Part shown: in pieces, positions 1 to 64,000 of the stretch
Layout: each line of letters starts with the position of its first letter
How positions within the stretch are numbered: the stretch's first letter is position 1
IMG/VR virus record: IMGVR_UViG_3300012153_000089
Location: 64,001-128,000 of that record
Length of the DNA: 64,000 nt
Reading direction: 5' to 3' (one strand)
From: a virus
Taxonomy: Duplodnaviria > Heunggongvirae > Uroviricota > Caudoviricetes
The notes under the pieces: generated by a model
Told to the model about the DNA's origin: nothing
What the model saw: the letters and a program-made list of their open reading frames with translations, nothing else
Database searches by the model: none
Position numbers and translations under genes: made by a program

Positions 1-302
1 TTCATCATCCTTTCGGCTCTTAAAATCTCAATCATTTCTAACGCCACAGTGCCTCTTACACATGAACCATCCATAGATTGAACGTATGCGTCACTCACAG
101 TTCCATGTCCACAACAAGCATTCATTACTCTTGGTAGTGTGCCCAGACAAGCATCGTGACCTTCTGGAGTCGCAAACTTATTGCAGTGTCCACATGGACG
201 TGTCTCGAATGTTGTCACCGTTGACTCTTTGGTGTCTGAAAATACCCACTCTCCATTTAAATATTCAATCTCGTGACCTCTGAAGTGAGATCTAGCTGTC
301 AT
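1..302 (-). CDS. Cys/His-rich phage hypothetical protein (partial, runs off window start)
   Basis: Not in ORF track. RBS GGAGG then ATG at 302: MTARSHFRGHEIEYLNGEW...PCGHC...HDACLG...NACCGHG, no stop before base 1. Confidence 0.7.
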   Translation of the reverse strand, partial: MTARSHFRGHEIEYLNGEWVFSDTKESTVTTFETRPCGHCNKFATPEGHDACLGTLPRVMNACCGHGTVSDAYVQSMDGSCVRGTVALEMIEILRAERMM

Positions 303-332
303 ACATAATCCCCCTCCTACGCATTATTTTGC

Positions 333-785
333 CTACTTATATGTATTAATTGTTTTCTTAATATCGTCCAATATCTTATTCATTTCTTCAGCATTCTTAC
401 CATAAATTGAGCCACCACTTGATTTAATCTCAAACTTAAAGTTGTCTTTGTTCATCTCTGGTTCAACTGGAACAGTGTTATAAATCAATGTGCCTTTTGG
501 AAAAGTCTTTTTGGTGTAGCTGTCACAATAATCTTCGTTAAGTTCTGTTAAACCTTTACACCCTCTAATTTGCTTAACACTCTTTTTTGATCTGATCCAG
601 CAATGACCAAGTGTTTTAAACTTGTGTACTTCTAAAAGTAAACCTTCTCTGACTCTCCAAATATCTTTAATCGCGTGTGATTGAATTTTTTCCATATGTA
701 TCGATCCGTTTCTGAATTTTCTTCTTGATTCGACTACTTTTGGTTTTACGTTGAATTTTATGTAACTGTTCGATTTTCTGCTCAT
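333..785 (-). CDS. hypothetical protein (true start probably downstream of ORF-track start)
   Basis: Co-oriented in minus-strand operon; no family recognised. Confidence 0.5.
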   Translation of the reverse strand: MSRKSNSYIKFNVKPKVVESRRKFRNGSIHMEKIQSHAIKDIWRVREGLLLEVHKFKTLGHCWIRSKKSVKQIRGCKGLTELNEDYCDSYTKKTFPKGTLIYNTVPVEPEMNKDNFKFEIKSSGGSIYGKNAEEMNKILDDIKKTINTYK

Positions 786-1110
786 TCAAGATAACTTCTA
801 TCATTTTAGGAATGTACAGAGAATCGACAATTAACTGATCAACTTTATACTTCAGTCCTTCAACTTCTACTTCATCGGATACAGTTACGTTCATTTTCAA
901 TTCACTTGCCTTCACATTACCTTGTATATCAATTCTAAACTTGTCTTCCACAAATACTTCCGCTACTAACGGTTTAACTGGTGTACTAAATTTACTTGCT
1001 ACTTTTTTAATGAATTCTTTAAATTTATTCATTCGATTTCTCCTTGTTAAATGAAATTGTAATGTCGGTATTCTTAATAATTGAAACAATTTTTCTACCT
1101 CTGATTTCAC
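667..1110 (-). CDS. hypothetical protein (likely start MNKFKEF near 1032)
   Basis: Co-oriented, start/stop overlap with upstream ORF. Confidence 0.5.
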   Translation of the reverse strand: MKSEVEKLFQLLRIPTLQFHLTRRNRMNKFKEFIKKVASKFSTPVKPLVAEVFVEDKFRIDIQGNVKASELKMNVTVSDEVEVEGLKYKVDQLIVDSLYIPKMIEVILNEQKIEQLHKIQRKTKSSRIKKKIQKRIDTYGKNSITRD

Positions 1111-1345
1111 TGCCTACAGCTATGTTATCAAGATCATTTGCCCAAACTCTGATCTCAAGACCATCTCCAATCCAAGCAAACCCGTATTCTCCGACATTGC
1201 CATCATAAGTAATGAATACATAATCGCCCAGATCAGTAACGAGTACATCCCCGTGTTCTGCTACTGTAGTTCCCAAATATCTATTATCTACAATCTCCAT
1301 TTTCACGTTCCCTTCTTGTGAAATACAGCTTTTACTGTGACTCAA
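1025..1345 (-). CDS. hypothetical protein
   Basis: Co-oriented ORF; no family recognised. Confidence 0.5.
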   Translation of the reverse strand: MSHSKSCISQEGNVKMEIVDNRYLGTTVAEHGDVLVTDLGDYVFITYDGNVGEYGFAWIGDGLEIRVWANDLDNIAVGSEIRGRKIVSIIKNTDITISFNKEKSNE

Positions 1346-1491
1346 GGCGCTCGATTAATTCTTGCACCTTGAGTCCATATTCTGTTCTACTTGCCTTTGC
1401 TGATTCAATAACCTTGCTTTTATCGTTACCTTTGGTTTTTATTTGACTAATCATTTCATCAACTGGCGTTTCGTTTATGTATTTGATCGTT

Positions 1492-1779
1492 TTAAGCCTG
1501 TTCAATCGCCTTCAACTTTCTCAGTTCAACCAAAGCAAGCGCGCTGTAACCCACTAAATCAATAAGAGTATCCTCAATCGATTCATCGACCTCTGCATGA
1601 GCACCCTTAATTAGATTCTCAAGTCGTCGCATTTTATCGTCCATGCGAATCATTGCGCTCATTATTCCGTATTTCTCAAATTGAATACTAAAGGAATTTC
1701 CGTAGTCGTGGTTCTTCTTCTTAAGCAATGCTGCTACATCACTACAAACTTCTTCGATTCTTTGTTCTTGGGATAGCAT
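1492..1779 (-). CDS. DUF1599 / nucleotide-modification-associated domain protein
   Basis: KKNHDYGNSF...IRMDDKMRRL...DTLIDLVGYSAL pattern. Confidence 0.75.
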   Translation of the reverse strand: MLSQEQRIEEVCSDVAALLKKKNHDYGNSFSIQFEKYGIMSAMIRMDDKMRRLENLIKGAHAEVDESIEDTLIDLVGYSALALVELRKLKAIEQA

Positions 1780-1795
1780 ATGTATTCATCCTCTT

Positions 1796-2305
1796 CTAAT
1801 CAATAATTCGTACTCTTACGTTCTTTTTTCGTCCAAACTCTAATGCTTCATCCAGATCTTCAATGAACAAGTCTAACTTGTTCCCTTTGATTGCACCGCC
1901 AGTGTCTTGTACAATCCGCTCTCCTACACCTTCTATGTAAATCTTAGTCCCCATTGGAAACACCTTCGGATCAGCACTTACTGTCACGCCTTCTTTAGTG
2001 TATACCCCTGAAGCTGTCTTCCCGTAATCCTTATCCCCTTTTACCTTACCCGTGGATTCTTTTCCATTTGTGTAGGCGGTAATTGTGAAATACATCCACT
2101 TTTCTTCCTTTTTAGTCTTGCTTGGTTTCTTCTCACTAGCTTTCACTTGCTTAACTTCTTTCTTGGACTCAACCGACTTTTCAACTTTAACACTCTCAAT
2201 CTTAGTCGTGTTTTTCGCTTCTCGTGCTTGATTGACACCCTCATATCCAACTTGACCAATATTGCCAATGGACAGTGCCAACAATAGAGACAGGAGTACT
2301 TCCAA
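1796..2305 (-). CDS. 3D-domain cell-wall-binding/lytic protein
   Basis: N-terminal hydrophobic signal; TAYT...TASG...ADPKVFPMGT...DTGGAIKGNKLDLF 3D signature. Confidence 0.85.
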   Translation of the reverse strand: MEVLLSLLLALSIGNIGQVGYEGVNQAREAKNTTKIESVKVEKSVESKKEVKQVKASEKKPSKTKKEEKWMYFTITAYTNGKESTGKVKGDKDYGKTASGVYTKEGVTVSADPKVFPMGTKIYIEGVGERIVQDTGGAIKGNKLDLFIEDLDEALEFGRKKNVRVRIID

Positions 2306-2382
2306 CGTATCACCTTCCTGATATTTGATTATAGTAAAGCCCCACTATTTCAAGTGAGGCCGTATGTATAACTACATTAATA

Positions 2383-2940
2383 CTAAAGAATGTTAATGCT
2401 TTTTAAGTCATCAATAATTTTGAGAAGTTTCTGTGTGTCTTTGTTGGATAGAATTACTTCTGGCTTGCTAATTTTCACTAACCTTTCAAGGCTCGGCTGC
2501 TTAATCTCAGGCTTATAAACCATCTCATAATGATAGCAATTCAATTCCTCTTCCAGTTTTTCAGTTAATGTCCTACCAGACTTGAGCGATTCTTGAAGAT
2601 CTTCAGACATATAATCAATAAAAGTGCTATAGTCAGTGACATATTTCCATTCATCATTCTCGTCTTTGTAATATAGCTTTGTGATATGTTTGCTCATATC
2701 TGGATTACTATTTACCTGTTTGATATACTCAATCATTTTATCTTTCAAGCAGTTTTCAGTATTAATTTCTGAGTCAAAGCCTGATACTGAAAATCCAGTA
2801 CCTAAAATCTCACAGTATCCACTTGGGTTAACATTCGAGAAAACAATATCACCCTTTTTAAAAAGAACTGGAAGTGGAGTCCAGCTAATCTTAATTTCGT
2901 TCAACATACATCCTCCTTGGATTAATCTACATGCAGACAA
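2383..2940 (-). CDS. hypothetical protein
   Basis: 185-aa co-oriented ORF. Confidence 0.55.
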   Translation of the reverse strand: MSACRLIQGGCMLNEIKISWTPLPVLFKKGDIVFSNVNPSGYCEILGTGFSVSGFDSEINTENCLKDKMIEYIKQVNSNPDMSKHITKLYYKDENDEWKYVTDYSTFIDYMSEDLQESLKSGRTLTEKLEEELNCYHYEMVYKPEIKQPSLERLVKISKPEVILSNKDTQKLLKIIDDLKSINIL

Positions 2941-3009
2941 TGGTTATATTAATTGTCCACATATAGATATTAATACTTTATGATATCTGTCTTTCACAAA
3001 CTCTATGTA

Positions 3010-4188
3010 CTATACTTTAAGCTGTTCAATATACTTCAGCGTTTCAGATAGTTTCGATACGTCTTCGGATTTACGATAGTCTAGATCTCCCAACAATTCT
3101 AAGAACTTAGGGCCAATCAAATCTTTTCGTTGATTATAATCAAACTTCTGCATTGCTTCCGCAATACTCTTCTTTAATTCTTCTGGAGTGACCTGAATCT
3201 GTTCGCTGACCTGTGTGGCGTATTCCTTGGCTTTGTCTTCAAGCTCTTGTTCCTGCTCTACCTTAAGTTCATCAATACTTTTAGTAGTCTTTTTCAATTG
3301 TCCTTTGACGGCATCCTCAAACACTTTCATGAAGTTTTCTGCACTGTATTCTACTGGCTCTTCAGGAAGATCTGTATAGCTTCCACCAGCAATTGAAATG
3401 TATTCTGTAGGTCTAAACACCATCACCGTACGAGTCTCATGAAAGTTATGGCCTTTTTCTTTACCCGCTTTTGTCTTCACATTCTCAGAAACTTCGCTTC
3501 CTGCCTTATCAGTTACAACCACCTCATTAAACAGGCAACAAATAAGTCTAGCTTGGGATTCAAAAATCTTTCTACCAGTTTGATGCATCATTAGTTCAAC
3601 AGAATTGTACTTCATTCCATTGTAAAGAGTGGTTTCTTTTTCTTTTGTCCAAGCCATAGCCATAATTCCATATTTGGCTGCCTTGAGTGCATCAATTGGT
3701 TTCTTCATCTCATCGTAGAGTGCAGTATATCCATTCTCTGCCCCTTTAGATGCTTCAGTAAGCTCCTGCAAAGATACGAGTTTAGAAACACCATATTTTT
3801 TTGCTCTATCCTTAAGCAACCAAGCAGTAGCAGCATCAATACAGCGATCTGCGGTGTCAAATCCAAGCAATTTAACTTTTTTATCTGTTTTAGCTTCTTG
3901 AACAAGTCCGGGGACTACATCTTTTTTGAAGAACTCCCACTGCTTCCAAGCATCTTCATCTGACCCTTCTTCAAACATTGGCAACACGTTTTCTTCAAGT
4001 TCCCAAGTCTCATATCCCGGCTCCCAAGCGATGAGTAGTGTTTCTTCTTTTGGGTTCTTATAATGCATTTCAGTTAACTCTTTCCAAAGTCGTGTCTTCC
4101 CTGTCTTATATGTACCTGCAACTAAACTTGTAATGGAATGTAGTTCAACTTTAGGCGTGTTACCTACAACTTTATTTCTCCAACTCAT
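3010..4188 (-). CDS. AAA-family ATPase (Sak4/SPbeta YorG-like recombination protein)
   Basis: Walker A-like AGTYKTGKT, Walker B-like LLGFDTAD; position beside SSB-like gene as in SPbeta yorF-yorG. Confidence 0.7.
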   Translation of the reverse strand: MSWRNKVVGNTPKVELHSITSLVAGTYKTGKTRLWKELTEMHYKNPKEETLLIAWEPGYETWELEENVLPMFEEGSDEDAWKQWEFFKKDVVPGLVQEAKTDKKVKLLGFDTADRCIDAATAWLLKDRAKKYGVSKLVSLQELTEASKGAENGYTALYDEMKKPIDALKAAKYGIMAMAWTKEKETTLYNGMKYNSVELMMHQTGRKIFESQARLICCLFNEVVVTDKAGSEVSENVKTKAGKEKGHNFHETRTVMVFRPTEYISIAGGSYTDLPEEPVEYSAENFMKVFEDAVKGQLKKTTKSIDELKVEQEQELEDKAKEYATQVSEQIQVTPEELKKSIAEAMQKFDYNQRKDLIGPKFLELLGDLDYRKSEDVSKLSETLKYIEQLKV

Positions 4189-4276
4189 TTAATTAAATCA
4201 CTCCAATTGTATTATTTTTATATTTATTATTTTAAGGTTGAGGAGTGCAGTTACGCACTCCCGTAGAAATTAATTA

Positions 4277-5425
4277 TTAAGCAAATGGGTCGTCACTTTT
4301 ATCTGTTGCGAATGGGTCTTCATCTGTCTGATTAAACGGATCATCTGAGTTATTGATGCTATTGAAAGGGTCGTCACTTGTTAAAGTTGCTGTTTTTCTA
4401 AATTCCTCTTCAGTTAACAATTCTCGCATCAAACTTCCCTGCACATAACTAATTACTTCTAGTCCTTTTTTGTCTCCATTAGTTACTCGTTCTTGTCGTG
4501 TAACCTTCTCGCTACTATCAACATCTGCAAAAGGATCGTCTGATGGAATATCTTCTACAATATCAACATAAGCAAAGGTTGCTCTATTATTATCCTGTCC
4601 TGTAACTTCGATAAAATCATATGTATTAAGCGAAGCAAATGCATCAGCCATCGATTTTCCCTTTTCTACTTCTTTCTGATAGACTACCAGTTCCACATCT
4701 TTAGGCTCAGAACGCTCTTTCCCATAGTCCAGAAATACTGCATTAACTTTTGTGTCTCCATGATCTTCTTGATAGGTACTACGAATTCCTAATTGCATAC
4801 TAAAGTAATTCACTTCTCGGAATGCTTCGCTGTTGAAGTCCATCACATAATCAAACTCTTCTCCTGCATGTTTTACAGTCTGTGTTGTTCCATCATCGTT
4901 AATAATTACTCCATCTTTAATTGGACGTACAGATGAAATTACTCGCTTTACAAATACTTTTTCTTCAGTGCTATTATCTGGAGTAAAGGTGTCAAATTGG
5001 TATTGGCCACGAATTTCGTACCACCCATCCTCTTCGACCAATTGCCCAAGACGTTCTGCTTTATCCCAATCAACCTCAATAGCGTGATATGTATCGTCTG
5101 GATACTTTGTTTTATCGTTTCGATCTGCCCAAACTACTTTAGCTGCTTTATTATTTGTACGACTGTAAGGATAAGCAAATGGCTGCTCCATACCTGCAAG
5201 CTCAACCCGTAGACGGTTACTTAGTGCTGTTTCAATCTCAAACTGAAGGACTCGACGAGGCTTATTAGTTCTAGTTGTTGTTTCTTGATAGATTGGCTGC
5301 TTTTCCCAACTGTCAGTAATCTGATCTTTCTTCTGAACTGGACTAACTTTACCGATAAAACGAAACGAACTCTTAAACTCTTTACCTTGATGATTCTTAT
5401 TTACCTTGATTTTGTAGTCTGCCAT
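4277..5425 (-). CDS. putative single-stranded DNA-binding protein (YorF-like)
   Basis: Beta-rich body with acidic DDPF-repeat C-terminal tail (DDPFNS..DDPFNQ..DPFAT..DDPFA). Confidence 0.6.
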   Translation of the reverse strand: MADYKIKVNKNHQGKEFKSSFRFIGKVSPVQKKDQITDSWEKQPIYQETTTRTNKPRRVLQFEIETALSNRLRVELAGMEQPFAYPYSRTNNKAAKVVWADRNDKTKYPDDTYHAIEVDWDKAERLGQLVEEDGWYEIRGQYQFDTFTPDNSTEEKVFVKRVISSVRPIKDGVIINDDGTTQTVKHAGEEFDYVMDFNSEAFREVNYFSMQLGIRSTYQEDHGDTKVNAVFLDYGKERSEPKDVELVVYQKEVEKGKSMADAFASLNTYDFIEVTGQDNNRATFAYVDIVEDIPSDDPFADVDSSEKVTRQERVTNGDKKGLEVISYVQGSLMRELLTEEEFRKTATLTSDDPFNSINNSDDPFNQTDEDPFATDKSDDPFA

Positions 5426-5688
5426 TAATAATTTATCTCCCTTTGTGTATATGTATTTTTGGATTGATGTCTCTCTGCTTAGCCAGTTACATTGGAGGAC
5501 TTCTCAATCTGCTCGTCATATGTTCCACCACCTTCTCAGAGTAAACTTGCTGCCTCTATATAATCACGCAAGCGTGTTATTTTAATCTCCGTCATTCTTT
5601 CATATACTCTAATATGCTTCTCTTTTCAAAACCAATTTCTTGATGAAACTATTATTTTACTTTGTTTTCGTTTCAACCTTACTTATTC

Positions 5689-5736
5689 AGTATAGTTCAA
5701 CGATTTTATTTTGTAAAGATATATTTGTTATTTTAT
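5689..5736 (-). promoter_or_regulatory. sigA-type promoter for replication genes (TTTACA-N17-TATACT) with partial upstream operator
   Basis: -35 at 5717-5712, -10 at 5694-5689; ATAAAATAACA at 5736-5726. Confidence 0.6.
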
Positions 5737-5763
5737 TATTTAAAGAACTAGGGGAAATTCCCC

Positions 5764-6135
5764 CTACTCAAACCCCCTTACAAATCTATTGAATCGCACC
5801 TTGGGATTGACGATGTGCTTGTTATAGATAATATCGGGATCTTTACAGTTTAATTTATCGAACTTATCTTGGGTTATATATTCCTGAAATAATCTTTCCA
5901 ACGTTTTAATTGGGTCAGCAAAATATGTATCTTTAAATTCCTCCGGCGAATCAAATCTTGTGCTGTCAATCAATTTTTCACGGTAATCATACACAAAATC
6001 ATCAATATAAAAGTTCGACTTTCCTACACAATTATCTATGAGAGTCTCTATATCAGACTTAAATAAAAAGATTATCATCGCCTTCAATTCAATCGCTCTT
6101 TTGTCAATGTCCAAAGCATCGAAAATTTGTTGCAT
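5764..6135 (-). CDS. hypothetical protein heading replication region
   Basis: RBS GAGGG; GGGGAAATTCCCC hairpin at its end. Confidence 0.6.
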   Translation of the reverse strand: MQQIFDALDIDKRAIELKAMIIFLFKSDIETLIDNCVGKSNFYIDDFVYDYREKLIDSTRFDSPEEFKDTYFADPIKTLERLFQEYITQDKFDKLNCKDPDIIYNKHIVNPKVRFNRFVRGFE

Positions 6136-6194
6136 ACCATCATACCCTCTCGTAAAAAATATGTTATCTAGATGTAATATTTAGCTATGTACTA

Positions 6195-6245
6195 ATAATA
6201 ATCCAACTTTTGGCGCTTGACAATCACATTTGGTAGCCGACTAAA
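6195..6245 (-). promoter_or_regulatory. promoter TTGTCA-N17-TATTAT with 18-bp operator ATTTGGTAGCCGACTAAA
   Basis: -35 at 6223-6218, -10 at 6200-6195; operator 6228-6245 identical to 11611-11628. Confidence 0.65.
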
Positions 6246-6318
6246 TTGTATTGACATATGCATAAATATGGAATCAGATCCATATTGATGTCGCATGATG
6301 TCGAATAATGATAATCAC

Positions 6319-6332
6319 AGAACCTATGTTCG
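6319..6332. promoter_or_regulatory. LexA/DinR (Cheo) SOS box
   Basis: AGAACCTATGTTCG matches Bacillus GAAC-N4-GTTC; minus-strand TATAAT immediately upstream. Confidence 0.7.
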
Positions 6333-6421
6333 TATTTATTATACTTCAAATAACTTTTTATTAAAAGTGCTATTTAATTTCATGATTATTTGATCCTCTA
6401 GTGAAACTATGTATAGCTGCC

Positions 6422-6796
6422 CTATTTACCAAACAGCTTTTTGATAAATGTTTTAACTGCGTTCTCCTTGCTTGCGGATATGGTAACATAGTTCTCTTTT
6501 TCTTCGTCAAAAAATACTTTTCCTACTTCATAATCTACACTCTTCATTCTATTCATATTCCCAAGTGTTCCTTTGTCAGTCATGATCATTCCTTCACTTT
6601 GACTTAACAATTTAAAGATAGCATCTTTACTTTCACAATAAACGAACTCACCATCATCGGTGTGAATTACAAATTTATAGTTGTTTTTTGTAAACAGTTC
6701 TCTTGTACATTTAAGTATATCCTTTTCATTCATCCACTCAGCATCATCACTGATTTTTTTACCCTCTTTTCTTTGAACCATAATCATTCTATTCAA
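6422..6796 (-). CDS. stand-alone LytTR DNA-binding protein (no receiver domain)
   Basis: 124 aa; DILK...FVIHTDDGEF...GMIMTDKGTLGNMNRMKSVD...VFFD fits LytTR pattern. Confidence 0.7.
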   Translation of the reverse strand: MNRMIMVQRKEGKKISDDAEWMNEKDILKCTRELFTKNNYKFVIHTDDGEFVYCESKDAIFKLLSQSEGMIMTDKGTLGNMNRMKSVDYEVGKVFFDEEKENYVTISASKENAVKTFIKKLFGK

Positions 6797-6817
6797 ATCG
6801 ACACCCCGTTTAAATCA

Positions 6818-6847
6818 GCCCTCCGATTTTGTGTGAAATTGGAGGGC
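6818..6847 (-). terminator. hairpin between agrD and LytTR gene (partial terminator or mRNA stabiliser)
   Basis: GCCCTCCGATTT / AAATTGGAGGGC inverted repeat; only a weak U-tract. Confidence 0.5.
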
Positions 6848-6859
6848 CACTTATTTACA

Positions 6860-6994
6860 TTACTTCATTTCTTCTGGAACTGGTTCATTATGTACCAATG
6901 TCCAACTTGCAGCATTCACTCCCATGGTTGTTGCAGCAACCAACAAGAAACCAAATGCAGTCATTCCCATTTTAATCATTTTCATTTTATTCAT
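6860..6994 (-). CDS. agrD: AgrD cyclic-lactone autoinducer propeptide (44 aa), missed by ORF track
   Basis: RBS AAAGGAGG; MNKMKMIKMGMTAFGFLLVAATTMGVNAASWTLVHNEPVPEEMK: amphipathic leader, S-x4 ring core, H-x-E-P-x-x-P-EE tail; overlaps agrB stop. Confidence 0.9.
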   Translation of the reverse strand: MNKMKMIKMGMTAFGFLLVAATTMGVNAASWTLVHNEPVPEEMK

Positions 6995-7520
6995 TTTTCC
7001 CACCTCCTTTCAAGCGTATCAAAAAGATGCTTTGGGCTAGATAGGAGGTGCTTATTAAATAGTTATCTAGGAAGAATCCAACTGCTAATATTACTATTGA
7101 AACTAATTTGAGATACTTGAAGTTCTCCTTGAGAATCTTTGTTTGTCCCTCAATATTAGACGGAGAGAATATCAACACTAAAGTTAATGAAATCAAATTC
7201 ACTACCACTGTATACTCTTCAAAGAAGTATCCAAACTTTGCTATTGATAGAATCATAATTGTTGAAATAACTAGACATAATTCAGGTTTCTTTGCATGAA
7301 ATCCCCCAGACACAAGTCTAAGAGTGGAGAAAGACAAAATACTAATCATCACTTCATTAAAGGCATCAATAACTGCCCCAATTAACAAAAGAAGTATAAT
7401 TGGTAGTAAGTTCGAGATTAAAAATTTAATACCGTATCTAGTTACACCATAAGGAGGGAGTTCTTCTGGAAATTTATTTACCAGCGATGTTGAAATATTG
7501 TTTACCAGCTTGTCAATCAT
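6987..7520 (-). CDS. agrB: accessory gene regulator B (AgrB) peptide-processing membrane protease
   Basis: YGIKFLISN...LRLVSGGFHAKKPELC...LIFSP: conserved LR..GG.H and Cys; multi-TM. Confidence 0.9.
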   Translation of the reverse strand: MIDKLVNNISTSLVNKFPEELPPYGVTRYGIKFLISNLLPIILLLLIGAVIDAFNEVMISILSFSTLRLVSGGFHAKKPELCLVISTIMILSIAKFGYFFEEYTVVVNLISLTLVLIFSPSNIEGQTKILKENFKYLKLVSIVILAVGFFLDNYLISTSYLAQSIFLIRLKGGGKNE

Positions 7521-8161
7521 CAGCTTTCACTCTTCTCCTTTTTAATGTCTAAATACATGAGGTTAATAAGGCAAATTCCCCAAAATACTAGCCCTAGGTA
7601 TACATTCTCAATAGTTTTTATGTTATATAAAAATGATATGATTACACATGATATTAATAAACTTAAAATATTGATCTTATTCAATTTAAGTTTAAATGTG
7701 TAATCATATGGCATTGTTGTAAACCATATTCTACGTTTTTGAAGTATTAATGTTATAGCTATTAGCAGTCCGTCTCCAATCAGTTGCACCCATTGCCCAT
7801 GAGTATGTAAACTTTCTGTATAATTTAGGTTGAAAGAAACCATAAAGATCGAATTCGCAATTAATTGGGCGATAATCTGTGCTACAAAGCCGTAAACTGC
7901 AAGTTTTATACTACTCCATACTGTTATTCTAAAGTAAAAGGTTAAAGAAACAATTAATAATGCAAGACATAGCAATGGAATTACGCTTATCATAAATGAA
8001 TTGTTACGCAATAAGAATGTTCCTATTGAAATCACTAAGTTCGTAACTAATATCTCCTTCCAGTAATCTCGAAAACTTATCTTGAAACATCCAAAAGCAA
8101 ACATAAAAATTGTAATTCCGTCCAACAAACTCATTAGTGTATATAAGATATCCTCTTTCAT
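7520..8161 (-). CDS. 6-7 TM membrane protein resembling an AgrC sensor domain, without kinase domain
   Basis: 213 aa almost entirely hydrophobic; ends KKEKSES with stop overlapping agrB ATG; no H-box or HATPase. Confidence 0.6.
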   Translation of the reverse strand: MKEDILYTLMSLLDGITIFMFAFGCFKISFRDYWKEILVTNLVISIGTFLLRNNSFMISVIPLLCLALLIVSLTFYFRITVWSSIKLAVYGFVAQIIAQLIANSIFMVSFNLNYTESLHTHGQWVQLIGDGLLIAITLILQKRRIWFTTMPYDYTFKLKLNKINILSLLISCVIISFLYNIKTIENVYLGLVFWGICLINLMYLDIKKEKSES

Positions 8162-8208
8162 GTCTTATCTCCTTTTAAATAATAAAATAATATGTATCTC
8201 TTAAATAG

Positions 8209-8237
8209 AATATATCACAGTGTATGTAGAGAGTCAA
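8209..8237 (-). promoter_or_regulatory. promoter of agr-like cassette, TTGACT-N17-TATATT with extended TG
   Basis: -35 at 8237-8232, TGa then -10 at 8214-8209. Confidence 0.7.
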
Positions 8238-8273
8238 CAATTTAATAAAAAAAAGAAGAATAAGTTTTTAACC

Positions 8274-9311
8274 TTATTCTTCAGTGCCATATAACTTATT
8301 TATAGTATCAATATTTAAGAAATTTCTTCTAATAACATCGATATTAAATGTACCATCCTCTTTTTTTCCTACATCAAAATGTTCGCAAATATCATAGTAT
8401 TCCTCTATTCCTAGTCTTCCCCGTTCTCTGTGCAGGTCTCTAGCCATTTTAAGCATACCGCTATTGCGCAGATTAATCGCTGTTAGCATTGGGAAGTTAT
8501 TAAATTCTCCAGCCTTTTTAATTCTTCGACCCAATATTTGACCTTGTGTTGGTCTACCGTCATCTTGATTGCTATTAGTCGCAGCAGTTCTCAGATGAAC
8601 AGCAGTTTTTAATATATAGCCATTATCAACTAAAACATTGTGTCTAGATTTTATAGATTCCGATACCAATCCATTGTTTTTAAGGTATTTATCTTCTTTA
8701 TTTGCACTCTTCAAGATTTCATAAAGATTACTAGAGATTAGTATCTCTCTACTCGTAACTCCATCTGCTGTGTCATTGAACAACTTTATCTTATATTTAT
8801 CTTTTATATTTGTCTCCGATATATGTTCCATTTTCATATTTGCTAATTCACTCATAACGTTACCTGATATGCCTTCCCAAACTCCTTGCACTACGGCCTG
8901 ATCTTGAGCATTAATTAGACTGTCTACTATGTTGTCAATTTGTTTCTCTGTAAACAGCATCAATGAACTATCATCCACAAACTGGCTGTACCACTCATGT
9001 GTAGTTATGGCTATCAAAGGATTAATATTGTCCTTGCGGAGATCCTGCTCAATGGCCCACTGTATATAATTTCTTGCGACACTACCCGCATGTCTTAATG
9101 ATGAAATTTTTGTAGCCTTTAATGTAAATAAAAACTGCGAAATATCCTGTAAATTAAAATCATAAAGATCCTTGTTTAAAGTTGATTCCATTATTGCAGT
9201 TTTCCTCAATATGGTAGCATATGATTTTCTGGTTGACTCTGTGCTTAAACTCTTAAGGTATCTATCTTTTTGATCTTTATTGAAAAAATCATTGAAGTAA
9301 ACCTTATTCAT
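8274..9311 (-). CDS. mrpR: MrpR/YopR-like lytic-cycle repressor (catalytically degenerate tyrosine-recombinase fold)
   Basis: KDRYL...TRKSY...KDLYDFN...NYIQWAI N-domain; catalytic Arg motif replaced (WEGISGNVMSEL); follows a YopQ-like gene as in SPbeta. Start set at ATG 9311. Confidence 0.75.
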   Translation of the reverse strand: MNKVYFNDFFNKDQKDRYLKSLSTESTRKSYATILRKTAIMESTLNKDLYDFNLQDISQFLFTLKATKISSLRHAGSVARNYIQWAIEQDLRKDNINPLIAITTHEWYSQFVDDSSLMLFTEKQIDNIVDSLINAQDQAVVQGVWEGISGNVMSELANMKMEHISETNIKDKYKIKLFNDTADGVTSREILISSNLYEILKSANKEDKYLKNNGLVSESIKSRHNVLVDNGYILKTAVHLRTAATNSNQDDGRPTQGQILGRRIKKAGEFNNFPMLTAINLRNSGMLKMARDLHRERGRLGIEEYYDICEHFDVGKKEDGTFNIDVIRRNFLNIDTINKLYGTEE

Positions 9312-10629
9312 TGGCTGCTTCCCCCTCAAATAACCTTGAAAAATAAGCAATAAGCTTATCCCGAACTCTTTTGTTACCTGTCAATATTTTTTTCTCATTT
9401 AATAAAGAAATTAATTCTGCATCTTCAAAATCTATTAGCTCTACATATCTTTCAATTTCATCTAAACTTAGCTCATTTGATTGCATATATTTTGACATTA
9501 CAATGTAGCCAATAAACATCAAGGGATGACTCATCGTGCGATTCTTACGTTGTTTGATGTCGGGTGAAAATTCATCCGGGTAATTCCCAACTAAATACGC
9601 AAAAAATTCATTCAGATATTTCGATGTTTTGATGATATCTAGCTGCCTTTGAAGATGATAAACATTATCAATAGCATATGTCATAATATCAAAAATCGTT
9701 AGTTCTCCCGCAAGATCACTAATCATACTAGCTGAAGCTATCTGTTTTCCAATTTCCGATTTTTGTTGTAGGTCAGAAACTACTTTATCTGATAATCTTT
9801 CTTGCGCTAATTCTTTTCTTCTTTCTTTCTTCAATACATTTATTGTATTTAATTGACTGAAAAATTTCTTAGCGGTTTCAAAATCGTATACTCGGATAGA
9901 TAATATTTCATTCAATTCAGCCTTTGGATTGATCTGCAAAGCAGCCACAGCCCCCTGAAGACGATGAAAGCCATCAAGTATAGAGATAACTGCGCCGTTA
10001 TTGATGGTAAACGTTTTAGATTCCGCGTGATATGTTACTGGGTCAACTTCCGTTGAATATACATTAAGAATGATCATATCTTCAAAGTATTGATTCTTAG
10101 CCATCTTTGATGTGATCCTTTTAACACTCGCCTTATTAACTATTGGAGTTTTAACTATCCCTCCAGATTTATTCTCTTTATAAACTACCCCACGTTGTGT
10201 TTCTTCGTCATAGATGATGAGTTGACTGTTGACCATTGTAACTAATTTTTGTATAGAAATTTTAGTTAAGTAGCTGTCATACTTTATTTGTATAACTTCA
10301 TCAAAAGTTAGTGGTAATGATAATTTGTCAGCATCTTCGCTAGAAAGAGCATTTTCCGAATCTCTTATTTCTCTGTCTCCAAATAAAGATTCTGGATTTA
10401 GCTTTTTATCTTTCAATAAATCATATAAACCACGAGTCAATCCAATAAGATATTGTAATTCTGTCTCTTTGATTATTTCTTCATTTTGTATTAATGACTG
10501 TGGTAAGCCAAAAGGCACATTATATTCTGCGAGACTCATATTTAACTCATACAATTTTCGTCTAGAATGCTTAACTTCCATTAATGCATCAATTATTCTT
10601 TGTTCAATTTCTTCTCTTTCAATTTTCAT
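9304..10629 (-). CDS. YopQ/SroE-like DGQHR (DndB/ParB-like) protein
   Basis: 441 aa with ILDGFHRL motif; adjacent to MrpR-like gene. Confidence 0.7.
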   Translation of the reverse strand: MKIEREEIEQRIIDALMEVKHSRRKLYELNMSLAEYNVPFGLPQSLIQNEEIIKETELQYLIGLTRGLYDLLKDKKLNPESLFGDREIRDSENALSSEDADKLSLPLTFDEVIQIKYDSYLTKISIQKLVTMVNSQLIIYDEETQRGVVYKENKSGGIVKTPIVNKASVKRITSKMAKNQYFEDMIILNVYSTEVDPVTYHAESKTFTINNGAVISILDGFHRLQGAVAALQINPKAELNEILSIRVYDFETAKKFFSQLNTINVLKKERRKELAQERLSDKVVSDLQQKSEIGKQIASASMISDLAGELTIFDIMTYAIDNVYHLQRQLDIIKTSKYLNEFFAYLVGNYPDEFSPDIKQRKNRTMSHPLMFIGYIVMSKYMQSNELSLDEIERYVELIDFEDAELISLLNEKKILTGNKRVRDKLIAYFSRLFEGEAANE

Positions 10630-10807
10630 TTTATGTAGTCACCTCTAATAAACATTATAGCACAAATAATAAAAAATAATACGTCCAAATCCATATGTGC
10701 TATGCTCTAATTTAGAATTATCCCCTCATCTCTTTTGTTTTCATATTAATTTCAATACAAATATACTACACATTAAATTCCATTGCAAAACAAAAGAAAA
10801 GCCTCAT

Positions 10808-11014
10808 TTAGAGACTTTTCCCTTGTAACCATTTATGTAAGTCTAAATTTATTTTAATTACTTTTCTCTCTTTATTATCATATATTCGATATCCATTAAA
10901 CATAAAATTATTCAATTCATGTGGCTTATCTGTTGATATGTTTGTATATTTCCAAGTCTCTACATTAGTTAATTGATCATAGTCAATTAACCTCATAAGC
11001 TGATATCTCTTCAT
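10808..11014 (-). CDS. hypothetical protein
   Basis: 68 aa, RBS-like GGAG, between mazF and YopQ-like gene. Confidence 0.55.
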   Translation of the reverse strand: MKRYQLMRLIDYDQLTNVETWKYTNISTDKPHELNNFMFNGYRIYDNKERKVIKINLDLHKWLQGKSL

Positions 11015-11087
11015 TGATTCGGGATCTCCTTATTAGTATGTAGTATTATTATGTTTTAATATAAGGGCGTCATCAAGAGGTAAAATA

Positions 11088-11459
11088 TTACAAACCAAGA
11101 GACAAGGACAATGCATTGTTAACTGCACTTTCAAGATATTTTGGTATTCTTGAAATCTTAAATGCAAGCTTATCTTTGGGTACAGTAATAACTTGTTCAA
11201 GCATAACAATACTGTCACCATATAGTCCGTTTTCATCAGCGTTTAATTTTACATGTGTAGGCATTGGTCTTTTGATTTTACTTGTTGTCAATGGCGAAAC
11301 AATTACCACTGGACTATATTTATTACCTACATCATTGCTAGTGATCAAGCACGGTCTGCTGCCACCTTGTACACTCCCTCTACTTTCGCCTAAATCAACT
11401 TCCCAAACTTCTAATCTTTTCACTACTTTATTCATTGTCTGTTCCATTGCTACCGCCAT
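11088..11459 (-). CDS. mazF: MazF/PemK endoribonuclease (no adjacent antitoxin gene)
   Basis: EVWEVDLG..RGSVQGGSRPCLITSNDVGNKYSPVVIVSPLTT...PTHV...IVMLEQVITV; RBS AAGGAG points to ATG 11459. Confidence 0.9.
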   Translation of the reverse strand: MAVAMEQTMNKVVKRLEVWEVDLGESRGSVQGGSRPCLITSNDVGNKYSPVVIVSPLTTSKIKRPMPTHVKLNADENGLYGDSIVMLEQVITVPKDKLAFKISRIPKYLESAVNNALSLSLGL

Positions 11460-11556
11460 CAATCCCACTCCTTATTGCATCTCGTATTTTGGGTTTGTTT
11501 AGTAATCTATATATACCACAATCTATATGTACTTAATTTCTAAATGTTATATTATC

Positions 11557-11585
11557 ATTATAAAGTCGAAACAGGCATCTGTCAA
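11557..11585 (-). promoter_or_regulatory. consensus sigA promoter TTGACA-N17-TATAAT upstream of mazF
   Basis: -35 11585-11580, -10 11562-11557. Confidence 0.85.
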
Positions 11586-11610
11586 TATGGAACACCGATT
11601 TGTCAAGACA

Positions 11611-11628
11611 ATTTGGTAGCCGACTAAA
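11611..11628. promoter_or_regulatory. 18-bp operator (second copy) between divergent mazF and rsfA
   Basis: Exact repeat of 6228-6245; imperfect palindrome. Confidence 0.65.
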
Positions 11629-11715
11629 ATTTTGCTGGTTAACGTGAATATACTATTGACAATTAGGATATATATGGTATTAAGACTAATCTAATCAAAT
11701 TCGAGGTGCATAAAT

Positions 11716-12204
11716 ATGAAAAGAAGTGATAGTTGGAGTTTACAGGATGACAATCTTTTAACACAAACCGTATTATTGTATATAGAGTCTGGTAAAACAC
11801 AGCTACAAGCATTTGATGATACTGGAAATTATCTCGGACGAACTCCCGCTGCTTGTGGCTTCAGATGGAACTCTTTTCTTAGACATAAATTCAAGAAGGA
11901 AATTTACGAGGCAAAAATTAATAAAACCAAAAATAAGTCTTCTAAATCAAGTAGTAATATCCAATCCCAAGCGAATATCGATGGTATTATAGAATATCTC
12001 CACACACTTAAACAGGATCTAATTTTGTCTGAAGCTCAGATACGGCTCATCAAGGTGAAGATACAGGATGTATCATCAGAAATTGATTCTAGGCGCTCTG
12101 AGATGTCTCTAGATGCGAGTCAAAATAGAGACGCTCTTGCAGTCCTAATAGCTAAAGCATCAGAACTAGGATTATTTGAACACAACAAAAAACCCGCCAT
12201 TTAA
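11716..12204 (+). CDS. rsfA: RsfA-family transcriptional regulator
   Basis: RSDSWSLQDDNLL...GKTQLQAF...LGRTPAACGFRWNS signature plus coiled coil. Confidence 0.85.
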   Translation: MKRSDSWSLQDDNLLTQTVLLYIESGKTQLQAFDDTGNYLGRTPAACGFRWNSFLRHKFKKEIYEAKINKTKNKSSKSSSNIQSQANIDGIIEYLHTLKQDLILSEAQIRLIKVKIQDVSSEIDSRRSEMSLDASQNRDALAVLIAKASELGLFEHNKKPAI

Positions 12205-12216
12205 TTGGTGGGTTTT
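12188..12216. terminator. bidirectional intrinsic terminator
   Basis: AAAACCCGCCA / TGGTGGGTTTT between convergent genes. Confidence 0.75.
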
Positions 12217-12248
12217 ATTATTTACTGTCTCTATGTGAAATCTACATT

Positions 12249-12554
12249 TTACCTAACTTGAGCCAGCGGAATTCCATTGTTGCTGAAAAATGAATTTAAG
12301 TCTTCTACAATTTCTCCAATTTGGTCATCGCTTGCAATCTTACCCTGTAAATAAGAATGCTTTTCAACCACATCTCGAATTTGACTTTGACGATCTTGAG
12401 AGGAGTTGTTGAAATAAGGGGACAACGCGGCAACTAATGCTGAGAATGCGCCGCCTTCCAATTTTATTGACCCCGCACTATCAACAATCATAGCTCCAGT
12501 ACTATATCCGCCTAGTGCTTGTCTTACTAGATTCTCTAATCTGTAATCATTCAT
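12249..12554 (-). CDS. hypothetical protein
   Basis: RBS GGAGG; stop lies inside an 18-bp junction palindrome. Confidence 0.6.
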   Translation of the reverse strand: MNDYRLENLVRQALGGYSTGAMIVDSAGSIKLEGGAFSALVAALSPYFNNSSQDRQSQIRDVVEKHSYLQGKIASDDQIGEIVEDLNSFFSNNGIPLAQVR

Positions 12555-12631
12555 TGAATAACCTCCATATGTAATTTTATATTGGTTCTGCTTTAATTAT
12601 ATATTATACTTATCTGTTATCAAGTTTATAA

Positions 12632-12814
12632 TTACTTATACATAAACCCGACGTTACTAGCGCCTTCTCCTAAAATTTTATCACACAGCCTTTGCACCAG
12701 TAATCTCTCCTCATCAGAGTATTCTTCTCCATTTGTAACACAGGCATCAAAAAGATCTTCCATTAATTTAAATCCTTCAATATCCTTCTCAGACAGATAC
12801 ACTTGTTTACCCAT
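12632..12814 (-). CDS. hypothetical protein
   Basis: RBS GGGGGA. Confidence 0.55.
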   Translation of the reverse strand: MGKQVYLSEKDIEGFKLMEDLFDACVTNGEEYSDEERLLVQRLCDKILGEGASNVGFMYK

Positions 12815-12847
12815 AATTATCCCCCTTTTGTATTCTTGGTTTTGGAC

Positions 12848-13039
12848 TTATTTTGAAGCAGCTACTGGAGATAAGAAGGGCATCCCCTTGATATACTTAA
12901 CCTTATAATCGACCAAAACATAACCACCTGTCCTCATTAACCCTACAGTCTTTTTTAATTGAACATGCTGTTCCCCATTTTTATAGTATATCTCTCCACC
13001 ATTAAACCAGACGAAAATCCTTAAAAGTAATTTTGTCAT
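12848..13039 (-). CDS. hypothetical protein
   Basis: RBS AAGGGG. Confidence 0.55.
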   Translation of the reverse strand: MTKLLLRIFVWFNGGEIYYKNGEQHVQLKKTVGLMRTGGYVLVDYKVKYIKGMPFLSPVAASK

Positions 13040-13085
13040 GAGACACGCCCCTTATTTTGTATGTAAAACTTGCATTTTATTTATT

Positions 13086-13694
13086 TTAAAAACCTTGACT
13101 GTACTCGTCATGCATTATATCTGCATAGTGCTCATACATTTCGTCTTGATAGTCCTCAGCAGAGTACTCAAATCTGGCTTTATCTAGCAACTCCTCGATA
13201 TTTTCTACATGTTGTCCTAAGAAGCTAACAGCCTCCTCATAGAACCCTTTGAGATTTCTAATAGTTAAATTAACCTCATCTTGAGACAATTCTAATTCAA
13301 AATGCATAAGTTTGTTTCTCGTTTTATTAAAATCATCAATGGCTCCCTTAAGTATATCTGGAATAGTTAAATCACAAAGTAGTTCCAACCGTTTAACACC
13401 CTCTATTAACGAAACAGTCTTTAAATCATGTCCAACCTCAAATACATTTTGTTTGCCTTGCTTGATCATCTGGTTTTTAGCTGCCATGTATTTTCCAATG
13501 TCGCTAAAAATTAAGTACTCCCTTTCGTTTTTAAGAATCATTTTAAATAATATCTCAATTGCATGATTCAATGAGAGGATTGCGTCTTTTAAGTTATGTT
13601 CAACGCCCTCATGTAGTCCCGCTTCAAGTTTTTCAATACATGTATAGGCTTGCTTTAGAGAGTCGATTCCATTCTCCAATAAACCATATTTCAT
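13086..13694 (-). CDS. HEPN-like protein
   Basis: All-helical with RNKLMH (R-x4-H) near C-terminus; start at MKYG after GGGGG RBS. Confidence 0.5.
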   Translation of the reverse strand: MKYGLLENGIDSLKQAYTCIEKLEAGLHEGVEHNLKDAILSLNHAIEILFKMILKNEREYLIFSDIGKYMAAKNQMIKQGKQNVFEVGHDLKTVSLIEGVKRLELLCDLTIPDILKGAIDDFNKTRNKLMHFELELSQDEVNLTIRNLKGFYEEAVSFLGQHVENIEELLDKARFEYSAEDYQDEMYEHYADIMHDEYSQGF

Positions 13695-13720
13695 TTGAGT
13701 ACCCCCGTCCATTATAAATG

Positions 13721-14092
13721 CTACTCACCAGAATACTTATTCACCGTTATCGGATAATGGTATATCTCAATATCCTCTTCTATGAATCCTCTCCGCTGAG
13801 CTGCCAACAAAGTCTCATACATGTTCTGTCTTCCTACAGGATTGTCAGTATGTATGTAGATCTTATCAGCCTTAAGTCCATGTTCACAGAAATACTTCAC
13901 TAAGTCATATCCATTGGGCAACTCTTTCCCATCTACATCCTCACCAAGATCGTGGTCTAATGTAAGAATAGCCACCTCTTTGGTCTCAAGAATATGTATA
14001 GCTTCATAGTATGTACGAGCGACCACAAAGCCTTCTGGACAGTCTCTGAGGTCGTCTACGTAAAGGTTTATCTTATCTGTCATGGTCGCCAT
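13721..14092 (-). CDS. cyclic-phosphate-processing receiver-like domain protein
   Basis: LYVDDLRDCP...LDHDLG...GYDLVKY...IHTDNPVGRQNM signature. Confidence 0.8.
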   Translation of the reverse strand: MATMTDKINLYVDDLRDCPEGFVVARTYYEAIHILETKEVAILTLDHDLGEDVDGKELPNGYDLVKYFCEHGLKADKIYIHTDNPVGRQNMYETLLAAQRRGFIEEDIEIYHYPITVNKYSGE

Positions 14093-14142
14093 CCTCCCCC
14101 GTGAAACACATCTTTCATTGATTCTTGCTGGATATAGAAATG

Positions 14143-14451
14143 CTAATAATTTGTGTATGCGGCTTCTACAAGAATCGCAACAAGTTGATATAGACGATAA
14201 TCATTAAACTCACTTTCGTTATCATAGATAGCGGCGACTTTGTCTGATAATTCGTCGATATTTAGTTCCTTATCGCTTGTTAACGTGATGGATTTCTCCA
14301 GATTCTCATCTTCTCCTGTGTATACTTGATAAAATACTTTATAGATGTATTTGGCACTTTTAGTGTATCTGCTTTTTAACTCATTAGGTAATTCTTTATG
14401 CATTATCTTTGAATTGTTCTCCTGAGACTTATAGTACACAGCATACTCCAT
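14143..14451 (-). CDS. hypothetical protein
   Basis: Lies between palindromes at 14101 and 14475. Confidence 0.55.
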   Translation of the reverse strand: MEYAVYYKSQENNSKIMHKELPNELKSRYTKSAKYIYKVFYQVYTGEDENLEKSITLTSDKELNIDELSDKVAAIYDNESEFNDYRLYQLVAILVEAAYTNY

Positions 14452-14491
14452 TCATTTGCCTCACTCTCAAGATAGTAAAATAGCCATTTGA

Positions 14492-15010
14492 TTAAGACTC
14501 AGCAGCCAATAATCCAGCAACTCGATCTAACTCATCTTGACTGTGAACAGTGCCTCCACTATTCATCTGTAAATACCATTCAAGCACTTCTTTACGAGTT
14601 TGAAGGTTATTAACATGAAAACTCAAGCGTACCATCATTGGAATCTTATCTTCAAAGTCTTTATAAAAGTGACCAAATGCTTTAATTTGATTTCTAAGGA
14701 ACCCAAGACATGCTGTAAGACGTTGTAAACCATCAACGCATACAAACCAGCCATCTCCTTTTCCCTCTGTTCCTTGCCATTTAGTATGATTAAAGTAAAT
14801 ATCTAAACCAGACACTCCTTCGCGTAACAAGTGCTCTATATAAAGTTCCTGTTGGCCCAAATTCCAAACGTATCCGCGTTGAAAGTCTGGAATTAATTCC
14901 AATCCCATTTCTTCAATATATTCGTCAAGTGTACTCTCCAAATATCTTAAAGACACGTCTACTGAATAATTGTTGCACTGTATGTATGGCTTAATCTCTT
15001 TAAATTTCAC
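14492..15010 (-). CDS. DUF262 / ParB-like domain protein
   Basis: IPDFQRGYVW...VDGLQRLTA motifs. Confidence 0.75.
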   Translation of the reverse strand: MKFKEIKPYIQCNNYSVDVSLRYLESTLDEYIEEMGLELIPDFQRGYVWNLGQQELYIEHLLREGVSGLDIYFNHTKWQGTEGKGDGWFVCVDGLQRLTACLGFLRNQIKAFGHFYKDFEDKIPMMVRLSFHVNNLQTRKEVLEWYLQMNSGGTVHSQDELDRVAGLLAAES

Positions 15011-15037
15011 ATTTAGTCTCCTCTCTAGATAAAACAG

Positions 15038-15331
15038 TCATTTGATCATGTCTTGTCTTGAATTGATGATTCGATGTATCTCGGTTAATACCATAGCATT
15101 ATTAGGGTTATTAGATGTCTTACTTAGTAGTGTATCTAAATAATCCGTTGGTAAATCTGTTAGAGACACACTCTCTGACGATTTACTGATCAGTGAATAC
15201 CTATCGCTTTGAGCCAACAGTTCCTCTATTTCTTCAAATTCATCCATAGACATACCGTATTTTATTAAAACCTCATTTGTATGCTTATCATTTATAATGT
15301 ATCTTTCTAGACTAAACATCATTTCAGACAT
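15038..15331 (-). CDS. hypothetical protein
   Basis: Lies between palindromes at 15029 and 15353. Confidence 0.55.
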   Translation of the reverse strand: MSEMMFSLERYIINDKHTNEVLIKYGMSMDEFEEIEELLAQSDRYSLISKSSESVSLTDLPTDYLDTLLSKTSNNPNNAMVLTEIHRIINSRQDMIK

Positions 15332-15387
15332 TCTAAAACACCTCTCCTCCTAATGAAATAGTTATTTTAAAAACTCTAGACAACTAC

Positions 15388-15561
15388 CTATTGTATCCCC
15401 ATCAAGCCTACACTTAATAAAACGAAGCCCACACCGCAAAGAATTACATCCTTTGCCATGTAACTATAAAATCTACCAAAGAAACTAATAAAGAAGGAGA
15501 TTAAGTTGAATCCAAACACTACTAACCCCATCATGCACAGACCAATGAATAGAAAGTCCAT
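15388..15561 (-). CDS. small 2-TM membrane protein (57 aa), below ORF-track cutoff
   Basis: RBS GAGGTGAG; MDFLFIGLCMMGLVVFGFNLISFFISFFGRFYSYMAKDVILCGVGFVLLSVGLMGIQ. Confidence 0.6.
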   Translation of the reverse strand: MDFLFIGLCMMGLVVFGFNLISFFISFFGRFYSYMAKDVILCGVGFVLLSVGLMGIQ

Positions 15562-15660
15562 TTACTCACCTCAATAACCTTATGAAATAAACCTTTCACA
15601 ATCATATGTATGTTGCTACTATATATCTATCCTAATTATATAGTAGCAACAGTTTATAAA

Positions 15661-15996
15661 CTACTCAGACTTGTTGATAAGTGATTCAAGCTTTCTAAAC
15701 ATCGCATTGGGGATACTCACTTGTTTTCCTTGTTCGAATTCAATCGTCATGTCTTCTTCATTAATTCTTCTAACTTTAGAGGGATTGATACATAATGCGT
15801 GATCTGACTTCACAATTAAATTGTGTTTGCGTAAATGCTCTAGTAATTCAGTACTGCTTGCCGTTCTGTATTTTTTATTTTTGTCTTCCAAATGAACTCT
15901 TACAACATTTGATTCAGTTCTGTTTAGATAGGATATATCAGATACACTTACGGTTGCCACTTCTTCAGTTTCGATATCAAATACAGGAATCATCAT
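15661..15996 (-). CDS. second stand-alone LytTR-domain protein
   Basis: VSVSDISYL...VRVHL...KSDHALCINPSKVRRI...IEFEQG. Confidence 0.65.
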   Translation of the reverse strand: MMIPVFDIETEEVATVSVSDISYLNRTESNVVRVHLEDKNKKYRTASSTELLEHLRKHNLIVKSDHALCINPSKVRRINEEDMTIEFEQGKQVSIPNAMFRKLESLINKSE

Positions 15997-16078
15997 ATTT
16001 GTTCACCTCATAGGTTTTATGTAGTCTTTGCCATCATAATGTTACTGTTCTTGTGCGCTGTTTCTCTAACCTGTAATA

Positions 16079-16119
16079 ATTTTAACATAAAACAAGTTTA
16101 ATGTACAGTGTTATTTTAT
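16079..16119 (-). promoter_or_regulatory. early promoter with 13-bp operator
   Basis: ATAAAATAACACT overlapping -35 TGTACA, N17, TAAAAT. Confidence 0.6.
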
Positions 16120-16268
16120 AATAAAAAAAGACGAGAGTTTATTCCCTCGTCTTAATACTTACTCCGTCCATATCTTTGCTATACAATTCAGCAGCTAATT
16201 TCAATGTTATCCATTGACCACTATGCTCCTGAACCCACATAGCACCATCTGAAAGTCGTTTCCCGCGC

Positions 16269-16451
16269 TTATACATTATAGTAATAAGCCTCCCCTGTGT
16301 GAGCTATACGAACGTCTACTGCTTGCTTAAATTGCGCACTGAGTGTATAGACTCGATCAATGAGTATGTATGCAATTGTATCTTTGCAACGACCCTGTTC
16401 TTCAACTGTTTCAATTACCTCGTTGTTAACAATGATATTATAAGAATTCAT
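16269..16451 (-). CDS. hypothetical protein
   Basis: RBS GGAG. Confidence 0.5.
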   Translation of the reverse strand: MNSYNIIVNNEVIETVEEQGRCKDTIAYILIDRVYTLSAQFKQAVDVRIAHTGEAYYYNV

Positions 16452-16678
16452 GATATTATCTCCATTCTGTTATTTTATTATTTTATTATTTTATAAATCA
16501 AGTGAAAGACTTATTTCATTAGCTTACTCATAATTTTATTTGACTTCTTTATGGCAGCATTCATTTTTTCTGTTTGTTTTTTGCTGGGAACACAGCTACC
16601 TTTTCCACACCAAGGGGTCTTAATTGAAGGGTTACACTGGCACATTAATTAAACACAGCTCCTTTTAAAATACTTCAT

Positions 16679-16987
16679 TTACTCAAACCTCATACTTTTC
16701 AATAAATGTTCATTAATTATTATTATTTTATCTTTTATAAATGAATCAAGTGCCTCTAACACTTGTAAGAATCCCCCATCGTTTACAAACTCCTCTTCAA
16801 GCAGCGTCACACTCCATGTGTCAAATGTCTCTGGAAAGTCAGCTTTTAAACAATACTGAAAGCCTGTCCTGTGATAAGGCTCTATTAGTTGAATATATAA
16901 ATCCCTACTCTTCAAAACGGTTACACCATGCCTTGACCAATCCTCTACCATGTCGTACTTGAATGATAAGATTTTAAGGTAGTCCAT
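16679..16987 (-). CDS. hypothetical protein
   Basis: RBS GGAGGG, after palindrome 17008. Confidence 0.55.
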   Translation of the reverse strand: MDYLKILSFKYDMVEDWSRHGVTVLKSRDLYIQLIEPYHRTGFQYCLKADFPETFDTWSVTLLEEEFVNDGGFLQVLEALDSFIKDKIIIINEHLLKSMRFE

Positions 16988-17029
16988 TCCTTCCCTCCCC
17001 TATTAAGATGAAAGAATCCTTTCATATAA

Positions 17030-17233
17030 TTAATCATTCCAAGCATGTATTTTAACTGTTCCACACTTTGGACAAGCAAATAATTGATGATGTTCTGGAT
17101 CATCCCACATATCGCCTCCAGACAATATTGAAACTTGATTACTTAATCTCAACTGAATGAAGTCCTCATCTTCTTTGTATCCGTCTTCCCATGAACTTAG
17201 TTCATAGATGTGTCCACATGCTCCACATTTCAC
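17030..17233 (-). CDS. small zinc-ribbon protein
   Basis: CGACG...CPKCG. Confidence 0.6.
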   Translation of the reverse strand: MKCGACGHIYELSSWEDGYKEDEDFIQLRLSNQVSILSGGDMWDDPEHHQLFACPKCGTVKIHAWND

Positions 17234-17278
17234 GTTAAATCATCTCCTCAAAAAACAGATATTGTTGAGTTAATAAAG

Positions 17279-17527
17279 TTACCGAAAATCATCCATCAAA
17301 GAATTCGCCTTATCAATAACCTCCATGTAAGTTTCAAGTCTATTATTAAAAACTATTTTTTCTACATTCATTAAATTATTATCATCAATAAATGATTCGA
17401 TTTCTTCTATCTTTAATTTACAATAATCGATTATCGCTTCAAGTTCTTTTGACATTCTGCATATCTCCTTAATTAATTTCTGGTGCGACACCACTCTCAT
17501 TGCAGTAATCGATGTATGTCGCCTCAA
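17279..17527 (-). CDS. hypothetical protein
   Basis: Co-oriented ORF. Confidence 0.45.
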   Translation of the reverse strand: MRRHTSITAMRVVSHQKLIKEICRMSKELEAIIDYCKLKIEEIESFIDDNNLMNVEKIVFNNRLETYMEVIDKANSLMDDFR

Positions 17528-17882
17528 GATTCCTTACATATTTGTTTCCGTGTATGTAAATCAGTTGGAGAGGAGAATAACCATAGTTTCTTTCAATCCA
17601 TTTTGTAAAAGTCATTTTAATAATCGCTCCATCCTGCGTTTTAATGAAATAATCTATTTATTCATCCCATACAGTTCTAGGTCTTATAAAGTGATGATGT
17701 ATTTCGTTATCTATAATTTCTTTTCTTACACATTTAATTTTCTCTACACTATTTAAGGTAATGATTTCACCTACTTCATACTCCCATTGCCCATTTGTCT
17801 CTTTTTTTCCCATCGATTTGAATCCATTTATTCCATTTGTCCACAGAACATCACTCCTTTTCTACGTAAAATATTCATTTCA

Positions 17883-18473
17883 TTATCTATGCTTATAGTT
17901 AGTTGAAAACATATCTTTTCTCAGTTTAGCCATCTTACCATTGCTTCGATTAAGGAATACTACTCCTTCTGCCTCAACATCTGGATTTAGTAGTGACTTG
18001 AGACTAAGAATCCATTCTTTCCACATATCATAATCGTCTGTTTGTGGAAAATCCTTATAAACACTTACTCCATCCTTATGAGGTTCAAACGTATACCACA
18101 TATTTCGATCTAAGCCATATTTATTTCCTTGAATATTCACGCCAATAGCCTCTCCATAATATTCACCATCTTTAAATTTCTTTGATCTCTTAGAAACTCG
18201 ATTAACAACAGCTTCGTTGATGTATTTATATTGAGGATCGTTAAGTTCAGTCTTCACATAACCCTTATGTTTTTGATTTCTTGCATAGATTTCAAGCTTA
18301 ACTCCATCAACAATAATTTTCACATTCGTTCCATCTATCTTCTCAAGAACAATTGCCTGTGCTGGATCAAAGCACCATTCCCAACCGCTTGCTACTTCTG
18401 TTGTACATAGACCAGTCTCCATATCACGGATAAATGGAGGAAACATTTTTTCGAATTCTAGATACTTAGTCAC
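17883..18473 (-). CDS. RNA ligase-like nucleotidyltransferase
   Basis: Motif I EKIDGTN, GEAIG, motif IV EGVVF, motif V AKLR. Confidence 0.75.
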   Translation of the reverse strand: MTKYLEFEKMFPPFIRDMETGLCTTEVASGWEWCFDPAQAIVLEKIDGTNVKIIVDGVKLEIYARNQKHKGYVKTELNDPQYKYINEAVVNRVSKRSKKFKDGEYYGEAIGVNIQGNKYGLDRNMWYTFEPHKDGVSVYKDFPQTDDYDMWKEWILSLKSLLNPDVEAEGVVFLNRSNGKMAKLRKDMFSTNYKHR

Positions 18474-18537
18474 TAGTTCAATATTTTCACGATTAATAAT
18501 TTATTTCTCCTCTAGTTAATTTATTTGGGTGAAAGGA

Positions 18538-18777
18538 TCATTTTACACTAACCAACTCATCAATTTTTGCTTTTGCTGCTTCACTAGCTTCTTCTTTGGT
18601 ATCAAAAAATGTTTTATTTCCATGCCATTCTGAATCATATAGATGTGAACCGTCTTTGTATAACTTAAATTTCCATTTGGAATTATTCCGTTCAGATAAA
18701 TTAATCTCAACATTATGCTTTTTGTATTTACCTTTATAACCACTCCATTGCTTTTCTGTCAATTTCACCTTGTTCAA
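18538..18777 (-). CDS. hypothetical protein
   Basis: Lies between palindromes at 18529 and 18784. Confidence 0.55.
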   Translation of the reverse strand: MNKVKLTEKQWSGYKGKYKKHNVEINLSERNNSKWKFKLYKDGSHLYDSEWHGNKTFFDTKEEASEAAKAKIDELVSVK

Positions 18778-18992
18778 CTCCTTATGAAATTATAGTTTCA
18801 TTTAAACAGTACTGGGCATAAGTAATGTTGGAGGGATGACAATCACATCCCCATCTTGTTTACATAATTCCTTAAACATATCTCGCTGTTCTTCAGTTGG
18901 AAATCCATATGTATTCTCTGTAACTATACCAAAAAAATTTTCAACGACAACCACTTGATACATCGTGATCACCTCTTCTATTTGATAATCTT

Positions 18993-19033
18993 ATTATATC
19001 CGTTAATTATAAATTTGTATAGTGTTATTTTAT
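18993..19033 (-). promoter_or_regulatory. early promoter with 13-bp operator
   Basis: ATAAAATAACACT, -35 TATACA, N17, TATAAT. Confidence 0.65.
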
Positions 19034-19088
19034 AATTTTAAAGTGTAAAAAAGAGATGCTTTAAGGCATCTCCGATTATCGTCTAAAT

Positions 19089-19385
19089 CTATTTGCTTTT
19101 TTTCATTGCTGTAAACAACGCTGCTGAAGCTAGTAGGCAGACAACAACTGCCTTCGCATTAACTAAGTTATTATATGCTGTATTAGCTAACCAATGAGCA
19201 AACCCGTTACTTACTTCTTGTCCCATAAACTCCGTAGTACTTGGAGTGCTAGTGAACAATATGTAAAGCACGAGACAAATGACTGGATAAACCAGAAACA
19301 AGCCTCCTGTACCACCATAAAAATTCCGCATGATCTCACACCTCCTAACACTATATATTGATAACACAAATTGATTATACCACAA
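19089..19385 (-). CDS. small membrane protein (likely start MRNFYGG)
   Basis: Two hydrophobic segments; RBS AGGAGGTG. Confidence 0.55.
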   Translation of the reverse strand: MWYNQFVLSIYSVRRCEIMRNFYGGTGGLFLVYPVICLVLYILFTSTPSTTEFMGQEVSNGFAHWLANTAYNNLVNAKAVVVCLLASAALFTAMKKSK

Positions 19386-19538
19386 GATAGAGTGAAATGA
19401 CTATGTAAATGAATCAAGCATTTCCCTTAAAATTAACAAATGAGAATATTATTATAGGTATAAAGTAAAAAAGACACAGCCCATAAGGAGTTGTGTCAAC
19501 TGTGATTATTAATATTTAATTATTATCATGAATTAATT

Positions 19539-19802
19539 TCAAATATTCTTGTTAAACATCCCAATATAATGTTTCTTACATCTGGCTCTCATGAAAACTC
19601 TCGCCCTACAACTTTTCACAATACAAACATTATAGTCATACCTATCTATTTCCTCTTTAGTCTTAAACGTTGAAAAACTCTTTTCTAAATCCCTTAATCT
19701 ACGCTCTTCACACACAAAGCACATTCCAGACTCATTACGACTACTACTAAAGTTGTTACATTTTTCTCTTGAACATTTAACAATACTCATATCGTTCACC
19801 AC
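19539..19802 (-). CDS. Cys-rich hypothetical protein
   Basis: Several CxxC-like pairs. Confidence 0.5.
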   Translation of the reverse strand: MVNDMSIVKCSREKCNNFSSSRNESGMCFVCEERRLRDLEKSFSTFKTKEEIDRYDYNVCIVKSCRARVFMRARCKKHYIGMFNKNI

Positions 19803-19918
19803 CCAGTTAGTTCTAAGATGTTATATTTACATATATTTTAACATCGCTGTTCTTCTGGGTAAAATTAATCTTTCATAAAAAGAAGACACAGCTCAATGTG
19901 AACCGTGCCTAAATCCTA

Positions 19919-20860
19919 CTATTTAATTCTCTCAACTTGTACTTTGTCCGTCATTCCATCAACTTTCATATAGTACCTAGATCCGTCCCTGTAGATAATA
20001 ACATCAGGTCTGTACGAATATCTGTAGGAATATTTATAATCAACCTGTTTCCAGATCTGTCCATTGGCAAGTTCATATAAATTCCCCTCTTCGTATCCTT
20101 CGAAATCATCGTCTATTTTAGTTTCTATAGTGTCCGATGTAGCTGGAACAGTAGGAACAAGAGGCGTATTGTTGCTTGATGTGAAGGGAGTAGCGTTTAG
20201 AGCAGTATATGGGACTTTCACATCTATGAAGCCCTCCGAAAATGGGGCAACCTCGTAGGGACTAAATCGAACAACAATACCGCCATCATAGAAGAAAAAC
20301 GTGGAATCGGGGCCAATTGGATAGTTGTCTATGCTTTCATCATATATTTCTATACCTGTACGCTTTTGTATACTTAAACCTGCACTTATCGAGACAACTA
20401 AGTTACTTATTTGGGCTGTACTTTTTGCTACATCCCCCAAAGTAATAACATTGCCATTACTTAAATTGAAGTTGTATGTAAATGTTGAATATATTTCATG
20501 AACGCCGCCCATATAGGCGCTATCAGTATAGACTATAGATAGTCTCTCATTTTTATTGAATTTAGTACTTGGAGATGTTTTATAAAAATTTTGTTTTGAT
20601 TGTTTCTTTAATTCTGTGTCTAATTGAACTGCCGTTAATGCGTGAGTTTTTAGTATTTTATTGATCTTATCTGTTGCTTTTTTGTTACCACCCGTAAGTT
20701 GGATATACTTTTGTCCTTTATAGCTTAGTACTTTTGTTTTAACACTGACAGTAGAAGCTGCTTCGACGTAGTGGGATGGCAAAAACATGATAATAGACAA
20801 AATAATGATAAAGCATCGTTTAAGATTAAGCTTCATTCTTTCACCTCTACAAATCCACAT
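19919..20860 (-). CDS. secreted DUF3298/PdaC-like domain protein
   Basis: Signal peptide; AYMGGVH...TYNFNL..G..ITLGDV...FFFYDGGIVVRFSPYEVAPFSEG. Confidence 0.65.
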   Translation of the reverse strand: MWICRGERMKLNLKRCFIIILSIIMFLPSHYVEAASTVSVKTKVLSYKGQKYIQLTGGNKKATDKINKILKTHALTAVQLDTELKKQSKQNFYKTSPSTKFNKNERLSIVYTDSAYMGGVHEIYSTFTYNFNLSNGNVITLGDVAKSTAQISNLVVSISAGLSIQKRTGIEIYDESIDNYPIGPDSTFFFYDGGIVVRFSPYEVAPFSEGFIDVKVPYTALNATPFTSSNNTPLVPTVPATSDTIETKIDDDFEGYEEGNLYELANGQIWKQVDYKYSYRYSYRPDVIIYRDGSRYYMKVDGMTDKVQVERIK

Positions 20861-21002
20861 CGGTTGTGGGCATGACTTATTAAGTAGGTCTAAAGAATTA
20901 TATGCTGATTTCCCAAATTTAACAATATGAATTTAAATGTCAGTATAAAATCAGACTTTCATCAAACCGAGTAGGACTCAATGTTGTATCGGTACTGTTA
21001 TA

Positions 21003-21263
21003 GTGTTAAAATATTCCTATACGAAGGGAGATGGTTGTGTGAGTTTTGCTAAAAGGCACTTAGAAGAGATTGAGGAACGTTATTACAGAAAATATATCTG
21101 TCCTGAATGTAACGTGTATCATCTCCATATAGCGAACGAAAACTTCGCAGAATGTCCAGAAGGATACCAAACAAGCGATACCACAATCATTTCAAACATT
21201 ATTGACAGCGAAGATTTTCAAGGTAGATTCACTGGCGATGAACTTCAAAATAAATTTTATTAA
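21003..21263 (+). CDS. small zinc-binding hypothetical protein (likely start VSFAKR)
   Basis: CPEC...ECPEG; RBS GGGAG; terminator hairpin follows. Confidence 0.5.
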   Translation: MLKYSYTKGDGCVSFAKRHLEEIEERYYRKYICPECNVYHLHIANENFAECPEGYQTSDTTIISNIIDSEDFQGRFTGDELQNKFY

Positions 21264-21307
21264 TTAACTTCCACCATCCCACTAAGGGGTGGTTTTCTTT
21301 TTGAAAT

Positions 21308-21610
21308 TCAACTTTTACCTACATTTTTAAATTCATTCATCATTTCACGCATTCTGTTCATGCCCACACTTTCAGTTTTCTTAGTTTGGTTTGCGTAATT
21401 ATCAAAACTTTGGGCGTCACTTTTATTGATAACAGCTTTTGTAGGACGAATGGGTTTGACTTCTGTTAAAGGCATGTTTTTCTCCTCTCTTTCTCTTTTG
21501 AATTCCTTTCGAAGCTCTCTCCATGTCTTTCCTTTGCTTCTTCCTTTTCTTATATCGTTCATTTCGATCAATGACCGCTCAAATCTTTGGCTAAAATTAG
21601 GTGTAGTCAT
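21308..21610 (-). CDS. hypothetical protein
   Basis: RBS AAGGAG. Confidence 0.55.
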   Translation of the reverse strand: MTTPNFSQRFERSLIEMNDIRKGRSKGKTWRELRKEFKREREEKNMPLTEVKPIRPTKAVINKSDAQSFDNYANQTKKTESVGMNRMREMMNEFKNVGKS

Positions 21611-21637
21611 ATGTATTGACTCCTTATTTGTATAGTA

Positions 21638-22642
21638 TTAGTGAACTCCATAAATAAGTTTAATATTTTGCTCATTTAAGAAATCAAGCCTTAACCTTGA
21701 AATGTTCACTTTGCCCTTGCCTACATTGTAGTGTTCGCAAATTGCAAGGTAATCTTTTTTGTTGATCTGTCCATGTTCAATATAAAAATCCTTAGCCATA
21801 TTGAGCATTCCACTATTACGTATATTGATAGGGGTGAGTTTGAGTAGATCAAATGTCTTACTTATCCTTTTTAAACGTCTATTGACCATTGCCGAAGGTG
21901 CGCTTTCATTTTCTGAGCCACGTGCGTCTCTCGCTGTTCTAATAATAAAATCATTGTCACATAGTAGACTATGGTAGCTCTTCATCCCCTCTGTTACTAC
22001 ACCATTATTTTTTAGATACTTCGTTTCTTTGGCTGCCTTTTGAAGGAGTATGTACAATTCATAGGAGATGTTCATTTTTCTTCCTTTGTTTTTTTGATCT
22101 CCATCATCAAACAAAGTTATTTCAATGGTACTACCCTTTTTTACAATGTGTTCTAATTTAGCATTTAATAGTTCACTAAATTGACGACCTCCCAGCCCTT
22201 CATATATGCCCCTGATAAGAGCCTTATCTTGAAAATTAACACATTCGCTTACCAATTCGTTTATTTTTTGTTCACTAAATAGCGTCGCTTCGCTTTTGTC
22301 AACCATTCCTTCAAACCATTCTCTTGATGTCATTGCATCCAATGGATTGATATTATCGGTACGAAGATCCTGTTCTATTGCCCATTGAATATAATTTTTA
22401 ATTCGATTTCCTGCACCTGTTAATGTACTAAGAACTGAAGAATTCATAGTCATTAACAGTTGTTTCAATTGTGCAAGGTTGAAATTATATAGGTCTGTTA
22501 CGAATGTATTTTCGAGCAATGCTGCAATCTTAAAGATGCGCTCATTTGATCTTCTTGTATGCTCGTTCATGTTTTTTAAATATCTTTCTTTTGTTACTGA
22601 GTTGAATAATCCTTCTGTGTAAATAATATTCATGTTGGTCAC
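21638..22642 (-). CDS. second MrpR/YopR-like repressor paralogue
   Basis: Shares blocks with 8274-9311 (NYIQWAIEQDLR.DNINPL, YLKNNG.V.E..KS.H, LT.IN.RNSGML.MA.D). Confidence 0.7.
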   Translation of the reverse strand: MTNMNIIYTEGLFNSVTKERYLKNMNEHTRRSNERIFKIAALLENTFVTDLYNFNLAQLKQLLMTMNSSVLSTLTGAGNRIKNYIQWAIEQDLRTDNINPLDAMTSREWFEGMVDKSEATLFSEQKINELVSECVNFQDKALIRGIYEGLGGRQFSELLNAKLEHIVKKGSTIEITLFDDGDQKNKGRKMNISYELYILLQKAAKETKYLKNNGVVTEGMKSYHSLLCDNDFIIRTARDARGSENESAPSAMVNRRLKRISKTFDLLKLTPINIRNSGMLNMAKDFYIEHGQINKKDYLAICEHYNVGKGKVNISRLRLDFLNEQNIKLIYGVH

Positions 22643-22828
22643 CTCATTCGTTTAGTTTAATTATTAGTTTCATCTATAAAATTATTAACCAAGCTTAGAG
22701 TGCTTATGAAGATATGATTCAGGTTCACAGATATCTTGGTTGCTGTGGTATTCTCTTAAGTCCGAATGATTGTATTAGTTAGCCGCTATAAAATAACTGT
22801 TTCATCCAAATAAACCTAGATAGCAAGA

Positions 22829-23242
22829 TTAAAATTCACTATAAAATGATTCTTCTTCAATTCTAATATCTTCCCATGTCTCATCATCTAGTAAGAGAAA
22901 AAATGTTTCTGCATGCTTAGAGTAAAAACCAAGAGCCGAATCAACAGAAGTAATACTTTTGTCAAATACATAACTAGTATCAACAAAACCATCTGGTCTC
23001 ACAAGTATGCTGATGTTTCGATATGAACCATCCCACACTATAGTGGTTTTATTTAGGAGTTTTTGATTATTTAAAATACTATCCAATAAGAAAATTACCT
23101 CTTCATTGGCAACGCCTTCTCGATAATCCTTTATCATTTTAGTTACAGAATCAACTTCTTGTGCTAATGTCGTGTAATTTATGTATTCCTCAGGAGTTGC
23201 ATTACAAGGTTTAAAGTTTTCTACATATGCCGATATTGTCAT
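22829..23242 (-). CDS. hypothetical protein
   Basis: Lies between palindromes at 22788 and 23271. Confidence 0.55.
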   Translation of the reverse strand: MTISAYVENFKPCNATPEEYINYTTLAQEVDSVTKMIKDYREGVANEEVIFLLDSILNNQKLLNKTTIVWDGSYRNISILVRPDGFVDTSYVFDKSITSVDSALGFYSKHAETFFLLLDDETWEDIRIEEESFYSEF

Positions 23243-23284
23243 AAATCATCATCCTTTATTGCTTATTTTTATCAAATCCTGCTA

Positions 23285-23671
23285 TCATTTACTTTCTTGA
23301 TTGCCAATCCAATAACCATCGGGATTATAGTGGTTTTTACCAAGAACTCTACCGTTAATTGTGTGATACGTCCTATTAAGTTTCTCTACTTCTTCCTTAT
23401 TCATTGGTCGTACATTCTCTTTTAGAAAGTGTACATCAAAGAATCCAAACCCCTCACAGAAAGTGCCGATGTAGTAGTTCTCATCTTCCGAAACTACATT
23501 GATTAAATCGTCTTCCTGTCTTCCAATGTTGCCCATCAGATGAAGAGCATCACTACCACCTTTTAAAACCATAACTCTCGCTTTCAGTTTGAAAGCAGGA
23601 GTATTGTTTACTCCCTTTGGAGTCTTTCTTTTATAAGCTTCTTTTTTCAAATATTTCGCCTCCCTGTTCAT
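23285..23671 (-). CDS. hypothetical protein
   Basis: Co-oriented ORF. Confidence 0.55.
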   Translation of the reverse strand: MNREAKYLKKEAYKRKTPKGVNNTPAFKLKARVMVLKGGSDALHLMGNIGRQEDDLINVVSEDENYYIGTFCEGFGFFDVHFLKENVRPMNKEEVEKLNRTYHTINGRVLGKNHYNPDGYWIGNQESK

Positions 23672-23682
23672 CTCATTTATTT

Positions 23683-23928
23683 TTACTCTGTATCCTTTAC
23701 TTCATCAAAAATCACTTTAACTTTGCGGCTTTTCAGAGCCTCCTCCATCATTTGAGAAGTAACAAGAACCATTTTTTCATCAGATGGAAATACTGGTCTT
23801 ACGTGCAAAGAAAGATTAGAAAATAGTTCAATTAGAAAATCTACTTGCTCCGCTGGCTTCCAGTCTCTATTATAATGCTCCCGGAAAAAGTCTGAGATTG
23901 CTCCATCCATCTTCATTTCTTCTGTCAC
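23683..23928 (-). CDS. hypothetical protein
   Basis: RBS GGAGGG. Confidence 0.55.
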   Translation of the reverse strand: MTEEMKMDGAISDFFREHYNRDWKPAEQVDFLIELFSNLSLHVRPVFPSDEKMVLVTSQMMEEALKSRKVKVIFDEVKDTE

Positions 23929-23955
23929 AGGATTCCCTCCATGTTTTCAATTTGT

Positions 23956-24315
23956 TTAACATGCTAGGCCAAGTTGCATTTGGCTAATGATTGATCTTGC
24001 TCCCTTTAAAACTGCTTTTACAGATTTGCTATTATAGGTACTGAAGTCAAATATATATCCTTCATGCTCAAATAACGGATTTTCTTCTGACACATTATTT
24101 AATTTTTCAATTAGTCTAAACATGTTTTTGAAGTAGGCTTTATTCAAAACCTTCATAGAATCGGTAAAATCCTTGGTTAATGTTTCACCTATAACCGCTG
24201 AAGGATCAATATGCGTTAACTCCAATCTTAAAGCACTTGTACTCACAAGAATGGTTCCTAATCCAAACGTAATCCGATTCTCATTTATCATTTTTAATCT
24301 TCCTTTCTTGATCAA
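23956..24315 (-). CDS. hypothetical protein (likely start MINENR)
   Basis: RBS AAAGGA after palindrome 24311. Confidence 0.55.
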   Translation of the reverse strand: MIKKGRLKMINENRITFGLGTILVSTSALRLELTHIDPSAVIGETLTKDFTDSMKVLNKAYFKNMFRLIEKLNNVSEENPLFEHEGYIFDFSTYNSKSVKAVLKGARSIISQMQLGLAC

Positions 24316-24330
24316 ATACTGTTTTTATCT

Positions 24331-24540
24331 TTATTTATTAAAGCCGACCTTTTTCCGTTTAACTCTAAATTGATCTCTATCAAAGATTGGCGTTATCTCC
24401 CCAAAAGACGAACTTATAGAACCACCACTGATATGAAACCTTTCTCCATCAAAAAAGACAATATACCCCCAATGCTTATAATAGGGTGAATCCTTATCAG
24501 TAATTGTTGCAGATTTCCCAATGAGGTTTTTCATTTTCAC
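24331..24540 (-). CDS. hypothetical SH3-like small protein
   Basis: Co-oriented ORF. Confidence 0.5.
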   Translation of the reverse strand: MKMKNLIGKSATITDKDSPYYKHWGYIVFFDGERFHISGGSISSSFGEITPIFDRDQFRVKRKKVGFNK

Positions 24541-24545
24541 CTTCG

Positions 24546-24956
24546 CTACTCCCCATATTCCTCTAGCAATTTCGAAATCTCAACTGGTTCCTGATCGTCT
24601 TTCATGACATATGTAACTCCGATCTGCATGAGCCATTTAATTTCCTCTAACTCTTCACCTTTTTTTGGAGCTTTGATGCTACTTCCTTTACCAAAACTAT
24701 CTCTGTATACAATCCATGTTTTGGTAGGTTCCTTGATGGCCTCTACAACAATTCTCCCAATTCCATTAAATTTATATATTATATATGAGATGTTTCCTTC
24801 AACCACAATAAATGTTTGTTTTCCATCCCATCTAGATATAGGAGTGATTTTTTCTTTATACAATACATCGAACAGCCAAGTGGATTGCTTCTTGCTTAAC
24901 GTAATATCTGTTTTATCGTTTAAAAATAATTTTACGAGCTCTACTGATTTCTTCAT
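24546..24956 (-). CDS. hypothetical protein
   Basis: RBS AAGGAG. Confidence 0.55.
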   Translation of the reverse strand: MKKSVELVKLFLNDKTDITLSKKQSTWLFDVLYKEKITPISRWDGKQTFIVVEGNISYIIYKFNGIGRIVVEAIKEPTKTWIVYRDSFGKGSSIKAPKKGEELEEIKWLMQIGVTYVMKDDQEPVEISKLLEEYGE

Positions 24957-25123
24957 TGTATATAGCCACTCCTTAGTATTTTGATTTAATTGTATACTTT
25001 ATTTGAAATCGAGATATATGGCGGTATTGTTTCTAAATGAAATCGTTGTTTCAGTTAGTCTTATGTATCGTTACGGTACGTTGTTGCTGGTTGTTGTACA
25101 TCGTTGCTTAACTTTATAACATA

Positions 25124-25164
25124 ATTATAATCCCATTATATTAATATGTAAAGTGTTATTTTAT
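25124..25164 (-). promoter_or_regulatory. early promoter with 13-bp operator
   Basis: ATAAAATAACACT, TTTACA-N17-TATAAT. Confidence 0.75.
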
Positions 25165-25221
25165 TATTTAAATTAAATAAGTTGCTTATTTGTAGTTGTT
25201 ATATGAGATATCTTGTAACTC

Positions 25222-25368
25222 TTGATAAATTGTCTCAGTTGCAATAGAATTACTATGTTCAGTCTCTAACTGACTACCATAACTACAAATAGACTCACCT
25301 AGATAACGTGAGCTTTAAAAAACCATCTATCTAACTTTTAAGCACTCTCACCACAGAGGGTGCTTTTG
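25222..25368 (+). ncRNA. candidate ~110-nt sRNA (promoter plus terminator, no ORF)
   Basis: TTGATA(25222)-N17-TAGAAT(25245); AAGCACTCTC..GAGGGTGCTTTT terminator. Confidence 0.45.
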
Positions 25369-25382
25369 TTATGCCTACTTTT

Positions 25383-25401
25383 TGTTACCCAAACGGTAAC
25401 A
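25383..25401. promoter_or_regulatory. palindromic operator upstream of XRE gene
   Basis: TGTTACC-CAAAC-GGTAACA perfect 7-bp inverted repeat. Confidence 0.55.
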
Positions 25402-25465
25402 CTCTTATAAATTTAAACCAAATACTGTCTGTTGTCAACTGAATTTGTATAAAGGGGGATTCTCT

Positions 25466-25687
25466 ATGGTTTCTCGTAGATTAAAGGTTCACTTAGGAAA
25501 TCTACTTGATAGTAAAGATATATCAGCTAGAGAACTATCAAGACGTACAGGAGTTCGTCACGTGACCATAAGTAAGATTATTAATGGTGAGGCTGTATAC
25601 ATATCATTTGATAATATTGAAAAGATCTGTAACGAATTAGAGATTGATGTAAATGAAATTATGTCCATGATCGAAGAAGATGAATAA
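25466..25687 (+). CDS. XRE/Cro-C1 HTH regulator (YozG-like)
   Basis: LGNLL...ISARELSRRTGVRHVTISKIING...IEKICNELEID. Confidence 0.8.
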   Translation: MVSRRLKVHLGNLLDSKDISARELSRRTGVRHVTISKIINGEAVYISFDNIEKICNELEIDVNEIMSMIEEDE

Positions 25688-25881
25688 GCATACAGTAGTG
25701 TGGTTATCAGGTAATTTTTTGGCCCTCATTGGTTACTTTTTATATGTAAAGACTTCTAAGATTGGCTATGTCTATGTTGTTATAACATGCGCTTTAATAT
25801 TATTGGTACTATCGCTCTATCTAATAATTAAAAAGAAATAAAAAAAGGAGCTGCTTGTTTGCAGTCTCCTATTTGTTATGT

Positions 25882-26301
25882 TTATATTCGATTGCTTTTT
25901 ACCCTCTTTTCCATTGCCTTCTGCAAGAAAAATATTGCCATAGTAGCAAAGGTTAAAATATTTATTTCGCTTGAGAATGCGTTTTTTTCTAAATACTGAG
26001 TAAGCCCGTAAAATTTGTATGAAAGGTAGACTAGAATAAAAAGAGATAACATTATAAATATGACAGACATAGTTTTAGCGAGAACCTTCTCAAATTTATT
26101 ACCATATTCTGACGATATATTAAATGCTGAAAAACACAGATCAATAGATGCAAAAAGCAGCGCCAATATTCCTGTTATAAGAACGAAAAGAACGTTAACG
26201 TTTAACCAATATGAAGCAATACTGCATATTAAATAGATAGCAAAAAATCCGTAAAATAACCATGGTATACTCTTATTAATGCAGGAGCAGACGCTTTTCA
26301 T
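25882..26301 (-). CDS. 4-TM membrane protein
   Basis: Four hydrophobic segments. Confidence 0.55.
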   Translation of the reverse strand: MKSVCSCINKSIPWLFYGFFAIYLICSIASYWLNVNVLFVLITGILALLFASIDLCFSAFNISSEYGNKFEKVLAKTMSVIFIMLSLFILVYLSYKFYGLTQYLEKNAFSSEINILTFATMAIFFLQKAMEKRVKSNRI

Positions 26302-26555
26302 ATAAGTTTCCCTCCCTTCTATTTTGAATGTGTTTATGTAAAAGTAACATTTCTTAGAGATTTATCTTTTTTCACATATTGGTCTAAGCGTCCCATCCTG
26401 AATACGTTGAATTCGATCACTATTGTCCCACCTAACGGTATAACCCACTCCAACAGGATTCGCAACCACAGTACCTGTATTTCCTGTTGTTCTTTTAACT
26501 CTGTATCCCTTTTTAAAGTTCATTGTTATCCCTCTTTTCTGATCAAATTAAAATT

Positions 26556-26768
26556 TCATTTAGAATTATCTTCTTCTTTCTTTAATCTGTGCATTGTAAA
26601 TGTGTATACTGCAATTATAAACAATATAGAACAGAATCTTGTAATCATTGCGTTATAATCGGAGTGGGCAAAAGATATCCCCATACGCACTACATCATAT
26701 GCCAAAAGAATATGTACTACTAACCTAAGAAGTGAAACTCCTCCATCATTCAATTTTAACAACTTCAT
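26556..26768 (-). CDS. small membrane protein
   Basis: RBS AGGAGG; two hydrophobic segments. Confidence 0.5.
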   Translation of the reverse strand: MKLLKLNDGGVSLLRLVVHILLAYDVVRMGISFAHSDYNAMITRFCSILFIIAVYTFTMHRLKKEEDNSK

Positions 26769-26776
26769 GCCTCCTA

Positions 26777-26995
26777 TTATCTCATGAACCTAAAGTTCAA
26801 TGGAATACCCAATCTGTCTTCAATTGTTCTGATTTTACTCTTCAGGATCATTCTCTCTTCCCAATTTAAATTGTCATTCATTAGATAATCTTCTTTGAGA
26901 CTTTTCAGTAGATCTCTTGCACTCAACCCTAACACCTCTTTATATATTATCTTCTCTATCTGAATATAATTATACAACAATAAAAATACATACAC
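26777..26995 (-). CDS. hypothetical protein (likely TTG start LSARDLL)
   Basis: RBS AGAGGTG lies inside the ORF-track 5' end. Confidence 0.45.
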   Translation of the reverse strand: MYVFLLLYNYIQIEKIIYKEVLGLSARDLLKSLKEDYLMNDNLNWEERMILKSKIRTIEDRLGIPLNFRFMR

Positions 26996-27009
26996 AAGTA
27001 TTATTTTAT
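26969..27009 (-). promoter_or_regulatory. early promoter with 13-bp operator variant
   Basis: ATAAAATAATACT, TTGTGT-N17-TATAAT. Confidence 0.6.
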
Positions 27010-27060
27010 TGTTATTGAAGATGAAAGTCTTGTTTCATCATCAAATTTTGTTAGTTAACC

Positions 27061-27218
27061 TTTAATTGCTTTTCCGTATTTGGTACAATAACCTTGTAGC
27101 CCGGCTAGGCTACTCCTACAGAGCATTTGTGGTGGGATTACATCTAAGTATGTTGCACAATCAGAAGAAAGTAACCCGCACTTTGGCTCTCAACCTGTGG
27201 CGGGTTACTTTCTTTTCT
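27061..27218 (+). ncRNA. candidate ~125-nt sRNA
   Basis: TTTAAT-N17-(TGg)TACAAT; 5' hairpin GTAGCC/GGCTAC; 14-bp terminator stem 27166-27213. Confidence 0.4.
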
Positions 27219-27237
27219 ATCGTATAAAAGACTGGTT

Positions 27238-28278
27238 TTACTTAGTCTCAATGACACCATTCTTGATTACATACTTCTTTGTGTCTTGAATTTCTGCTTG
27301 AGTATTGTCGATAACTTTGTTGCTATTCAATATCTGGGAGATGAATTTCAGTTTATGCTCCAAATCTGATTTTACCTTTTTTAGTTTACTGTTTAATTTG
27401 GACTTATTATTGATTTGTGCGTCCTTACCTTCAATAATTACATCTTTTAATTTAAGTTGATTCCTCAGTTCGGCAACCTCTAATTTTAATTCATTTATCT
27501 GAGAATGAAGTACAGAATTGGCTTTCACATCGCCTAGTAAGCCCTCCAACTGTTTCGTGATAACTTGGACTGCATCTGATTGTAGAGTCGTTTCTGTAGG
27601 GCTCTCAGGCTGTGCTGTGTCCTCTTTGCTATCCAAATAGATAACATTCTTCTCCACTAAATAATTATGGACAGATCCATACTTCCTAGTTATTTGATAA
27701 TATTTCTGATATATATTATTTTCTTTTCTATTTATAATTTTTGACACCGCTTCTATCGCTGCCTTTTTGGTGCTCCCCTTCTTCTTTTCTTCTTGAATTG
27801 TTTCTTCAACCAATAATAATTCCTCATCCGACCATTCACCTAGAATTTCACCTTTTTGAGTATCTGTAAGAGTATCTTCCACCCTCAATAAGTACTCTCT
27901 TACTGTTCGGGCTACTTCACTATCTCTAAGAAGCATTCCAAGACGTAATAAACATCTGCGATTCAAAATCATTGCTGTAGGTACTCTGTCCAACTCTGGG
28001 ACACTATGTCCTAGAGTCAACTTATATTCTTTCAAATCCTTACTGTACAAGGTTTTGATCCCATCCTCTGAAAGTTCCTGTCTGTTTCTTTGAATTGTTT
28101 TTCTGATGGTTTCGATACTAACCTCATAATATTCTGCTGCTTGTCTGATCGTCATATTTTCACCATCTGGTAACAAACTTAGAGTTTTAACCTTGTTCAA
28201 TATTTCTGTTTTTGCTATGTATTCATTTCGCAAAGTTTGATCATCAATAAAATTTTCCAATTGTAAGGCTTTATTCAT
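27238..28278 (-). CDS. antirepressor-like DNA-binding protein (KilA/ORF6N-like N-domain, RsfA/Myb-like HTH, coiled coil)
   Basis: MTIRQAAEYYEV...LLRLGMLLRDSEVAR...YLL; WSDEELLLVEETI...AIEAVSKIINRKE. Confidence 0.55.
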   Translation of the reverse strand: MNKALQLENFIDDQTLRNEYIAKTEILNKVKTLSLLPDGENMTIRQAAEYYEVSIETIRKTIQRNRQELSEDGIKTLYSKDLKEYKLTLGHSVPELDRVPTAMILNRRCLLRLGMLLRDSEVARTVREYLLRVEDTLTDTQKGEILGEWSDEELLLVEETIQEEKKKGSTKKAAIEAVSKIINRKENNIYQKYYQITRKYGSVHNYLVEKNVIYLDSKEDTAQPESPTETTLQSDAVQVITKQLEGLLGDVKANSVLHSQINELKLEVAELRNQLKLKDVIIEGKDAQINNKSKLNSKLKKVKSDLEHKLKFISQILNSNKVIDNTQAEIQDTKKYVIKNGVIETK

Positions 28279-28299
28279 TTTAAAATCTCCTTTATTATT

Positions 28300-28479
28300 T
28301 TATTGTTTATAGTTTGAAATAAATTCTTCAAGTTTCAAAATTTCTGGTTTTTGTAACGGCTGCTTCCCGTTGATGAACAGTGAAAACAATGCGTTACTAA
28401 TTCCTAGTTTCTTCGCAATGAATGATTTCTTAATTCCATAAGTATCGATGATGATTTGTGTTCTCTCTTTAAGAGTCAT
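28300..28479 (-). CDS. Cro-like HTH protein (59 aa), below ORF-track cutoff
   Basis: RBS AAGGAGGTGAG; MTLKERTQIIIDTYGIKKSFIAKKLGISNALFSLFINGKQPLQKPEILKLEEFISNYKQ. Confidence 0.75.
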   Translation of the reverse strand: MTLKERTQIIIDTYGIKKSFIAKKLGISNALFSLFINGKQPLQKPEILKLEEFISNYKQ

Positions 28480-28587
28480 TGGTACTCACCTCCTTAAAAT
28501 ATATTTTAATGAACAGTTAAAAAAATTTGCTTCACTTCTTCTACAACTACATATGTGCGCTCTGAATTTTCATAGTCTTTCCACAGT

Positions 28588-28896
28588 TTAGTTATATTTT
28601 TTTATAAATCGTAAAAGTTGGTTTTTCATTTTCTTTATGTCATCTGGATCTTCTTCGTCATAATAGCTCCCCCCTTCATTAATGACGGAGAGAACGTATA
28701 ATGTATCCTCAATTGCTTCTACCAACGTTTTATTTTCGCAATCTCCATCCCATCTAGAAAAAACTTCGCTTGGGACATCAGCAATCCAGTTATTGAGTGT
28801 TTTCATTATACGTTCTCTCCTAATCTTTATTGGTGTTAATATATGTATTTTTATTTCATGTAGCTTAAAATATGTGCAATTACATCTACAGTCCAT
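28588..28896 (-). CDS. hypothetical protein (likely start MKTLNNW)
   Basis: RBS AGGAGAG. Confidence 0.5.
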   Translation of the reverse strand: MDCRCNCTYFKLHEIKIHILTPIKIRRERIMKTLNNWIADVPSEVFSRWDGDCENKTLVEAIEDTLYVLSVINEGGSYYDEEDPDDIKKMKNQLLRFIKKYN

Positions 28897-29735
28897 CCAT
28901 CGCCTAACATATTGTATCTATGCCCTTCCGCTACTCCTTCAGTATATCCTTCTGGCACTGTCTGGAGCCGCTCGTACTCCAATGGTGTTAATCGCCTTAC
29001 TTTGTTTTCTCGTTCTATGTATACTTTCTTCTGCTTGTAACCGCCTCTACAGGCCGTTAAGGTGGCACACTTATTATTCTCGCTGTAAACTCTCTTTAAT
29101 AGATCATGTGTGTTCAAATGAAGCCTTGTTACTATTTTCTTTGATAAATCTAATGGATCATACGGTTGATCATAATAATATTTACTATCAACTTCTTTTT
29201 CTAAAATATCTTTTAAATTGTGGCCTTTATCTTTGGGCTGCTCTATACCTTCTATATTTGTCCAATAATATCTCTTTCGATCTTGAGCGCTTACTAAAGA
29301 ACTATCAATCATAATGGGTTCCACATTCAAAATATTCGATATAATATCTCTATCCCCATTAGACATACTTTCTACATTTTCAAGAATGAAATATTCGGGT
29401 TTAACTATTTGTTGAACTCGCACGTATTCATAAAACAATTTTGATTTTTCACCTTCTAATCCTTGACTATGCTCTGACCTGTCTATGTTGATTATAGATA
29501 GATTCTGACAAGGACTTCCAGCGGTCAATAATTTAATTTTTCCGAGTTTTTTTAAGTCTTCCTCCTTAAGATGTTCTACATTCCCAAGTTGTATTGTCTC
29601 AGGAAAGTTCTTATTTGTGATTTTAATACTGTGTTTATTTATTTCACTAGCATAGTATTTATCAACTTTAATTCCCAACCTATTCAACGCAATTTGACCA
29701 CAACTCATACCATCGAACAAACTAAGTACGTTTAT
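28851..29735 (-). CDS. DNA (cytosine-5) methyltransferase
   Basis: INVLSLFDGMSCG motif I, AGSPCQ catalytic motif IV, ENV motif VI; frame extends upstream to ATA at 29735. Confidence 0.9.
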   Translation of the reverse strand: MNVLSLFDGMSCGQIALNRLGIKVDKYYASEINKHSIKITNKNFPETIQLGNVEHLKEEDLKKLGKIKLLTAGSPCQNLSIINIDRSEHSQGLEGEKSKLFYEYVRVQQIVKPEYFILENVESMSNGDRDIISNILNVEPIMIDSSLVSAQDRKRYYWTNIEGIEQPKDKGHNLKDILEKEVDSKYYYDQPYDPLDLSKKIVTRLHLNTHDLLKRVYSENNKCATLTACRGGYKQKKVYIERENKVRRLTPLEYERLQTVPEGYTEGVAEGHRYNMLGDGWTVDVIAHILSYMK

Positions 29736-29771
29736 AAAATCATACCTCTCTTTTATTATTTTATCATTTAA

Positions 29772-30080
29772 TTAAATATTGTATTGCCCTACAACCATCA
29801 TCCCACGACCATGATCCTGTTCAACAACAACAACTCCTGTGTCTTTGAAATGTGTAAGGAGCAATTCCACATCTTCTTTGCGCGATTCATTATAGGCTGC
29901 TACATGGTATTCCTTGTTACCATCCTTATCCAGTGTAAAAGATTTTGCATCTACATTGATGTAATCATCCACATCGGTTAAGCCCTCCAAAATTGGTGTA
30001 AGTACGTCCCATTCAACTTTCAATTCTGCGAATGCTGTCATTTTAACCGTTCCCTTCTTTGTTTTATTTGTTATATTCAT
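29772..30080 (-). CDS. hypothetical protein
   Basis: Downstream of early promoter at 30079-30119. Confidence 0.55.
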   Translation of the reverse strand: MNITNKTKKGTVKMTAFAELKVEWDVLTPILEGLTDVDDYINVDAKSFTLDKDGNKEYHVAAYNESRKEDVELLLTHFKDTGVVVVEQDHGRGMMVVGQYNI

Positions 30081-30119
30081 TATAACCTTGGATTATATAA
30101 ATATCAAGTATTATTTTAT
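30079..30119 (-). promoter_or_regulatory. early promoter with 13-bp operator variant
   Basis: ATAAAATAATACT, TTGATA-N17-TATAAT. Confidence 0.7.
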
Positions 30120-30143
30120 CATAATTAGAGTGAAATAAGCATT

Positions 30144-30326
30144 TTATTCAAACTCATCCTTGCAAGAATAACACTCTTTACTTTCTTCTATAGCTTGCCC
30201 TTTGTTGTTTGTTACAAAAGTAATCGCTGACAGTTGACTGCAAATGTAACACTTCCCAAAACCTTCTCGCTGCTCATATTGCCCAGTAAAAATTGATTCA
30301 TCTTCTTCTATGTAAACAATAGCCAT
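30144..30326 (-). CDS. small zinc-binding protein
   Basis: CYIC...CYSC. Confidence 0.5.
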   Translation of the reverse strand: MAIVYIEEDESIFTGQYEQREGFGKCYICSQLSAITFVTNNKGQAIEESKECYSCKDEFE

Positions 30327-30351
30327 GTGATTTCCCTCCTATACGATTGGA

Positions 30352-30588
30352 TTATATACATTCAACCTCTAAAATCATTTCCATCATCTCTTCAATGTCT
30401 TCTGCTGACTGCTCATTCACCGTGATCTGATCCTTTATGATCTCGATTGTACATTGGTTAGTATGTATAGTGCATGTAGGCGATATAGCGAATGTATGTT
30501 GATCTCCAGTAACTTCGTAGTACAATCCTTCGGTGTCAAGTTTCTTAGTGATTTGCTTAATAATTTTATCAATCTTCATTATTTTCAT
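30352..30588 (-). CDS. hypothetical protein
   Basis: Co-oriented ORF. Confidence 0.5.
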   Translation of the reverse strand: MKIMKIDKIIKQITKKLDTEGLYYEVTGDQHTFAISPTCTIHTNQCTIEIIKDQITVNEQSAEDIEEMMEMILEVECI

Positions 30589-30682
30589 TCTCCAATTATC
30601 ATTAATTTATATTTATGCAGTACTATGAGTTAAATTATCATCAATCACGGGTATTATACTTTTTAATAAGCATAATCATGCA

Positions 30683-30907
30683 CTACTCGTTCTTATTCCA
30701 TTTCTGATCCACTTCATCCCACACATAGCCAATCTCATGAGCCCGTTTCCAAATAGCCTCAGTTTCGTTTACGACTTCGAAACCCTCTTGCACAAGTATG
30801 GTCAACATTTGATTATCATTCATGCTATCTGACTCCTTCAATTTGATCATATGGCGAATATGTATTCCATCGATTCTCAAAATCAGCTTTATTACTGATG
30901 TTATCAA
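30683..30907 (-). CDS. hypothetical protein
   Basis: Co-oriented ORF. Confidence 0.45.
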   Translation of the reverse strand: MITSVIKLILRIDGIHIRHMIKLKESDSMNDNQMLTILVQEGFEVVNETEAIWKRAHEIGYVWDEVDQKWNKNE

Positions 30908-31043
30908 CTACCTGATATTTTCTGTTTGAATTTGGCTCCCATTTTGAAACTCCATTTGTTAAGTACTCTAATCCTGTTGGGGATGTAATCAATGCACCTT
31001 CCCAGTGTTCTGTTTGAATCCAATTTTCAAATGTGTACTTCAT
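30825..31043 (-). CDS. hypothetical protein
   Basis: RBS GGAG. Confidence 0.45.
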   Translation of the reverse strand: MKYTFENWIQTEHWEGALITSPTGLEYLTNGVSKWEPNSNRKYQVVDNISNKADFENRWNTYSPYDQIEGVR

Positions 31044-31073
31044 TGTTATCGCTCCAATGTATTATATATATAT

Positions 31074-31640
31074 TTATTGAGATACAAGATAAAAACTAAA
31101 ATCTAAGTGATTAACATTGACATGCTTTACTTCCCCACTCGGTAATTTAATCTTTAATTCATCATCTATGCCATATGGTTTATTTTTAATTTCCTCAAGG
31201 ATCTCAACTTTCTCTCCGTTTAACATAGCTCTATCTTTGTCTAAAATCTGACCATTGAAAGAGATCTTGAAGGAGTTTCCTATTTCTTCGTTAATATCAC
31301 AAACGGATATATTATTTAAACTCTCTTCTTCATCAACGATAAGTGTTAGCAGGTATTCTTTGACTTCTTTTGCCAGTTGCAAGTCAAACCATTCGTATTC
31401 TTCATTGCTCTTCCTTCCTAATTGAGAAGACACTGCAACAGGTTTGTCATCAAAGAAATACATTTTCCATCCCACATATGTATCTGTGCAATACCAGTTT
31501 CCGATCCAGTAAGATTTAATCCTGTCCTGTTCTTTCCAAGGAACATCTAACCCTAATTCCTCGCCAAGTTCCTGAGTATCCACCCAATCTTGATTCTTAT
31601 CAGACTTGTCGATTCGCTGCGCAATGTCTATTAACTTCAT
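31074..31640 (-). CDS. hypothetical phage protein
   Basis: RBS GGAGGG; WYCTDTYVG motif. Confidence 0.6.
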   Translation of the reverse strand: MKLIDIAQRIDKSDKNQDWVDTQELGEELGLDVPWKEQDRIKSYWIGNWYCTDTYVGWKMYFFDDKPVAVSSQLGRKSNEEYEWFDLQLAKEVKEYLLTLIVDEEESLNNISVCDINEEIGNSFKISFNGQILDKDRAMLNGEKVEILEEIKNKPYGIDDELKIKLPSGEVKHVNVNHLDFSFYLVSQ

Positions 31641-31850
31641 GTTGTCCCTCCAATTATTTTATATTTTAATCAAACACGAATTTTATCCGATTCTAAATAG
31701 CACTTTCGCAAATACTGTCTCGTTGTCTTCTTTCCATTCTTTCCAGATCATAAACAGCGGCAACTGGTTTTTACCTTTTAATCCGATTCTAATTCTCGTT
31801 GATTTTTTCATTATCGATCTTCTCCTCTCTTTATGAAATCACTCTTTTAC

Positions 31851-32051
31851 TTAGAATCCTGAAAACTGCGCTTTAAAATTAAATCCAAAATTTCGATCAC
31901 CATTTACATCATGAGCAACAATATTGATTGCTTCATATTCATTGATTGCCTCAACATCATTGACTTTATAATCTTCACCATCAACCGCTTCATAGCAGAC
32001 AGTAAATTTTACTTTAATATCATCTAACCCATTAAATTGTCTCTTTTCCAT
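31851..32051 (-). CDS. hypothetical protein
   Basis: Lies between palindromes at 31833 and 32075. Confidence 0.55.
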   Translation of the reverse strand: MEKRQFNGLDDIKVKFTVCYEAVDGEDYKVNDVEAINEYEAINIVAHDVNGDRNFGFNFKAQFSGF

Positions 32052-32154
32052 TGCTTATTCCTCCTAATATTCTAATGAAATGAGTATATTATCAAAATTC
32101 CAGTACAATGTTTCTCGTTCATGTACGTTGTTTATGTATTAACTTTATAATGTA

Positions 32155-32195
32155 ATTATACATCTATTATATTGTAATGTAAAGTGTTATTTTAT
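32155..32195 (-). promoter_or_regulatory. early promoter with 13-bp operator
   Basis: ATAAAATAACACT, TTTACA-N17-TATAAT; flanks resemble the 25124 promoter. Confidence 0.75.
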
Positions 32196-32238
32196 CATTA
32201 TATAAAAAGAGATCCCTTTTTGGAATCCCTTAACAACC

Positions 32239-32595
32239 CTATTTAAGTTTAACTGTCCATATCTCTACTTCTTCATCTTCATTGATTGGTTCAGCGTATG
32301 TGACAATAACCTCTTTGCCCTGATACTGTGTACGCAATGCCTTAGTGAACGCTTTATCTTCTTTGTGTAATGCGATATCGGTCACCTGTAGCACCCAGAA
32401 ATGCCCATCCTCATCCTTTGTGGTGTGAGCGATGTAATAACCGCTACCCTTCATGTAATACACCTTTTCAATCTTCATTGTGGCCTGTTTAACCTCTTCT
32501 TTGACTCCGCTAGCCATGGTCACACCAGACACCATCAGGGACAATACGAACACCATCAATAATACAGTAAACTTTTTCATATTGAATACCTCCAA
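32239..32595 (-). CDS. secreted hypothetical protein
   Basis: MKKFTVLLMVFVLSLMVSGVTMA signal peptide. Confidence 0.6.
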   Translation of the reverse strand: MEVFNMKKFTVLLMVFVLSLMVSGVTMASGVKEEVKQATMKIEKVYYMKGSGYYIAHTTKDEDGHFWVLQVTDIALHKEDKAFTKALRTQYQGKEVIVTYAEPINEDEEVEIWTVKLK

Positions 32596-32837
32596 TTTAT
32601 TTTATTATTATTATTTAGTAATCAATGATTCAACCAGTTCAAGATGCTGACTGAAGGATAACCCTACTGATGAACGTTTAGTATTGTTTTGTAAGTTTAC
32701 TCTTTGCTCTGGCTGCTTAAACGCTGCATATGGATTAGTTTTGTGTACTGGATGTATGTAATAGATCCTTATCATGTGTTACCTCCTTCTATATTCAAAG
32801 ATATCTATATGAAAGGCCACTTTCATGGACTTTTGAT

Positions 32838-33176
32838 TTAATAACTCATACGAGTTTCAATAAATCTCAGATTATCTGATAAGCTTAAAATCTGATTGAT
32901 CTCGTCCTGTGCATCAAGTCTACTAATTTCAATTTCAACATACTCATCTGTTTCGTCGATAAATATCGCCATAGGACTCATATCATTGCTGTATCGTGGA
33001 AAAATTGAATAGTTATCAAGTACAATCTTTTCAGCAACATAGATAAAATTACCATCATTGCTTTTTAACTCTACCAACCTGTAAGGCTCATCCGTAAACA
33101 TATCATATTCAGTAGATAATCCAACCACTTGGTAATATCTATTATACTTAATTGCTGCATCTCCAATATTCAACAT
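32838..33176 (-). CDS. hypothetical protein
   Basis: Co-oriented ORF. Confidence 0.5.
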   Translation of the reverse strand: MLNIGDAAIKYNRYYQVVGLSTEYDMFTDEPYRLVELKSNDGNFIYVAEKIVLDNYSIFPRYSNDMSPMAIFIDETDEYVEIEISRLDAQDEINQILSLSDNLRFIETRMSY

Positions 33177-33355
33177 TATTTATTACCGCCTTATAGTTTT
33201 ATTTTATAATATATATTAACGAAGGATTAAAGCCCCTACGATTGTTTTACTTTTCAATGCTTGCTTACGTGCCCATTGTGACTTCATGATTGCCAGTCTA
33301 GATTGACTCATTTGGTTTCAACTCCTTGTTTCGTTTTCCTTTACCTTATATACTT

Positions 33356-33396
33356 ATTATACACTTTAAATATATAAATTACAAGTGTTATTTTAT
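33356..33396 (-). promoter_or_regulatory. early promoter with 13-bp operator
   Basis: ATAAAATAACACT, TTGTAA-N17-TATAAT. Confidence 0.7.
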
Positions 33397-33672
33397 TATC
33401 ATATGCAAATAAGCCACCTATTTTATTAGATGGCTAGACATAATACATGTTTAATGAGGTTTTAAAAGAAGAAATTAAAACAAATGACATTCACAACGGT
33501 TTTTGTTGTGGATGAAGGTGATCGACAGCCATGGAGTGAAACGGAATGGATCTCGTCACCTATTATCATTGTAAAAATATCAATTCAATAATATTAAATT
33601 CAATTTTCCTATGTAAATAAACACTTTTATCAAAGTAAGATTTTAGAGAATACTCAAAAAGGGACACTCGAC

Positions 33673-33788
33673 TTCCACGTTTTGGACGCAAGAAAATTCA
33701 GAAAACCTTTATGTATCAACGGTTTATGGTGTGTTATTCTATAATGAAAACTCTTATATAAAGGAATATTCCACGTTTTGGACGCAAG
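33673..33788. repeat. 20-bp direct repeat TTCCACGTTTTGGACGCAAG (2 copies)
   Basis: 33673-33692 and 33769-33788, abutting helicase stop codon. Confidence 0.85.
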
Positions 33789-35303
33789 CTATACGTCAAA
33801 AGCCTGATATTTAGCCAAAATCCAGCATCTCTTATTGTAATTTGGATTGATTTGACCGTCCTCTAACTTACGTCTCCTGTCTTTGTTGGTTCTGTCATTA
33901 TTATTTAAACTATAAGGCAAATCATTTTTCAAAAAGTACATATTTAATTGATCACAGTCTTTTTGTAATCTACCTCGTCCATCTCTTAAATCAATTCGTT
34001 TAATTAACTCAGATTGATCGCTTTTGTACAACCGCTTCCCAACAATATCATCTAAATAGTCAGATATGGTCGCTTTATCTATTGAGTCATCTAATATACT
34101 GTGATGATCCTGTCCTAGTTTATCTTTCATAAAATTAATATACCCTTCCTCTCTATCAAGTAAGTTTCTAAATAGATTTAAATCATAGCACTCTTTAAAG
34201 TATCTTATTTCATTAACTACTTTCTCATACCCTACAACATTCTTAGCTGCTTTGTCATAAATAATAGGATTATTGCTTCTTTGATATTTCTTGATGTACT
34301 CAGCAGATCCATGATCATACAAATACTTCGCTGGCAAAATTGTTTTTTCACTCTGAACCATTTTCTTATTCATCATCTTGTTAGACATATCCTTGATAAT
34401 AATAGTAACCTTGTCTCGACTATCAACTATACGTTTTCTGCCTATGCATTGAATTAGTGTGTCAACATCCTCAATATCAGTGACAATGTACTTTATCTGC
34501 CTATCCTTAATATTAATGCCATTGTCTAATGTTGATGTGGTAAAAAGAAACTTCTCCTCAAACTTTTCATTTGTAAGCATTTTGCTGATTCGATCTTTGT
34601 CTATTTTCTTTCCGACTCCCGATACTGTTTTCTCAGCACACACGAACAGAGAATCTTTGAATAGTAAATGTAGATCTAAGGCTCTCGTTGCTGACTTAGT
34701 AAAACAGATCGCCTTTTGATTCTTAGGTATTGTGCGCAGAAAATTCTCTAGTACCTTGTCATTTCTATAGAACAACAATTCTTTGATATGACTAAAATCG
34801 TGAGGCACATTGTAGCTCCTATACTGTATCCCTTTATGCTTAAAATACTCAATAGTTGAATCTGCAGTTGCAGACATAAATATTTTAGTCTTATTTATAT
34901 CAGACAGAATCATATTGAATGAGTCTTCAGTGTTAAAATTAAACTTTGATTCGGTTAGAAAATAATGAAATTCGTCCGATACAATGTAGCCATACTTATC
35001 ACTGAATACTCTGCTTTTCTTACGCAACGCACTCTCAATTGTTTGATACAAGAAAATATCGATTGTGTCACTCTTATTATCTTGTTCAATCTCAAGTTGA
35101 AACTGTTCACTTAGTCGTGTTCGATTTAGCAAGAACAGTATCTTAGTCCCTTCACGCTTTGCCTTCTCATATAGAGTGTTCTTGATGAAGTATGACTTGC
35201 CTACACCTGTTCCAGCTTCAATTGTGATAATCTCGCCTTGCTGCCATTGCTTATACTCGTTCCCTATGATTTCTGTAACTGTTCGTTTCTTTCTCCGTGT
35301 CAG
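33789..35303 (-). CDS. SF2 (DExH) helicase-like protein, 504 aa, CTG start
   Basis: Frame extends 57 codons above ORF-track start to CTG after AAAGGAGG, adding Walker A AGTGVGKS; DEFH, MSAT, TLDNGINI, QCIGRKR motifs. Confidence 0.85.
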   Translation of the reverse strand: MTRRKKRTVTEIIGNEYKQWQQGEIITIEAGTGVGKSYFIKNTLYEKAKREGTKILFLLNRTRLSEQFQLEIEQDNKSDTIDIFLYQTIESALRKKSRVFSDKYGYIVSDEFHYFLTESKFNFNTEDSFNMILSDINKTKIFMSATADSTIEYFKHKGIQYRSYNVPHDFSHIKELLFYRNDKVLENFLRTIPKNQKAICFTKSATRALDLHLLFKDSLFVCAEKTVSGVGKKIDKDRISKMLTNEKFEEKFLFTTSTLDNGINIKDRQIKYIVTDIEDVDTLIQCIGRKRIVDSRDKVTIIIKDMSNKMMNKKMVQSEKTILPAKYLYDHGSAEYIKKYQRSNNPIIYDKAAKNVVGYEKVVNEIRYFKECYDLNLFRNLLDREEGYINFMKDKLGQDHHSILDDSIDKATISDYLDDIVGKRLYKSDQSELIKRIDLRDGRGRLQKDCDQLNMYFLKNDLPYSLNNNDRTNKDRRRKLEDGQINPNYNKRCWILAKYQAFDV

Positions 35304-35456
35304 CCCTACTCCTCCTTTCTCTTTGAGTAATTCATGAATTATCTATGTGAAACTCTACAGATAGAGTGTAAGCGTGGATTGTATTCAACCTAGGATCGTT
35401 AAACAGATCAATACATAAACTAAATTAATCGTATTCTGATCATGTATATGCATCCT

Positions 35457-35618
35457 TTACTTACGTCTAAGATAAACTACACCTGAAACAAGTGAGTAAG
35501 CAGCTACAATAAGCAGCAATGTAGATGCCCAAGTAGTATTAATGGATAGTGCAATCGTAGACAATACACCTGTTAAGACTAGACGTTCAATACCTTCTCG
35601 TTTATGTTTGTTCATCAT
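35457..35618 (-). CDS. small 2-TM protein (53 aa) downstream of toxin (yoyJ-like position)
   Basis: RBS AAAGGA; MMNKHKREGIERLVLTGVLSTIALSINTTWASTLLLIVAAYSLVSGVVYLRRK. Confidence 0.55.
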   Translation of the reverse strand: MMNKHKREGIERLVLTGVLSTIALSINTTWASTLLLIVAAYSLVSGVVYLRRK

Positions 35619-35639
35619 TACATCTTCCTTTCTGTTTAT

Positions 35640-35669
35640 TTGACACTTGTGTAAGGGGTGTTGTATTAT
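35640..35669 (+). promoter_or_regulatory. antisense promoter for SR6-like antitoxin RNA
   Basis: TTGACA-N18-TATTAT firing into the 3' end of the toxin ORF. Confidence 0.55.
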
Positions 35670-35714
35670 GTGGGTGAGAAAGGAAGTTCGTGGCTTCCTC
35701 TCTCGGGATGATAG

Positions 35715-35855
35715 CTATTTCTTACGGCGATGACGTTTCTTTTTTAACGTTCTCGCCTTTTTCCTTTTCTCCTTCCATTCTATAATGTCTTTGGTGATTA
35801 GTCTGGCAAAGGTCAGTGTCCCAACGATGACTCCAATCTTACCCCAGATATCCAT
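35715..35855 (-). CDS. YonT-like type I toxin (46 aa), below ORF-track cutoff
   Basis: RBS AAGGAGGTGA; MDIWGKIGVIVGTLTFARLITKDIIEWKEKRKKARTLKKKRHRRKK: hydrophobic N-half, very basic tail. Confidence 0.65.
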   Translation of the reverse strand: MDIWGKIGVIVGTLTFARLITKDIIEWKEKRKKARTLKKKRHRRKK

Positions 35856-35879
35856 ATGTATCACCTCCTTACATATATA

Positions 35880-35920
35880 ATTATACCATTAATTTAATGT
35901 AATTGATAGTGTTATTTTAT
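35880..35920 (-). promoter_or_regulatory. early promoter with 13-bp operator driving toxin gene
   Basis: ATAAAATAACACT, N17, TATAAT. Confidence 0.65.
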
Positions 35921-35949
35921 CATTTTTAAATAAATTTACGATATATATT

Positions 35950-37075
35950 TGCTTGTGCTATGTGATTGGTGTGTTGGTCAATGCATTAACAGTGATGCAT
36001 GTATGAGTGCTCTATCTATGTAGTGAAGAGTCAGGTAAAGTTGATATGGAATTGAATATTTATAATTAGTCAGATGAAGATTAGAAAAGATAGTTCAAAT
36101 TTGAAAATTGAGAATACTATATTTGGATTAGTGGATATGGGATTGTGTATTGTTAGTTGGATATGGAAAGTTGAAAATGAGAAAATGAATATTAGAATTG
36201 AGATTAAATTTTGAAATATGAAAATGGAAAAGACATATGTGAGTGTTAGGGTAATGTGATGGTGATGAGTGAATGGATAGGTAGGTGAAGTATACATGGA
36301 TGAGGAACAGTGTAGATGATGAGTATAGTTGAGTGAGATGGACATGTGAGTGTAAGGTATAGTTAGGTGAGGCTGTGGTGGTTATGTGGTGATAGGTAAG
36401 GTGAGCTAAGTTATAGTTGATAATAAGTCATGATTTACACTAACACTGTTACCCAGTGATTAAGATACCCCTATGGGGTATATGGATGTGCAAAGTTAAA
36501 TTTGAAAATAAATTGAACAATTTGAATATTTTTTTGAAAATATGCTTGACAATTGAGCAGCGTAGTGGATCAGTTGGAGGTGTGCTGGTGGATAGCCCTA
36601 TCAGGTACATAATGTATCTTATATACCTGATAGAACTGGTATGGGGGGCTATTTTAAATCTAAAAATCGTGTAAAAATGGAAAATAGTGGCCTAGCACTT
36701 CCGCTTCCACACCCTGAATTAATTTTTAACCTCCCATATATTTACCATTGAACTGTAATCTATTTGTAACTGTTACCTTCAATATCGCAGTATTTTAATC
36801 ATAAACTCAATCGTAATCCCCCTCTTTTTCCCTTTCCTTATCTATACTTTTTAACTCATTACAATTATGTAACCATACCCAATACAGCTAATTCACTCTC
36901 TCTTTTCACCCATTTTCCCTTGATAAATCAACGTTTTTGCGATGCATATACATGATTAAATATATCCAGCATACCCCCATCCTCATTTCACCTTGATAAA
37001 TCAGCACTTTTTAACTCGAACTCCGAATTGACGATTAACATTCAATCGCGATGAGATCATTTAACACAAAAAAGC
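35950..37075. other. 1.1-kb noncoding G/C strand-skew switch with palindromes
   Basis: Plus strand C-poor to about 36430, G-poor from about 36710; ATACCCC-TAT-GGGGTAT (36465-36481), CTATCAGGTA/TACCTGATAG (36598-36633). Confidence 0.6.
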
Positions 37076-37114
37076 CTATCAGACGAAAAACGTCTAATAG
37101 ACCCGATCTAAAAT

Positions 37115-38191
37115 TTATTTTATATTAATTAGTTGTTGTTTCTCCTTTGAATTAACAAGCTCATACGCCTCTCTCTTTATCTGATTTAAAGATCCATAAT
37201 TTTGATTCATTATAATTCCAATCAATTCTTCCTTTGTTAGTTGCTCTAAAACTCCATCTTCAATTTTTTCTTCTATTCTAAGACTTATGCTATTAGACAA
37301 ATCTTCATTGACATGTCTGTAGTAAGTCTCAGTAGTCGAGATATTGGAATGGTTAAGATGATTCTTCGCTTCCTCTAATGTTCCGAAACTGGCAGCTACG
37401 TTTCTAAAGCTATGAAACTTGATATTTCTTTCTTCGGGAATCGACAACTGCTCCTTTAGACGGTTCATCATGCTTTGAATGGTATCTTTACCCAAATGAA
37501 AAATTCTATCATCGTTATATTTTTTATAGTAAGGTCTCTCTTTTATTTTCAATAATTCATTATATAAATCGGGAGAAATCGGAACTTTATGTTTCTTTCC
37601 TCCCTTTCCTATAGTATAGACATCATAATAACCTCTATCATTGAAAACAATATCTGTCCATTTTAATTTCTGTAACGAACTCTTCCTAAAACTTGTTGTA
37701 TATGCCATTCTAATAAATGAAGATTTCTCTTGCCCTTGCTTTCTATCTTTACAAATGATCTTAGCCATTTCTTCGGCCTCGTCTAGGTAGAGGGCACCAG
37801 TTTGTTCTGAATCATCGGATAGAGAATCGACTTTTACATGTTTTGAGTTCAATGGATACTCGTTGATCTCTAAAAATTCGTATAAACTTTGAATTGGAGC
37901 TATGTAACTATTTATTGTAATGTTCGTATACTCTGCTTCGTGATCTTTTAGATATTTTTGATATCGAATCATATCCGCATTGCGTACTTTTAAATCAGCA
38001 ACAGATAAAAATTCAATATTCTTCTTGACTGGTAACCACAGAAAGAAATTACGTATACTTCTCTCATAGTGTTTCTGAGTATGTTTACTTTCAAACTTCT
38101 TTATAAAAGTCATAATGTCCTCATACACTCTTCTACTATGTAATTCCACCACATTCGCATTCCTAAGCATATTCATTCTCCTCTCCTTCAC
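37115..38191 (-). CDS. tyrosine recombinase, apparently catalytically intact
   Basis: SFRKSSL (R), GKGGK (K), FHSFR (HxxR), LNHSNISTTETY (H, Y). Likely start ATG 38176. Confidence 0.85.
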   Translation of the reverse strand: MKERRMNMLRNANVVELHSRRVYEDIMTFIKKFESKHTQKHYERSIRNFFLWLPVKKNIEFLSVADLKVRNADMIRYQKYLKDHEAEYTNITINSYIAPIQSLYEFLEINEYPLNSKHVKVDSLSDDSEQTGALYLDEAEEMAKIICKDRKQGQEKSSFIRMAYTTSFRKSSLQKLKWTDIVFNDRGYYDVYTIGKGGKKHKVPISPDLYNELLKIKERPYYKKYNDDRIFHLGKDTIQSMMNRLKEQLSIPEERNIKFHSFRNVAASFGTLEEAKNHLNHSNISTTETYYRHVNEDLSNSISLRIEEKIEDGVLEQLTKEELIGIIMNQNYGSLNQIKREAYELVNSKEKQQLINIK

Positions 38192-38200
38192 CTACAACCT

Positions 38201-38266
38201 ATTATATATGAAGATATAAAACTTGTAAATATTTTTATTGACTAGTGTTATTTTATTACTTATAAT
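38201..38266. promoter_or_regulatory. divergent promoters of recombinase and RNA-polymerase operon sharing the 13-bp operator
   Basis: Minus TTTACA-N17-TATAAT (38229-38201); plus TTGACT-N17-TATAAT (38238-38266) whose spacer contains AGTGTTATTTTAT. Confidence 0.8.
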
Positions 38267-38328
38267 GAAAACACGGAAGCACATTCCGAATACATACATA
38301 GCTCACTGAAGCCGAAAGGAAATATTGA

Positions 38329-38520
38329 ATGATCAATAGAAACAAAGGAAACCACTCTATCATTACTTGGGAGGATCGCTACTATGATGGGTTTGATGTA
38401 GACTACTACGATGAAAAGCTGGTATCAAGATGGATGAAAGAAGGAACTAAAGATTGTATTGAATATTTGGACACTGTAGACAATGAAGTAATGTGGTACA
38501 AAAATAATATGAATAAATAA
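38329..38520 (+). CDS. hypothetical protein
   Basis: RBS AAAGGA; precedes RNA polymerase. Confidence 0.55.
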   Translation: MINRNKGNHSIITWEDRYYDGFDVDYYDEKLVSRWMKEGTKDCIEYLDTVDNEVMWYKNNMNK

Positions 38521-38553
38521 TACATAGAAATATTATAAGTAAAGGGTGTTTGA

Positions 38554-41121
38554 ATGGCATTGGATAAGCAAGTATACATATATAGCGTCGATACTAGCGC
38601 TTTTTTCACTCAAAAGGAAAGTTTGCTGAGAAAAGAAATCAACAAAGCTAAACAAAAGAATGAGAATGAAAAAGTAAAAGAACTAGATAAGAGTTTTCGA
38701 AATATCATTGACTCAAACATCCACTTGAAACGAAAACTAAACCCACATAGCTTGTCCATTAACAACAAAGTCTCATTGTTTGAGTCCTCTCTGACACGGA
38801 CGTTGAGTCTAGAAGAAAATAATACATATGAAGATGTAATAATTGTAGAAACACACTATTATAGTATTTTCGATAGCCTTATCGAGAATGGATTTACTCT
38901 AAATGATGAAGAGTATGTTCCTTTTACAGCATCAGCAGGTCAAATAAGAACTAAAAAGACTGTATTTATGAAGAAAACGACTTGGGACAATGTTAAGGAT
39001 ACACTAACATGTGGCCTTTCTGAAGAAAAGATAAATAAGCACTACGATATTAACAAAGACAATAAGAGATTTTATGGTGTAAGCATTAATAAATATTTGG
39101 CTTATCTTGCACTTTGTTCAAGTGCTACAGATGAATGGAAGGATTTTAACATTGACCGTTCGATTGTAGTTGAAGATTTTGAGACTTCAATTAATACAAC
39201 GGTAGATTTTGTTGACGATGTAACTTATAACGTTAAACGCAGAAAGATGGATATTCCCATTAATCATACTGATGGGTGCGGCATGATTTTGCCAAGGAAA
39301 AGTAAAAAGTCGTTCATGGTTCGACTTCCATGGGTCAAAGGATTGCTAGTTCCCTTCCCATACGACAAATTCATAGATAAGAATAATTCCACAGTTACAG
39401 ATATCTATGGCAAAAAACATGATGTACTTAAAGAAAAAATTGAAGTAATTTTCACCAAAAGCCAGTTTAAGATGTGGAAATATTATGAGAATTGGGATGA
39501 ATACAAAAAACTTTACAAGCAATACAAGTGTCATGCTAGTTTAACTAATATAGAAGAAGATGAACTGAGCTCTGCTCGGCTATGTTACCAGATGTTGCAA
39601 ACTCTGACCCTCATCTCAGATGAGCAACTGGACAATCTAGTTTCAATAACTAGAGGAGAAATTCAAGAAACAGTTAACAACCCCGAAAAAATGCTAAATC
39701 TAATGGGGGCTTCTAAAGGACGTTTTGAGGATAAGAATAATTTACAACAAGCTCTTTTTATATATCCAGAACTGCTTTTAGATCCGCATGTAAAAACCAA
39801 ACTAAAAGAAGCCAAGGCTAGTCTTATGAGAAAAGTGTATACAGGTAAAATTAAAGTTGAGGGCTGCTATACTTTTATTGCTCCAGATTTGTATGCATTT
39901 TGTGAGCATTTGTTTAACGGAGAGGAAAATCCTCTAGGTTTACTACAAAACGGTAAAGTTTCATGCAAGGCGATAACGGGAGGTACAAAGGTTGACCTCC
40001 TGCGTTCTCCACACCTGTATAAAGAACACGCAGTAAGGATGAACACAAGAAATGAACTCACAGAAAAATGGTTTATTACTAAAAACATCCACACTTCAAT
40101 TCATGATCCAATTAGTAAAGTGCTTATGTTTGATTGTGACGGAGATAAAGTCACAGTTAGCAATGATGAGACGTTGGTTTCTGTAGCTGAAAGGAATATG
40201 GTTGATGTTGTTCCACTTTACTATGATATGAAGAAAGCTCCAGCAGAAAAAATAAACAGAAAAAGCGTTAAAGAGAATTTAAAAAGAGCGTTTTCTGGAA
40301 ATATCGGTATTGTAAGTAACGATATTACTAAGCTATGGAATAGTGACTCAGTTGATATTGATTTAGTTAAAATTAGAACAATGGAAAATAACTTTGAGAT
40401 TGATGCAGCAAAAACAAACTATAAGCCTGTCCGACCAAAGCATATCAAAGCAATGTTTAAACCTTTCAATAAAATGAAAATGCCTCATTTTTTTACTTAC
40501 GAAAAATATAGGCTTAAGCCACAAGACAGGAAAAAGAAAAAGCCGAAACGAACCACAGAACCATGGAATGAATCCACAACAGTAAATAGAATTAAAAACC
40601 TTTTTCCTGATGTTCGTATTAAATTTAAAGCAGTCACTGATATGTATGAGTTTGATTATAGCAATCTGATGCGCGCTAGTAGAGATAAAAACGAGCTGTA
40701 TTATTCAATTAGGGATAAATATGAAGAGTTAAATAATGAAAAATGGAAGTTTTCCTCAAAAAGTAGTAATGGCGACATAAATAATTCTGACCACCTTCCT
40801 GTCTATGTTTATATTAGACAAGAATTAATGAAGTTATGTAACGATCCATTCTTAATCGCAGATGTTATTATCGAACATCTATATGCGGGTTCGAATAGTA
40901 GTTATAAGACTACACTATGGTCGAGTTTCGGTGACATAATCGTGGAGAACTTGAAGCACAACCTTTCTACTAGATTAAAGCTTTGTGAGAAATGTGGAAC
41001 CGTGTTTTCCAATAAAAGAGATAAAAGTATGAACAATAAGAAATATTGCGACCCCTGTTCTGTTGAAGTGAGAAAGGACAAAGTAAGAGAGAATGTTAGA
41101 AATTTGAGGAGTAAGAGTTAA
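38554..41121 (+). CDS. yonO: YonO-like single-subunit two-barrel RNA polymerase
   Basis: 855 aa with LRSPH and MFDCDGD catalytic motif; SPbeta synteny with HU and yonK. Confidence 0.9.
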   Translation: MALDKQVYIYSVDTSAFFTQKESLLRKEINKAKQKNENEKVKELDKSFRNIIDSNIHLKRKLNPHSLSINNKVSLFESSLTRTLSLEENNTYEDVIIVETHYYSIFDSLIENGFTLNDEEYVPFTASAGQIRTKKTVFMKKTTWDNVKDTLTCGLSEEKINKHYDINKDNKRFYGVSINKYLAYLALCSSATDEWKDFNIDRSIVVEDFETSINTTVDFVDDVTYNVKRRKMDIPINHTDGCGMILPRKSKKSFMVRLPWVKGLLVPFPYDKFIDKNNSTVTDIYGKKHDVLKEKIEVIFTKSQFKMWKYYENWDEYKKLYKQYKCHASLTNIEEDELSSARLCYQMLQTLTLISDEQLDNLVSITRGEIQETVNNPEKMLNLMGASKGRFEDKNNLQQALFIYPELLLDPHVKTKLKEAKASLMRKVYTGKIKVEGCYTFIAPDLYAFCEHLFNGEENPLGLLQNGKVSCKAITGGTKVDLLRSPHLYKEHAVRMNTRNELTEKWFITKNIHTSIHDPISKVLMFDCDGDKVTVSNDETLVSVAERNMVDVVPLYYDMKKAPAEKINRKSVKENLKRAFSGNIGIVSNDITKLWNSDSVDIDLVKIRTMENNFEIDAAKTNYKPVRPKHIKAMFKPFNKMKMPHFFTYEKYRLKPQDRKKKKPKRTTEPWNESTTVNRIKNLFPDVRIKFKAVTDMYEFDYSNLMRASRDKNELYYSIRDKYEELNNEKWKFSSKSSNGDINNSDHLPVYVYIRQELMKLCNDPFLIADVIIEHLYAGSNSSYKTTLWSSFGDIIVENLKHNLSTRLKLCEKCGTVFSNKRDKSMNNKKYCDPCSVEVRKDKVRENVRNLRSKS

Positions 41122-41326
41122 AATACATAATTATTATCGTGTAATCAATTCTAAAATTACTCTAGATACTGAAAGCCTTATATATCAACGTTTTGATAAA
41201 TTTGAGAGTAATTTTAGATAGGTGTTTTAGGGGAGGTATGCTAATTCACGGCTTAATGACAAGTAACAGAAGTTTCAAATGGCATACTTTCACCACAACA
41301 AATAAAACATTAAGGGAGATTTATAA

Positions 41327-41602
41327 ATGAATAAAACAGTATTGGTAAATGCAGTATCAGAGACAACCGGATTGACTAAGAAAGATACAGAACAAGTTAT
41401 CAACGAGATGCTACAAGTTATTACAAGTGCGCTCGCCAATGGAGATAAGGTACAATTGCATGGCTTTGGTAACTTTGAAGTTCGTGATCGCGCAGCACGG
41501 AAAGGGCGCAATCCTCAGACTGGCGAAGAAATGCACATTCCAGCCAGTAAGTCTCCAGCATTCAAACCTGCTACAGCTCTAAAAAACGCTGTAAAAGAGT
41601 AA
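41327..41602 (+). CDS. hup: HU-family DNA-binding protein (YonN-like)
   Basis: MNKTVLV...[34 protein letters not shown]. Confidence 0.95.
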
Positions 41603-41732
41603 TTTCATAGTCTTCTTATAATAAAATAACATTAATAAATACATATAACTCGAAAGAATTAGGGAGACATCTAATGTCTCCTCTCTTCTATTGTTTTAGT
41701 TTTAAATAATATGCATACGGGGGCAATATAAT

Positions 41733-41927
41733 ATGGCTAAGAATAAAGATAGTAAAACAGTTAATCGTACAGGTACGTTTGATATGGATAAAATGCAAAT
41801 TACCGCTGAAGATAAAAACGGTATTTACACCTACGACGTAAAGGCTTTGCTTCAGGAGTTTGATGGTGAACAAATTTCCTTCACACTAGCTTCCGACTTT
41901 AATCCAAGTCATGTGGTTGAAGAGTAG
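41733..41927 (+). CDS. YonK-family protein
   Basis: SKTVNRTG.FDMD.M.IT....YDV..LL.EFDG..ISF; synteny. Confidence 0.7.
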   Translation: MAKNKDSKTVNRTGTFDMDKMQITAEDKNGIYTYDVKALLQEFDGEQISFTLASDFNPSHVVEE

Positions 41928-41937
41928 GAGTGAGTTA

Positions 41938-43152
41938 ATGACTCCAAATATACTATTCAGGGAAACATCTGAAGGGATCAATGACTATTTAGTTAGATTG
42001 GGAGACAATCAGGAGCTGTATGGCTTAAACTGGATTCAAATTGCTGATCTACTCAACAAAGAATCGGGCGAAGAGTTTTCAGAATCAAGATGGCGTAAAG
42101 ATTATGCTTCATATTCTAAATGGAAGCCCATTATCCTAGAAAAATATGCAACTAATGAAGTCGTAGATGAAATTAGAGATGCTACATTTGAATCAAAAAA
42201 AGAACGTATTAAGCTTCAAACTGAAAAGATTGAATATAACAAGATGATTCGTGAGCAAGGTAGAGCGGATTTGCTGAATGAGAAGATTATAGAAGCAGTA
42301 ATTAATCGTCCGACCATACATATTCCAGAAATTTATATTAAAAAAAATAACGACAAACGTGACTTCCTCTTCCCCATCGCAGATCTCCATGATGGTGTCT
42401 CATTCAGGTTACTAGGTTGGGAAGGTGAAGTTCTCAACGAGTACAGCCCAGAAATTCTAGAGCAGCGCATGTGGAAGTTGCTTGAAGAGTTTGTAATCAT
42501 CAACGATGAGCAGAAAATTAACCACGTCACTCTTCCTAATTTAGGTGATAGTGTTGATGGTATTCTTCGCATGAGCCAGTTAATGAGTCTGAAAATGGGA
42601 GTTACTGACTCTGCAATCCATTTTGCTGAATTTATGAGTCAGTGGTTGAACGAATTGTCTAAGTATTGTTTAGTTGACTACTACTCCATCTTTGGAAATC
42701 ATGATCAACTTAGATTACTGTCAGGTAAAAGAGATGAATTTCCACATGAAAATGCTCAAAAGTGGATTACTAAGCTGATTTCAGCAAATTTAAAGGAAAA
42801 TAAAAATGTTTCAGTAACTAATTGCAATGAATTCATGTATCTAGACATCCTTGGCACAAAAGTGTTAGGAGTCCATGGCGAGAACGAGAAAAACCTTGAG
42901 AACAGTATCAAAGACTACTCTTTAACCTATAGTAAACCAGTCCATCTCCTTCTCAGCGGACATTTGCATCACTCACATGAGAAAACTATTGGCATGAATG
43001 GTATGAGAGATATTGAATACGTTCAGTCCCCTTCTATCATCGGTATCGATGACTATTCGCTAAAACTCAAAAAGACATCGAACGCTGGTGCGAAAGTAAT
43101 GATTTTGGAAGAAAACAAAGGACGTACACTCACCTATAACATTAGATTGTAA
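41938..43152 (+). CDS. calcineurin-like metallophosphoesterase (YonJ-like)
   Basis: ADLHDG, LGDSVDG, GNHD, HGE, GHLHH motifs. Confidence 0.85.
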   Translation: MTPNILFRETSEGINDYLVRLGDNQELYGLNWIQIADLLNKESGEEFSESRWRKDYASYSKWKPIILEKYATNEVVDEIRDATFESKKERIKLQTEKIEYNKMIREQGRADLLNEKIIEAVINRPTIHIPEIYIKKNNDKRDFLFPIADLHDGVSFRLLGWEGEVLNEYSPEILEQRMWKLLEEFVIINDEQKINHVTLPNLGDSVDGILRMSQLMSLKMGVTDSAIHFAEFMSQWLNELSKYCLVDYYSIFGNHDQLRLLSGKRDEFPHENAQKWITKLISANLKENKNVSVTNCNEFMYLDILGTKVLGVHGENEKNLENSIKDYSLTYSKPVHLLLSGHLHHSHEKTIGMNGMRDIEYVQSPSIIGIDDYSLKLKKTSNAGAKVMILEENKGRTLTYNIRL

Positions 43153-43316
43153 CTTTAAAAGAATACATAAATCGACTACCTGATTAAATATAGAATCGGG
43201 TTTTTTCTTATTTATTTTTACATGGGGAGAACCTGCCATAAGGTTCTTTAAACCGGACGCTCCCTCCTACCCCATGGTTTTTTCATTAAGGAGCATGTTT
43301 AGGAAGGTGATGCAGA

Positions 43317-44219
43317 ATTACTGCTTCAAAGAATATAAAATTAAAATGTTTAAAGTGTAATGAGTTGAAAATGCCAACTACTTTCTATGTGAACACGAAT
43401 CCGCTGTTCTCCACTGATAAGATTCAAATATGTAAGAAATGTATATCTGATCACATTGGATCAAAAGGGTCAAATGGCTATGAGGATCGAATTAAATCTG
43501 TACTGGCAATTATGGATAAGCCCTTCATTTACGATGTATGGGTGAGTAGCGATAAAGATTGGAGTAAGTACATCCCTCAAATCTCTTCGTTATCACATTA
43601 TAAAGGAAAGACTTTTTCCGATAGTGTAGTTAATTCAATTTCAGAATATAGTACTACTGATGATTTGAATGAATACTCAGAAAAACAGGTTGCTCTAAAC
43701 GATGATGAAAAAAATAAATATGTGTCTTTCTGGGGAAAAGGATATGAAATTGATGACTACTTATATTTGGAAAATGAATATGAAACACTCTTAAGTTCAT
43801 ATGAATGTGACTCTTATGCTCAAGAGATGCTTTTTCAAGAGATAGCTCATGAAAAATTGTCCATTAGAAAAGCAAGAGAAGCTAACAAACCTACAGAAAA
43901 GCTACTAAAGACACTACAAGAACTACTTGGTTCGTCTAATATCAAACCAGTTCAAGAAACTGGAGCAAATGCAACAGAACAGTCGACCTTTGGAACACTG
44001 ATTAAAAAGTACGAGAATGAGAGACCAGTTCCTGAACCAGATCCGATGTGGGCTGATGTTGATGGAATCAAAAAATATGTGCAAATTTGGTTTTTAGGTC
44101 ATTTATGCAGAATGCTAGGAATTAACAATGAATATGCGCAAATGTATGAAGATGAGATTTCAAAGTACAAGGTCGATGCGCCTGAATATGTCGAAGACGA
44201 TGACACGGTGAACTCATGA
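43317..44219 (+). CDS. packaging-associated protein / candidate terminase small subunit (ATT start)
   Basis: Frame opens at ATT 43317 after AAGGTGA and restores N-terminal CLKC pairing with CKKC; overlaps terL start. Confidence 0.55.
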
Positions 44220-45997
44220 GTGGACATAAAAACTTCCAAGTGAAACGAAATAAATCCACTCAGGGAAACAACCTTTTCGAAAAGGGAAGAAATTACAACA
44301 AGCATTCTGACAATTTATCAAAATCAGACAGATTAAACCAAGGAATTGGCATATGGGCAAGCTTTTATCGAGCAAATCCACAGAGATTTGTAAAAGAATA
44401 CTTAGGAATCAATCTGAAAATGTTTCAGATGATCCTTATTTTCATGATGAACTTGTCTCATTATTTTATGTACCTTGCTAGTCGTGGGCAAGGAAAGACA
44501 TTTTTGACCTCAATATATTGCTGTGTTAGAGCCATCCTTTATCCTGAGACTAAAATAATTATAGCATCAGGAACTAAAGGTCAAGCAAGAGAAGTAATAG
44601 AAAAGATTGATGATCTGAGAAAAAACTCCTCTAACTTGGCTAGGGAAATATCTGATTTATCCACCTCGGCAAATGATCCAAAAGTTGAGTTTCATAATGG
44701 TAGTTGGATAAAGGTTGTCGCTTCAAATGATGGTGCTAGAAGTAAACGTGCAAATCTTCTGATAGCAGATGAGTTCCGTATGATTGATCTTGATATTATA
44801 AATAAAGTTCTCCGTAAGTTCCTCACCGCCCCTCGTCAACCCAAGTATCTAAACAAACCTGAATACGCACATCTTCAAGAAAGAAATAAAGAAGTCTATC
44901 TATCCTCCTGTTGGTACACCGTTCACTGGTCTTGGGCAAAATTAAAGTCATTTTATAAATCCATGGTATCCGGTAAAAGCTATTTTGTTTGCGGTCTACC
45001 CTATCAATTGGCAATTAAAGAAAGTTTATTGATGGAAGATCAAGTTAAAGATGAAATGTCAGAAGAAGATTTCGATGCTACAGCATTTTTCATGGAAATG
45101 GAATGCATGTTCTTCGGGGAATCTGAAAAGGCATTCTTTAAATATGAAGACTTAAATAAAAATCGTAGACTTAATAAACCCCTGTATCCTAGAGAATATT
45201 ACGGTCTGATTAAAGATAAAACATTCCAATATGAAACTAAAAAACTTGGTGAGATCAGATTGGTCAGTTGTGACATTGCGGGTATGGCTGGAAAAGAAAA
45301 TGACAGTAGTGTTTACACTATTTTTCGATTAGTTCCGAGTGCAAAAGGTTTTGATCGCCATATCATTTATATGGAGAGTATTTCCGGAGGTCATACTACC
45401 ACTCAGGCTGTTAGAATCAGACAGTTATTTAACGATTTTGACTGTGACTATCTTGTTTTAGATACACAAAGCATGGGACTTGGTATTTATGATTCCTTAG
45501 TTCAACCTCTCTTCGATCAGGATAGAAATATTGAGTACGATCCTTGGAATTGTATTAACGATGAGAAGATGGCTGAGAGATGCACTTACCCAACTGCTCC
45601 AAAAGTTATCTACAGTATAAAGGGTAATCAAGTATTTAACAGTCAATGCGCTATCTTGCTTAGAGATGGACTCAAGAAGGGCAAAGTTAAACTCTTGCTT
45701 AACGATATGGAAGGAAGAGAATATCTTAAGAAACTAAAAGGCTACTCCGACCTCCCAGTAGAATTGCAAGTAAAATATGAGATGCCTTTCAACCAGACCA
45801 CTCTATTGATTAATGAGATGATCAATCTAGAAGGTGAAATCACAGATAATGGACTCGTCCGACTCAGAGAACCAAAGACAAAAAGAAAAGACAGATACAG
45901 CTCAGTTACATACGGAAATTACATTGCAACCGAACTAGAAAGAAGTCTATTTAGAGAAACGAATAACGATGATCATCATTTCTTTATTTATGGCTAA
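44216..45997 (+). CDS. terL: terminase large subunit (YonF-like)
   Basis: ASRGQGKT Walker A, LIADEF Walker B, SCDIA nuclease, KDRYSS. Confidence 0.9.
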
Positions 45998-46021
45998 GTT
46001 TACGTTTTAAGTAGAGAGAAG

Positions 46022-47533
46022 GTGAAAATAATAACTGATAATCACAATGGGTTAGTAGACAGTAGCTATTTCGAACTATCATCCTTTCACGATTTCTTGT
46101 CTCAGTACAGCCAGCAGAGCGCAGTCATCGATGTGAATTTAAAAGATCTATATCTTTGGCTCAGGAATCCGCTACAGCATCGAAAAAATCTTATTAAGTT
46201 GAGTAGGTACTATTACAACAAAGAAGGTATTGTAACTGATATTTACGATCTTTTCAAAACCCTTCCTGTTTTAAACTACTCAGTAAACTTAAATAATGAG
46301 GCAACAGCCTATAAAAAAAATAAGACTCAGATAAACGGATTCATTAAGAAGATAAACGTCAAGAAGCTTGCCAGAGATACTCTTTTTACACAAATAGTCG
46401 AGGGTGTTTGTGTCTGGTACAACCGAGGGAATAAATACATACAGTTTTTAGAGACTGATCAAATATGCATCGAATATATGGTTAATGGTCGTTGGCAAGT
46501 GCTTTATGACTTAGAATACTTGTCTAGTTATAAGCTCAACGCAGGGCTTGCTCAGCAAATAAATGCAGCACCCGACGAGGTCACAACTAGAAAATACTTA
46601 GACTATAAGGCTGGTAAAGGTGAACGTTTCGTGCCTCTTGATATTCACAAAACTCAAGTGTTTAAACTTCGCGGCTCAAGGAATGAACCTTACAGTATCC
46701 CCTACTGTATTCCTGCTGTAGCAAGTATTCTCCATAGAGATTTATTAGAGAAGACTGAAAAGGCACTGGCTGATCGAGTTACCAACCAAATCATCATTCA
46801 GAAAATCGGAACCATTCCCAGTCAAGATGGAAAAACTCAACTTCCTGTGTCAAAAGATGCCACTCAAGGTTACCATAATAACCTTAAAAATCTGGTTCAA
46901 AAAAAGCACGACCATCACTCTCCAGATAGCTCCTCTACCGCTCCCCTCACAGTCCCTTCATTTATCAACATAGAAGAACTCAAGGTCAATATGAATACCT
47001 TTCCAAAAGAGGTGTGGGAAAGAATTGAAAGAGATATTTATAAAAAATTAGGTTATTCAATGTCGCTTAACATGGGCGGTGCTAATGGTCAAAGCTTTGG
47101 TTCATCTTCAATTAATGTAGAAAAAATCTACTCCACTATCTTCTACATGTTAGAGGATATTGAAGAAGCTTTGAACTTTTACATGGAACAGATAGCAACA
47201 AATGATAACTTGAATCCTTCTATTCGATTCAGCCGCGCAACGATCTTAGATAAGGAGACTGGCTTCAAACAGGCAGAATCCCTATATCTTAAAGGTCGTG
47301 GCAGCCTAAAAGACTATGTTGAATCAGCCGGATATAATTTCGACCACTGGCTTGCTCAGGTTAAATATGAAAATGATGTTCTGAAACTTGACGAACTCCC
47401 CGTTCATGCCACTAGTTTCACACAGAGTGGCGACAACTCATCTGGAAGAAAGAGTGAGAACAAGTCAACAGACGAATCAGATAAGAATAATAATAGCAAT
47501 GCCAATGATAGTCCATTCCCAAGCAATTCCTAA
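46022..47533 (+). CDS. portal protein (YonE-like)
   Basis: 503 aa directly after terL. Confidence 0.75.
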   Translation: MKIITDNHNGLVDSSYFELSSFHDFLSQYSQQSAVIDVNLKDLYLWLRNPLQHRKNLIKLSRYYYNKEGIVTDIYDLFKTLPVLNYSVNLNNEATAYKKNKTQINGFIKKINVKKLARDTLFTQIVEGVCVWYNRGNKYIQFLETDQICIEYMVNGRWQVLYDLEYLSSYKLNAGLAQQINAAPDEVTTRKYLDYKAGKGERFVPLDIHKTQVFKLRGSRNEPYSIPYCIPAVASILHRDLLEKTEKALADRVTNQIIIQKIGTIPSQDGKTQLPVSKDATQGYHNNLKNLVQKKHDHHSPDSSSTAPLTVPSFINIEELKVNMNTFPKEVWERIERDIYKKLGYSMSLNMGGANGQSFGSSSINVEKIYSTIFYMLEDIEEALNFYMEQIATNDNLNPSIRFSRATILDKETGFKQAESLYLKGRGSLKDYVESAGYNFDHWLAQVKYENDVLKLDELPVHATSFTQSGDNSSGRKSENKSTDESDKNNNSNANDSPFPSNS

Positions 47534-47561
47534 ATGTCTCTCCAAATAACTAGCTAAGGAG

Positions 47562-49046
47562 GTGATAAAAATAAATAAAGAGAAAGTAATCTCCCTCAAA
47601 TCAAAAAATCTAGAACTGAACAGCACCTCAAATGATGTATACATGGAATTAAGTATGTGTATCCTGACTGACCAACCCAATCTAAACAACCTGAAGTTCA
47701 ACGAGAGTTACATTAAGGGTGTAGTTGCGAATAAAGACAGATTTATAGGTATACCCTTAGTTGTCAATCGTACAAAACTTGAGAATGGATTTTTTGCAAG
47801 CCTTAATCACGAACTAGATAAACATACAAGTTTACTTAAAACTGACACAATAGGTACTTTTGTTGATTTCCGCGAAGAAACGGACGCCGATGGTGCTTTA
47901 AAACTTATGGGCGATGTAAGAATACTTAAACGATACCCTACTGTTTGCGAATCAATTATCGCTCTATATGAATCAGGCGATCTAGAATTTAGTTGTGAAG
48001 CAATGGTGTATGGATATGAATCTATCGATGATGATACGGGTATTCGAACTGTAGACTACGAATTCGAAGGTAAGGTAAATTCCTTGTTTGGTTCCTGTAT
48101 TGTATCAGAACCAGCCGAGGTAAAATCGAAACCAACCCTATTGGTAGCACAGGCTCTAGAAAAAGATTTGGGAGAAGAAATAAAGATGACTAAAACTGAT
48201 ATTGGATTTAATAAAGATATTGAAATTGCGTACCATGGAAAACTGGAGCTCTCGTCACTAAAATTTTCTGATGTTTCAAATCAAATTTACAACATCCTTA
48301 ATCCTATCAATCCTCGAAGTAACTATCGTTCATACAACTACTATATTCAGGAAATGTACACTGATCATGTGATTGTTGAAGATGAAGATGATTACAAAGT
48401 TCTTTTCAAGATCAACTATAAGATTGAGAACGATATTGTTATTCTGGACGACAAGGAAAACTGGATTGAAGGTTATAAAGGGTTCATCCCAAAAGGCGTG
48501 AATGTAGATGAACTAATTGAAGCAAGAGAAAAAGAAGAATCAGAGGCAACGACCGTCGCTACCGAACTAAATGCAAAACATAAGGAGGCAACTGAGAAAA
48601 TGGAAGAAGAAGTAAAAGAGCTAAACAGTAAAATTGAAGAACTAGATAAACAAGTCAAAGAACTCAATAGCGCTCTAGTTGGTAAACAAGAAGAGATTCA
48701 GAGTCTTGAGGAAAGCAAAAAAGAGTTGAACTCTATAATTGAAGAATTGGAACCTTATAAATCTAAAGTTGAAACAGCAGAAAAAGAACGGCAAATTAAT
48801 GAACTGCAAAGCAAATATCAAAAAGTGCTTACTGAAGAGTCAATGCAGTCTGAAGAAGTAGTACAAGCAATTAATGAACTAAACTCTAGCAAACTAGATG
48901 CCATTGTGGTCGCACAGATTTTGAGCAAGTCTTCTAAGGATGAAACAGAAGATCAAAAAGAAGAAACTGTAATTGTTACTGCTTCAAAACAGCAAGACCT
49001 TATCCCTCAATCAGCAAAAGAACGTCTTTACGCACCACGAAACTAA
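47562..49046 (+). CDS. prohead protease/scaffold (YonD-like)
   Basis: Protease-like N-domain (FSCE), acidic coiled-coil C-half. Confidence 0.65.
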   Translation: MIKINKEKVISLKSKNLELNSTSNDVYMELSMCILTDQPNLNNLKFNESYIKGVVANKDRFIGIPLVVNRTKLENGFFASLNHELDKHTSLLKTDTIGTFVDFREETDADGALKLMGDVRILKRYPTVCESIIALYESGDLEFSCEAMVYGYESIDDDTGIRTVDYEFEGKVNSLFGSCIVSEPAEVKSKPTLLVAQALEKDLGEEIKMTKTDIGFNKDIEIAYHGKLELSSLKFSDVSNQIYNILNPINPRSNYRSYNYYIQEMYTDHVIVEDEDDYKVLFKINYKIENDIVILDDKENWIEGYKGFIPKGVNVDELIEAREKEESEATTVATELNAKHKEATEKMEEEVKELNSKIEELDKQVKELNSALVGKQEEIQSLEESKKELNSIIEELEPYKSKVETAEKERQINELQSKYQKVLTEESMQSEEVVQAINELNSSKLDAIVVAQILSKSSKDETEDQKEETVIVTASKQQDLIPQSAKERLYAPRN

Positions 49047-49071
49047 TTTTAAATACTAGGAGGATCTATAA

Positions 49072-49524
49072 ATGTCCGCAATTATTAATCAATCAACAGA
49101 TAATACATATATCGGAAATCTCAAATCAACTGTACAAACAGCTAACGGTGTCTTTGTAACACCGAATTATAGTACTCAATCAGCAACACCTGTAGTGGAC
49201 GCTACTGCTGGTGACAAAGCAGGTTTGTTGATGGTTTACAACCAAAATACACACATTGACCAAGAACTTGTAGCTGATGCCGACTTCGTTGTTCCTGCCA
49301 ACAAATTTCTACGACTTAAGCCTTTCCTTCCAAGTAACGCTTTTACCACTGACCAAATCAATGGAGACATTTCCATTTTCAATGAAAATACTATCGTGGC
49401 TGTTGGTGCTGGGGGCAAACTAGAAGCGGTGGGATCTCGTACCCCAGCAATGACTTTTGTTGTAAAAGAGAAAACAACTCTATATGGTAAGCCAGCTCTT
49501 AAAGTTCAAGTAGTAACTGTTTAA
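49072..49524 (+). CDS. capsid decoration/cement protein
   Basis: 150-aa beta-rich ORF between scaffold and capsid. Confidence 0.5.
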   Translation: MSAIINQSTDNTYIGNLKSTVQTANGVFVTPNYSTQSATPVVDATAGDKAGLLMVYNQNTHIDQELVADADFVVPANKFLRLKPFLPSNAFTTDQINGDISIFNENTIVAVGAGGKLEAVGSRTPAMTFVVKEKTTLYGKPALKVQVVTV

Positions 49525-49553
49525 TAATACATAACTCGGAGGAATAAAAACAC

Positions 49554-50546
49554 ATGTCTAATATTAACAAAAGATCAGTAATTATCGAAACAATGTCCAA
49601 AGCTACTACCAATAAAAAATATGATGAAATGGATTACGAGAGCTCTGTTAAGTTAATCAAGGAATTGGCTTCAAATCCAAACCCGATGAACCTATATGAA
49701 CTCAACCAAATTGTTGCTTACTCTGTAGATACTATTTTGGACACTAGACTAAAGTACATTGAAATGATTGCCGAAGTTAAACGAACAGATTTCAATGAAC
49801 GTCCAAAATTCAAAACAAAAACAGAAGGAATTAAAGCTTACTGGCAGGCAATTGGCGGTACTGCGGATCGTTCTAAAGTAGGACACAAATATTCTGGATT
49901 GGATATTGAAGAGTTGTCTGCAATGCCAGTTGCTGAGTGGGCTGAAATTGCTGCTGGTCGATATGATTTTGTAGAATTACTTCGTGACACAGCAAATGAA
50001 TTTGAAATCAAAGCAGCTCAAAAAGTACAAAGCACCCTGTATGCTGGTTATGAAGGTCTTGCTGCTCCAATTTATGCTTCAGGTAACGGCGTTATTGCAA
50101 ATGCGTTTGATCCATTGCTTACTGCTATGCAACGATTTGGTGGTCGAGCTGCAATCATTGGTGACTACGAAGCATTGCAAAAACTTCCTAATTTGACTTC
50201 CATTCAAGGTCGCACCAGTGACACCATTATCGATGAAGTAAACTCCAATGGTTTAATTGGTACATACAAAGGAGCTCCAGTTATCAAATTGGATAATCCT
50301 TATGTTGGATTCCAAGGATATGAGACTGCTCTCGATAAAGGATTGATCTATATCGTTCCAGCAGCATCAGATGACCTTAAAACTCTTAAAGTTCAATTTG
50401 CTGGCGATGTTGTTCCTATGCAAGAACAAACAATTAAGGATCGTTCTTATACAATGCGCTTTGACAAGCATATGGGCGCTGGCTTGGTTGATGCGGGACG
50501 TCACACTTTGGCAATCTACAAAGATGAGACTCTCTCCACTCTTTAA
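49554..50546 (+). CDS. major capsid protein (YonB-like)
   Basis: 330 aa, strong RBS, position. Confidence 0.7.
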   Translation: MSNINKRSVIIETMSKATTNKKYDEMDYESSVKLIKELASNPNPMNLYELNQIVAYSVDTILDTRLKYIEMIAEVKRTDFNERPKFKTKTEGIKAYWQAIGGTADRSKVGHKYSGLDIEELSAMPVAEWAEIAAGRYDFVELLRDTANEFEIKAAQKVQSTLYAGYEGLAAPIYASGNGVIANAFDPLLTAMQRFGGRAAIIGDYEALQKLPNLTSIQGRTSDTIIDEVNSNGLIGTYKGAPVIKLDNPYVGFQGYETALDKGLIYIVPAASDDLKTLKVQFAGDVVPMQEQTIKDRSYTMRFDKHMGAGLVDAGRHTLAIYKDETLSTL

Positions 50547-50618
50547 TAGTAAATTGAAACATATAATACAAAAACGAGGGAATAGAAATGTTCCCTCATA
50601 TCTTTTCGGGAGGAATAT

Positions 50619-51056
50619 ATGCAGACGAAAAAAGTTAAAGTTACTAATCCATATGCGAGTGCAGTTGGATTGCGCCTGATGGACGGCATGAGAGAAGTCC
50701 TTGTGCACCCTAAAGGTTTTATTATGTTGGACTCAGAAGAAATCTTCTACATCAACAATATGTCTAGTATTTTTAGTAAACGTAGATTGCTGGTGCAAGA
50801 TGACGAGGTAAACATGGAGCTTGGATTGATTTCAGAATCTACAGATGTTGTAGGCATGACTGATGAGCAAATTGAGACACTGCTTAAAGGAAACATCATG
50901 ACAATGAAAAAACATCTCTCTGGAATCACAGATAAACAGGTGATTGGTCGAGTAATTGAAGTGTCTAAGAAAATCGAAGACTTGGCTACTGGTAAACTTA
51001 AAATCATTCAAGAAATTAGCGGATACGATTTTGATCAACTTATTTCTGCCGAATAG
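50619..51056 (+). CDS. virion-associated hypothetical protein
   Basis: Position after capsid. Confidence 0.5.
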   Translation: MQTKKVKVTNPYASAVGLRLMDGMREVLVHPKGFIMLDSEEIFYINNMSSIFSKRRLLVQDDEVNMELGLISESTDVVGMTDEQIETLLKGNIMTMKKHLSGITDKQVIGRVIEVSKKIEDLATGKLKIIQEISGYDFDQLISAE

Positions 51057-51064
51057 GTGGAAAT

Positions 51065-51469
51065 ATGTATACAGGCTACGATTCAATATACGATAGGTTT
51101 CTTACCAAAATCACTGACTACGAAATGGCAGAACTTTTAGACGAAGAACTAGAAGTTCAACTTATAAAGTATTTACGTAGCGCGATATCAGATTTTAAAT
51201 ACGCCTCAAAACTGCTTGCTGAAAGAGACGACTCTCAGCTTGTCTTTTTAAGACAATTAAGCGATCTCGAACAAGAGATTTTAGCCAAGTTTATGATAAT
51301 ACATTGGTTAACTCCTCAAATTTTACGACTTGAAAACGTCAGGAATGAGTTGGGCAACAAAGACTTTAAACTGTACTCTCCTGCCAACTTCCTCGATAAA
51401 ATCAGTAAAATGAAAAACGATATCAAGGCAGAAGTTAATCAAGATATGGTTTTTTATTATTATAGTTAG
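51065..51469 (+). CDS. head-tail adaptor
   Basis: TGYDSIYDRFL.KITDY N-terminus; position. Confidence 0.55.
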   Translation: MYTGYDSIYDRFLTKITDYEMAELLDEELEVQLIKYLRSAISDFKYASKLLAERDDSQLVFLRQLSDLEQEILAKFMIIHWLTPQILRLENVRNELGNKDFKLYSPANFLDKISKMKNDIKAEVNQDMVFYYYS

Positions 51470-51472
51470 TAG

Positions 51473-52693
51473 GTGTTGCTATTGAATTCAATTAGCGACT
51501 ACAAAAAAAGAGTTGGTAAACAAAAAAATGTTGAGTCTTCTACTGTCAAACATGCAAAGCACTCGATTAAAACTTTCTTTAGACACTCGCCATCTTTTGA
51601 GGAAGTCTTGTTAAATAACGATGAAGTAAAAGTCCCAGTTCAGATTGTGTCTGATGCAAAAATACCAACTGTTAAAACTATACTGATGGAGCCGGGTTAT
51701 ACAATAAGAGCAGGACAAATGGTTAAACGATCTAATGGCGAGACTTGGCTTTGTCTTAGTGACGACCCCAACGATGTATATGTTAGTGGGAAAATTGAAA
51801 GATGCAACTTTGATTTAAAGTGGATCAACAAAGAAGGACAACTTCAAACCTTCCCATCCATTCTATACTTTAATGCTCGTTCCAACTTTGGTACTGAAGA
51901 AGATAAGGTTATGAATCTACCTGCGGGACGAAGACAGATTGTAGTGAGTAAAAATAATCAAACTCATTCAATACAGCGTGATACACGTTTCATAATTGGC
52001 AATGAAGCATTTAAGGTAATTGATACAGATTATATGTCAGATGATGGATTAGTAAATTTGAGTTTACAATCCGATCAGATTAATGTGACCACAGACAATA
52101 TAGAGTTAGGTATTGCAGATTATAACAAGTTGACCAAATACACTCTACAAATCATTAATGACAACCCCCTCTCAATTAGCCAACACCAGAGCGCTAAGGT
52201 AAACGTTAAAGTGACTAAAAATGATAACCCAGTGCCACAACCTGAAGTTGTTTATGAAAGTACAACTCCTGAAATTGTTCAAGTTGACTCGAATGGGAAT
52301 TTAGCAATACTCCAATCCGGTGATGCAGAGATTAAGGTTTCCGCTTATGGTTTGACCCAGACGTTGGAAATTTATGTCGCTCCCACTAGTCATTATGATT
52401 ATGTTGCTACTATAGACGGAGCAAATGAAATTTACTCAAATCGCCAGTCTGAATATGTCGCTACATTTTGGAATAATGGATTACAGTTATCTGATGAAAG
52501 TATGTTTTCATTAACTTCCGAAGATGGCTCCCCCACTCTCCTCGCTGCAATTACCTCGCAAGATTCAATTAAAAACACCTGTATAGTCAAAGCAAACAGT
52601 AACCGTAAGCTGGGTACTGTTATTTTGCACGTTAAGAATGCCAATGGATTATCGTTTGGACAAAAAACAATAAAAGTAAAATCACTAATTTAA
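51473..52693 (+). CDS. head-closure-like protein with Ig-like C-terminal domains
   Basis: Beta-rich; S.TPEIVQVDSNGNL Ig-like motif. Confidence 0.55.
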   Translation: MLLLNSISDYKKRVGKQKNVESSTVKHAKHSIKTFFRHSPSFEEVLLNNDEVKVPVQIVSDAKIPTVKTILMEPGYTIRAGQMVKRSNGETWLCLSDDPNDVYVSGKIERCNFDLKWINKEGQLQTFPSILYFNARSNFGTEEDKVMNLPAGRRQIVVSKNNQTHSIQRDTRFIIGNEAFKVIDTDYMSDDGLVNLSLQSDQINVTTDNIELGIADYNKLTKYTLQIINDNPLSISQHQSAKVNVKVTKNDNPVPQPEVVYESTTPEIVQVDSNGNLAILQSGDAEIKVSAYGLTQTLEIYVAPTSHYDYVATIDGANEIYSNRQSEYVATFWNNGLQLSDESMFSLTSEDGSPTLLAAITSQDSIKNTCIVKANSNRKLGTVILHVKNANGLSFGQKTIKVKSLI

Positions 52694-52698
52694 GGAGC

Positions 52699-53214
52699 GT
52701 GTATATGGGTCAAGGAATTGTTCGCTTTGGTGAACTGAAAGTTGAAAATTTTATAGAGGGTATTACTAACAATTGGCTTATTTACTCGCCTCTCCCCTAC
52801 TCGCGTCAACATTCTAGCGGTATTGATGGGGACATTGTAATCAGTGCAACACCAACAATTGAGATTATTGATGTCGATTTGGATGTACCGATTAACCCGC
52901 AATACGCATTTGCATATTCTGTGGCAACGGATAACAAGCTGAAGATGGCATTCGATAAGACAAAGTTTGATAAAGCAGGTGCAATTGAAGCGCTAAAATG
53001 CGTAAGCATTATCTATGAGCTTGGACATCTTGAGACTGTCGGCAATAACTATGTAATGATTGTTCGAAATAGTTTGGGTGAAGAAATCCATCGCACAGTA
53101 CCACAAACTTTAGATCAGGCCAAGACAGTTATTTCTACGTTTGACGATACTCGATCCGTTGATGTAAGTGGATTTCTACGTTACGAAATGGTACGTGACT
53201 ATAAAGTCACCTAA
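52699..53214 (+). CDS. hypothetical protein
   Basis: 171 aa with RBS AAGGAG inside the structural operon. Confidence 0.55.
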   Translation: MYMGQGIVRFGELKVENFIEGITNNWLIYSPLPYSRQHSSGIDGDIVISATPTIEIIDVDLDVPINPQYAFAYSVATDNKLKMAFDKTKFDKAGAIEALKCVSIIYELGHLETVGNNYVMIVRNSLGEEIHRTVPQTLDQAKTVISTFDDTRSVDVSGFLRYEMVRDYKVT

Positions 53215-53230
53215 CCTCTAAGGAGGTATT

Positions 53231-53701
53231 ATGGCTCGATTTGAAAATTTAGCTAGAGACAAGGCTACAGTTATTGATAAAATACTTGCCTGCAATGATA
53301 TCATGAAAGCATTAAATTATAACGAAACTAACTTTCTTGATCAACCCGAGTTTGATCCTGCAATTCTACTCTTCGATCGTCTTTTTCCCCATCGTTTTAT
53401 ACCCGGGACATCCGAAAAAAAGAAAACCTACATTACTATCTCCTTTGGAAAATACAGGCCAATTAAAAATTCATTTAAAGGTGGACTAATTACTTTCAGC
53501 GTCTTCACTCATCAAGACCTCTTTAGGACAGATTATGGGAGCCTTCGAACAGACTTCATAATCACTAAGTTGGATGAAATTTTTAATGAAGCAGAAGGCT
53601 TAGGAGTAGGTAAGGCTGAGTTTTATGATATGGATGCGTTGAGCGTTAATACAGATTATCACGGGTCGTACATAAGCTATAAAGTATGTGATTTTAACTA
53701 A
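53231..53701 (+). CDS. tail terminator/completion-like protein
   Basis: Position and size. Confidence 0.5.
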   Translation: MARFENLARDKATVIDKILACNDIMKALNYNETNFLDQPEFDPAILLFDRLFPHRFIPGTSEKKKTYITISFGKYRPIKNSFKGGLITFSVFTHQDLFRTDYGSLRTDFIITKLDEIFNEAEGLGVGKAEFYDMDALSVNTDYHGSYISYKVCDFN

Positions 53702-54417
53702 TGGAAATAGATCGTTTAGCATTATTCTTGGGAAATCCTTATGTGTTGGAATCTGGGTTGAAGATTTACTCGCCTACAGTCAATGAAATTTCATTAATAG
53801 GATATCAAGATTACATGGTAAAACTAACATTGTGTTCGTTCAACAAAGACACTATATTGGTTGACTTGTTTGGAGTTTCTAGCGATGTGATTGACGAAAT
53901 ATCTCATCTAGATGACTTTGAGGTATTAATCGATCAAGAAGCAATTAGAGACCACATTGCAGAGTCGCTTAGTTTCTTTGTTCACGGTGAAGTTAAATTT
54001 GATCCCATCTATCAAGCATTCATGTTAGAAGATAGAGTTTTGATTTCTAGTAGCAACTATTTAGAAGTTGTAGATTTAATCAAGCAGTTGAATTGCAGTA
54101 AAACTGAAACTGAAAAGCTCAATACAACAAGTATCAAAGCTCAAGAAATGTTGAAAAAAATGATGATGTTTGAACAAAAACAAAAGAAACAGGATGACGG
54201 ACTTGATCTAAAAGACGTTCTTTCTGTTCTTTGTGCTGCCAATGGAAATGGAATTGATATCTTTAATATAAAAACTCTAACCATTTATCAAGTGTATGAA
54301 CAGTTCGAACGGCTAACTACCAAAGACAGTTTTGAGCGTGTACTGCCTGTTTGGGCGAATGGTCACTTAGGGAAAGAGGATAAGCTTCCTGAATGGATCA
54401 AGAAAACAAAATTATAG
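53701..54417 (+). CDS. tail-region hypothetical protein
   Basis: Translationally coupled; co-oriented. Confidence 0.5.
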   Translation: MEIDRLALFLGNPYVLESGLKIYSPTVNEISLIGYQDYMVKLTLCSFNKDTILVDLFGVSSDVIDEISHLDDFEVLIDQEAIRDHIAESLSFFVHGEVKFDPIYQAFMLEDRVLISSSNYLEVVDLIKQLNCSKTETEKLNTTSIKAQEMLKKMMMFEQKQKKQDDGLDLKDVLSVLCAANGNGIDIFNIKTLTIYQVYEQFERLTTKDSFERVLPVWANGHLGKEDKLPEWIKKTKL

Positions 54418-54443
54418 AGAATTCCTAATGGAGGTACATAAAT

Positions 54444-55211
54444 ATGGCATTACAACTTGATCGTTACGGTTCACGTAACAATCTAAATTTGCAAATTTTT
54501 GATTATGTGTCTAGTACACCAATCATGACTTTTGACTACGCAACAACTTCAAGCAATGAATTTACTGGTGAAACAGTATATGCGCGCGGTGGCGATGGCA
54601 ACCCGCCCCGTATCTCATGGAATGGAGATAAAAACTCCACTCTGACAATTGAAACTCAAGTTTTCACTCTACAGCACCTTTCTATGCTTGCTGGTGAGCC
54701 AATTCAACATGGCGCGCAAAATATTTTTAAAACTGAAGTACTGATGGTTGAGGATGATGGTTCTGGCGGCAAACAAATCACACTGTCTAAGAAGCCTATT
54801 GGAGATGTAAGTGTATTTAGTTATGTGCGTGGCATCAAAACAGATCCTCAAACTGTGGACTCGATTACCAGTATGGTTGTAACTCTTGATTCGACTGCAA
54901 CCGTAAAGGTTGGAGAAGATGTTGAAGTATTCTACCAATTTACTGCTGCAAACGCTGCGAAACTTTCCTACACTGCAAAAGGATTCCCTAGCTATGTGAA
55001 AATTGTTGGTGACACTCTGTATGCTCAAGAAATCGGTGGCGGTGTAACAGCTTCACAGCAAACTTTCCACAAAGCAAAATTGCAACCTAACTTCACTGTT
55101 ACTTATTCTCCTACTGGAGATCCAGCATCATTGACACTAACTTACGATCTGTTCCCTGTACGTGTTAATGGTGTTGAAGTAATGAAAGATGAAGTATTGT
55201 ACGAAGATTAA
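54444..55211 (+). CDS. major tail (tube) protein
   Basis: VYARGGDGNPPRISW..DK..TLT; followed by terminator. Confidence 0.7.
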   Translation: MALQLDRYGSRNNLNLQIFDYVSSTPIMTFDYATTSSNEFTGETVYARGGDGNPPRISWNGDKNSTLTIETQVFTLQHLSMLAGEPIQHGAQNIFKTEVLMVEDDGSGGKQITLSKKPIGDVSVFSYVRGIKTDPQTVDSITSMVVTLDSTATVKVGEDVEVFYQFTAANAAKLSYTAKGFPSYVKIVGDTLYAQEIGGGVTASQQTFHKAKLQPNFTVTYSPTGDPASLTLTYDLFPVRVNGVEVMKDEVLYED

Positions 55212-55220
55212 AATACATAT

Positions 55221-55255
55221 GGGCTGAGTCTAATTGGCTTAGCCCTATTTTTTTC
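55221..55255 (+). terminator. intrinsic terminator after tail tube gene
   Basis: GGGCTGAG / TTAGCCC hairpin plus TTTTTT. Confidence 0.75.
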
Positions 55256-55266
55256 TAGGGGAAAAT

Positions 55267-56046
55267 ATGAAAACAATTACGATTGCTGCACCTGTAAGGA
55301 ATAGAGAATGGATTCTGCCAAATTATCTGTTGAGAATAATCGAGATAAACTATCCCAAATCACTGATCGATCTACATTTTGTAGTTAATGATAGTGCAGA
55401 TAGAACGTTTGAGCTTTTAAATGAATTTAAGAAGGACAATAAAGGACTATATAACAACATTAGAATTGATGTAATCAATCAGAACGTTCCCAATGATGAA
55501 AGAGAGTTTGCCGTTAGAAACAGTCATATATATAAGCATTTGAGTAACTTAAAGAATTACATTATGAGCAAAGTTCGAACCGATAAATTGATTTTTATCG
55601 ACACAGATATTCTTGTTGAACCTAATGTCGTTACTAAGTTACTTAAACACGGCAAAAAGATCATTTCAGGTTTGATTTTTAATGGATATCTAACTAGTAA
55701 TGATAAACCTTATTTATATCCAAATATCATGCAGTTGGATGATAAGGGACAATATCGACATTTGACAAATTACCATGTCAAAACTGCCCCCACCTTACTT
55801 TGTTCTAGATTACAACGAGTGGATTTAACAGGGGCAATTATATTATTGGATAGGTCGGTTTATAAGTCCGTAAAATACGGATTTCATCCACAAGGTGAGG
55901 ACGCATACTTCTGTAAGATGGCTCAAGACAACGGTTTTGAGCTTTTTTGTGATTTAAGCGTTTATTGTCAGCACATTATGTCACCAGAATATCTAAAGGA
56001 GTTTATTAATGAAGCAAAAAACAATACTGTACTTTCCTGTCCTTAA
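55267..56046 (+). CDS. GT2-family glycosyltransferase
   Basis: AAPVRNRE, VVNDSAD, FIDTD (DxD), GEDAYFC. Confidence 0.85.
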   Translation: MKTITIAAPVRNREWILPNYLLRIIEINYPKSLIDLHFVVNDSADRTFELLNEFKKDNKGLYNNIRIDVINQNVPNDEREFAVRNSHIYKHLSNLKNYIMSKVRTDKLIFIDTDILVEPNVVTKLLKHGKKIISGLIFNGYLTSNDKPYLYPNIMQLDDKGQYRHLTNYHVKTAPTLLCSRLQRVDLTGAIILLDRSVYKSVKYGFHPQGEDAYFCKMAQDNGFELFCDLSVYCQHIMSPEYLKEFINEAKNNTVLSCP

Positions 56047-57016
56047 CTGGAGCTTTCTGAAGCAACGCCCCCAACAAATTCTTTCTCAGTTCGCTCGCAA
56101 TGGATGGACTGTTTACTTTTGTAATAATACCCAAACCGATGACCCTATTGAGGAAGTTGAGCCCAACCTACTTGTTGTACATAACTTCGAGAATTTAATG
56201 CGAGATATTAAATATGGAAAAATTAAAATTGATGTCGCTTATGCTACTTGGGCTAAATCTGCTGAGTATTTTGATCGAGTTAACGCAAAAATTAATATAT
56301 ATGACAGTATTGATGAATTCCCAGATTGGGCTTCATACGAAGAGTTCGCTGTAAATAGTGCTGACATTGTTCTGACTTCCAGTCAAAGACTATACGATAT
56401 TCGCAGTGTAATGCATGACAACGTACATCTTGTTAGAAATGCAGCTCCTTCTGAATATATTAATAGAGAGTCAACAAAGCCAGAAGAATATAAAAATATC
56501 GATGGGCCAATCGTAGCATTTATTGGTGCCTTGGGATCTTGGACAAGTACATATCTGATCAAAAAGGTTGCCGAAAGATATCCTACTGTGTTTGTGGGAT
56601 TAGAGTTTGGAAAGCAATGTCCCTCAAATGTAATAAATCTAGGATGCAAGAACCACGATGAACTATACGATTATTACGCTCATGCAGATGTATGCCTTAT
56701 TCCCTTTAATACAAAAACAAATATTACTCAATCCGCTTCTCCTGTAAAAATGTATGAGCACTTAGCCGCTGGTACAGTCACGGTAGCTACAAAGTGGCAT
56801 GAAACCGATCTTTATCCTTCCGCTGTACTCACAGCAGATAATGATGATGAGTTTTTAACTAAAATTGACGAAGCAATTGCTCTATCTAAATCTAATGGTA
56901 TCAAAGAGGAAGCTAAACGTATTGCTCTAGAAAATACTTGGGAAGTGCGCTATTCACAAATTGAGGAAGCCATCGCGAATTACACAGTGAAAAGTGGTGT
57001 TGTTCTTGAAGCTTAG
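56009..57016 (+). CDS. GT-B (GT4/TuaH-like) glycosyltransferase
   Basis: QRPQQI, YDSIDEF, VAFIGAL, DVCLIPF...SPVKMYEHLAAG. Confidence 0.85.
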   Translation: MKQKTILYFPVLNWSFLKQRPQQILSQFARNGWTVYFCNNTQTDDPIEEVEPNLLVVHNFENLMRDIKYGKIKIDVAYATWAKSAEYFDRVNAKINIYDSIDEFPDWASYEEFAVNSADIVLTSSQRLYDIRSVMHDNVHLVRNAAPSEYINRESTKPEEYKNIDGPIVAFIGALGSWTSTYLIKKVAERYPTVFVGLEFGKQCPSNVINLGCKNHDELYDYYAHADVCLIPFNTKTNITQSASPVKMYEHLAAGTVTVATKWHETDLYPSAVLTADNDDEFLTKIDEAIALSKSNGIKEEAKRIALENTWEVRYSQIEEAIANYTVKSGVVLEA

Positions 57017-57977
57017 AATTCTTTGTACCAACAACTCGCAATTAATTAAACAAGGCATTGCGTCGGGTTTTGGAAATCATGGTCACGAAGTATTTATTAT
57101 GGAGGGACCCTACCAGCTTTGGGATAAACCTAAAGAAATTCAGGTTGAATTGTTTAAAGAATTTATCGAAAGCCACTCAATTGATATGGTTTTTTCTGAG
57201 TGTTTTGCTAACTTTGCTGAAGATATTTTTGAATATACAAAAGCGAAAGGTATTTTTCATGCTTATTGGGCAATTGAAGATACCCCACATGACCATTGGA
57301 TAGGCGATCACTGGTCTAACTATGCTGATTACATCTTTACAACTACAGCAGAATGTCTGCCTAACTATTGGAATAAAGGTAAGCCTGCTGAATTAATGCT
57401 TTTCGGATGTAATCCTACTTTTCACAAACAGGTTACAACAGAAATCCATAGAGATATTGTTTTGATAGCGAATAATTACGAGCGTAGAGCCAACCAAACT
57501 AAGAACTACATCCTGCCAGTTGTAGAGCATGGGTTTGATGTAAGTATTTACGGCAATGAATGGTGGATGGATTCCGATCGTGAAACAAATTTATTAAAAC
57601 ACTCTGAGGTTTACAAGGGTTATGGTGCTTATGAAGATTTACCATATTTATATTCATCTAGTAACATCATTCTTGGTCAAAATTTAGATGACCAGTCTAT
57701 TACACAGACTTCAATGAGACCATTTGAAGCATTGGCTGTTGGTGGAGGAATATTGGTATCCCCTTATACCCCTGCGCAAGAGTATTTGTTCCATGAGCAT
57801 ATTTATCTCCCTAGAAATACAGACGAAATTCTCCTAATGGTTCAAGAAGTATTAAATATGACTGATAGACAACGACGCATAAAAGCCAAGAAGGCTCAGA
57901 AATTTGTATATAAATATCATAATTATGATCTAAGAGCAGAACAAGTGATCAATGCATATCACGGACATAAATCTTAA
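56994..57977 (+). CDS. CgeB/YkvP-family glycosyltransferase
   Basis: YWAIEDTP, DYIFTT, LMLFGCNP, SMRPFEALAVGG. Confidence 0.8.
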   Translation: MVLFLKLRILCTNNSQLIKQGIASGFGNHGHEVFIMEGPYQLWDKPKEIQVELFKEFIESHSIDMVFSECFANFAEDIFEYTKAKGIFHAYWAIEDTPHDHWIGDHWSNYADYIFTTTAECLPNYWNKGKPAELMLFGCNPTFHKQVTTEIHRDIVLIANNYERRANQTKNYILPVVEHGFDVSIYGNEWWMDSDRETNLLKHSEVYKGYGAYEDLPYLYSSSNIILGQNLDDQSITQTSMRPFEALAVGGGILVSPYTPAQEYLFHEHIYLPRNTDEILLMVQEVLNMTDRQRRIKAKKAQKFVYKYHNYDLRAEQVINAYHGHKS

Positions 57978-57990
57978 GGGAGATGAATAA

Positions 57991-58473
57991 ATGGCAAAAT
58001 CAAATAAACTAACTCTAGCCAAACTTAATGCTATTGACAGTAAAAATAACCAGCGAAAAACAATCTATGTAACTCCCGATAATCACGAAGTAAATGTACA
58101 TACATATTTCCGTGAATCACTAATGGAGGATGTGGTAACAGAATATATTTCCATTGTAGATGAGTTGAGGTCTCGTACTGAGATTGATGATATTTTGATT
58201 AAAAGTACTTTGAGTTTATTCAATACACTGGTAATGAAAAAATTTACCGACCTCCCCTTTCCTAAAAAGTTGGACTTGGAGAGTTTAGTCAAATATTCTC
58301 GTGTACTTTTGGATAACGACATTACTACAGAAGTAATCAACTCTTTTCCTAAAGAAGAGTTAGATAAGTTGGAACAACGGTTTAAAGCAGCTCAACAACA
58401 AGCAGCTAAAGTAATTGCTGAAATGGCTGTTGCTTCAGTAGCACAAGCTCAGGAAATTTCAGATGCAAGTTAA
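57991..58473 (+). CDS. tail assembly chaperone-like protein
   Basis: Position between tail tube and tape measure. Confidence 0.5.
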   Translation: MAKSNKLTLAKLNAIDSKNNQRKTIYVTPDNHEVNVHTYFRESLMEDVVTEYISIVDELRSRTEIDDILIKSTLSLFNTLVMKKFTDLPFPKKLDLESLVKYSRVLLDNDITTEVINSFPKEELDKLEQRFKAAQQQAAKVIAEMAVASVAQAQEISDAS

Positions 58474-58888
58474 GACTCAACAAGATCTGATTAAGTTTCT
58501 ACAAAAGCTGAATCAGCCTATTGGAAAAGCATTAGTTAATGATGTAGCGAAGACAGTTAAACAAGTTCAGAAAGAAAAAGTAAAAGAAGAAGTCTATGAT
58601 GTGTATGAACCAACTATGTACTCACGTACTGGTCTATTAGGTAGCGAAGATAGTATGAAATCTGAATTAATCAATGACACTACTCTGGTAGTCGAGAATA
58701 TTCGTTCAGATGGTGACAGGAATGTTGCAGAAGTCGTGGAATCCGGTAGCGGGTATAATTTTTCATTCGATTATGCAGGTGTTCCACGTCCATTCACTGA
58801 GGCAACACGAGAAGAATTGAGGAATACAGGTGCTCACAAGGCAGCTCTGTATAAAGGCTTAAAACGCCAAGGAATTAATTTGAAATAA
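58463..58888 (+). CDS. tail-completion (HK97 gp10-like) protein
   Basis: VYDVYEP..YSRTG...RPFTE pattern. Confidence 0.55.
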   Translation: MQVKTQQDLIKFLQKLNQPIGKALVNDVAKTVKQVQKEKVKEEVYDVYEPTMYSRTGLLGSEDSMKSELINDTTLVVENIRSDGDRNVAEVVESGSGYNFSFDYAGVPRPFTEATREELRNTGAHKAALYKGLKRQGINLK

Positions 58889-58957
58889 TAAAACACAGGG
58901 AGCGTGTTGATTATGGCATTGGAAAGTTACGATCAATATACATAAGGATGATGTTAA

Positions 58958-59959
58958 ATGAGTAAAAAAGAAGTTAAGCAAAACACATTGCGAGAACCAG
59001 CCAAGAAACAAGCAGAAGTAACAGAGGAAATGTGGCTTCAAGTTAACGAAGACTATAGGGTAATCGCTGAAGAGTTCGTTTCAGTACAAGATCTCTCCCC
59101 CGCATCACGAAAGCAATATACAAGTGTGATACGTCAGTTTGGATGGTACATGGTAAACTCCATGAACAACAAGCCTTTCTATAAGATCACAAAACGCGAT
59201 TTTTTAAGATACCTCAGTTACATACGCGACAATAGAAAAATGTCTTCCTCTGCAATAGGACTCCGTAAATCTGTCATCTCCAGTCTTTGCAACCACATTG
59301 AGAACATCATTGCCGAAGAAGAAGAGAACTATAAACAGTTTAGAAATTTCACTCGTGGCCTCCCTCCTATCGCAAAAAACCGTGTCTATGAAAAAGTCAA
59401 AGTAACTAAAGATGAGTATGACATGTTAATGAGCGTCCTTGAAGAAGATGAAAATTGGCTAGGTATGGCATGGCTTGCGACAGCGTTTAGAGTTGGGGCA
59501 AGACGGTCAGAGATTATCCAGTTCAAAACCGAAATTCTAGACTATAAGATCCCTGAAGGACAGAACTATATAACCTCTCATACAGTTAGGGGTAAGGGAA
59601 AATCCATAGATGGTAAACCTTTACAATATATGTTCCCTCTTGATGTTATTCCTCATATTCAAAAGTGGATCAGTACTCGTGGGTACGAGAGTGAGTATAT
59701 TTTTACCACAAAATACGGCAATGAGATTAAGCCAATGTCAGCAGCATGGGCAGATGATTTTTGTTCCAACACACTGTCAGACATTTTAGAGCGAAGAGTT
59801 AACGTACATATATTTAAGAATTCATGTATTACATATCTATTGGAGTCAGGCGTTGACATTAATTTGGTTTCTAAATTCGTAGCACATCACAATGACATCT
59901 CAACAACATCAATTTATGATTTGCGCGATTTTGAAGATGAGAAAAATCAAATTTTCTAA
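58958..59959 (+). CDS. YomM-like tyrosine recombinase
   Basis: GARRSEI (R), GKGK, VHIFK (HxxK), HHNDISTTSIY; SPbeta-like position before tape measure. Confidence 0.75.
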   Translation: MSKKEVKQNTLREPAKKQAEVTEEMWLQVNEDYRVIAEEFVSVQDLSPASRKQYTSVIRQFGWYMVNSMNNKPFYKITKRDFLRYLSYIRDNRKMSSSAIGLRKSVISSLCNHIENIIAEEEENYKQFRNFTRGLPPIAKNRVYEKVKVTKDEYDMLMSVLEEDENWLGMAWLATAFRVGARRSEIIQFKTEILDYKIPEGQNYITSHTVRGKGKSIDGKPLQYMFPLDVIPHIQKWISTRGYESEYIFTTKYGNEIKPMSAAWADDFCSNTLSDILERRVNVHIFKNSCITYLLESGVDINLVSKFVAHHNDISTTSIYDLRDFEDEKNQIF

Positions 59960-59988
59960 GTGAATCACTGTAAAATTACCATTTCATT

Positions 59989-60423
59989 TTGATTTTAAGG
60001 GAGCAAAAAATGAAAATACATAATTATCAACTTGAGCCAGTAGCTTCTTACCTCCACTCACTCAATTTGGAGCGTAAGGCGTCGCGACTTCGAACTAGAT
60101 TCAAGAACATAATTCTTGAAAGACTTCAAACAGTATTAAATGAAGTCAATGAAATCAATAAAGAATACTTAATCTTAGATGAACATGGTCAACCGCTAAT
60201 GAATGAAAAAGGCTATCTATTTAAAGATGACGTTAAAAGATTGAAAGACATTAACGAACTCTATTACGAAACGTTTACCATTGAACAAAATGAAAATAAT
60301 AGAGCAATGTTGGAGTCAGTAAAAGAGAGTGTTAATAACCACTCCCCTCTTTCGTTTGAAGGAAATGAGGCAGATATCTATGACATGGTGTGTGAATTGG
60401 TTGAGCAAATTGAATATGAGTAA
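59989..60423 (+). CDS. DUF1617-like hypothetical protein (likely start 60010)
   Basis: L.SL.L..KASRLRTRF..I; preceded by junction palindrome at 59970. Confidence 0.5.
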   Translation: MILREQKMKIHNYQLEPVASYLHSLNLERKASRLRTRFKNIILERLQTVLNEVNEINKEYLILDEHGQPLMNEKGYLFKDDVKRLKDINELYYETFTIEQNENNRAMLESVKESVNNHSPLSFEGNEADIYDMVCELVEQIEYE

Positions 60424-60505
60424 ACATTGGGAAGCGATCATTTGAATCGCTTCTTTTTTATTTCTCTTTAGATATTAGAAGCAAAAAGGAAGTGATTTAA
60501 GTAAT

Positions 60506-63134
60506 ATGAGTCAAGATTTACGTATCTTAATTGATAGTGCATTAAACGTTGGTAGTTCAATTAAGAACATCAACAACGATATCAAGGCTTTGGCCTCCCA
60601 TCCCTCTCTCAAATCTTTGAATTTGAAAGTGGATATTGATAAGTCATTTGTTAAGTCCATGAATGACTTTGTGGCGGCAACTAAGATATTGAGTACTGCA
60701 CTAGAACAACAGCAAAAGGTAATTAATGAGTCAGTTAAGACCACTAAGATGTTGGATGGCTCTATAGAGAAAGTAACACAGAAACAATTAGCCAACGGCT
60801 CAATCATCACGCAGACCACCAAAAAGATAAATGAAGAAACTAAAGCTTATAGTGAACAAAAGAAAACACTACAGCAACTTGAAAAAGAGTTAGACGGGTA
60901 TTCTCTAGCTAGAACTAGAGCCAATAAAAATAAACTTGGCGAAATCAATAGCACAACCAATACATATAAAAATCAGGCTGGTCAACAAGTAAGCGTCAAT
61001 GTAGACAACGAAGGTAACGTTAAGAACTACAGTCAAATAACTGATTATCTTAAGCAACAACAAGATGCGTTACAAAAAGAGCAAGCGATAAATAAGCAGC
61101 GTGAACAAGCAGCTCAACAAGAATATGCAACTCGAAAAGCATTAGCGGATAAGAATCTCAAAGAAGAAGAACAGCGCAATCAACAGTTTCTTGCTCAATT
61201 ACGTACTCGGTTTGCTGAGGAGCAAAAAATTGCTCGTGATCGTGATGCATTAGATAAAGCACATGCAGCGGCAATGACTGAGAATTTAAATAGACAAAAA
61301 GCAGTTGCAGATATGGAAGCAAAAATTGCTTCAGCTAAAACTAAGTTCTCAGGGAATGCATCTGCTGTAGCCGAGTTGAATGCTTTAAATGCTCAATTAG
61401 GAAATGTGTCAAAGGTTAGTAATTACAAAAATGCGTTAACAGAGTTGCAGACCAAACTAACACAAATAACCAGTCAAGCGAAATTAGCAGGAAATGAAGC
61501 TAAGACACTTGGAGAACGCTTTGCGAATGCTGCATCTAAAGTTGCATTATGGACAGGTGCTACATCTTCCATTTACATGACAATCAGAGCGTTGAAAGAT
61601 ATGACTAATGTCATTATCCAAGTAGATAGTCAGATGACACAGTTGAAACGTGTAATGGATGAGTCAACTGATTTTGAAGGCATGTTGAGTCGTAGTATTC
61701 AGTTGGCAAATGAACTAGGTCGAAGCATTACTGAGGTAAATGAGAATGCAATTGGTTTTGCTCGTATGGGATTCGATGAAGATCAAACTATGAATCTTGC
61801 AAAGACATCAACGCTATTGCAGAACATATCTGAATTAACACCTCAAGAATCAGTAGATACATTAACAGCGGCGATGACAATATTTAATGTTGAAGCTGGG
61901 AAGAGTATTGAAATTGCGAATAAGTTGAACGAGATTAAATTCGGTCTCCTCATGTAGTAATGCATGTAGAAAAACCTTTTCTGATTGACTTGGATCTCCC
62001 ACTGGGACAACAAGGGGCAAGTTTAAATACAGCCTGAACGACTGAGTGAAAAGGCTCCACTAATTAGTGGATGAAGCGACAGTCTGGACACTATAGAAAT
62101 ATAGTGAGAAGCGCTCAAGTGTAAAGACACTTTTGGAAGAAGTGCTTCCGCTACGATTATTGTAGTCAGTAGGACAATAAACGTCTGAAAGTAACAGATA
62201 TAGCGATAACAACTTCGCAGTGACAACTCAAAACTTAGCATTATCAATGACAAGAGCAGGAGCAAGTGCAAATACATTCGGTGGGGCCATAGCCCAAGCC
62301 GCCTAGTCGAGTGATCGATTAGTGAACAGTCAGCCATATCGGGAAACGTCTAGGGATAGATAATTCCGAGGAAAGAGCTATATAAATTAGAATTTATGTA
62401 GCAATCCGTAACGACTAAGTAGTTATAATGGTGACATTATAACTCTACGCTGACTATCTTCCACCCCCTACTACGGAAGATAAAGATAGAGTCTGGTCTG
62501 CATCTATAATCCATTAAGTATTAACTTAATACCAGAAAATGCAGAGGCAAGCAGAAATGACTTGCCCCCTCTACCAGTTAGAGGAGTAACAAATCGGTAT
62601 CAATGGAAGAATTATTGGGACATACAACCGCAATTGCTACAGCTACAAGAGAATCGGGATCAGTGATCGGTAAACTCGTTGCCGCCTAGTATGGGGACAT
62701 ATTAGTGAAAATCTCTACTTATTGACTTGGAAATCCTTATGGGATGACAGGGGGCAAGTTTAAATACAGCCTGAACGACTAAGTGTAGAGATGTCCAGAA
62801 CGGACAATGCGATAGTCTGAGCATCTATGGAAACATAGAGAGAAGTACTCAAGTGTAAAGACACTTATAGAAGAAGTACTTCCGCTGTACTTTTAGTATA
62901 GTCAGTAGGATATTTATAATATCTGAAAGTAACAGATTGAACTCACTGAAATCAATTTATTCTCGTATCACAACTATGGATAAATCCGAAGAAGTATTGG
63001 CCGCTGCTGGTGTTTCAATGAAAGATTTAAATGGTGAAACTCGTGGAGTAGCCGACATTATGGCTGAACTAGCAAGCAAATGGAACGGATTGTCCAAAGA
63101 AACACAACAAAGCACAGCAGTGAATCTGGCGGGT
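60506..63134 (+). CDS. tail tape measure protein, spliced: exons 60506-61935, 62204-62282, 62597-62671, 62940-63134 (continues beyond window)
   Basis: Joined exons read ...KLNEI-DNNFAVTTQNLALSMTRAGASANTFG-VSMEELLGHTTAIATATRESGSVIG-NSLKSIYSRI..., a continuous TP901-type TMP domain. Confidence 0.9.
61936..62203 (+). mobile_element. group I intron 1 (268 nt, no ORF)
   Basis: Exon ends in U, intron ends in G; P1 GAGAU/GUCUC with U-G pair; AACGACUGAG and ACAGUCUG core. Confidence 0.85.
62283..62596 (+). mobile_element. group I intron 2 (314 nt, no ORF)
   Basis: CAUAUCGGGAAAC, AACGACUAAG, AAGAUAGAGUCUG core elements; terminal G. Confidence 0.85.
62672..62939 (+). mobile_element. group I intron 3 (268 nt, paralogue of intron 1)
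   Basis: P1 UCGGU/GCCG; GAUAGUCUG; shares a 30-nt identical block with intron 1; terminal G. Confidence 0.85.
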
Positions 63135-64000
63135 TAAAATAACGGCCCCACAGTCAAGTGATTGACTGTTGCAAAGTCAACCATATCGGTGAACACCTTA
63201 ACGCATAATGGCGAAGGCAATACCGAGGTAAGGCGTCTTGTGAGAGAGACAATTAGAATTGGAGAATGATAAAAATAGAAAAAGAAATTGAGTTGAGTAT
63301 CGTTGAAGATTACAAGAACGGATTAAAGCGTAAATATATTTGCGAAAAATACAAAATCGCAAATTTCTATAAGATACTTGAAAAATATGATGTGCCACGA
63401 TTTAATAAGAAATGGACTCCAGACGAATTAGACAAACTTAATGAACTTTACCCAACTGAATCATGGGAATTAATTTTAAAAGAAATTAAAAGGTTTCCAA
63501 GAGCAGAAATAGCTCGAATGGCTTCTAAAATGAAAATAAGAAGAGAGAACTTTCAGTATACGAGCGAAGAGATTGAAGATTTCAAGAAGTATTATTGCGA
63601 AATGCCAACTAAGATTTTCATTGAAAGGTTTTTTCCTCATAGAACCGAATCAGCAATTCATAGTAAGGCCAGTAAACTGGGCTTAGTGTCAAGAGAGTCT
63701 TGGTCTGACAAAGAGAACGAAATACTCCAAAAATACTACCCTTCTTTATCAAACAAGACCATTCAAAATCTATACTTAAGCAATAGAAGTTTGAGCGCAA
63801 TCATGTGTCAAGCTGCGAATTTGGGCTTAAAAAAAGAAAAAACTAATACTCAATTTTCTAAAGAAGAGTTGATCTGCGCTCTTCGGCAACTTGCAGAAAA
63901 ATTAGGACGAACACCGACTCTTACAGATATCTCCATTTCTGAGGAAACACCTTCGCCAATGACCTATTACAGATATCTTGGTTCATACGAAAATGCCTGT
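63135..64000 (+). mobile_element. group I intron 4 (partial) carrying an ORF
   Basis: P1 GGGU/GCCC; CAUAUCGGUGAAC and AAUACCGAGG core elements, then a long ORF. Confidence 0.8.
63266..64000 (+). CDS. intron-encoded homing-endonuclease-like protein (partial)
   Basis: Not in ORF track (no stop in window). RBS GGAG; three Myb/SANT-like repeats (WTPDE, YTSEE, WSDKE) then SKEELI..L.QLAEKLGRTPT...TYYRYLGSYENA, an HNH-associated repeat. Confidence 0.7.
   Translation, partial: MIKIEKEIELSIVEDYKNGLKRKYICEKYKIANFYKILEKYDVPRFNKKWTPDELDKLNELYPTESWELILKEIKRFPRAEIARMASKMKIRRENFQYTSEEIEDFKKYYCEMPTKIFIERFFPHRTESAIHSKASKLGLVSRESWSDKENEILQKYYPSLSNKTIQNLYLSNRSLSAIMCQAANLGLKKEKTNTQFSKEELICALRQLAEKLGRTPTLTDISISEETPSPMTYYRYLGSYENAC

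Follow-up and report, generated by a model that had tools for sequence, protein, structure and literature searches.

A short palindrome with conserved arms and a 6-bp centre recurs at the junctions of small genes in a large SPbeta-like prophage. Its centres are kept between related phages, in the same order along the genome, and mosaic breakpoints fall within the motif. We consider it probable (roughly 0.62), from sequence comparison, that the palindromes are the cores of 28-bp dif-like, heterospecific tyrosine-recombinase sites used for position-preserving exchange of cassettes between related phages. The argument for recombination sites leans mainly on the invariance of the spacers. No published description of this site system was found in the literature.

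Sequence and placement of the palindromes

The window is a stretch of 64,000 nt corresponding to positions 64001–128000 of a whole provirus of 152,503 bp (G000). It contains 28 strict matches to the palindrome, against a mean of 1.07 (sd 1.0, maximum 4) in 100 dinucleotide-preserving shuffles, confirming the array described in an earlier note on this DNA. All 23 strict matches given in that note were recovered, and five more were found (1318, 19859, 41591, 52494 and 55870). The whole provirus holds 62 strict matches, versus three for a control in which the pattern is read backwards, and eight relatives carry 42–80 sites per genome, versus 0–5 for the control pattern.

Position-specific counts over 87 early sites gave the extended, roughly symmetric consensus TYTNN-RTVAAA-N6-TTTBAY-NNARA (11+6+11 bp), with strong conservation over the inner 6 bp of each arm and weak conservation over the outer 5 bp (0.2–1.1 bits). 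The half-sites ATGAAA, GTAAAA, ATAAAA, GTGAAA and ATCAAA are used by left and right arms at similar frequencies. One-mismatch sites are weakly enriched as a class (23 versus 15.7). Six of the seven near matches reported earlier indeed carry one mismatch, while that at 6361 carries two. The near matches at 15353 and 25037 have strict colinear counterparts in relatives, and at 26338 and 21301 the spacer, compared by itself, is matched at colinear places. Sites are listed below in window coordinates, with their spacers and their partners in three relatives (G001–G003).

1318–1335, TACAGC: strict; spacer colinear in G001, G002 and G003
5643–5660, CTATTA: strict; spacer common to G002 and G003
12235–12252, TCTACA: strict; common to G001 and G003, one-base variant CCTACA in G002; contains the end of a blastn block (G000 76251)
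13063–13080, CTTGCA: strict; common to G001 and G003; both flanks unrelated to G001
14101–14118, CACATC: strict; one border of a one-gene block 97% identical to G001 (G000 78101–78492)
14475–14492, TAGCCA: strict; opposite border of the G000 78101–78492 block; spacer common to G002
15029–15046, CAGTCA: strict; common to G001 and G003; flanks without similarity on either side, tblastx included
15353–15370, TAGTTA: degenerate (one mismatch); spacer present in strict colinear sites of G001 (85616) and G003
15582–15599, TAAACC: strict; common to G001, G002 and G003
16502–16519, GACTTA: strict; spacer kept in G001 though arm positions 1, 3, 16 and 18 all differ
17008–17025, GAATCC: strict; common to G001–G003
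17866–17883, TATTCA: left end of the TATTCA–GGATCA slot; borders a 679-bp block 99.85% identical in G001, neighbours about 72%
18529–18546, GGATCA: right end of the same slot; other border of the 679-bp block
18784–18801, TTATAG: strict; common to G001
19859–19876, TTAATC: strict; previously overlooked; common to G001 and G003
20945–20962, TCAGAC: strict; a 96% block with G001 stops exactly here (G000 84962)
22788–22805, TAACTG: strict; common to G001–G003; both flanks unrelated to G001
24311–24328, TACTGT: strict; common to G003
25037–25054, TCGTTG: degenerate (one mismatch); spacer colinear in G001, G002 and G003, the site being strict in G001 and G002
26542–26559, TTAAAA: strict; common to G001 and G003
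27021–27038, GTCTTG: strict; common to G003; end of a blastn block with G001
27224–27241, GACTGG: strict; common to G002 and G003
30130–30147, TAAGCA: strict; common to G002 and G003; followed by a distinct ATAAAATAATAC box and a promoter-like site matching 11/12
31669–31686, CACGAA: strict; sole partner (G001 56838) non-colinear and within the chance level of about 1.7
31833–31850, TCACTC: strict; common to G001 and G003
32809–32826, GGCCAC: strict; common to G001 and G003
41591–41608, GAGTAA: strict; late half, after the small gene that follows the YonO-like RNA polymerase; common to G001 and G003; previously overlooked
59970–59987, TTACCA: strict; 10 nt past the stop of the YomM-like gene; common to G001–G003

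On a crude ORF map, 37 of the 62 sites in G000 lie for the most part between genes, in a genome that is 10% intergenic. In the modal layout, which agrees with the placement first described, the stop codon lies within one arm or at most 5 nt from it and the next start follows 17–28 nt past the other arm, in intergenic gaps of about 40 nt. At most junctions this spacing is too tight for a promoter between palindrome and start, and over 20 kb promoter-like sites are not enriched (85 versus 91 in shuffles), with few 11/12 matches. The earlier remark that no site except 59970 was noticed in gaps between core head/tail genes needs amendment, as 41591 is a second intergenic site of the late half and 52494 and 55870 lie within late coding sequence.

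Spacers and breakpoints in related phages

The 469 sites of eight related proviruses have 188 distinct spacers, 114 of which recur; for the four relatives that were tabulated, the recurring spacers follow one common order. No spacer is duplicated within a genome among these 469 sites, against 7.9 duplicates expected for independent genomes; this statistic is inflated because the eight genomes are related, and with three independent clades P is about 0.05. In the first four genomes none of 101 spacers is palindromic. The first spacer base is seldom A and the last seldom T.

Of the 62 spacers of G000, 36 recur in G001 (null mean 1.7, maximum 8); none of these is inverted and 35 are colinear. At colinear positions identical spacers outnumber those with one mismatch by 412 to 12. 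The spacer is in fact the most conserved part of the site between related genomes, so that the earlier description of a varying spacer holds only within a single genome. Nor do the cassettes appear to be shuffled, as had been suggested: spacers are unique to each junction and colinear between genomes, and gene order is therefore preserved, with only the content of each slot exchanged.

The spacer is kept at its position even where neighbouring genes have been swapped, so that the palindromes have the appearance of crossover points built into the genome for an orderly exchange of gene cassettes. In 438 of 606 pairs that share a spacer, neither 60-nt flank exceeds 50% identity. Among the 36 pairs between G000 and G001, 13 have no local nucleotide similarity within 150 nt on either side, and 7 have no tblastx match within 500 nt on either side. 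For pairs with one conserved flank, the first sustained mismatch falls at motif positions 16–20, counted from the conserved side, in 28 of 33, which locates breakpoints of gene gain, loss and replacement inside the motif, the outcome of a test that the earlier note had proposed, although motif and gap breakpoints are hard to tell apart by position alone because the gaps are so short. Beside a conserved flank the arm is identical in 57 of 64 cases, versus 132 of 292 beside an unrelated one. The unbroken stretch of identity between two partners may be no longer than 12 bp, as at 16502 in comparison to G001. Of the 159 intervals that consecutive shared spacers delimit, 56 hold unrelated DNA. The slot between TATTCA and GGATCA, for example, measures 645 bp in both G000 and G001 (99.85% identical); in G002 and G003 it is filled by unrelated DNA of 280 and 346 bp, respectively.

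The same palindrome architecture is present in SPbeta (34 sites), where the 11+6+11 layout is also visible, and in phi3Ts (30 sites). These two phages have 21 colinear spacers in common, and sharp boundaries lie at SPbeta 83687 and 113663. A site directly follows yomM in both (spacer GAGGGA) and in six further relatives (spacer CTATCC). The motif is absent from G011, a YomM-bearing fragment that is 66% complete. In laboratory phi3Ts–SPbeta hybrids, the crossovers lie in long identical tracts and not demonstrably at palindrome sites, which counts against site-specific exchange.

Candidate recombinases, proposed exchange scheme and alternatives

Two genes in the window encode candidate enzymes:

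37115–38191, minus strand: YopP-like tyrosine recombinase, candidate enzyme; Pfam Phage_integrase 6.8e-15
58958–59959, plus strand: YomM-like tyrosine recombinase, candidate enzyme; Pfam Phage_integrase 4.2e-12 and a SAM-like domain

In the YopP-like protein the full R..K..HxxR..H..Y set is aligned and kept, consistent with the earlier remark that this gene looks intact, and the gene was found in all motif-bearing genomes searched. The NCBIfam XerA, XerC and XerD models match it at 6e-19 to 2e-11, and two phage genes are matched by these models (6e-19 and 1e-16), in each case below the curated cut-offs. The YomM-like protein is 58% identical to SPbeta YomM, and 84–98% identical among close relatives; HxxK replaces HxxR, with lysine for the second catalytic arginine, as also in SPbeta YomM, and the tyrosine is present. 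We infer that a phage tyrosine recombinase, YopP-like or YomM-like, catalyses exchange at the sites, and the host Xer enzymes may contribute. As both arms share one set of half-sites, a single-recombinase system fits better.

In the proposed scheme, two recombinase monomers would occupy the inverted arms and the 6-bp centre would form the overlap region of strand exchange, its borders being the predicted cleavage points. With a centre of its own at each junction, and the same centre kept by related phages, recombination would be productive only between matching junctions of co-resident genomes, whether co-infecting phages or an incoming phage and a prophage. A single crossover would recombine two genomes and leave gene order unchanged, and two crossovers at different junctions would swap the intervening cassette (RBS, gene and stop). 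The scheme would amount to recombinase-mediated cassette exchange in a natural setting, using heterospecific sites; unlike centres would also prevent intragenomic deletions and inversions.

The arms could instead form an operator to which a dimeric phage protein binds, with a regulatory or architectural function at gene junctions, the conserved 18–28 bp serving as microhomology for phage annealing or recombination proteins. The site is a pair of dyad-symmetric half-sites whose arms do not covary, which is what a protein dimer binding duplex DNA would require. An annealing protein is encoded by SPbeta-like phages (in SPbeta, yorG carries a Sak4-like annotation), and the laboratory hybrids arise readily via homologous recombination. 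We nevertheless find this unlikely. An operator would explain neither the lack of duplicate spacers within genomes nor site-specific spacers that are near-invariant (412 versus 12) next to arm positions 1, 3, 16 and 18 that are free to vary, which also disfavours the plain protein-binding site offered in the earlier note, and partner identity of as little as 12 bp is very short for recurrent, precise homologous exchange.

Considerably less probable is a phage endonuclease that cuts within the N6 spacer in the manner of BstXI, leaving junction-specific overhangs that would let ligation or annealing put fragments of co-infecting genomes back together in order. The logic of unique centres and common palindromic arms would be the same, as would the comparative pattern predicted, and SPbeta-like phages carry a ligase and several nuclease genes. 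However, no candidate nuclease is linked to the motif, cuts at 60 sites would be hazardous to the genome, and the 11+6+11 layout with its 6-bp centre is the signature of tyrosine recombinases, of which two genes are present.

It is highly improbable that the motif is an SPBRE-type operator of the master repressor MrpR/YopR/SroF, a recombinase-fold protein, even though SPBRE also recurs between the genes of SPbeta (PMC10516654) and two MrpR-like proteins (phrog_5830) are encoded at 8274–9350 and 21638–22642. The element common to 9 of 10 MrpR ChAP-seq targets in SPbeta is CAAATACAAAWAATATGTATA, found at promoters, and in phi3T the SroF box, which a monomer binds, spans 26 bp and is asymmetric (bioRxiv 10.1101/2025.11.27.690993); both are unlike the palindrome, and a separate ATAAAATAATAC box is located at promoters of this phage. 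The SPBRE/MrpR (SroF) operator was rejected on the differing sequence of the palindrome and on its position, mostly 17–28 nt from the next start and without promoter room. Finally, the mRNA-processing hairpin suggested earlier, or a hairpin for translational control of polycistronic mRNA, can be dismissed: the palindrome does lie within the transcript, between stop codon and next RBS, but its arms lack covariation (at positions 1/18 the Watson-Crick fraction is 0.46, versus 0.56 with shuffled partners, and at 3/16 it is 0.40 versus 0.41), its mean folding energy is -1.6 versus -1.3 kcal/mol for shuffles, and every 'loop' is different within one genome.

Comparison with known systems

The reading as recombinase sites for cassette exchange can be set beside several known systems. 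Like integrons, whose cassettes are also reported in phage genomes (PMC9892861), the phages carry arrays of mostly promoter-less single-gene cassettes between putative tyrosine-recombinase sites. However, attC sites are 57–141-bp imperfect palindromes with paired R and L boxes that recombine as folded single strands, whereas the phage sites measure 18–28 bp. Integron cassettes excise as circles and enter at attI, with changes in order, and this needs an IntI with an extra domain; none of this was seen in the phage, where the only such match is a partial one to integrase_gron (1.1e-7, 31.6 bits versus a cut-off of 265), and no attI-like unique site is evident. An integron attC array was rejected on site length, on arms without covariation and on a folding energy equal to that of shuffles. 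Of the reading in the earlier note, the integron analogy and the shuffling are thus given up, and the sites of tyrosine-recombinase layout bounding promoter-less cassettes are retained.

The PeSLs of T4-type phages comprise functional sigma-70 promoters and terminator hairpins, and are thought to recombine by homology and to yield mini-circles (PMC2839356, PMC4122927). They too are short repeats between small accessory genes in plastic regions, at insertion, deletion and replacement boundaries of related phages. Unlike PeSLs, the phage sites have no room for a promoter at most junctions, no stable hairpin, and centres specific to each junction; a PeSL-type promoter-terminator cassette was rejected on the absence of such a hairpin and of an excess of promoter-like sites (85 versus 91). 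SPBRE (PMC10516654) resembles the palindrome in recurring between genes of the same phage family and in being the target of a recombinase-fold protein, but it differs in sequence, stands at promoters in about 10 copies, and has an asymmetric sequence that a monomer recognises.

Nearest among known systems are the pdif modules of Acinetobacter plasmids, where accessory genes lie in modules between 28-bp sites, each composed of two 11-bp arms around a 6-bp spacer. Recombination at these XerC/XerD sites requires identical or near-identical spacers, and rearrangements and replacements of modules between such sites were demonstrated by PCR and sequencing (PMC13141974; see also PMC6449649). The phage sites have the Xer/dif layout (about 28 bp, inverted arms of about 11 bp and a 6-bp centre), and the term pdif-like, used in the earlier note, is apt for the extended site. 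Colinear same-spacer sites, breakpoints within the motif and the 412 identical versus 12 one-mismatch spacers suggest, by comparison of genomes, that recombination of the phage sites may likewise depend on matching centres. The arms of pdif are two different binding sites, for XerC and XerD, whereas those of the phage are near-symmetric and show no such division. Plasmids carry few sites, in contrast to 42–80 per phage genome, all in one order. The pdif modules alternate in orientation (C and D modules) and move between positions and plasmids, whereas each phage spacer is unique within its genome and tied to position. Host Xer enzymes act on pdif, whereas the phage has Xer-like genes of its own.

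In engineered lox/FRT cassette exchange, sites have common arms and different spacers, only identical spacers recombine, and a pair of unlike sites on either side of a cassette gives clean replacement that leaves its surroundings intact. That is a laboratory design with two or three site variants, whereas the phage system would be a natural set of at least 100 along the genome.

The phage and its palindromic sites

The window encodes an RNA polymerase, two tyrosine recombinases and a pair of recombinase-fold paralogues of phrog_5830, which we take to belong to the MrpR/YopR family and which both lack the catalytic residues. On this gene content, the window is assigned to an SPbeta-like temperate phage. 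The genes referred to below are as follows.

Genes of the window
8274-10629 region, minus strand: first phrog_5830 protein, coming after an adjacent phrog_5732 gene suspected to be YopQ-like
21638-22642, minus strand: second phrog_5830 protein
37115-38191: YopP-like tyrosine recombinase
38554-41121: YonO-type RNA polymerase (RdRP Pfam match)
58958-59959: YomM-like tyrosine recombinase

Both phrog_5830 queries matched one single locus in the related genomes G001-G003, so the phage of the window (hereafter G000) may be alone in having the second copy, at 21638-22642.

The window contains 28 strict copies of the palindrome RTVAAA-N6-TTTBAY, compared with 1.07 (sd 1.0, maximum 4) in dinucleotide-preserving shuffles. 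The pattern scan recovered all 23 strict positions listed in an earlier note, together with five that the note had overlooked (1318, 19859, 41591, 52494 and 55870). The whole 152,503-bp provirus record, of which the window covers bases 64001-128000, contains 62 copies, versus 3 for the reversed control pattern, and about 52 of the 62 are situated inside a block of roughly 95 kb composed of small minus-strand genes. Read in gene orientation, the site overlaps a stop codon or comes directly after one, with arm positions 2-4 often corresponding to a TAA or TGA stop. The next start codon is found only 17-28 nt past the opposite arm, so that most junctions can accommodate a ribosome-binding site and no promoter. 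Counts over 87 distinct early sites give the extended consensus TYTNN-RTVAAA-N6-TTTBAY-NNARA, in which the first base of the spacer is seldom A and the final base seldom T. As read from this consensus, the layout is the 11+6+11 of Xer/dif sites with near-identical arms.

Two strict matches, at 52494-52511 and 55870-55887, fall within late coding sequence. The spacer of the latter (TACGGA) is kept in all three relatives, though inside conserved coding DNA, while that of the former is GTATGT versus GTTCAT at the corresponding position in G001 (offset of about 4.1 kb) and also in G002 and G003. Both sites may be chance matches.

Spacers and flanking DNA in related genomes

Relatives of G000 were identified via protein searches; a megablast search of the phage collection with a 12-kb stretch of the window returned no match. 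The relatives carry 42-80 motif copies per genome versus 0-5 for the control pattern, and more distant YonO-bearing phages have zero copies. Of the 62 spacers in G000, 36 recur in G001, compared with a null mean of 1.7; orientation is the same for every one, and 35 are colinear. Eight genomes together contain 469 sites with 188 distinct spacers, 114 of which are shared. No spacer is duplicated within any of these genomes; the eight being related, this uniqueness is only suggestive, and the same kinship inflates some of the statistics.

At colinear positions 412 spacers are identical versus 12 with one mismatch (null 3), so that the spacer is conserved far above its surroundings. Of the 606 pairs of sites with the same spacer, 438 have no more than 50% identity in either of the 60-nt flanks. 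Between G000 and G001, 13 of the 36 pairs lack local similarity in the 150 nt on either side, and seven lack a tblastx match within 500 nt on either side. Arm positions 1, 3, 16 and 18 are free to vary between partner sites, as seen for GTGAAA-GACTTA-TTTCAT in G000 and ATAAAA-GACTTA-TTTTAC in G001. The IMG/VR record G010 (163,994 bp with direct terminal repeats, loci L103-L111; YomM 78% identical) carries the same arms at 42 sites but has no spacer in common with the seven other genomes, indicating that the spacer sets are clade-specific.

Approximately 18 ends of the G000-G001 blastn blocks are no more than 13 nt away from a motif, a distance at which chance would place about 2% of ends. The coincidence of gain and loss breakpoints with the motif, which the earlier note had proposed as a check, is thus far above chance; intergenic gaps being short, however, breakpoint position by itself is weak evidence, and the case rests mainly on the invariance of the spacer amid replaced flanks. 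Among 33 pairs conserved on one side and unrelated on the other, the first sustained mismatch, counted from the conserved side, is at motif positions 16-20 in 28. Arm identity is 57/64 beside a conserved flank versus 132/292 beside an unrelated one, from which it follows that each arm moves with its flank and that the junction is in or at the spacer. When the DNA between successive shared spacers is compared, 56 of the 159 intervals contain unrelated sequence. One slot, running from TATTCA (window 17866) to GGATCA (18529), is 645 bp in both G000 and G001 and 99.85% identical, with neighbouring genes that are about 72% identical between the two; in G002 it measures 280 bp and in G003 346 bp. 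A near-identical pair differing by one cassette was sought among G007, G008 and G012, where the early regions are too diverged (only one or two blocks at 97% identity or above).

In SPbeta the core TAAAA-N6-TTTTA occurs at 34 sites, versus 0.3 expected, and phi3Ts has 30. The two have 21 colinear spacers in common, with both flanks unrelated at five of these, and similarity between them has base-sharp boundaries at SPbeta 83687 and 113663. A site comes after yomM in every phage of this group, SPbeta and phi3Ts included. The laboratory hybrids Hyb1-3 of phi3Ts and SPbeta are uninformative about the sites, since their crossovers are inside tracts of 15-20 kb over which parental identity is 99.5% or higher. 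Upstream of yorE, SPbeta 99497 (locus L002) and phi3T 89339 (L046) have the same site with the spacer reverse-complemented (TGATAA versus TTATCA), and some 15 nt of adjacent flank are likewise inverted; a small inversion, one end of which lies at the site, may be the explanation.

We give about even odds (roughly 0.5) to the reading that SPbeta-like phages, SPbeta and phi3T among them, possess a natural system of cassette exchange that spans the genome. In it, a Xer-like recombinase of the phage would act on 30-80 heterospecific dif-like sites whose unique 6-bp centres serve as positional addresses, so that related phages could swap single genes at fixed slots with gene order kept, and address 'dialects' (G010 sharing none) would set the exchange partners. 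That the palindrome is instead a regulatory dimer-binding site, used opportunistically as microhomology, seems rather unlikely, as it gives no account of the invariant, unique spacers, and the contiguous identity of partner sites can be as little as 12 bp. A phage nuclease that cuts in the spacer, with the fragments rejoined in order, predicts the same comparative pattern, but no candidate enzyme is at hand and we regard this as quite improbable.

Other roles and other repeated elements

The recombinase-fold repressor MrpR/YopR/SroF has as its operator SPBRE, a known repeated element of SPbeta (PMC10516654), and the SroF box of phi3T, 26 bp long and asymmetric, is recognised by a monomer (bioRxiv 10.1101/2025.11.27.690993). 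The palindrome was rejected as an operator of this kind, being unlike both the phi3T box and CAAATACAAAWAATATGTATA, the element common to the promoter regions of published MrpR ChAP-seq targets. G000 has a distinct ATAAAATAATAC box at its promoters, for example after site 30130. A second repeated box, ATAAAATAATA(CTTG), is observed a few bases 3' of some palindromes in the window.

Copies of the ATAAAATAATA(CTTG) box (approximate window positions)
30079-30125
26990-27015
16460-16495
41612-41630

At 30107-30079 this box abuts a sigma-A-like promoter (11/12), and it is probably the G000 equivalent of the SPBRE/MrpR operator.

A sequence resembling the phi3T SroF box, AGAATAAAAATAAAATTA, is found about ten times in SPbeta, often immediately 5' of a ribosome-binding site (loci L002/L003: 90637, 113683, 119409, 120659, 128335, 129180 and 132766). 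It directly adjoins the palindrome twice, at 113663 and 132746; SPbeta's own SPBRE is a different sequence. The region of the MrpR ChAP-seq 'yorM' peak (SPbeta 110881-111100, L003) contains no SPBRE. At 111028, within annotated yorM, a palindrome is followed by a good ribosome-binding site, and the yorM start may be mis-annotated.

The mRNA processing hairpin raised in the earlier note was discarded: the arms do not covary (Watson-Crick fractions, site versus shuffled partners, of 0.46 versus 0.56 for positions 1/18 and 0.40 versus 0.41 for 3/16), and the 28-nt sites show no folding advantage over shuffles (-1.6 versus -1.3 kcal/mol). A promoter or terminator role was rejected, promoter-like sites being neither enriched nor linked to the motif, as was a chance origin of the palindromes.

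Candidate recombinases and the proposed exchange

The evidence, which is comparative throughout, is what would be expected for tyrosine-recombinase core sites with a junction-specific overlap region. In such a scheme the shared arms would recruit the recombinase and exchange would be completed only when both centres are identical, so that recombination between two related genomes would be confined to corresponding junctions. Gene order would be preserved, a cassette would be replaced by two crossovers, and the differing centres would guard the genome against internal deletions.

The YopP-like protein keeps the R, K, HxxR, H and Y residues, in agreement with the intact appearance noted earlier for 37115-38191, and the YomM-like protein has HxxK, also present in SPbeta YomM, and the tyrosine. 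Every motif-bearing genome in which the two genes were sought has both. G011 (66% complete) has YomM only and no motif, and G004, G005 and G006 have neither gene and no motif; no other enriched palindrome emerged when G011 and G004 were searched de novo. Co-occurrence of gene and motif among the genomes searched does not separate YomM from YopP-like, and both are candidate enzymes, with a host Xer also possible.

It has long been asked why gene exchange between phages respects gene boundaries so neatly, with special linker sequences proposed on one view and random illegitimate joins sieved by selection on the other; the 'linker' idea of modular phage evolution is reportedly that of Susskind and Botstein. 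Dedicated, addressed crossover sites appear to occupy at least a quarter of the early gene junctions in this phage family. If true, this would provide modular phage evolution with a dedicated molecular basis of the linker type, account for the slot-by-slot replacement of accessory genes, those for defence and counter-defence among them, in these large temperate phages, give the orphan recombinases YomM and/or YopP a function, and offer more than 100 naturally occurring orthogonal recombination sites. SPbeta and phi3T are genetically tractable in Bacillus subtilis and have the same sites, which makes the idea directly testable.

A full-text literature search found no description of these sites, which would represent a form of Xer/dif-type modular recombination. 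Neither the integron-type sites in phages (PMC9892861) nor the PeSLs of T4-type phages (PMC2839356) are elements of this kind. Among documented systems, the dif modules of Acinetobacter plasmids come closest; the phage system differs from them in its near-symmetric arms, its dozens of sites in fixed order, its unique spacers and its phage-borne Xer-like genes.

Follow-up and report, generated by a model that had tools for sequence, protein, structure and literature searches.

The locus analysed here raises the question of what agr-type quorum-sensing genes might do directly behind the master repressor gene of a temperate phage, when they come without the agr kinase and receiver. The genes lie in the window, which is the whole 64,000-nucleotide stretch of DNA that was analysed and which belongs to the 152.5-kb provirus of an SPbeta-like Paenibacillus prophage. 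The list of open reading frames and a signal scan place them in a single promoter-to-end unit on the minus strand, at 6422-8237, encoding in order a 213-aa membrane protein (TM), AgrB, a 44-aa AgrD and a 124-aa receiver-less LytTR protein. The TM stop and the AgrB start overlap as ATGA, and the end of agrB overlaps the start of agrD by 8 nt. An earlier note on this DNA had described one promoter serving these four coupled genes, and that description held for the position of each reading frame, for the overlaps and for the single promoter.

The gene directly upstream, mrpR (8274..9350, minus strand), encodes a YopR-type master repressor, with Pfam matches to MrpR_N_CB (82.1 bits) and MrpR_C_cat (51.8 bits) and 27-32% identity to YopR of SPbeta, phi3T and their relatives. 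The mazF-yopQ-mrpR transcript ends at a strong intrinsic terminator (8255..8282, minus strand), a 10-bp stem followed by T8, which is conserved in related prophages and abuts the -35 site of the cassette promoter. The cassette starts directly after this terminator, as the earlier placing of it directly after mrpR had implied. Its promoter, of the sigma-A type (8209..8237, minus strand), reads TTGACT-17-TATATT with an upstream TG (extended -10), giving 10/12 matches plus the TG in the promoter scan; the -35 and -10 sites are conserved across 9 related prophages, and none of the operators seen at neighbouring phage regulatory promoters was found at it. Between agrD and the LytTR gene lies a GC-rich hairpin with a 13-bp stem (6818..6847), which on the minus strand is followed by a poor T-run and is possibly a partial terminator or attenuator, so that read-through into the LytTR gene may be partial. 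About 80 bp separate the end of the LytTR gene from a conserved early (replication-module) promoter farther downstream, whose -10 site (TATAAT) and an overlapping LexA-type box, CGAACATAGGTTC, occupy 6320..6343 on the minus strand. This block, a candidate target region, is conserved in 9 related prophages; the box is presumed to be of LexA type from the Bacillus SOS box consensus GAAC-N4-GTTC.

The signal-producing half of the cassette was readily identified. AgrB, the membrane peptidase that cyclises AgrD (6987..7520, minus strand), matched PF04647 with 83.4 bits against a cut-off of 23, and phrog_10353 with an E value of 7e-29. His75 and Cys82, seven residues apart, are legible in the translation within a GGFHA...C motif, and we take them to be the equivalents of S. 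aureus His77/Cys84. The 44-aa AgrD propeptide is read from an ATG behind GGAGGTG (6860..6994, minus strand) and matched TIGR04223 with 21.0 bits against a cut-off of 19. When aligned with about 45 AgrDs of the family, its Ser shares a position with their Cys or Ser, and this position precedes the conserved tail H-x-x-x-x-P-x-E-L by five residues. Judged from the sequences, AgrB and AgrD together should yield a cyclic peptide with a five-residue Ser-lactone ring, SWTLV. This is the ring that had been predicted earlier, with Ser standing where related AgrDs have Cys.

Profile searches identified AgrB and AgrD, as the earlier note had expected, but the 124-aa protein itself (6422..6796, minus strand; 124 aa from a TTG, or 119 aa from an ATG at 6781; phrog_15081) matched no LytTR profile in Pfam or NCBIfam. 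The name given to it was instead borne out by fold and by relatives. Only one of five AlphaFold2 models was confident (pLDDT 78.5, the other four 38-43). In a Foldseek search with this best model, the 13 best PDB matches were all LytTR domains, AgrA and ComE included, and the top match was AgrA 4g4k (E = 7.5e-5, TM-score 0.74 by target). An iterated search from the protein reached relatives that clear the LytTR cut-off of Pfam, the best at 53.9 bits. On predicted fold and family linkage, the LytTR assignment holds; at 124 aa, the protein has the size of the DNA-binding domain alone, and we regard it as the proposed output regulator.

The claim that both halves of the phosphorelay are absent also stood when the whole 152.5-kb provirus was searched. 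Response_reg gave no match, and thus no receiver domain; HATPase_c gave none either; and HATPase_c_5 reached no more than 9.7 bits (cut-off 22, E = 0.11), in a match that sits inside an unrelated 1180-aa frame outside the window. With kinase and receiver missing, and with a LytTR protein too diverged for Pfam, the cassette could be taken for the decaying remnant of a captured agr locus that has no present function. We consider this very improbable, because every relative retains the four frames unbroken and dN/dS is 0.06-0.21 for all four cassette genes where dS is measurable, similar to the 0.18 of MrpR. AgrB also retains its catalytic His/Cys and AgrD its ring Ser, and the same architecture recurs across hundreds of genomes.

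The first gene of the cassette (7520..8161, minus strand) encodes TM, which has seven helices in its AF2 model and is proposed to be both the peptide sensor and the partner of LytTR. It matched phrog_15604 (E = 5.6e-10), but no Pfam or NCBIfam family. A recent truncation of agrC, which the earlier note had named as a finding that would refute its reading, was rejected: in a library of 1.8 billion proteins all 84 cluster representatives of the family measure about 210-230 aa except for a few shorter fragments, none of them is kinase-sized, and these proteins of about 215 aa are never fused to a kinase. The only near-invariant residues of the family are Q99, Q126 and E209. The predicted fold of TM resembles the N-terminal membrane module of HATPase_c_5 kinases, with TM-scores of 0.67-0.68 and also 0.60. 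Profile-profile comparison (hhalign) with the sensor (N-terminal) domains of the hosts' AgrC-type kinases gave no similarity (probability <1%), the family profile returned only noise from PDB sequences, and a Foldseek search of the PDB with the TM model found no solved structure resembling it. A TM-LytTR complex prediction scored 0.24 against a mark of 0.32, which speaks neither for nor against binding.

This lack of sequence similarity to kinase sensor domains would also fit a scheme in which TM is not a receptor and helps to make, export or resist the peptide, like S. aureus MroQ. A host AgrC-type kinase would then read the signal, and the phage LytTR protein would compete with a host AgrA-type regulator at LytTR boxes. 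Maturation of the S. aureus AIP requires a second membrane protease (PMC9388083). In all three host genomes that were checked, a HATPase_c_5 kinase of 431-432 aa lies beside a LytTR response regulator with no adjoining AgrB, so orphan receptors exist. However, P. polymyxa agrBD alone made peptide in B. subtilis (PMC12180512), and TM lacks a conserved His/Glu protease motif; with no Pfam match in addition, a CAAX/Abi-type protease like MroQ was rejected as an identity for TM. The genomic distribution of TM bears on the same scheme.

The TM family is present in 241 of 381 sampled Paenibacillaceae genomes, often in several copies, and the TM-AgrB-LytTR architecture occurs in about 63% of the sampled species; no description of TM-AgrB-AgrD-LytTR was found in the literature searched. 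Among 50 modules analysed, the order TM-AgrB-LytTR was seen in 47, nearly all with a small AgrD-like ORF between AgrB and LytTR, while no LytTR was detected in the remaining 3. One example stands in a plainly non-phage context. None of the 50 has a kinase-like ORF within 3 kb. The canonical AgrB loci of the same genomes are built differently: all 17 consist of AgrB-(AgrD)-kinase and then a 240-249-aa ORF, which matches the LytTR profile in 12, and none of the 17 has a TM match. Since canonical loci carry AgrC and AgrA without TM, and the modules carry no kinase, TM and LytTR occupy the sensor and effector slots. That canonical AgrB-AgrD loci manage without a TM homologue, and that TM strictly co-occurs with a receiver-less LytTR and is excluded from kinase-bearing loci, argues against a role for TM in making, exporting or resisting the peptide, and we hold that role to be improbable.

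The cassette is not a phage invention: the module belongs to the normal chromosomal equipment of Paenibacillaceae, and temperate phages appear to have picked it up on several occasions. The earlier note had treated it as specific to phages, which the chromosomal modules contradict. The copy in Brevibacillus phages had been half-noticed in 2014 (PMC3901668).

Sequence comparison suggests no fewer than four captures of the module by temperate phages, and in every one it lies in the lysogeny-control region. The capture lineages in the TM tree are the window clade, a clade of L067, L083 and L090, the single locus L076, and the Brevibacillus phages Abouo and Emery. Three of these lineages hold the cassette behind mrpR; in the isolated Brevibacillus phages Abouo, Davies and Emery it lies beside integrase or XRE/CI-type regulator genes. 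DNA and protein BLAST with TM and LytTR against 50,697 phage records gave no match, and the Brevibacillus cassette was detected only via AgrB, then confirmed to be the same module of four genes by profile scores of 111-127 bits for TM and 39-59 bits for LytTR. Of the mrpR loci of Paenibacillaceae, 8/37 have the cassette, which is therefore an accessory to the switch and lies outside its core; most mrpR elements in the family have neither cassette nor AimR. Among the phage copies, the window clade forms an old lineage, monophyletic and long-branched, whose divergence keeps pace with that of MrpR; this suggests integration into phage biology.

The same survey can be read in terms of lysogenic conversion. 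The cassette would then behave like its chromosomal relatives, as a host-type quorum-sensing unit whose LytTR protein regulates host genes and not the phage switch, either as an extra pherotype for the lysogen or by interference with the host's own TM-AgrBD-LytTR modules. The abundance of the module on chromosomes, often in multiple copies, is in keeping with this, as is the presence of chromosomal copies in hosts of related prophages (G001, G340). Chromosomal Ser-type peptides, for example SWTFV and SWVYV, resemble the phage SWTLV, and host-phage cross-talk is plausible for this reason. With a constitutive-looking promoter of its own and the mrpR terminator upstream, the cassette has the classic look of a moron, and there is a hairpin inside the unit; the cassette lacks the operators common to the phage's regulatory promoters, and most mrpR elements do without it. 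However, moron hot-spots near lysis genes or genome ends are where one would look for cargo, whereas the independent captures appear to lie beside repressor or integrase genes in unrelated phage types, and the age and long branches of the window clade, in step with MrpR, also count against conversion. We judge conversion to be unlikely, though well short of negligible.

Our main reading, to which we assign a probability of about 0.55, is that the cassette is a phosphorylation-independent hybrid of agr and a LytTR regulatory system (LRS) that is used in phage decisions. TM would bind the extracellular peptide and would hold or release the LytTR protein by direct contact with no phosphorelay, by analogy with HdrRM and BrsRM. 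The LytTR protein, freed or captured, would then alter transcription. Its target in the phage might be the lysis-lysogeny circuit, the candidates being the early promoter with the LexA box, directly downstream, and that of mazF-yopQ-mrpR. If so, the density of lysogens or infected cells, as read through the peptide, could conceivably bias lysogenisation or induction, with either sign, as arbitrium does in SPbeta. The argument for a lysis-lysogeny role is one of position: the cassette follows mrpR, lies just upstream of the early promoter and appears to have been captured repeatedly. The broader proposal, that temperate phages of Paenibacillaceae use a cyclic agr-type peptide for lysis-lysogeny or induction, with a kinase-less seven-helix receptor directly gating a bare LytTR, is more tentative, and we think it somewhat likelier to fail than to hold.

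To our knowledge, no phage-made peptide system other than arbitrium, which belongs to the RRNPP type, has been shown to steer lysogeny. The absence of AimR reported in the earlier note extends to the whole 152.5-kb provirus: PF22871 gave no match at E ≤ 10, and TPR_12 and RNPP_C gave none, which leaves no AimR or other RRNPP-type receptor. The suggestion that the cassette replaces arbitrium fared less well. It was drawn from position, AimR was found above cut-off in 0/381 Paenibacillaceae genomes, and most mrpR loci (all but the 8/37) lack the cassette.

If the reading proposed here is true, phages would have a second family of peptide communication, mechanistically unrelated to arbitrium. Cyclic-peptide, membrane-sensed phage signalling at the regulatory position of arbitrium, taken up repeatedly by unrelated temperate phages, would mean that phage-to-phage communication evolved more than once and with different chemistry. 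With the cassette as its founding example, a type of LytTR regulatory system that is gated by a ligand and widespread in bacteria would be established as well, and a large uncharacterised quorum-sensing class may be hiding in soil and plant-associated bacilli. For LRS, which have been described as lacking a known ligand, the cassette puts a candidate ligand beside the sensor pair, making the question directly testable. Experiments are feasible at once, since isolates of the Brevibacillus phages Abouo, Davies and Emery exist and can be cultivated.

With canonical agr (agrBDCA of Staphylococcus, Listeria, Clostridia and Paenibacillus polymyxa) the cassette shares an AgrB peptidase with its His/Cys pair, an AgrD propeptide in which a five-residue ring position is followed by a conserved acidic/Pro tail, and an output protein with the LytTR DNA-binding fold. 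Unlike canonical agr, it has no AgrC kinase (neither DHp nor ATPase) and its LytTR protein has no receiver domain; its first gene encodes a stand-alone seven-helix membrane protein; and direct repeats of the P2/P3 type were not found upstream of the 50 cassette modules examined.

In LRS such as HdrRM and BrsRM, a receiver-less LytTR regulator is paired with a membrane inhibitor (Zou et al. 2018, PMC6193735). The cassette resembles them in encoding a polytopic membrane protein together with a LytTR regulator that lacks a receiver; LRS signal without phosphorylation (PMC6193735). However, neither a ligand nor signal-synthesis genes are known for LRS; the regulator gene is the first in LRS, whereas in the cassette the membrane protein is first and agrBD stands between TM and LytTR; and the LRS membrane proteins are unrelated to TM, which has no Pfam match. 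LRS also carry 9-bp direct repeats, 11-13 bp apart and about 10 bp upstream of the -35 site, for positive autoregulation. A search upstream of TM for paired 9-mers (≤1 mismatch, start-to-start distance 19-23) gave no consistent pair across the 50 modules, and no pair at all in the window or in 6 of 8 close prophage relatives; a few scattered pairs, seen in 9 loci and not conserved, look like chance, and the aligned promoters of two chromosomal clades are ordinary sigma-A-like with no repeat pair. The agr/LRS hybrid proposed earlier draws genuine support from the partition of sensors, TM and the short LytTR never occurring with a kinase and canonical loci never with TM, but the LRS direct repeats were not found.

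Among phages, phiCDHM1 carries agr3, consisting of agrB, agrD and agrC (Hargreaves et al. 2014, PMC3901668). It is likewise a temperate phage with agrB and agrD, but it has a real kinase and no regulator. The same authors noted the Brevibacillus cassette of Abouo, Davies and Emery in passing, seeing only AgrB, AgrD and membrane proteins without an ATPase domain (PMC3901668). The LytTR gene was missed, the fourth gene carrying the label 'peptidase' or hypothetical, and the paper gave neither a mechanism nor a chromosomal family (PMC3901668). The window copy differs from the Brevibacillus one in lying behind mrpR in an SPbeta-like phage.

Finally, the components of the cassette share no homology with those of arbitrium (AimR-AimP-AimX of the SPbeta group). 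The arbitrium peptide is a linear hexapeptide that is imported and read by a cytoplasmic TPR receptor, whereas that of the cassette is predicted to be cyclic and is presumably read at the membrane; arbitrium lies upstream of yopM-R, and the cassette downstream of mrpR. Both are nevertheless phage-encoded secreted peptide systems in the same yopQ-mrpR neighbourhood, and the presumed role of the cassette, a density-dependent bias of lysis versus lysogeny, is like that of arbitrium.

The window spans bases 64001-128000 of a 152.5-kb provirus, rated complete in IMG/VR, that has Paenibacillus prophages as its relatives. The four genes described in the earlier note at 6422-8237 on the minus strand were confirmed by open reading frames, promoter, and domain and fold matches. 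Downstream of a promoter, TTGACT-17-TATATT with TG (8237-8209), lie the genes for the 213-aa membrane protein TM (7520-8161), AgrB (6987-7520), a 44-aa AgrD (6860-6994) and a 124-aa LytTR-fold protein (6422-6796). They are close-packed, with the TM stop overlapping the AgrB start and an 8-nt overlap between the AgrB end and agrD; between agrD and the LytTR gene stands a hairpin with a weak T-run. AgrB matched PF04647 at 83 bits and retains the His75/Cys82 pair, while AgrD scored 21.0 bits against TIGR04223 (cut-off 19). The 124-aa protein had no match in Pfam and was assigned by AlphaFold2 fold match and family linkage. The 13 best PDB matches of its model were LytTR domains (AgrA, ComE and a B. 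cereus protein), the best with E 7.5e-5 and a TM-score of 0.74 by target; the best model had a pLDDT of 78.5, the other four being poor. Iterated searches from this protein led to a family with members above the Pfam LytTR cut-off, at up to 53.9 bits. TM has seven predicted helices and no match in Pfam or NCBIfam. By the positive-inside rule its N-terminus would lie outside, and a conserved C-terminal D-x-K-K-E motif and a strongly basic, highly conserved loop (142-161) inside.

Both halves of the phosphorelay and an AimR-like TPR receptor had been reported as absent. This held across the whole 152.5-kb provirus, where AimR, TPR_12, RNPP_C, Response_reg and HATPase_c gave no match; the only HATPase_c_5 match, in an unrelated frame of 1180 aa, fell below threshold (9.7 bits, E 0.11). 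The same note had raised the alternative that TM is a recent truncation of an intact agrC. A TM profile search of a library of 1.8 billion proteins returned 84 cluster representatives, most of 206-236 aa with a few shorter fragments. Since none was kinase-sized, recent truncation is excluded.

The TM family was found in 241 of 381 sampled Paenibacillaceae genomes, often in multiple copies, and AgrB likewise in 241. Fifty modules were analysed, 40 of them the top matches of the 381-genome TM search. The gene order TM, AgrB, then a LytTR-only protein of 110-150 aa was seen in 47, with an AgrD-like small ORF between AgrB and LytTR in nearly all of these; LytTR was undetected in the other three. 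The P. sambharensis module is flanked by sugar-transport and oxidoreductase genes, a non-prophage setting. In the same genomes, the 17 AgrB loci with the highest scores were canonical, comprising AgrB, a kinase of 427-455 aa and then a 240-249-aa ORF, which matched the LytTR profile in 12; an AgrD-like ORF was detected in 11. No TM homologue was present in any of these 17 loci, and no kinase-like ORF lay within 3 kb of any of the 50 TM-type modules. This clean complementarity makes it likely that TM acts as the sensor rather than assisting in making the peptide. The agrBD genes of P. polymyxa are by themselves enough for peptide production in B. subtilis (PMC12180512). The Atlas model of TM matched the N-terminal membrane part of two HATPase_c_5 kinase clusters over 194-199 residues (TM-score 0.67-0.68), and AlphaFold DB gave weaker matches of the same kind; no similarity between TM and host kinase sensor domains was found at the sequence level. 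As an architecture, the proposed agr/LRS hybrid without a phosphorelay (LRS, LytTR regulatory systems) is well supported by comparative genomics.

The small ORFs of the modules follow the agr layout of leader, variable core and H-x-P-x-x-P-x-E-L-L, and five residues ahead of the conserved His carry either Cys (e.g. CWWFG) or Ser (e.g. SLLWV, SWTFV). SWTLV, the core in the window, belongs with the Ser type, which supports the predicted Ser-lactone ring. One AgrD-like clade has neither Cys nor Ser at the ring position (...IIKPYI|HSPEIPKELRK, ...VLKPWA|HSPEAP) and a conserved Lys-Pro four residues ahead of the tail. It comprises chromosomal loci L048, L051, L053, L055, L056, L059 and L063 and the phages Abouo (L103 5507-5647) and Emery (L104 4380-4496), and suggests another ring chemistry, perhaps a lactam, or a linear product. 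Orphan AgrC/AgrA-like pairs, each a 431-432-aa HATPase_c_5 kinase with a LytTR response regulator, occur on host chromosomes (L015, L016 and L017 in G002, G003 and G001), with no AgrB beside the pair in each host genome checked. Such receptors could eavesdrop on peptides.

In the window the cassette follows mrpR (8274-9350, minus; MrpR_N_CB 82 bits, MrpR_C_cat 52 bits), with a strong terminator at 8282-8255. Homologues of MrpR were found at 37 loci, spread over 34 of the 381 genomes, and AimR above cut-off in none of the 381. At eight of the 37 loci mrpR is directly followed by TM, AgrB and LytTR, which are arranged in three ways: the window type (G001, G003, G091, G340), the order AgrB-TM-AgrD-LytTR with a longer LytTR protein (L067, L083, L090), and a LytTR gene after mrpR with a full module 2 kb further (L076). 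At L069 only a LytTR gene follows mrpR. In a maximum-likelihood TM tree (midpoint-rooted for drawing only, with three long branches) the window's clade was monophyletic on a long stem (support 100/100), the AgrB-TM-AgrD-LytTR type formed a separate clade, L076 was nested within a chromosomal clade, and Brevibacillus phage proteins formed a fourth group. Abouo, Davies and Emery, which have been isolated, are unrelated phages of 45-58 kb. In Abouo and Emery the same four genes adjoin a recombinase gene and XRE/CI-type regulator genes; in Davies the match seen was to AgrB alone. In the deposited records the fourth gene is called 'peptidase' or hypothetical. Abouo gp47 (L103 5651-6019) scored 29.4 bits against Pfam LytTR and 59 bits against the short-LytTR family profile, and its GenBank name 'peptidase', the origin of the PHROG 15081 label, is probably wrong; the Emery counterpart is gp57 (L104 4506-4871). 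The four cassette genes have diverged in parallel with MrpR (amino-acid identity, median 54-61% vs 49% for MrpR), with dN/dS of 0.06-0.21 where dS is unsaturated. Use of the module for the phage's own decision is plausible but circumstantial, the main argument being its apparently repeated capture at the lysogeny switch.

The cassette promoter is conserved and has neither the 18-bp candidate operator described below nor a LexA-type box, so the cassette is probably expressed in the lysogen. About 80 bp past the LytTR stop, an early promoter (−10 TATAAT, 6338-6343, minus), conserved in all nine related prophages, heads the replication-module genes. It carries CGAACATAGGTTC (6320-6332, minus), which we take to be a LexA-type box, and a pair of CGACA(T) repeats with a spacing of 11 bp (about 6287-6305, minus). 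This points to direct regulation of the replication module by the SOS response. The 18-bp TTTAGTCGGCTACCAAAT occurs in exactly two identical copies across the 64 kb, against a chance expectation of 0.03, at the early promoter (6228-6245) and in the mazF/Myb-like divergent region (11611-11628), with a second shared block, TGCATAAATATGRAA, nearby. By analogy with SPBRE of SPbeta, TTTAGTCGGCTACCAAAT is probably the MrpR operator. The early and mazF promoters are the obvious candidate targets of the LytTR protein; upstream of the cassette, agr- or LRS-type direct repeats were found in none of the 50 modules. The heptamer ATACATA stands at both cassette ends (minus), about 12 nt past the −10 within the 5' leader (8191-8197) and just past the LytTR stop codon (6408-6414), and is conserved across related prophages.

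The yopQ-mrpR operon is headed by a PemK/MazF-family toxin gene (11088-11468, minus; Pfam 90.7 bits), upstream of which no antitoxin gene is evident; a 68-aa gene follows on the same strand, and the DndB-like YopQ gene lies at 9304-10629 (minus). This toxin-first arrangement, kept in all related prophages, is of note since arbitrium in SPbeta and phi3T works via the MazEF of the host. Upstream of the operon, genes for two proteins, one with a cREC_REC domain (106.9 bits) and one GmrSD_N-like (47.3 bits; together 13721-15010, minus), are possible defence or counter-defence cargo. Further upstream (15388-15996, minus) is another gene for a stand-alone LytTR protein (111 aa; 31.6 bits against Pfam LytTR), followed by one for an almost wholly hydrophobic 57-aa protein with two predicted helices, in the classic LRS order of regulator then membrane protein. 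In several related prophages this second LytTR gene is kept about 8 kb upstream of mrpR.

The cassette is partly foreshadowed by Hargreaves et al. (2014), who reported agrB, agrD and agrC in phiCDHM1, noted AgrB, AgrD and membrane proteins without an ATPase domain in the Brevibacillus phages Abouo, Davies and Emery, and missed the LytTR gene, the chromosomal family and the LRS link (PMC3901668). Subsequent papers on phages mention just 'accessory gene regulator B', Paenibacillus agr papers describe canonical agrABCD loci, and literature searches turned up nothing further on LRS combined with AgrB or phage agr combined with lysogeny. The kinase-less agr cassette is directly testable in cultivable phages. 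In SPbeta, aimR-aimP lies upstream of yopM-yopR, whereas the window's provirus has no AimR match; the LRS as defined by Zou et al. (2018) are ligand-less and pair a LytTR regulator with a membrane inhibitor (PMC6193735).

Follow-up and report, generated by a model that had tools for sequence, protein, structure and literature searches.

The window analysed here, a stretch of 64,000 nt, covers positions 64001–128000 (G000:C1) of a 152.5-kb provirus that was rated 100% complete. It contains a gene for a tape-measure protein (TMP) that is split by group I introns. Upstream of this gene are YomO-, YomN- and integrase-like genes, as in an SPbeta-like morphogenesis region. The first exon shows about 40% identity to YomI of SPbeta and matches the TMP family phrog_4211 (E 4e-58). 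The split gene is the YomI-like TMP gene, the tail-length gene, of an SPbeta-like prophage. Of the relatives whose host is named, the closest are Paenibacillus prophages, and the host is therefore probably Paenibacillus as well.

60506..61935, + strand: TMP exon 1, aa 1–477, ending 2 nt into codon 477
61936..62203, + strand: intron 1, 268 nt, without an ORF
62204..62282, + strand: TMP exon 2, 79 nt, aa 478–503
62283..62596, + strand: intron 2, 314 nt, without an ORF
62597..62671, + strand: TMP exon 3, 75 nt, aa 504–528
62672..62939, + strand: intron 3, 268 nt, without an ORF
62940..63134, + strand: TMP exon 4, 195 nt, aa 529–593, with a PF10145 match
63135..64000 and on to genome position 128556, + strand: intron 4, 1422 nt in total, 556 nt of it beyond the window
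63266..64000, ending 402 nt beyond the window, + strand: intron 4 ORF, a 378-aa putative homing endonuclease
genome positions 128557–133581, outside the window, + strand: TMP exon 5, aa 594–2267, with an SLT domain, unbroken

The junctions that an earlier, sequence-only reading of this DNA had proposed are exact: exons end in U at 61935, 62282, 62671 and 63134, and introns end in G at 62203, 62596 and 62939. The sizes of the internal exons (79, 75 and 195 nt) were likewise borne out. Where that reading had counted at least four introns there are exactly four, as intron 4 ends at genome position 128556 and the last exon is then unbroken to 133581. Joining the exons at the U/G junctions gives the seamless TMP that had been expected, a frame of 6804 nt (2267 aa) with a single terminal stop and none internal. 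The joined protein and the intronless homologues L004 (88% identity over aa 401–680) and L008 (70% identity) can be aligned gap-free through all four junctions. The introns had been described as lying within 1.2 kb; this is true for the span of the 5' junctions, but the interrupted DNA measures 2.6 kb. In the spliced message, the four insertion sites fall inside 349 nt (CDS nt 1430–1779, aa 477–593). As any retained intron ends translation 1–22 nt in (intron 1 has an in-frame stop 20 nt from its start and intron 4 begins with TAA), all four must be spliced. This supports the proposal that TMP production needs several splicing steps, the need being four splicing events.

Core structure of the introns and their detection by Rfam

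Two sets of observations point to group I introns at all four positions: the boundaries and the pairing. Among 33 group I introns from 19 TMP loci, a U...G pair was found in every case at the boundary indicated by protein homology (in L062 after a 2-nt shift), so that chance does not account for the U...G boundaries. A G as the last intron nucleotide is found in all four introns here and in all 33 related introns. The exon-terminal U is paired to a G of the P1 helix in all four introns, and P1 can thus be drawn with its U-G pair for each, as had been claimed. The further claim that intron 2 has the weakest P1 did not hold: its P1 consists of 4 bp, is GC-rich and has an extension. Each intron has a P3 of 6–8 bp and a P7 with a bulge and the G-C pair that forms the G site; P7 is fully paired (6/6) in introns 1, 3 and 4 and paired at 5/6 positions in intron 2, where the terminal pair is A.G.

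The introns differ in their peripheral elements. P3 starts 3 nt after P7 in introns 1, 3 and 4, which lack P7.1/P7.2; as only 3 nt separate the two helices, these introns do not have the IA layout. Intron 2 carries a single P7.1-like hairpin in the 31 nt between P7 and P3. In intron 1, P1 is formed by 61931–61935/61944–61948, P3 by 61975–61981/62048–62054 and P7 by 62038–62044/62080–62085, with a 3-bp P10. Intron 4 has a 4-bp P1 and a 5-bp P10, and its ORF is inserted in the P6 region. No P10 was evident in intron 2, where a possible 3-bp P9.0 may fix the 3' end. P4 comprises 6 bp in introns 2 and 4, as read from the sequence and from the Rfam alignment of an orthologue. The P4 region of introns 1 and 3 is atypical, with four clear pairs and a longer J3/4, and their P6 covaries. 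These two introns are paralogues (77% identity) with differing P1, P2 and P3, whereas the other intron pairs are 53–69% identical.

Ten aligned orthologues of introns 1 and 3 share a 58-pair structure that covers P1, P2, P3, P4, P6, P7, P8 and P9–P9.2, with 99.6% of the cells paired and changes on both sides at 32 of the 58 pairs. Alignments that were slid gave 31–47% paired cells and none of 500 shuffles reached the real value, although these controls flatter the result because the structure was drawn from one aligned member and the rows are related. The U.G pair of P1 is invariant in 10/10 orthologues and its neighbours change in a compensatory manner; at two pairs, P1 changes along with the exon. 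Base swaps on both strands also occur in P3, P6 and the final pair of P7.

The Rfam check that had been suggested succeeded in part. Intron 2, the only window intron that Rfam detects, matches RF00028 (32.3 bits, E 1.2e-7), but introns 1 and 3 were missed. At the gathering threshold there was no match in the whole window, none of its introns reaching 50 bits, and in E-value mode the sole match in 60000–64000 was to mcrA, by chance. Among the relatives, RF00028 scores 55.9 bits for the site-4 orthologue in L073, which is over the cut-off, and 40–49 bits for the introns at sites 1 and 3 of L069. The RF00028 model is known to miss some group I subgroups (PMC11878797). Rfam found no group II intron in the window, and the same scan does detect one in L060. 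No more introns of the group I type described here were found elsewhere in the provirus by model, by pattern or with RF00028.

That introns 1 and 3 escape Rfam could also be expected if the TMP gene were a decaying pseudogene, or if the inserts remained unspliced and the prophage tail-defective. We give this reading barely any chance of being correct. All core helices of the introns are intact, and the terminase-, portal- and capsid-like ORFs of the provirus are uninterrupted. An intact TMP copy elsewhere, which the sequence-only reading had named as the observation that would speak against it, was sought throughout the 152.5-kb provirus and none was found. Moreover, exons 2–4 differ from those of the relative L015 by 31 synonymous changes and two amino acid changes, and the TMP gene is thus under purifying selection.

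Optional presence and probable homing in related phages

The TMP homologues that we fetched comprised 29 intronless and 20 split genes, the latter including the query. The 33 group I introns occupy the same four sites, with 9, 5, 13 and 6 introns at sites 1–4, respectively. Besides the query, all four sites are filled in L017, a prophage of Paenibacillus sp. Marseille-Q4541; the other patterns were 1+4, 1+3, 1+2+3, 1+3+4 and each of the four sites alone. About 13 of the 41 strong matches among 401 sampled Paenibacillaceae genomes had a split TMP, and a DNA search of 401 genomes of the order with intron 1 returned only TMP loci already in our set. In 13 close alleles, sites 1–4 are occupied 6, 3, 6 and 5 times. 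As independent presence at these frequencies predicts that about 2% of alleles contain all four introns, the two observed cases, one of which is the query, need no special cause.

This distribution bears on the proposal that splicing serves as a physiological checkpoint, in which the four splicing steps would tie tail assembly to GTP, Mg2+ or temperature to the benefit of the phage. The TMP would indeed be truncated if any intron were retained, and the idea of phage introns as sensors has been published as an unproven hypothesis (PMC11878797). However, the introns are optional: near-identical phages carry between zero and four of them in no fixed combination. We saw no ligand-binding or switch-like element in the introns, and dependence on splicing is something that any selfish intron imposes. 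The proposal is thus left without support, and we allow it a slight chance at most.

Further insertion sites surround the four described above. Geobacillus virus E3 and L085 carry a group I intron one codon past site 1, and L060 has its group II intron a few codons further on. L086 has an extra site at about aa 512, and L087 adds another two near aa 515 and aa 522; the three introns of L087 leave exons of 22 and 17 nt. Added to the four sites, these bring the total to nine or more insertion sites within some 120 codons of the TMP core, in which exons of 75–195 nt are not unusually small. Conservation at the four sites (0.51–0.63) is no higher than in the surrounding core (0.57). The possibility that the in-frame inserts of G254 and G361 are inteins was discarded, as both are group I introns at site 3. 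In the database records of the cultured phages GVE3 and MaeS, the TMP is split into separate ORFs and no intron is annotated.

An ORF was found in 10 of the 33 introns, each 1.1–1.5 kb long, and such introns occur at every site. The ORFs are of the DUF559/Vsr type at sites 1–3 (e.g., in the intron 2 orthologues of L006, L017 and L059) and contain PF18780 at site 4. Two different core types can be found at one and the same site, and one core is common to sites 1 and 3. The presence of introns and ORFs varies even between close relatives: L015 has 97–98% protein identity to the query and lacks introns 1–3, and its intron 4 has no ORF. At the DNA level, the two are 96–100% identical around site 4, compared to about 85% elsewhere.

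The intron 4 ORF, which encodes 378 aa from 63266, crosses the 5' strand of P7 and has its stop codon inside the 3' strand of P3. The protein has N-terminal Myb-like repeats and PF18780, a homing-endonuclease-associated repeat. The model of its C-terminal domain (pLDDT 83) resembles I-Bth0305I (PDB 3r3p; Z 8.6, rmsd 3.5 over 90 residues, 14% identity) more than any other nuclease compared, followed by TnsA (Z 8.1) and Vsr (Z 7.7), all of these scores being near the background level of 7–8 stated for the tool. A Foldseek search with the model of the full protein gave no significant match, and the nuclease domain modelled alone had a pLDDT of 36. Both the predicted fold and the DUF559/Vsr ORFs in the orthologues of introns 1–3 are reminiscent of I-Bth0305I. 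Unlike that enzyme, the intron 4 protein carries Myb-like repeats and lacks the EDxHD histidine; as no histidine is conserved among 17 aligned homologues, it is better described as PD-(D/E)xK/Vsr-like than as EDxHD. The invariant residues are S274, E277, D312 and E322. The homologues that could be traced also sit just inside split TMP genes. We regard the protein as a putative homing endonuclease.

Pairs of intron-bearing alleles share identical synonymous codons near sites 1–3 (0.67–0.81, compared to a background of 0.45–0.49), and the signal is weak at site 4 (0.52 compared to 0.49). These pairs are not independent, and the constraints of P1 and P10 could explain part of the sharing. Nevertheless, codon sharing beside sites 1–3 fits homing with co-conversion of the flanking exons.

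We consider it highly probable that these are four selfish group I introns that were acquired independently, spread by homing and self-splice so that a normal TMP is made. The boundaries, restored frame, paired structure, optional presence, nuclease-bearing versions, shared codons and selection on the exons are observed computationally; splicing itself, nuclease activity, the direction of gain and loss, and neutrality are what we infer. In the proposed scheme, introns would accumulate as selfish elements in the conserved core (the PF10145 region, aa 477–593) of the TMP gene, an essential gene. Each ribozyme would fold from the late transcript and bind an exogenous G in its P7; cleavage would follow the exon U of the P1 U.G pair, and ligation would take place at the terminal G. 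Splicing of all four introns would then yield the ordinary 2267-aa TMP. A nuclease encoded in the P6 loop would cut the intronless allele, and repair would copy the intron together with flanking exon sequence. Introns may lose their nuclease genes over time, as introns 1–3 here would have done, and could persist without them because only precise deletion is tolerated. As the exons are short, conversion tracts or ordinary recombination might carry neighbouring introns along.

Exon skipping, known systems and significance

The sequence-only reading had also suggested that exon skipping could vary tail length. In such a scenario, in-frame skipping of exon 3, and possibly of exon 4, would produce functional TMP isoforms, and thus at least two discrete tail lengths from one gene. 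The frame would be kept by loss of exon 3 (−25 aa, giving 2242 aa), of exon 4 (−65 aa, giving 2202 aa) or of the two together (−90 aa, giving 2177 aa). The likeliest route is that, once intron 2 has been spliced, the joined exons 2 and 3 offer intron 3 a distal 5' splice site at their junction. Exons 2 and 3 end in the same five bases, and introns 2 and 3 have an identical guide sequence. A stepwise distal-site mechanism has been demonstrated with engineered tandem introns (PMC10136302), and skipping is documented for 47% of SIOphi polymerase transcripts and for Twort orf142. As introns 2 and 3 share an exon end and a guide that offer this stepwise route, some low-level skipped RNA is plausible by analogy.

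Functional isoforms are another matter, and to these we assign only a small chance. The exon sizes merely equal the distances between insertion sites, and the loss of exon 2, alone or with others, shifts the frame and truncates the protein at 479–499 aa. No fetched allele lacks the skippable blocks, and in the 29 intronless homologues, which were selected as near full-length matches, block lengths are nearly invariant (26 aa against 26, 24–25 against 25, and mostly 65 against 65). The intron pairs needed for skipping are absent from most relatives. Tail length corresponds to about 0.15 nm per TMP residue, and skipping would therefore alter the tail by only about 4–13 nm. The suggestion thus finds no support in the alleles compared.

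How unusual are four selfish introns in a TMP gene? The TMP had been placed outside the known targets of phage introns, which is wrong: TMP introns were published in 2008 (PMC2504315), and one was shown to be spliced in 2023 (PMC10448857). Tourasse and Kolsto described TMP-IVS1, IVS2 and IVS3a/b in prophages of the Bacillus cereus group, with at most two per gene (PMC2504315). Like the introns described here, these are group I introns in prophage TMP genes that are patchily distributed, mostly free of nucleases and have early in-frame stops; similar introns are found at more than one site, and one site can host differing introns (PMC2504315). They belong to IA1/IA2 and occupy three sites in lambda01-like and other prophages (PMC2504315), whereas the four introns of the present SPbeta-like TMP are packed into 349 nt of its message, three of them (introns 1, 3 and 4) having no P7.1/P7.2 insert. 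In Vibrio phage ICP1, the TMP is split by a nuclease-bearing intron whose nuclease content varies between isolates (PMC10448857). Its transcript was shown to be spliced by RNA-seq and examined by RT-PCR, and the authors term the TMP a frequently interrupted gene (PMC10448857). Unlike the present case, ICP1 is an unrelated phage with one intron, HNH-type nucleases and demonstrated splicing (PMC10448857).

Staphylococcus phage Twort orf142 had been cited for its three introns as a contrast to the TMP. The count is correct, but orf142 is itself a tail gene, encoding the tail tube, and shows exon skipping (PMC11878797, PMC10136302), and so offers no contrast. As described there, it resembles the TMP gene in being a tail structural gene with several introns, two of them paralogous, and a short exon (23 nt). 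According to the same accounts, its introns are IA2, the phage is a lytic myovirus, and splicing and skipping are experimental, whereas splicing of the four introns here is predicted from sequence; the similar pair (introns 1 and 3) is not adjacent, unlike that of Twort, and skipping them jointly would shift the frame. The DNA polymerase and terminase genes of Bastillevirinae contain two or three group I introns (PMC11878797). These Bacillus phages also share several introns per gene, some Vsr-type nucleases and alternative splicing, but differ in the genes interrupted, in having at most three introns per gene and in intron type, mostly IA2/IA3 (PMC11878797). In mycobacteriophages, too, there are capsid and tail genes from which group I introns are spliced.

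The claim that four introns per gene is unusual therefore stands in part: it is one above the published maximum that we found, three, but the TMP was already known as a target. We found no published phage gene with four group I introns in a literature that we covered incompletely, and claim no record. What is new is quantitative, namely four introns in one gene compared to three in published cases found, a mapped hotspot and a core type that Rfam does not see. As relatives carry any subset of the introns or none, the locus represents a dense gathering of known selfish introns and not a new control mechanism, and its significance as it stands is modest. As introns 1 and 3 go undetected by Rfam, standard surveys undercount such introns. 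If functional tail-length isoforms were demonstrated, group I splicing would gain a new role. The TMP core (about 120 codons) of SPbeta-like phages is an intron hotspot, and its naturally occurring alleles, which range from intronless to four introns on near-identical backgrounds, form a series for testing whether introns are neutral, costly or regulatory. The same series is suited to measuring skipping between tandem ribozymes.

Genes around the introns

In the tail region, the genes beside the tape-measure gene (TMP) include the following:

window 55267-57977: three ORFs resembling glycosyltransferases (259, 335 and 327 aa), within the tail gene cluster
window 58958-59959: tyrosine recombinase (333 aa)

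In relatives, PF13524 is found in syntenic genes that match the 335- and 327-aa ORFs in size, and the recombinase is syntenic with SPbeta yomM.

A common 3' domain

Introns 1, 3 and 4 of the TMP and most of their orthologues end in a long, strongly covarying 3' domain, composed of P9, P9.1 (in which a side hairpin is optional), P9.2 and a conserved terminal motif. It covers ~120 nt at:

window 62086-62203: intron 1
window 62819-62939: intron 3
L001:4436-4557

The same domain occurs with two different P4 core types, and the introns that share it possibly represent an undescribed subgroup.

Interrupted TMP genes in other loci

Other loci also have TMP introns, one of them (L085) a probable one:

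L087:2833-5000 (JGI Ga0256900_1001382): TMP interrupted by three group I introns (288, 297 and 1544 nt)
L083:5900-7580 (JGI 3300051198): distant TMP (26%) with two introns
L085:4535-4794: second match to RF00028, the Rfam group I intron model (72 bits); the GVE3-type site lies ~430 nt downstream
L060:1644-2313 (-): group II intron without an ORF (~659 nt; genome location G122:C11)

In L087, exons of 22 and 17 nt lie between the three introns, the third of which holds a 420-aa frame after P7, and joining the exons restores the conserved motif. The L083 intron at approximately site 4 (the insertion site of intron 4) encodes a homologue of the putative intron 4 homing endonuclease, and a second, IA-like intron begins roughly 20 nt beyond it. 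The L085 match is probably a further TMP intron. The L060 intron matches group II models (RF02004, 104 bits; RF00029, 62 bits) and lies a few codons past site 1, inside a TMP gene of the prophage type; it is only recently that phage genes have been reported to carry group II introns (PMC12350094).

The site-3 introns of L062 (303 nt; G254) and L063 (300 nt; G361) apparently leave the TMP frame open, at about 2065-2077 aa with no stop. Unspliced RNA could therefore yield a read-through TMP that is ~100 residues longer.

TMP introns in named phages

L012:5477-6789: site-1 intron (1313 nt), phage MaeS (MT362618)
L097:1735-2038: IA-like group I intron (304 nt) splitting the TMP, Geobacillus virus E3 (KP144388)

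The MaeS intron, which is missing from the annotation, contains a DUF559/Vsr nuclease-type ORF. Oddly, this phage is recorded on Microcystis, yet its TMP is Bacillus-phage-like. The TMP of Geobacillus virus E3 is annotated just as N- and C-terminal ORFs (gp42/gp43). This cultured phage is suited to testing the splicing of a TMP intron.
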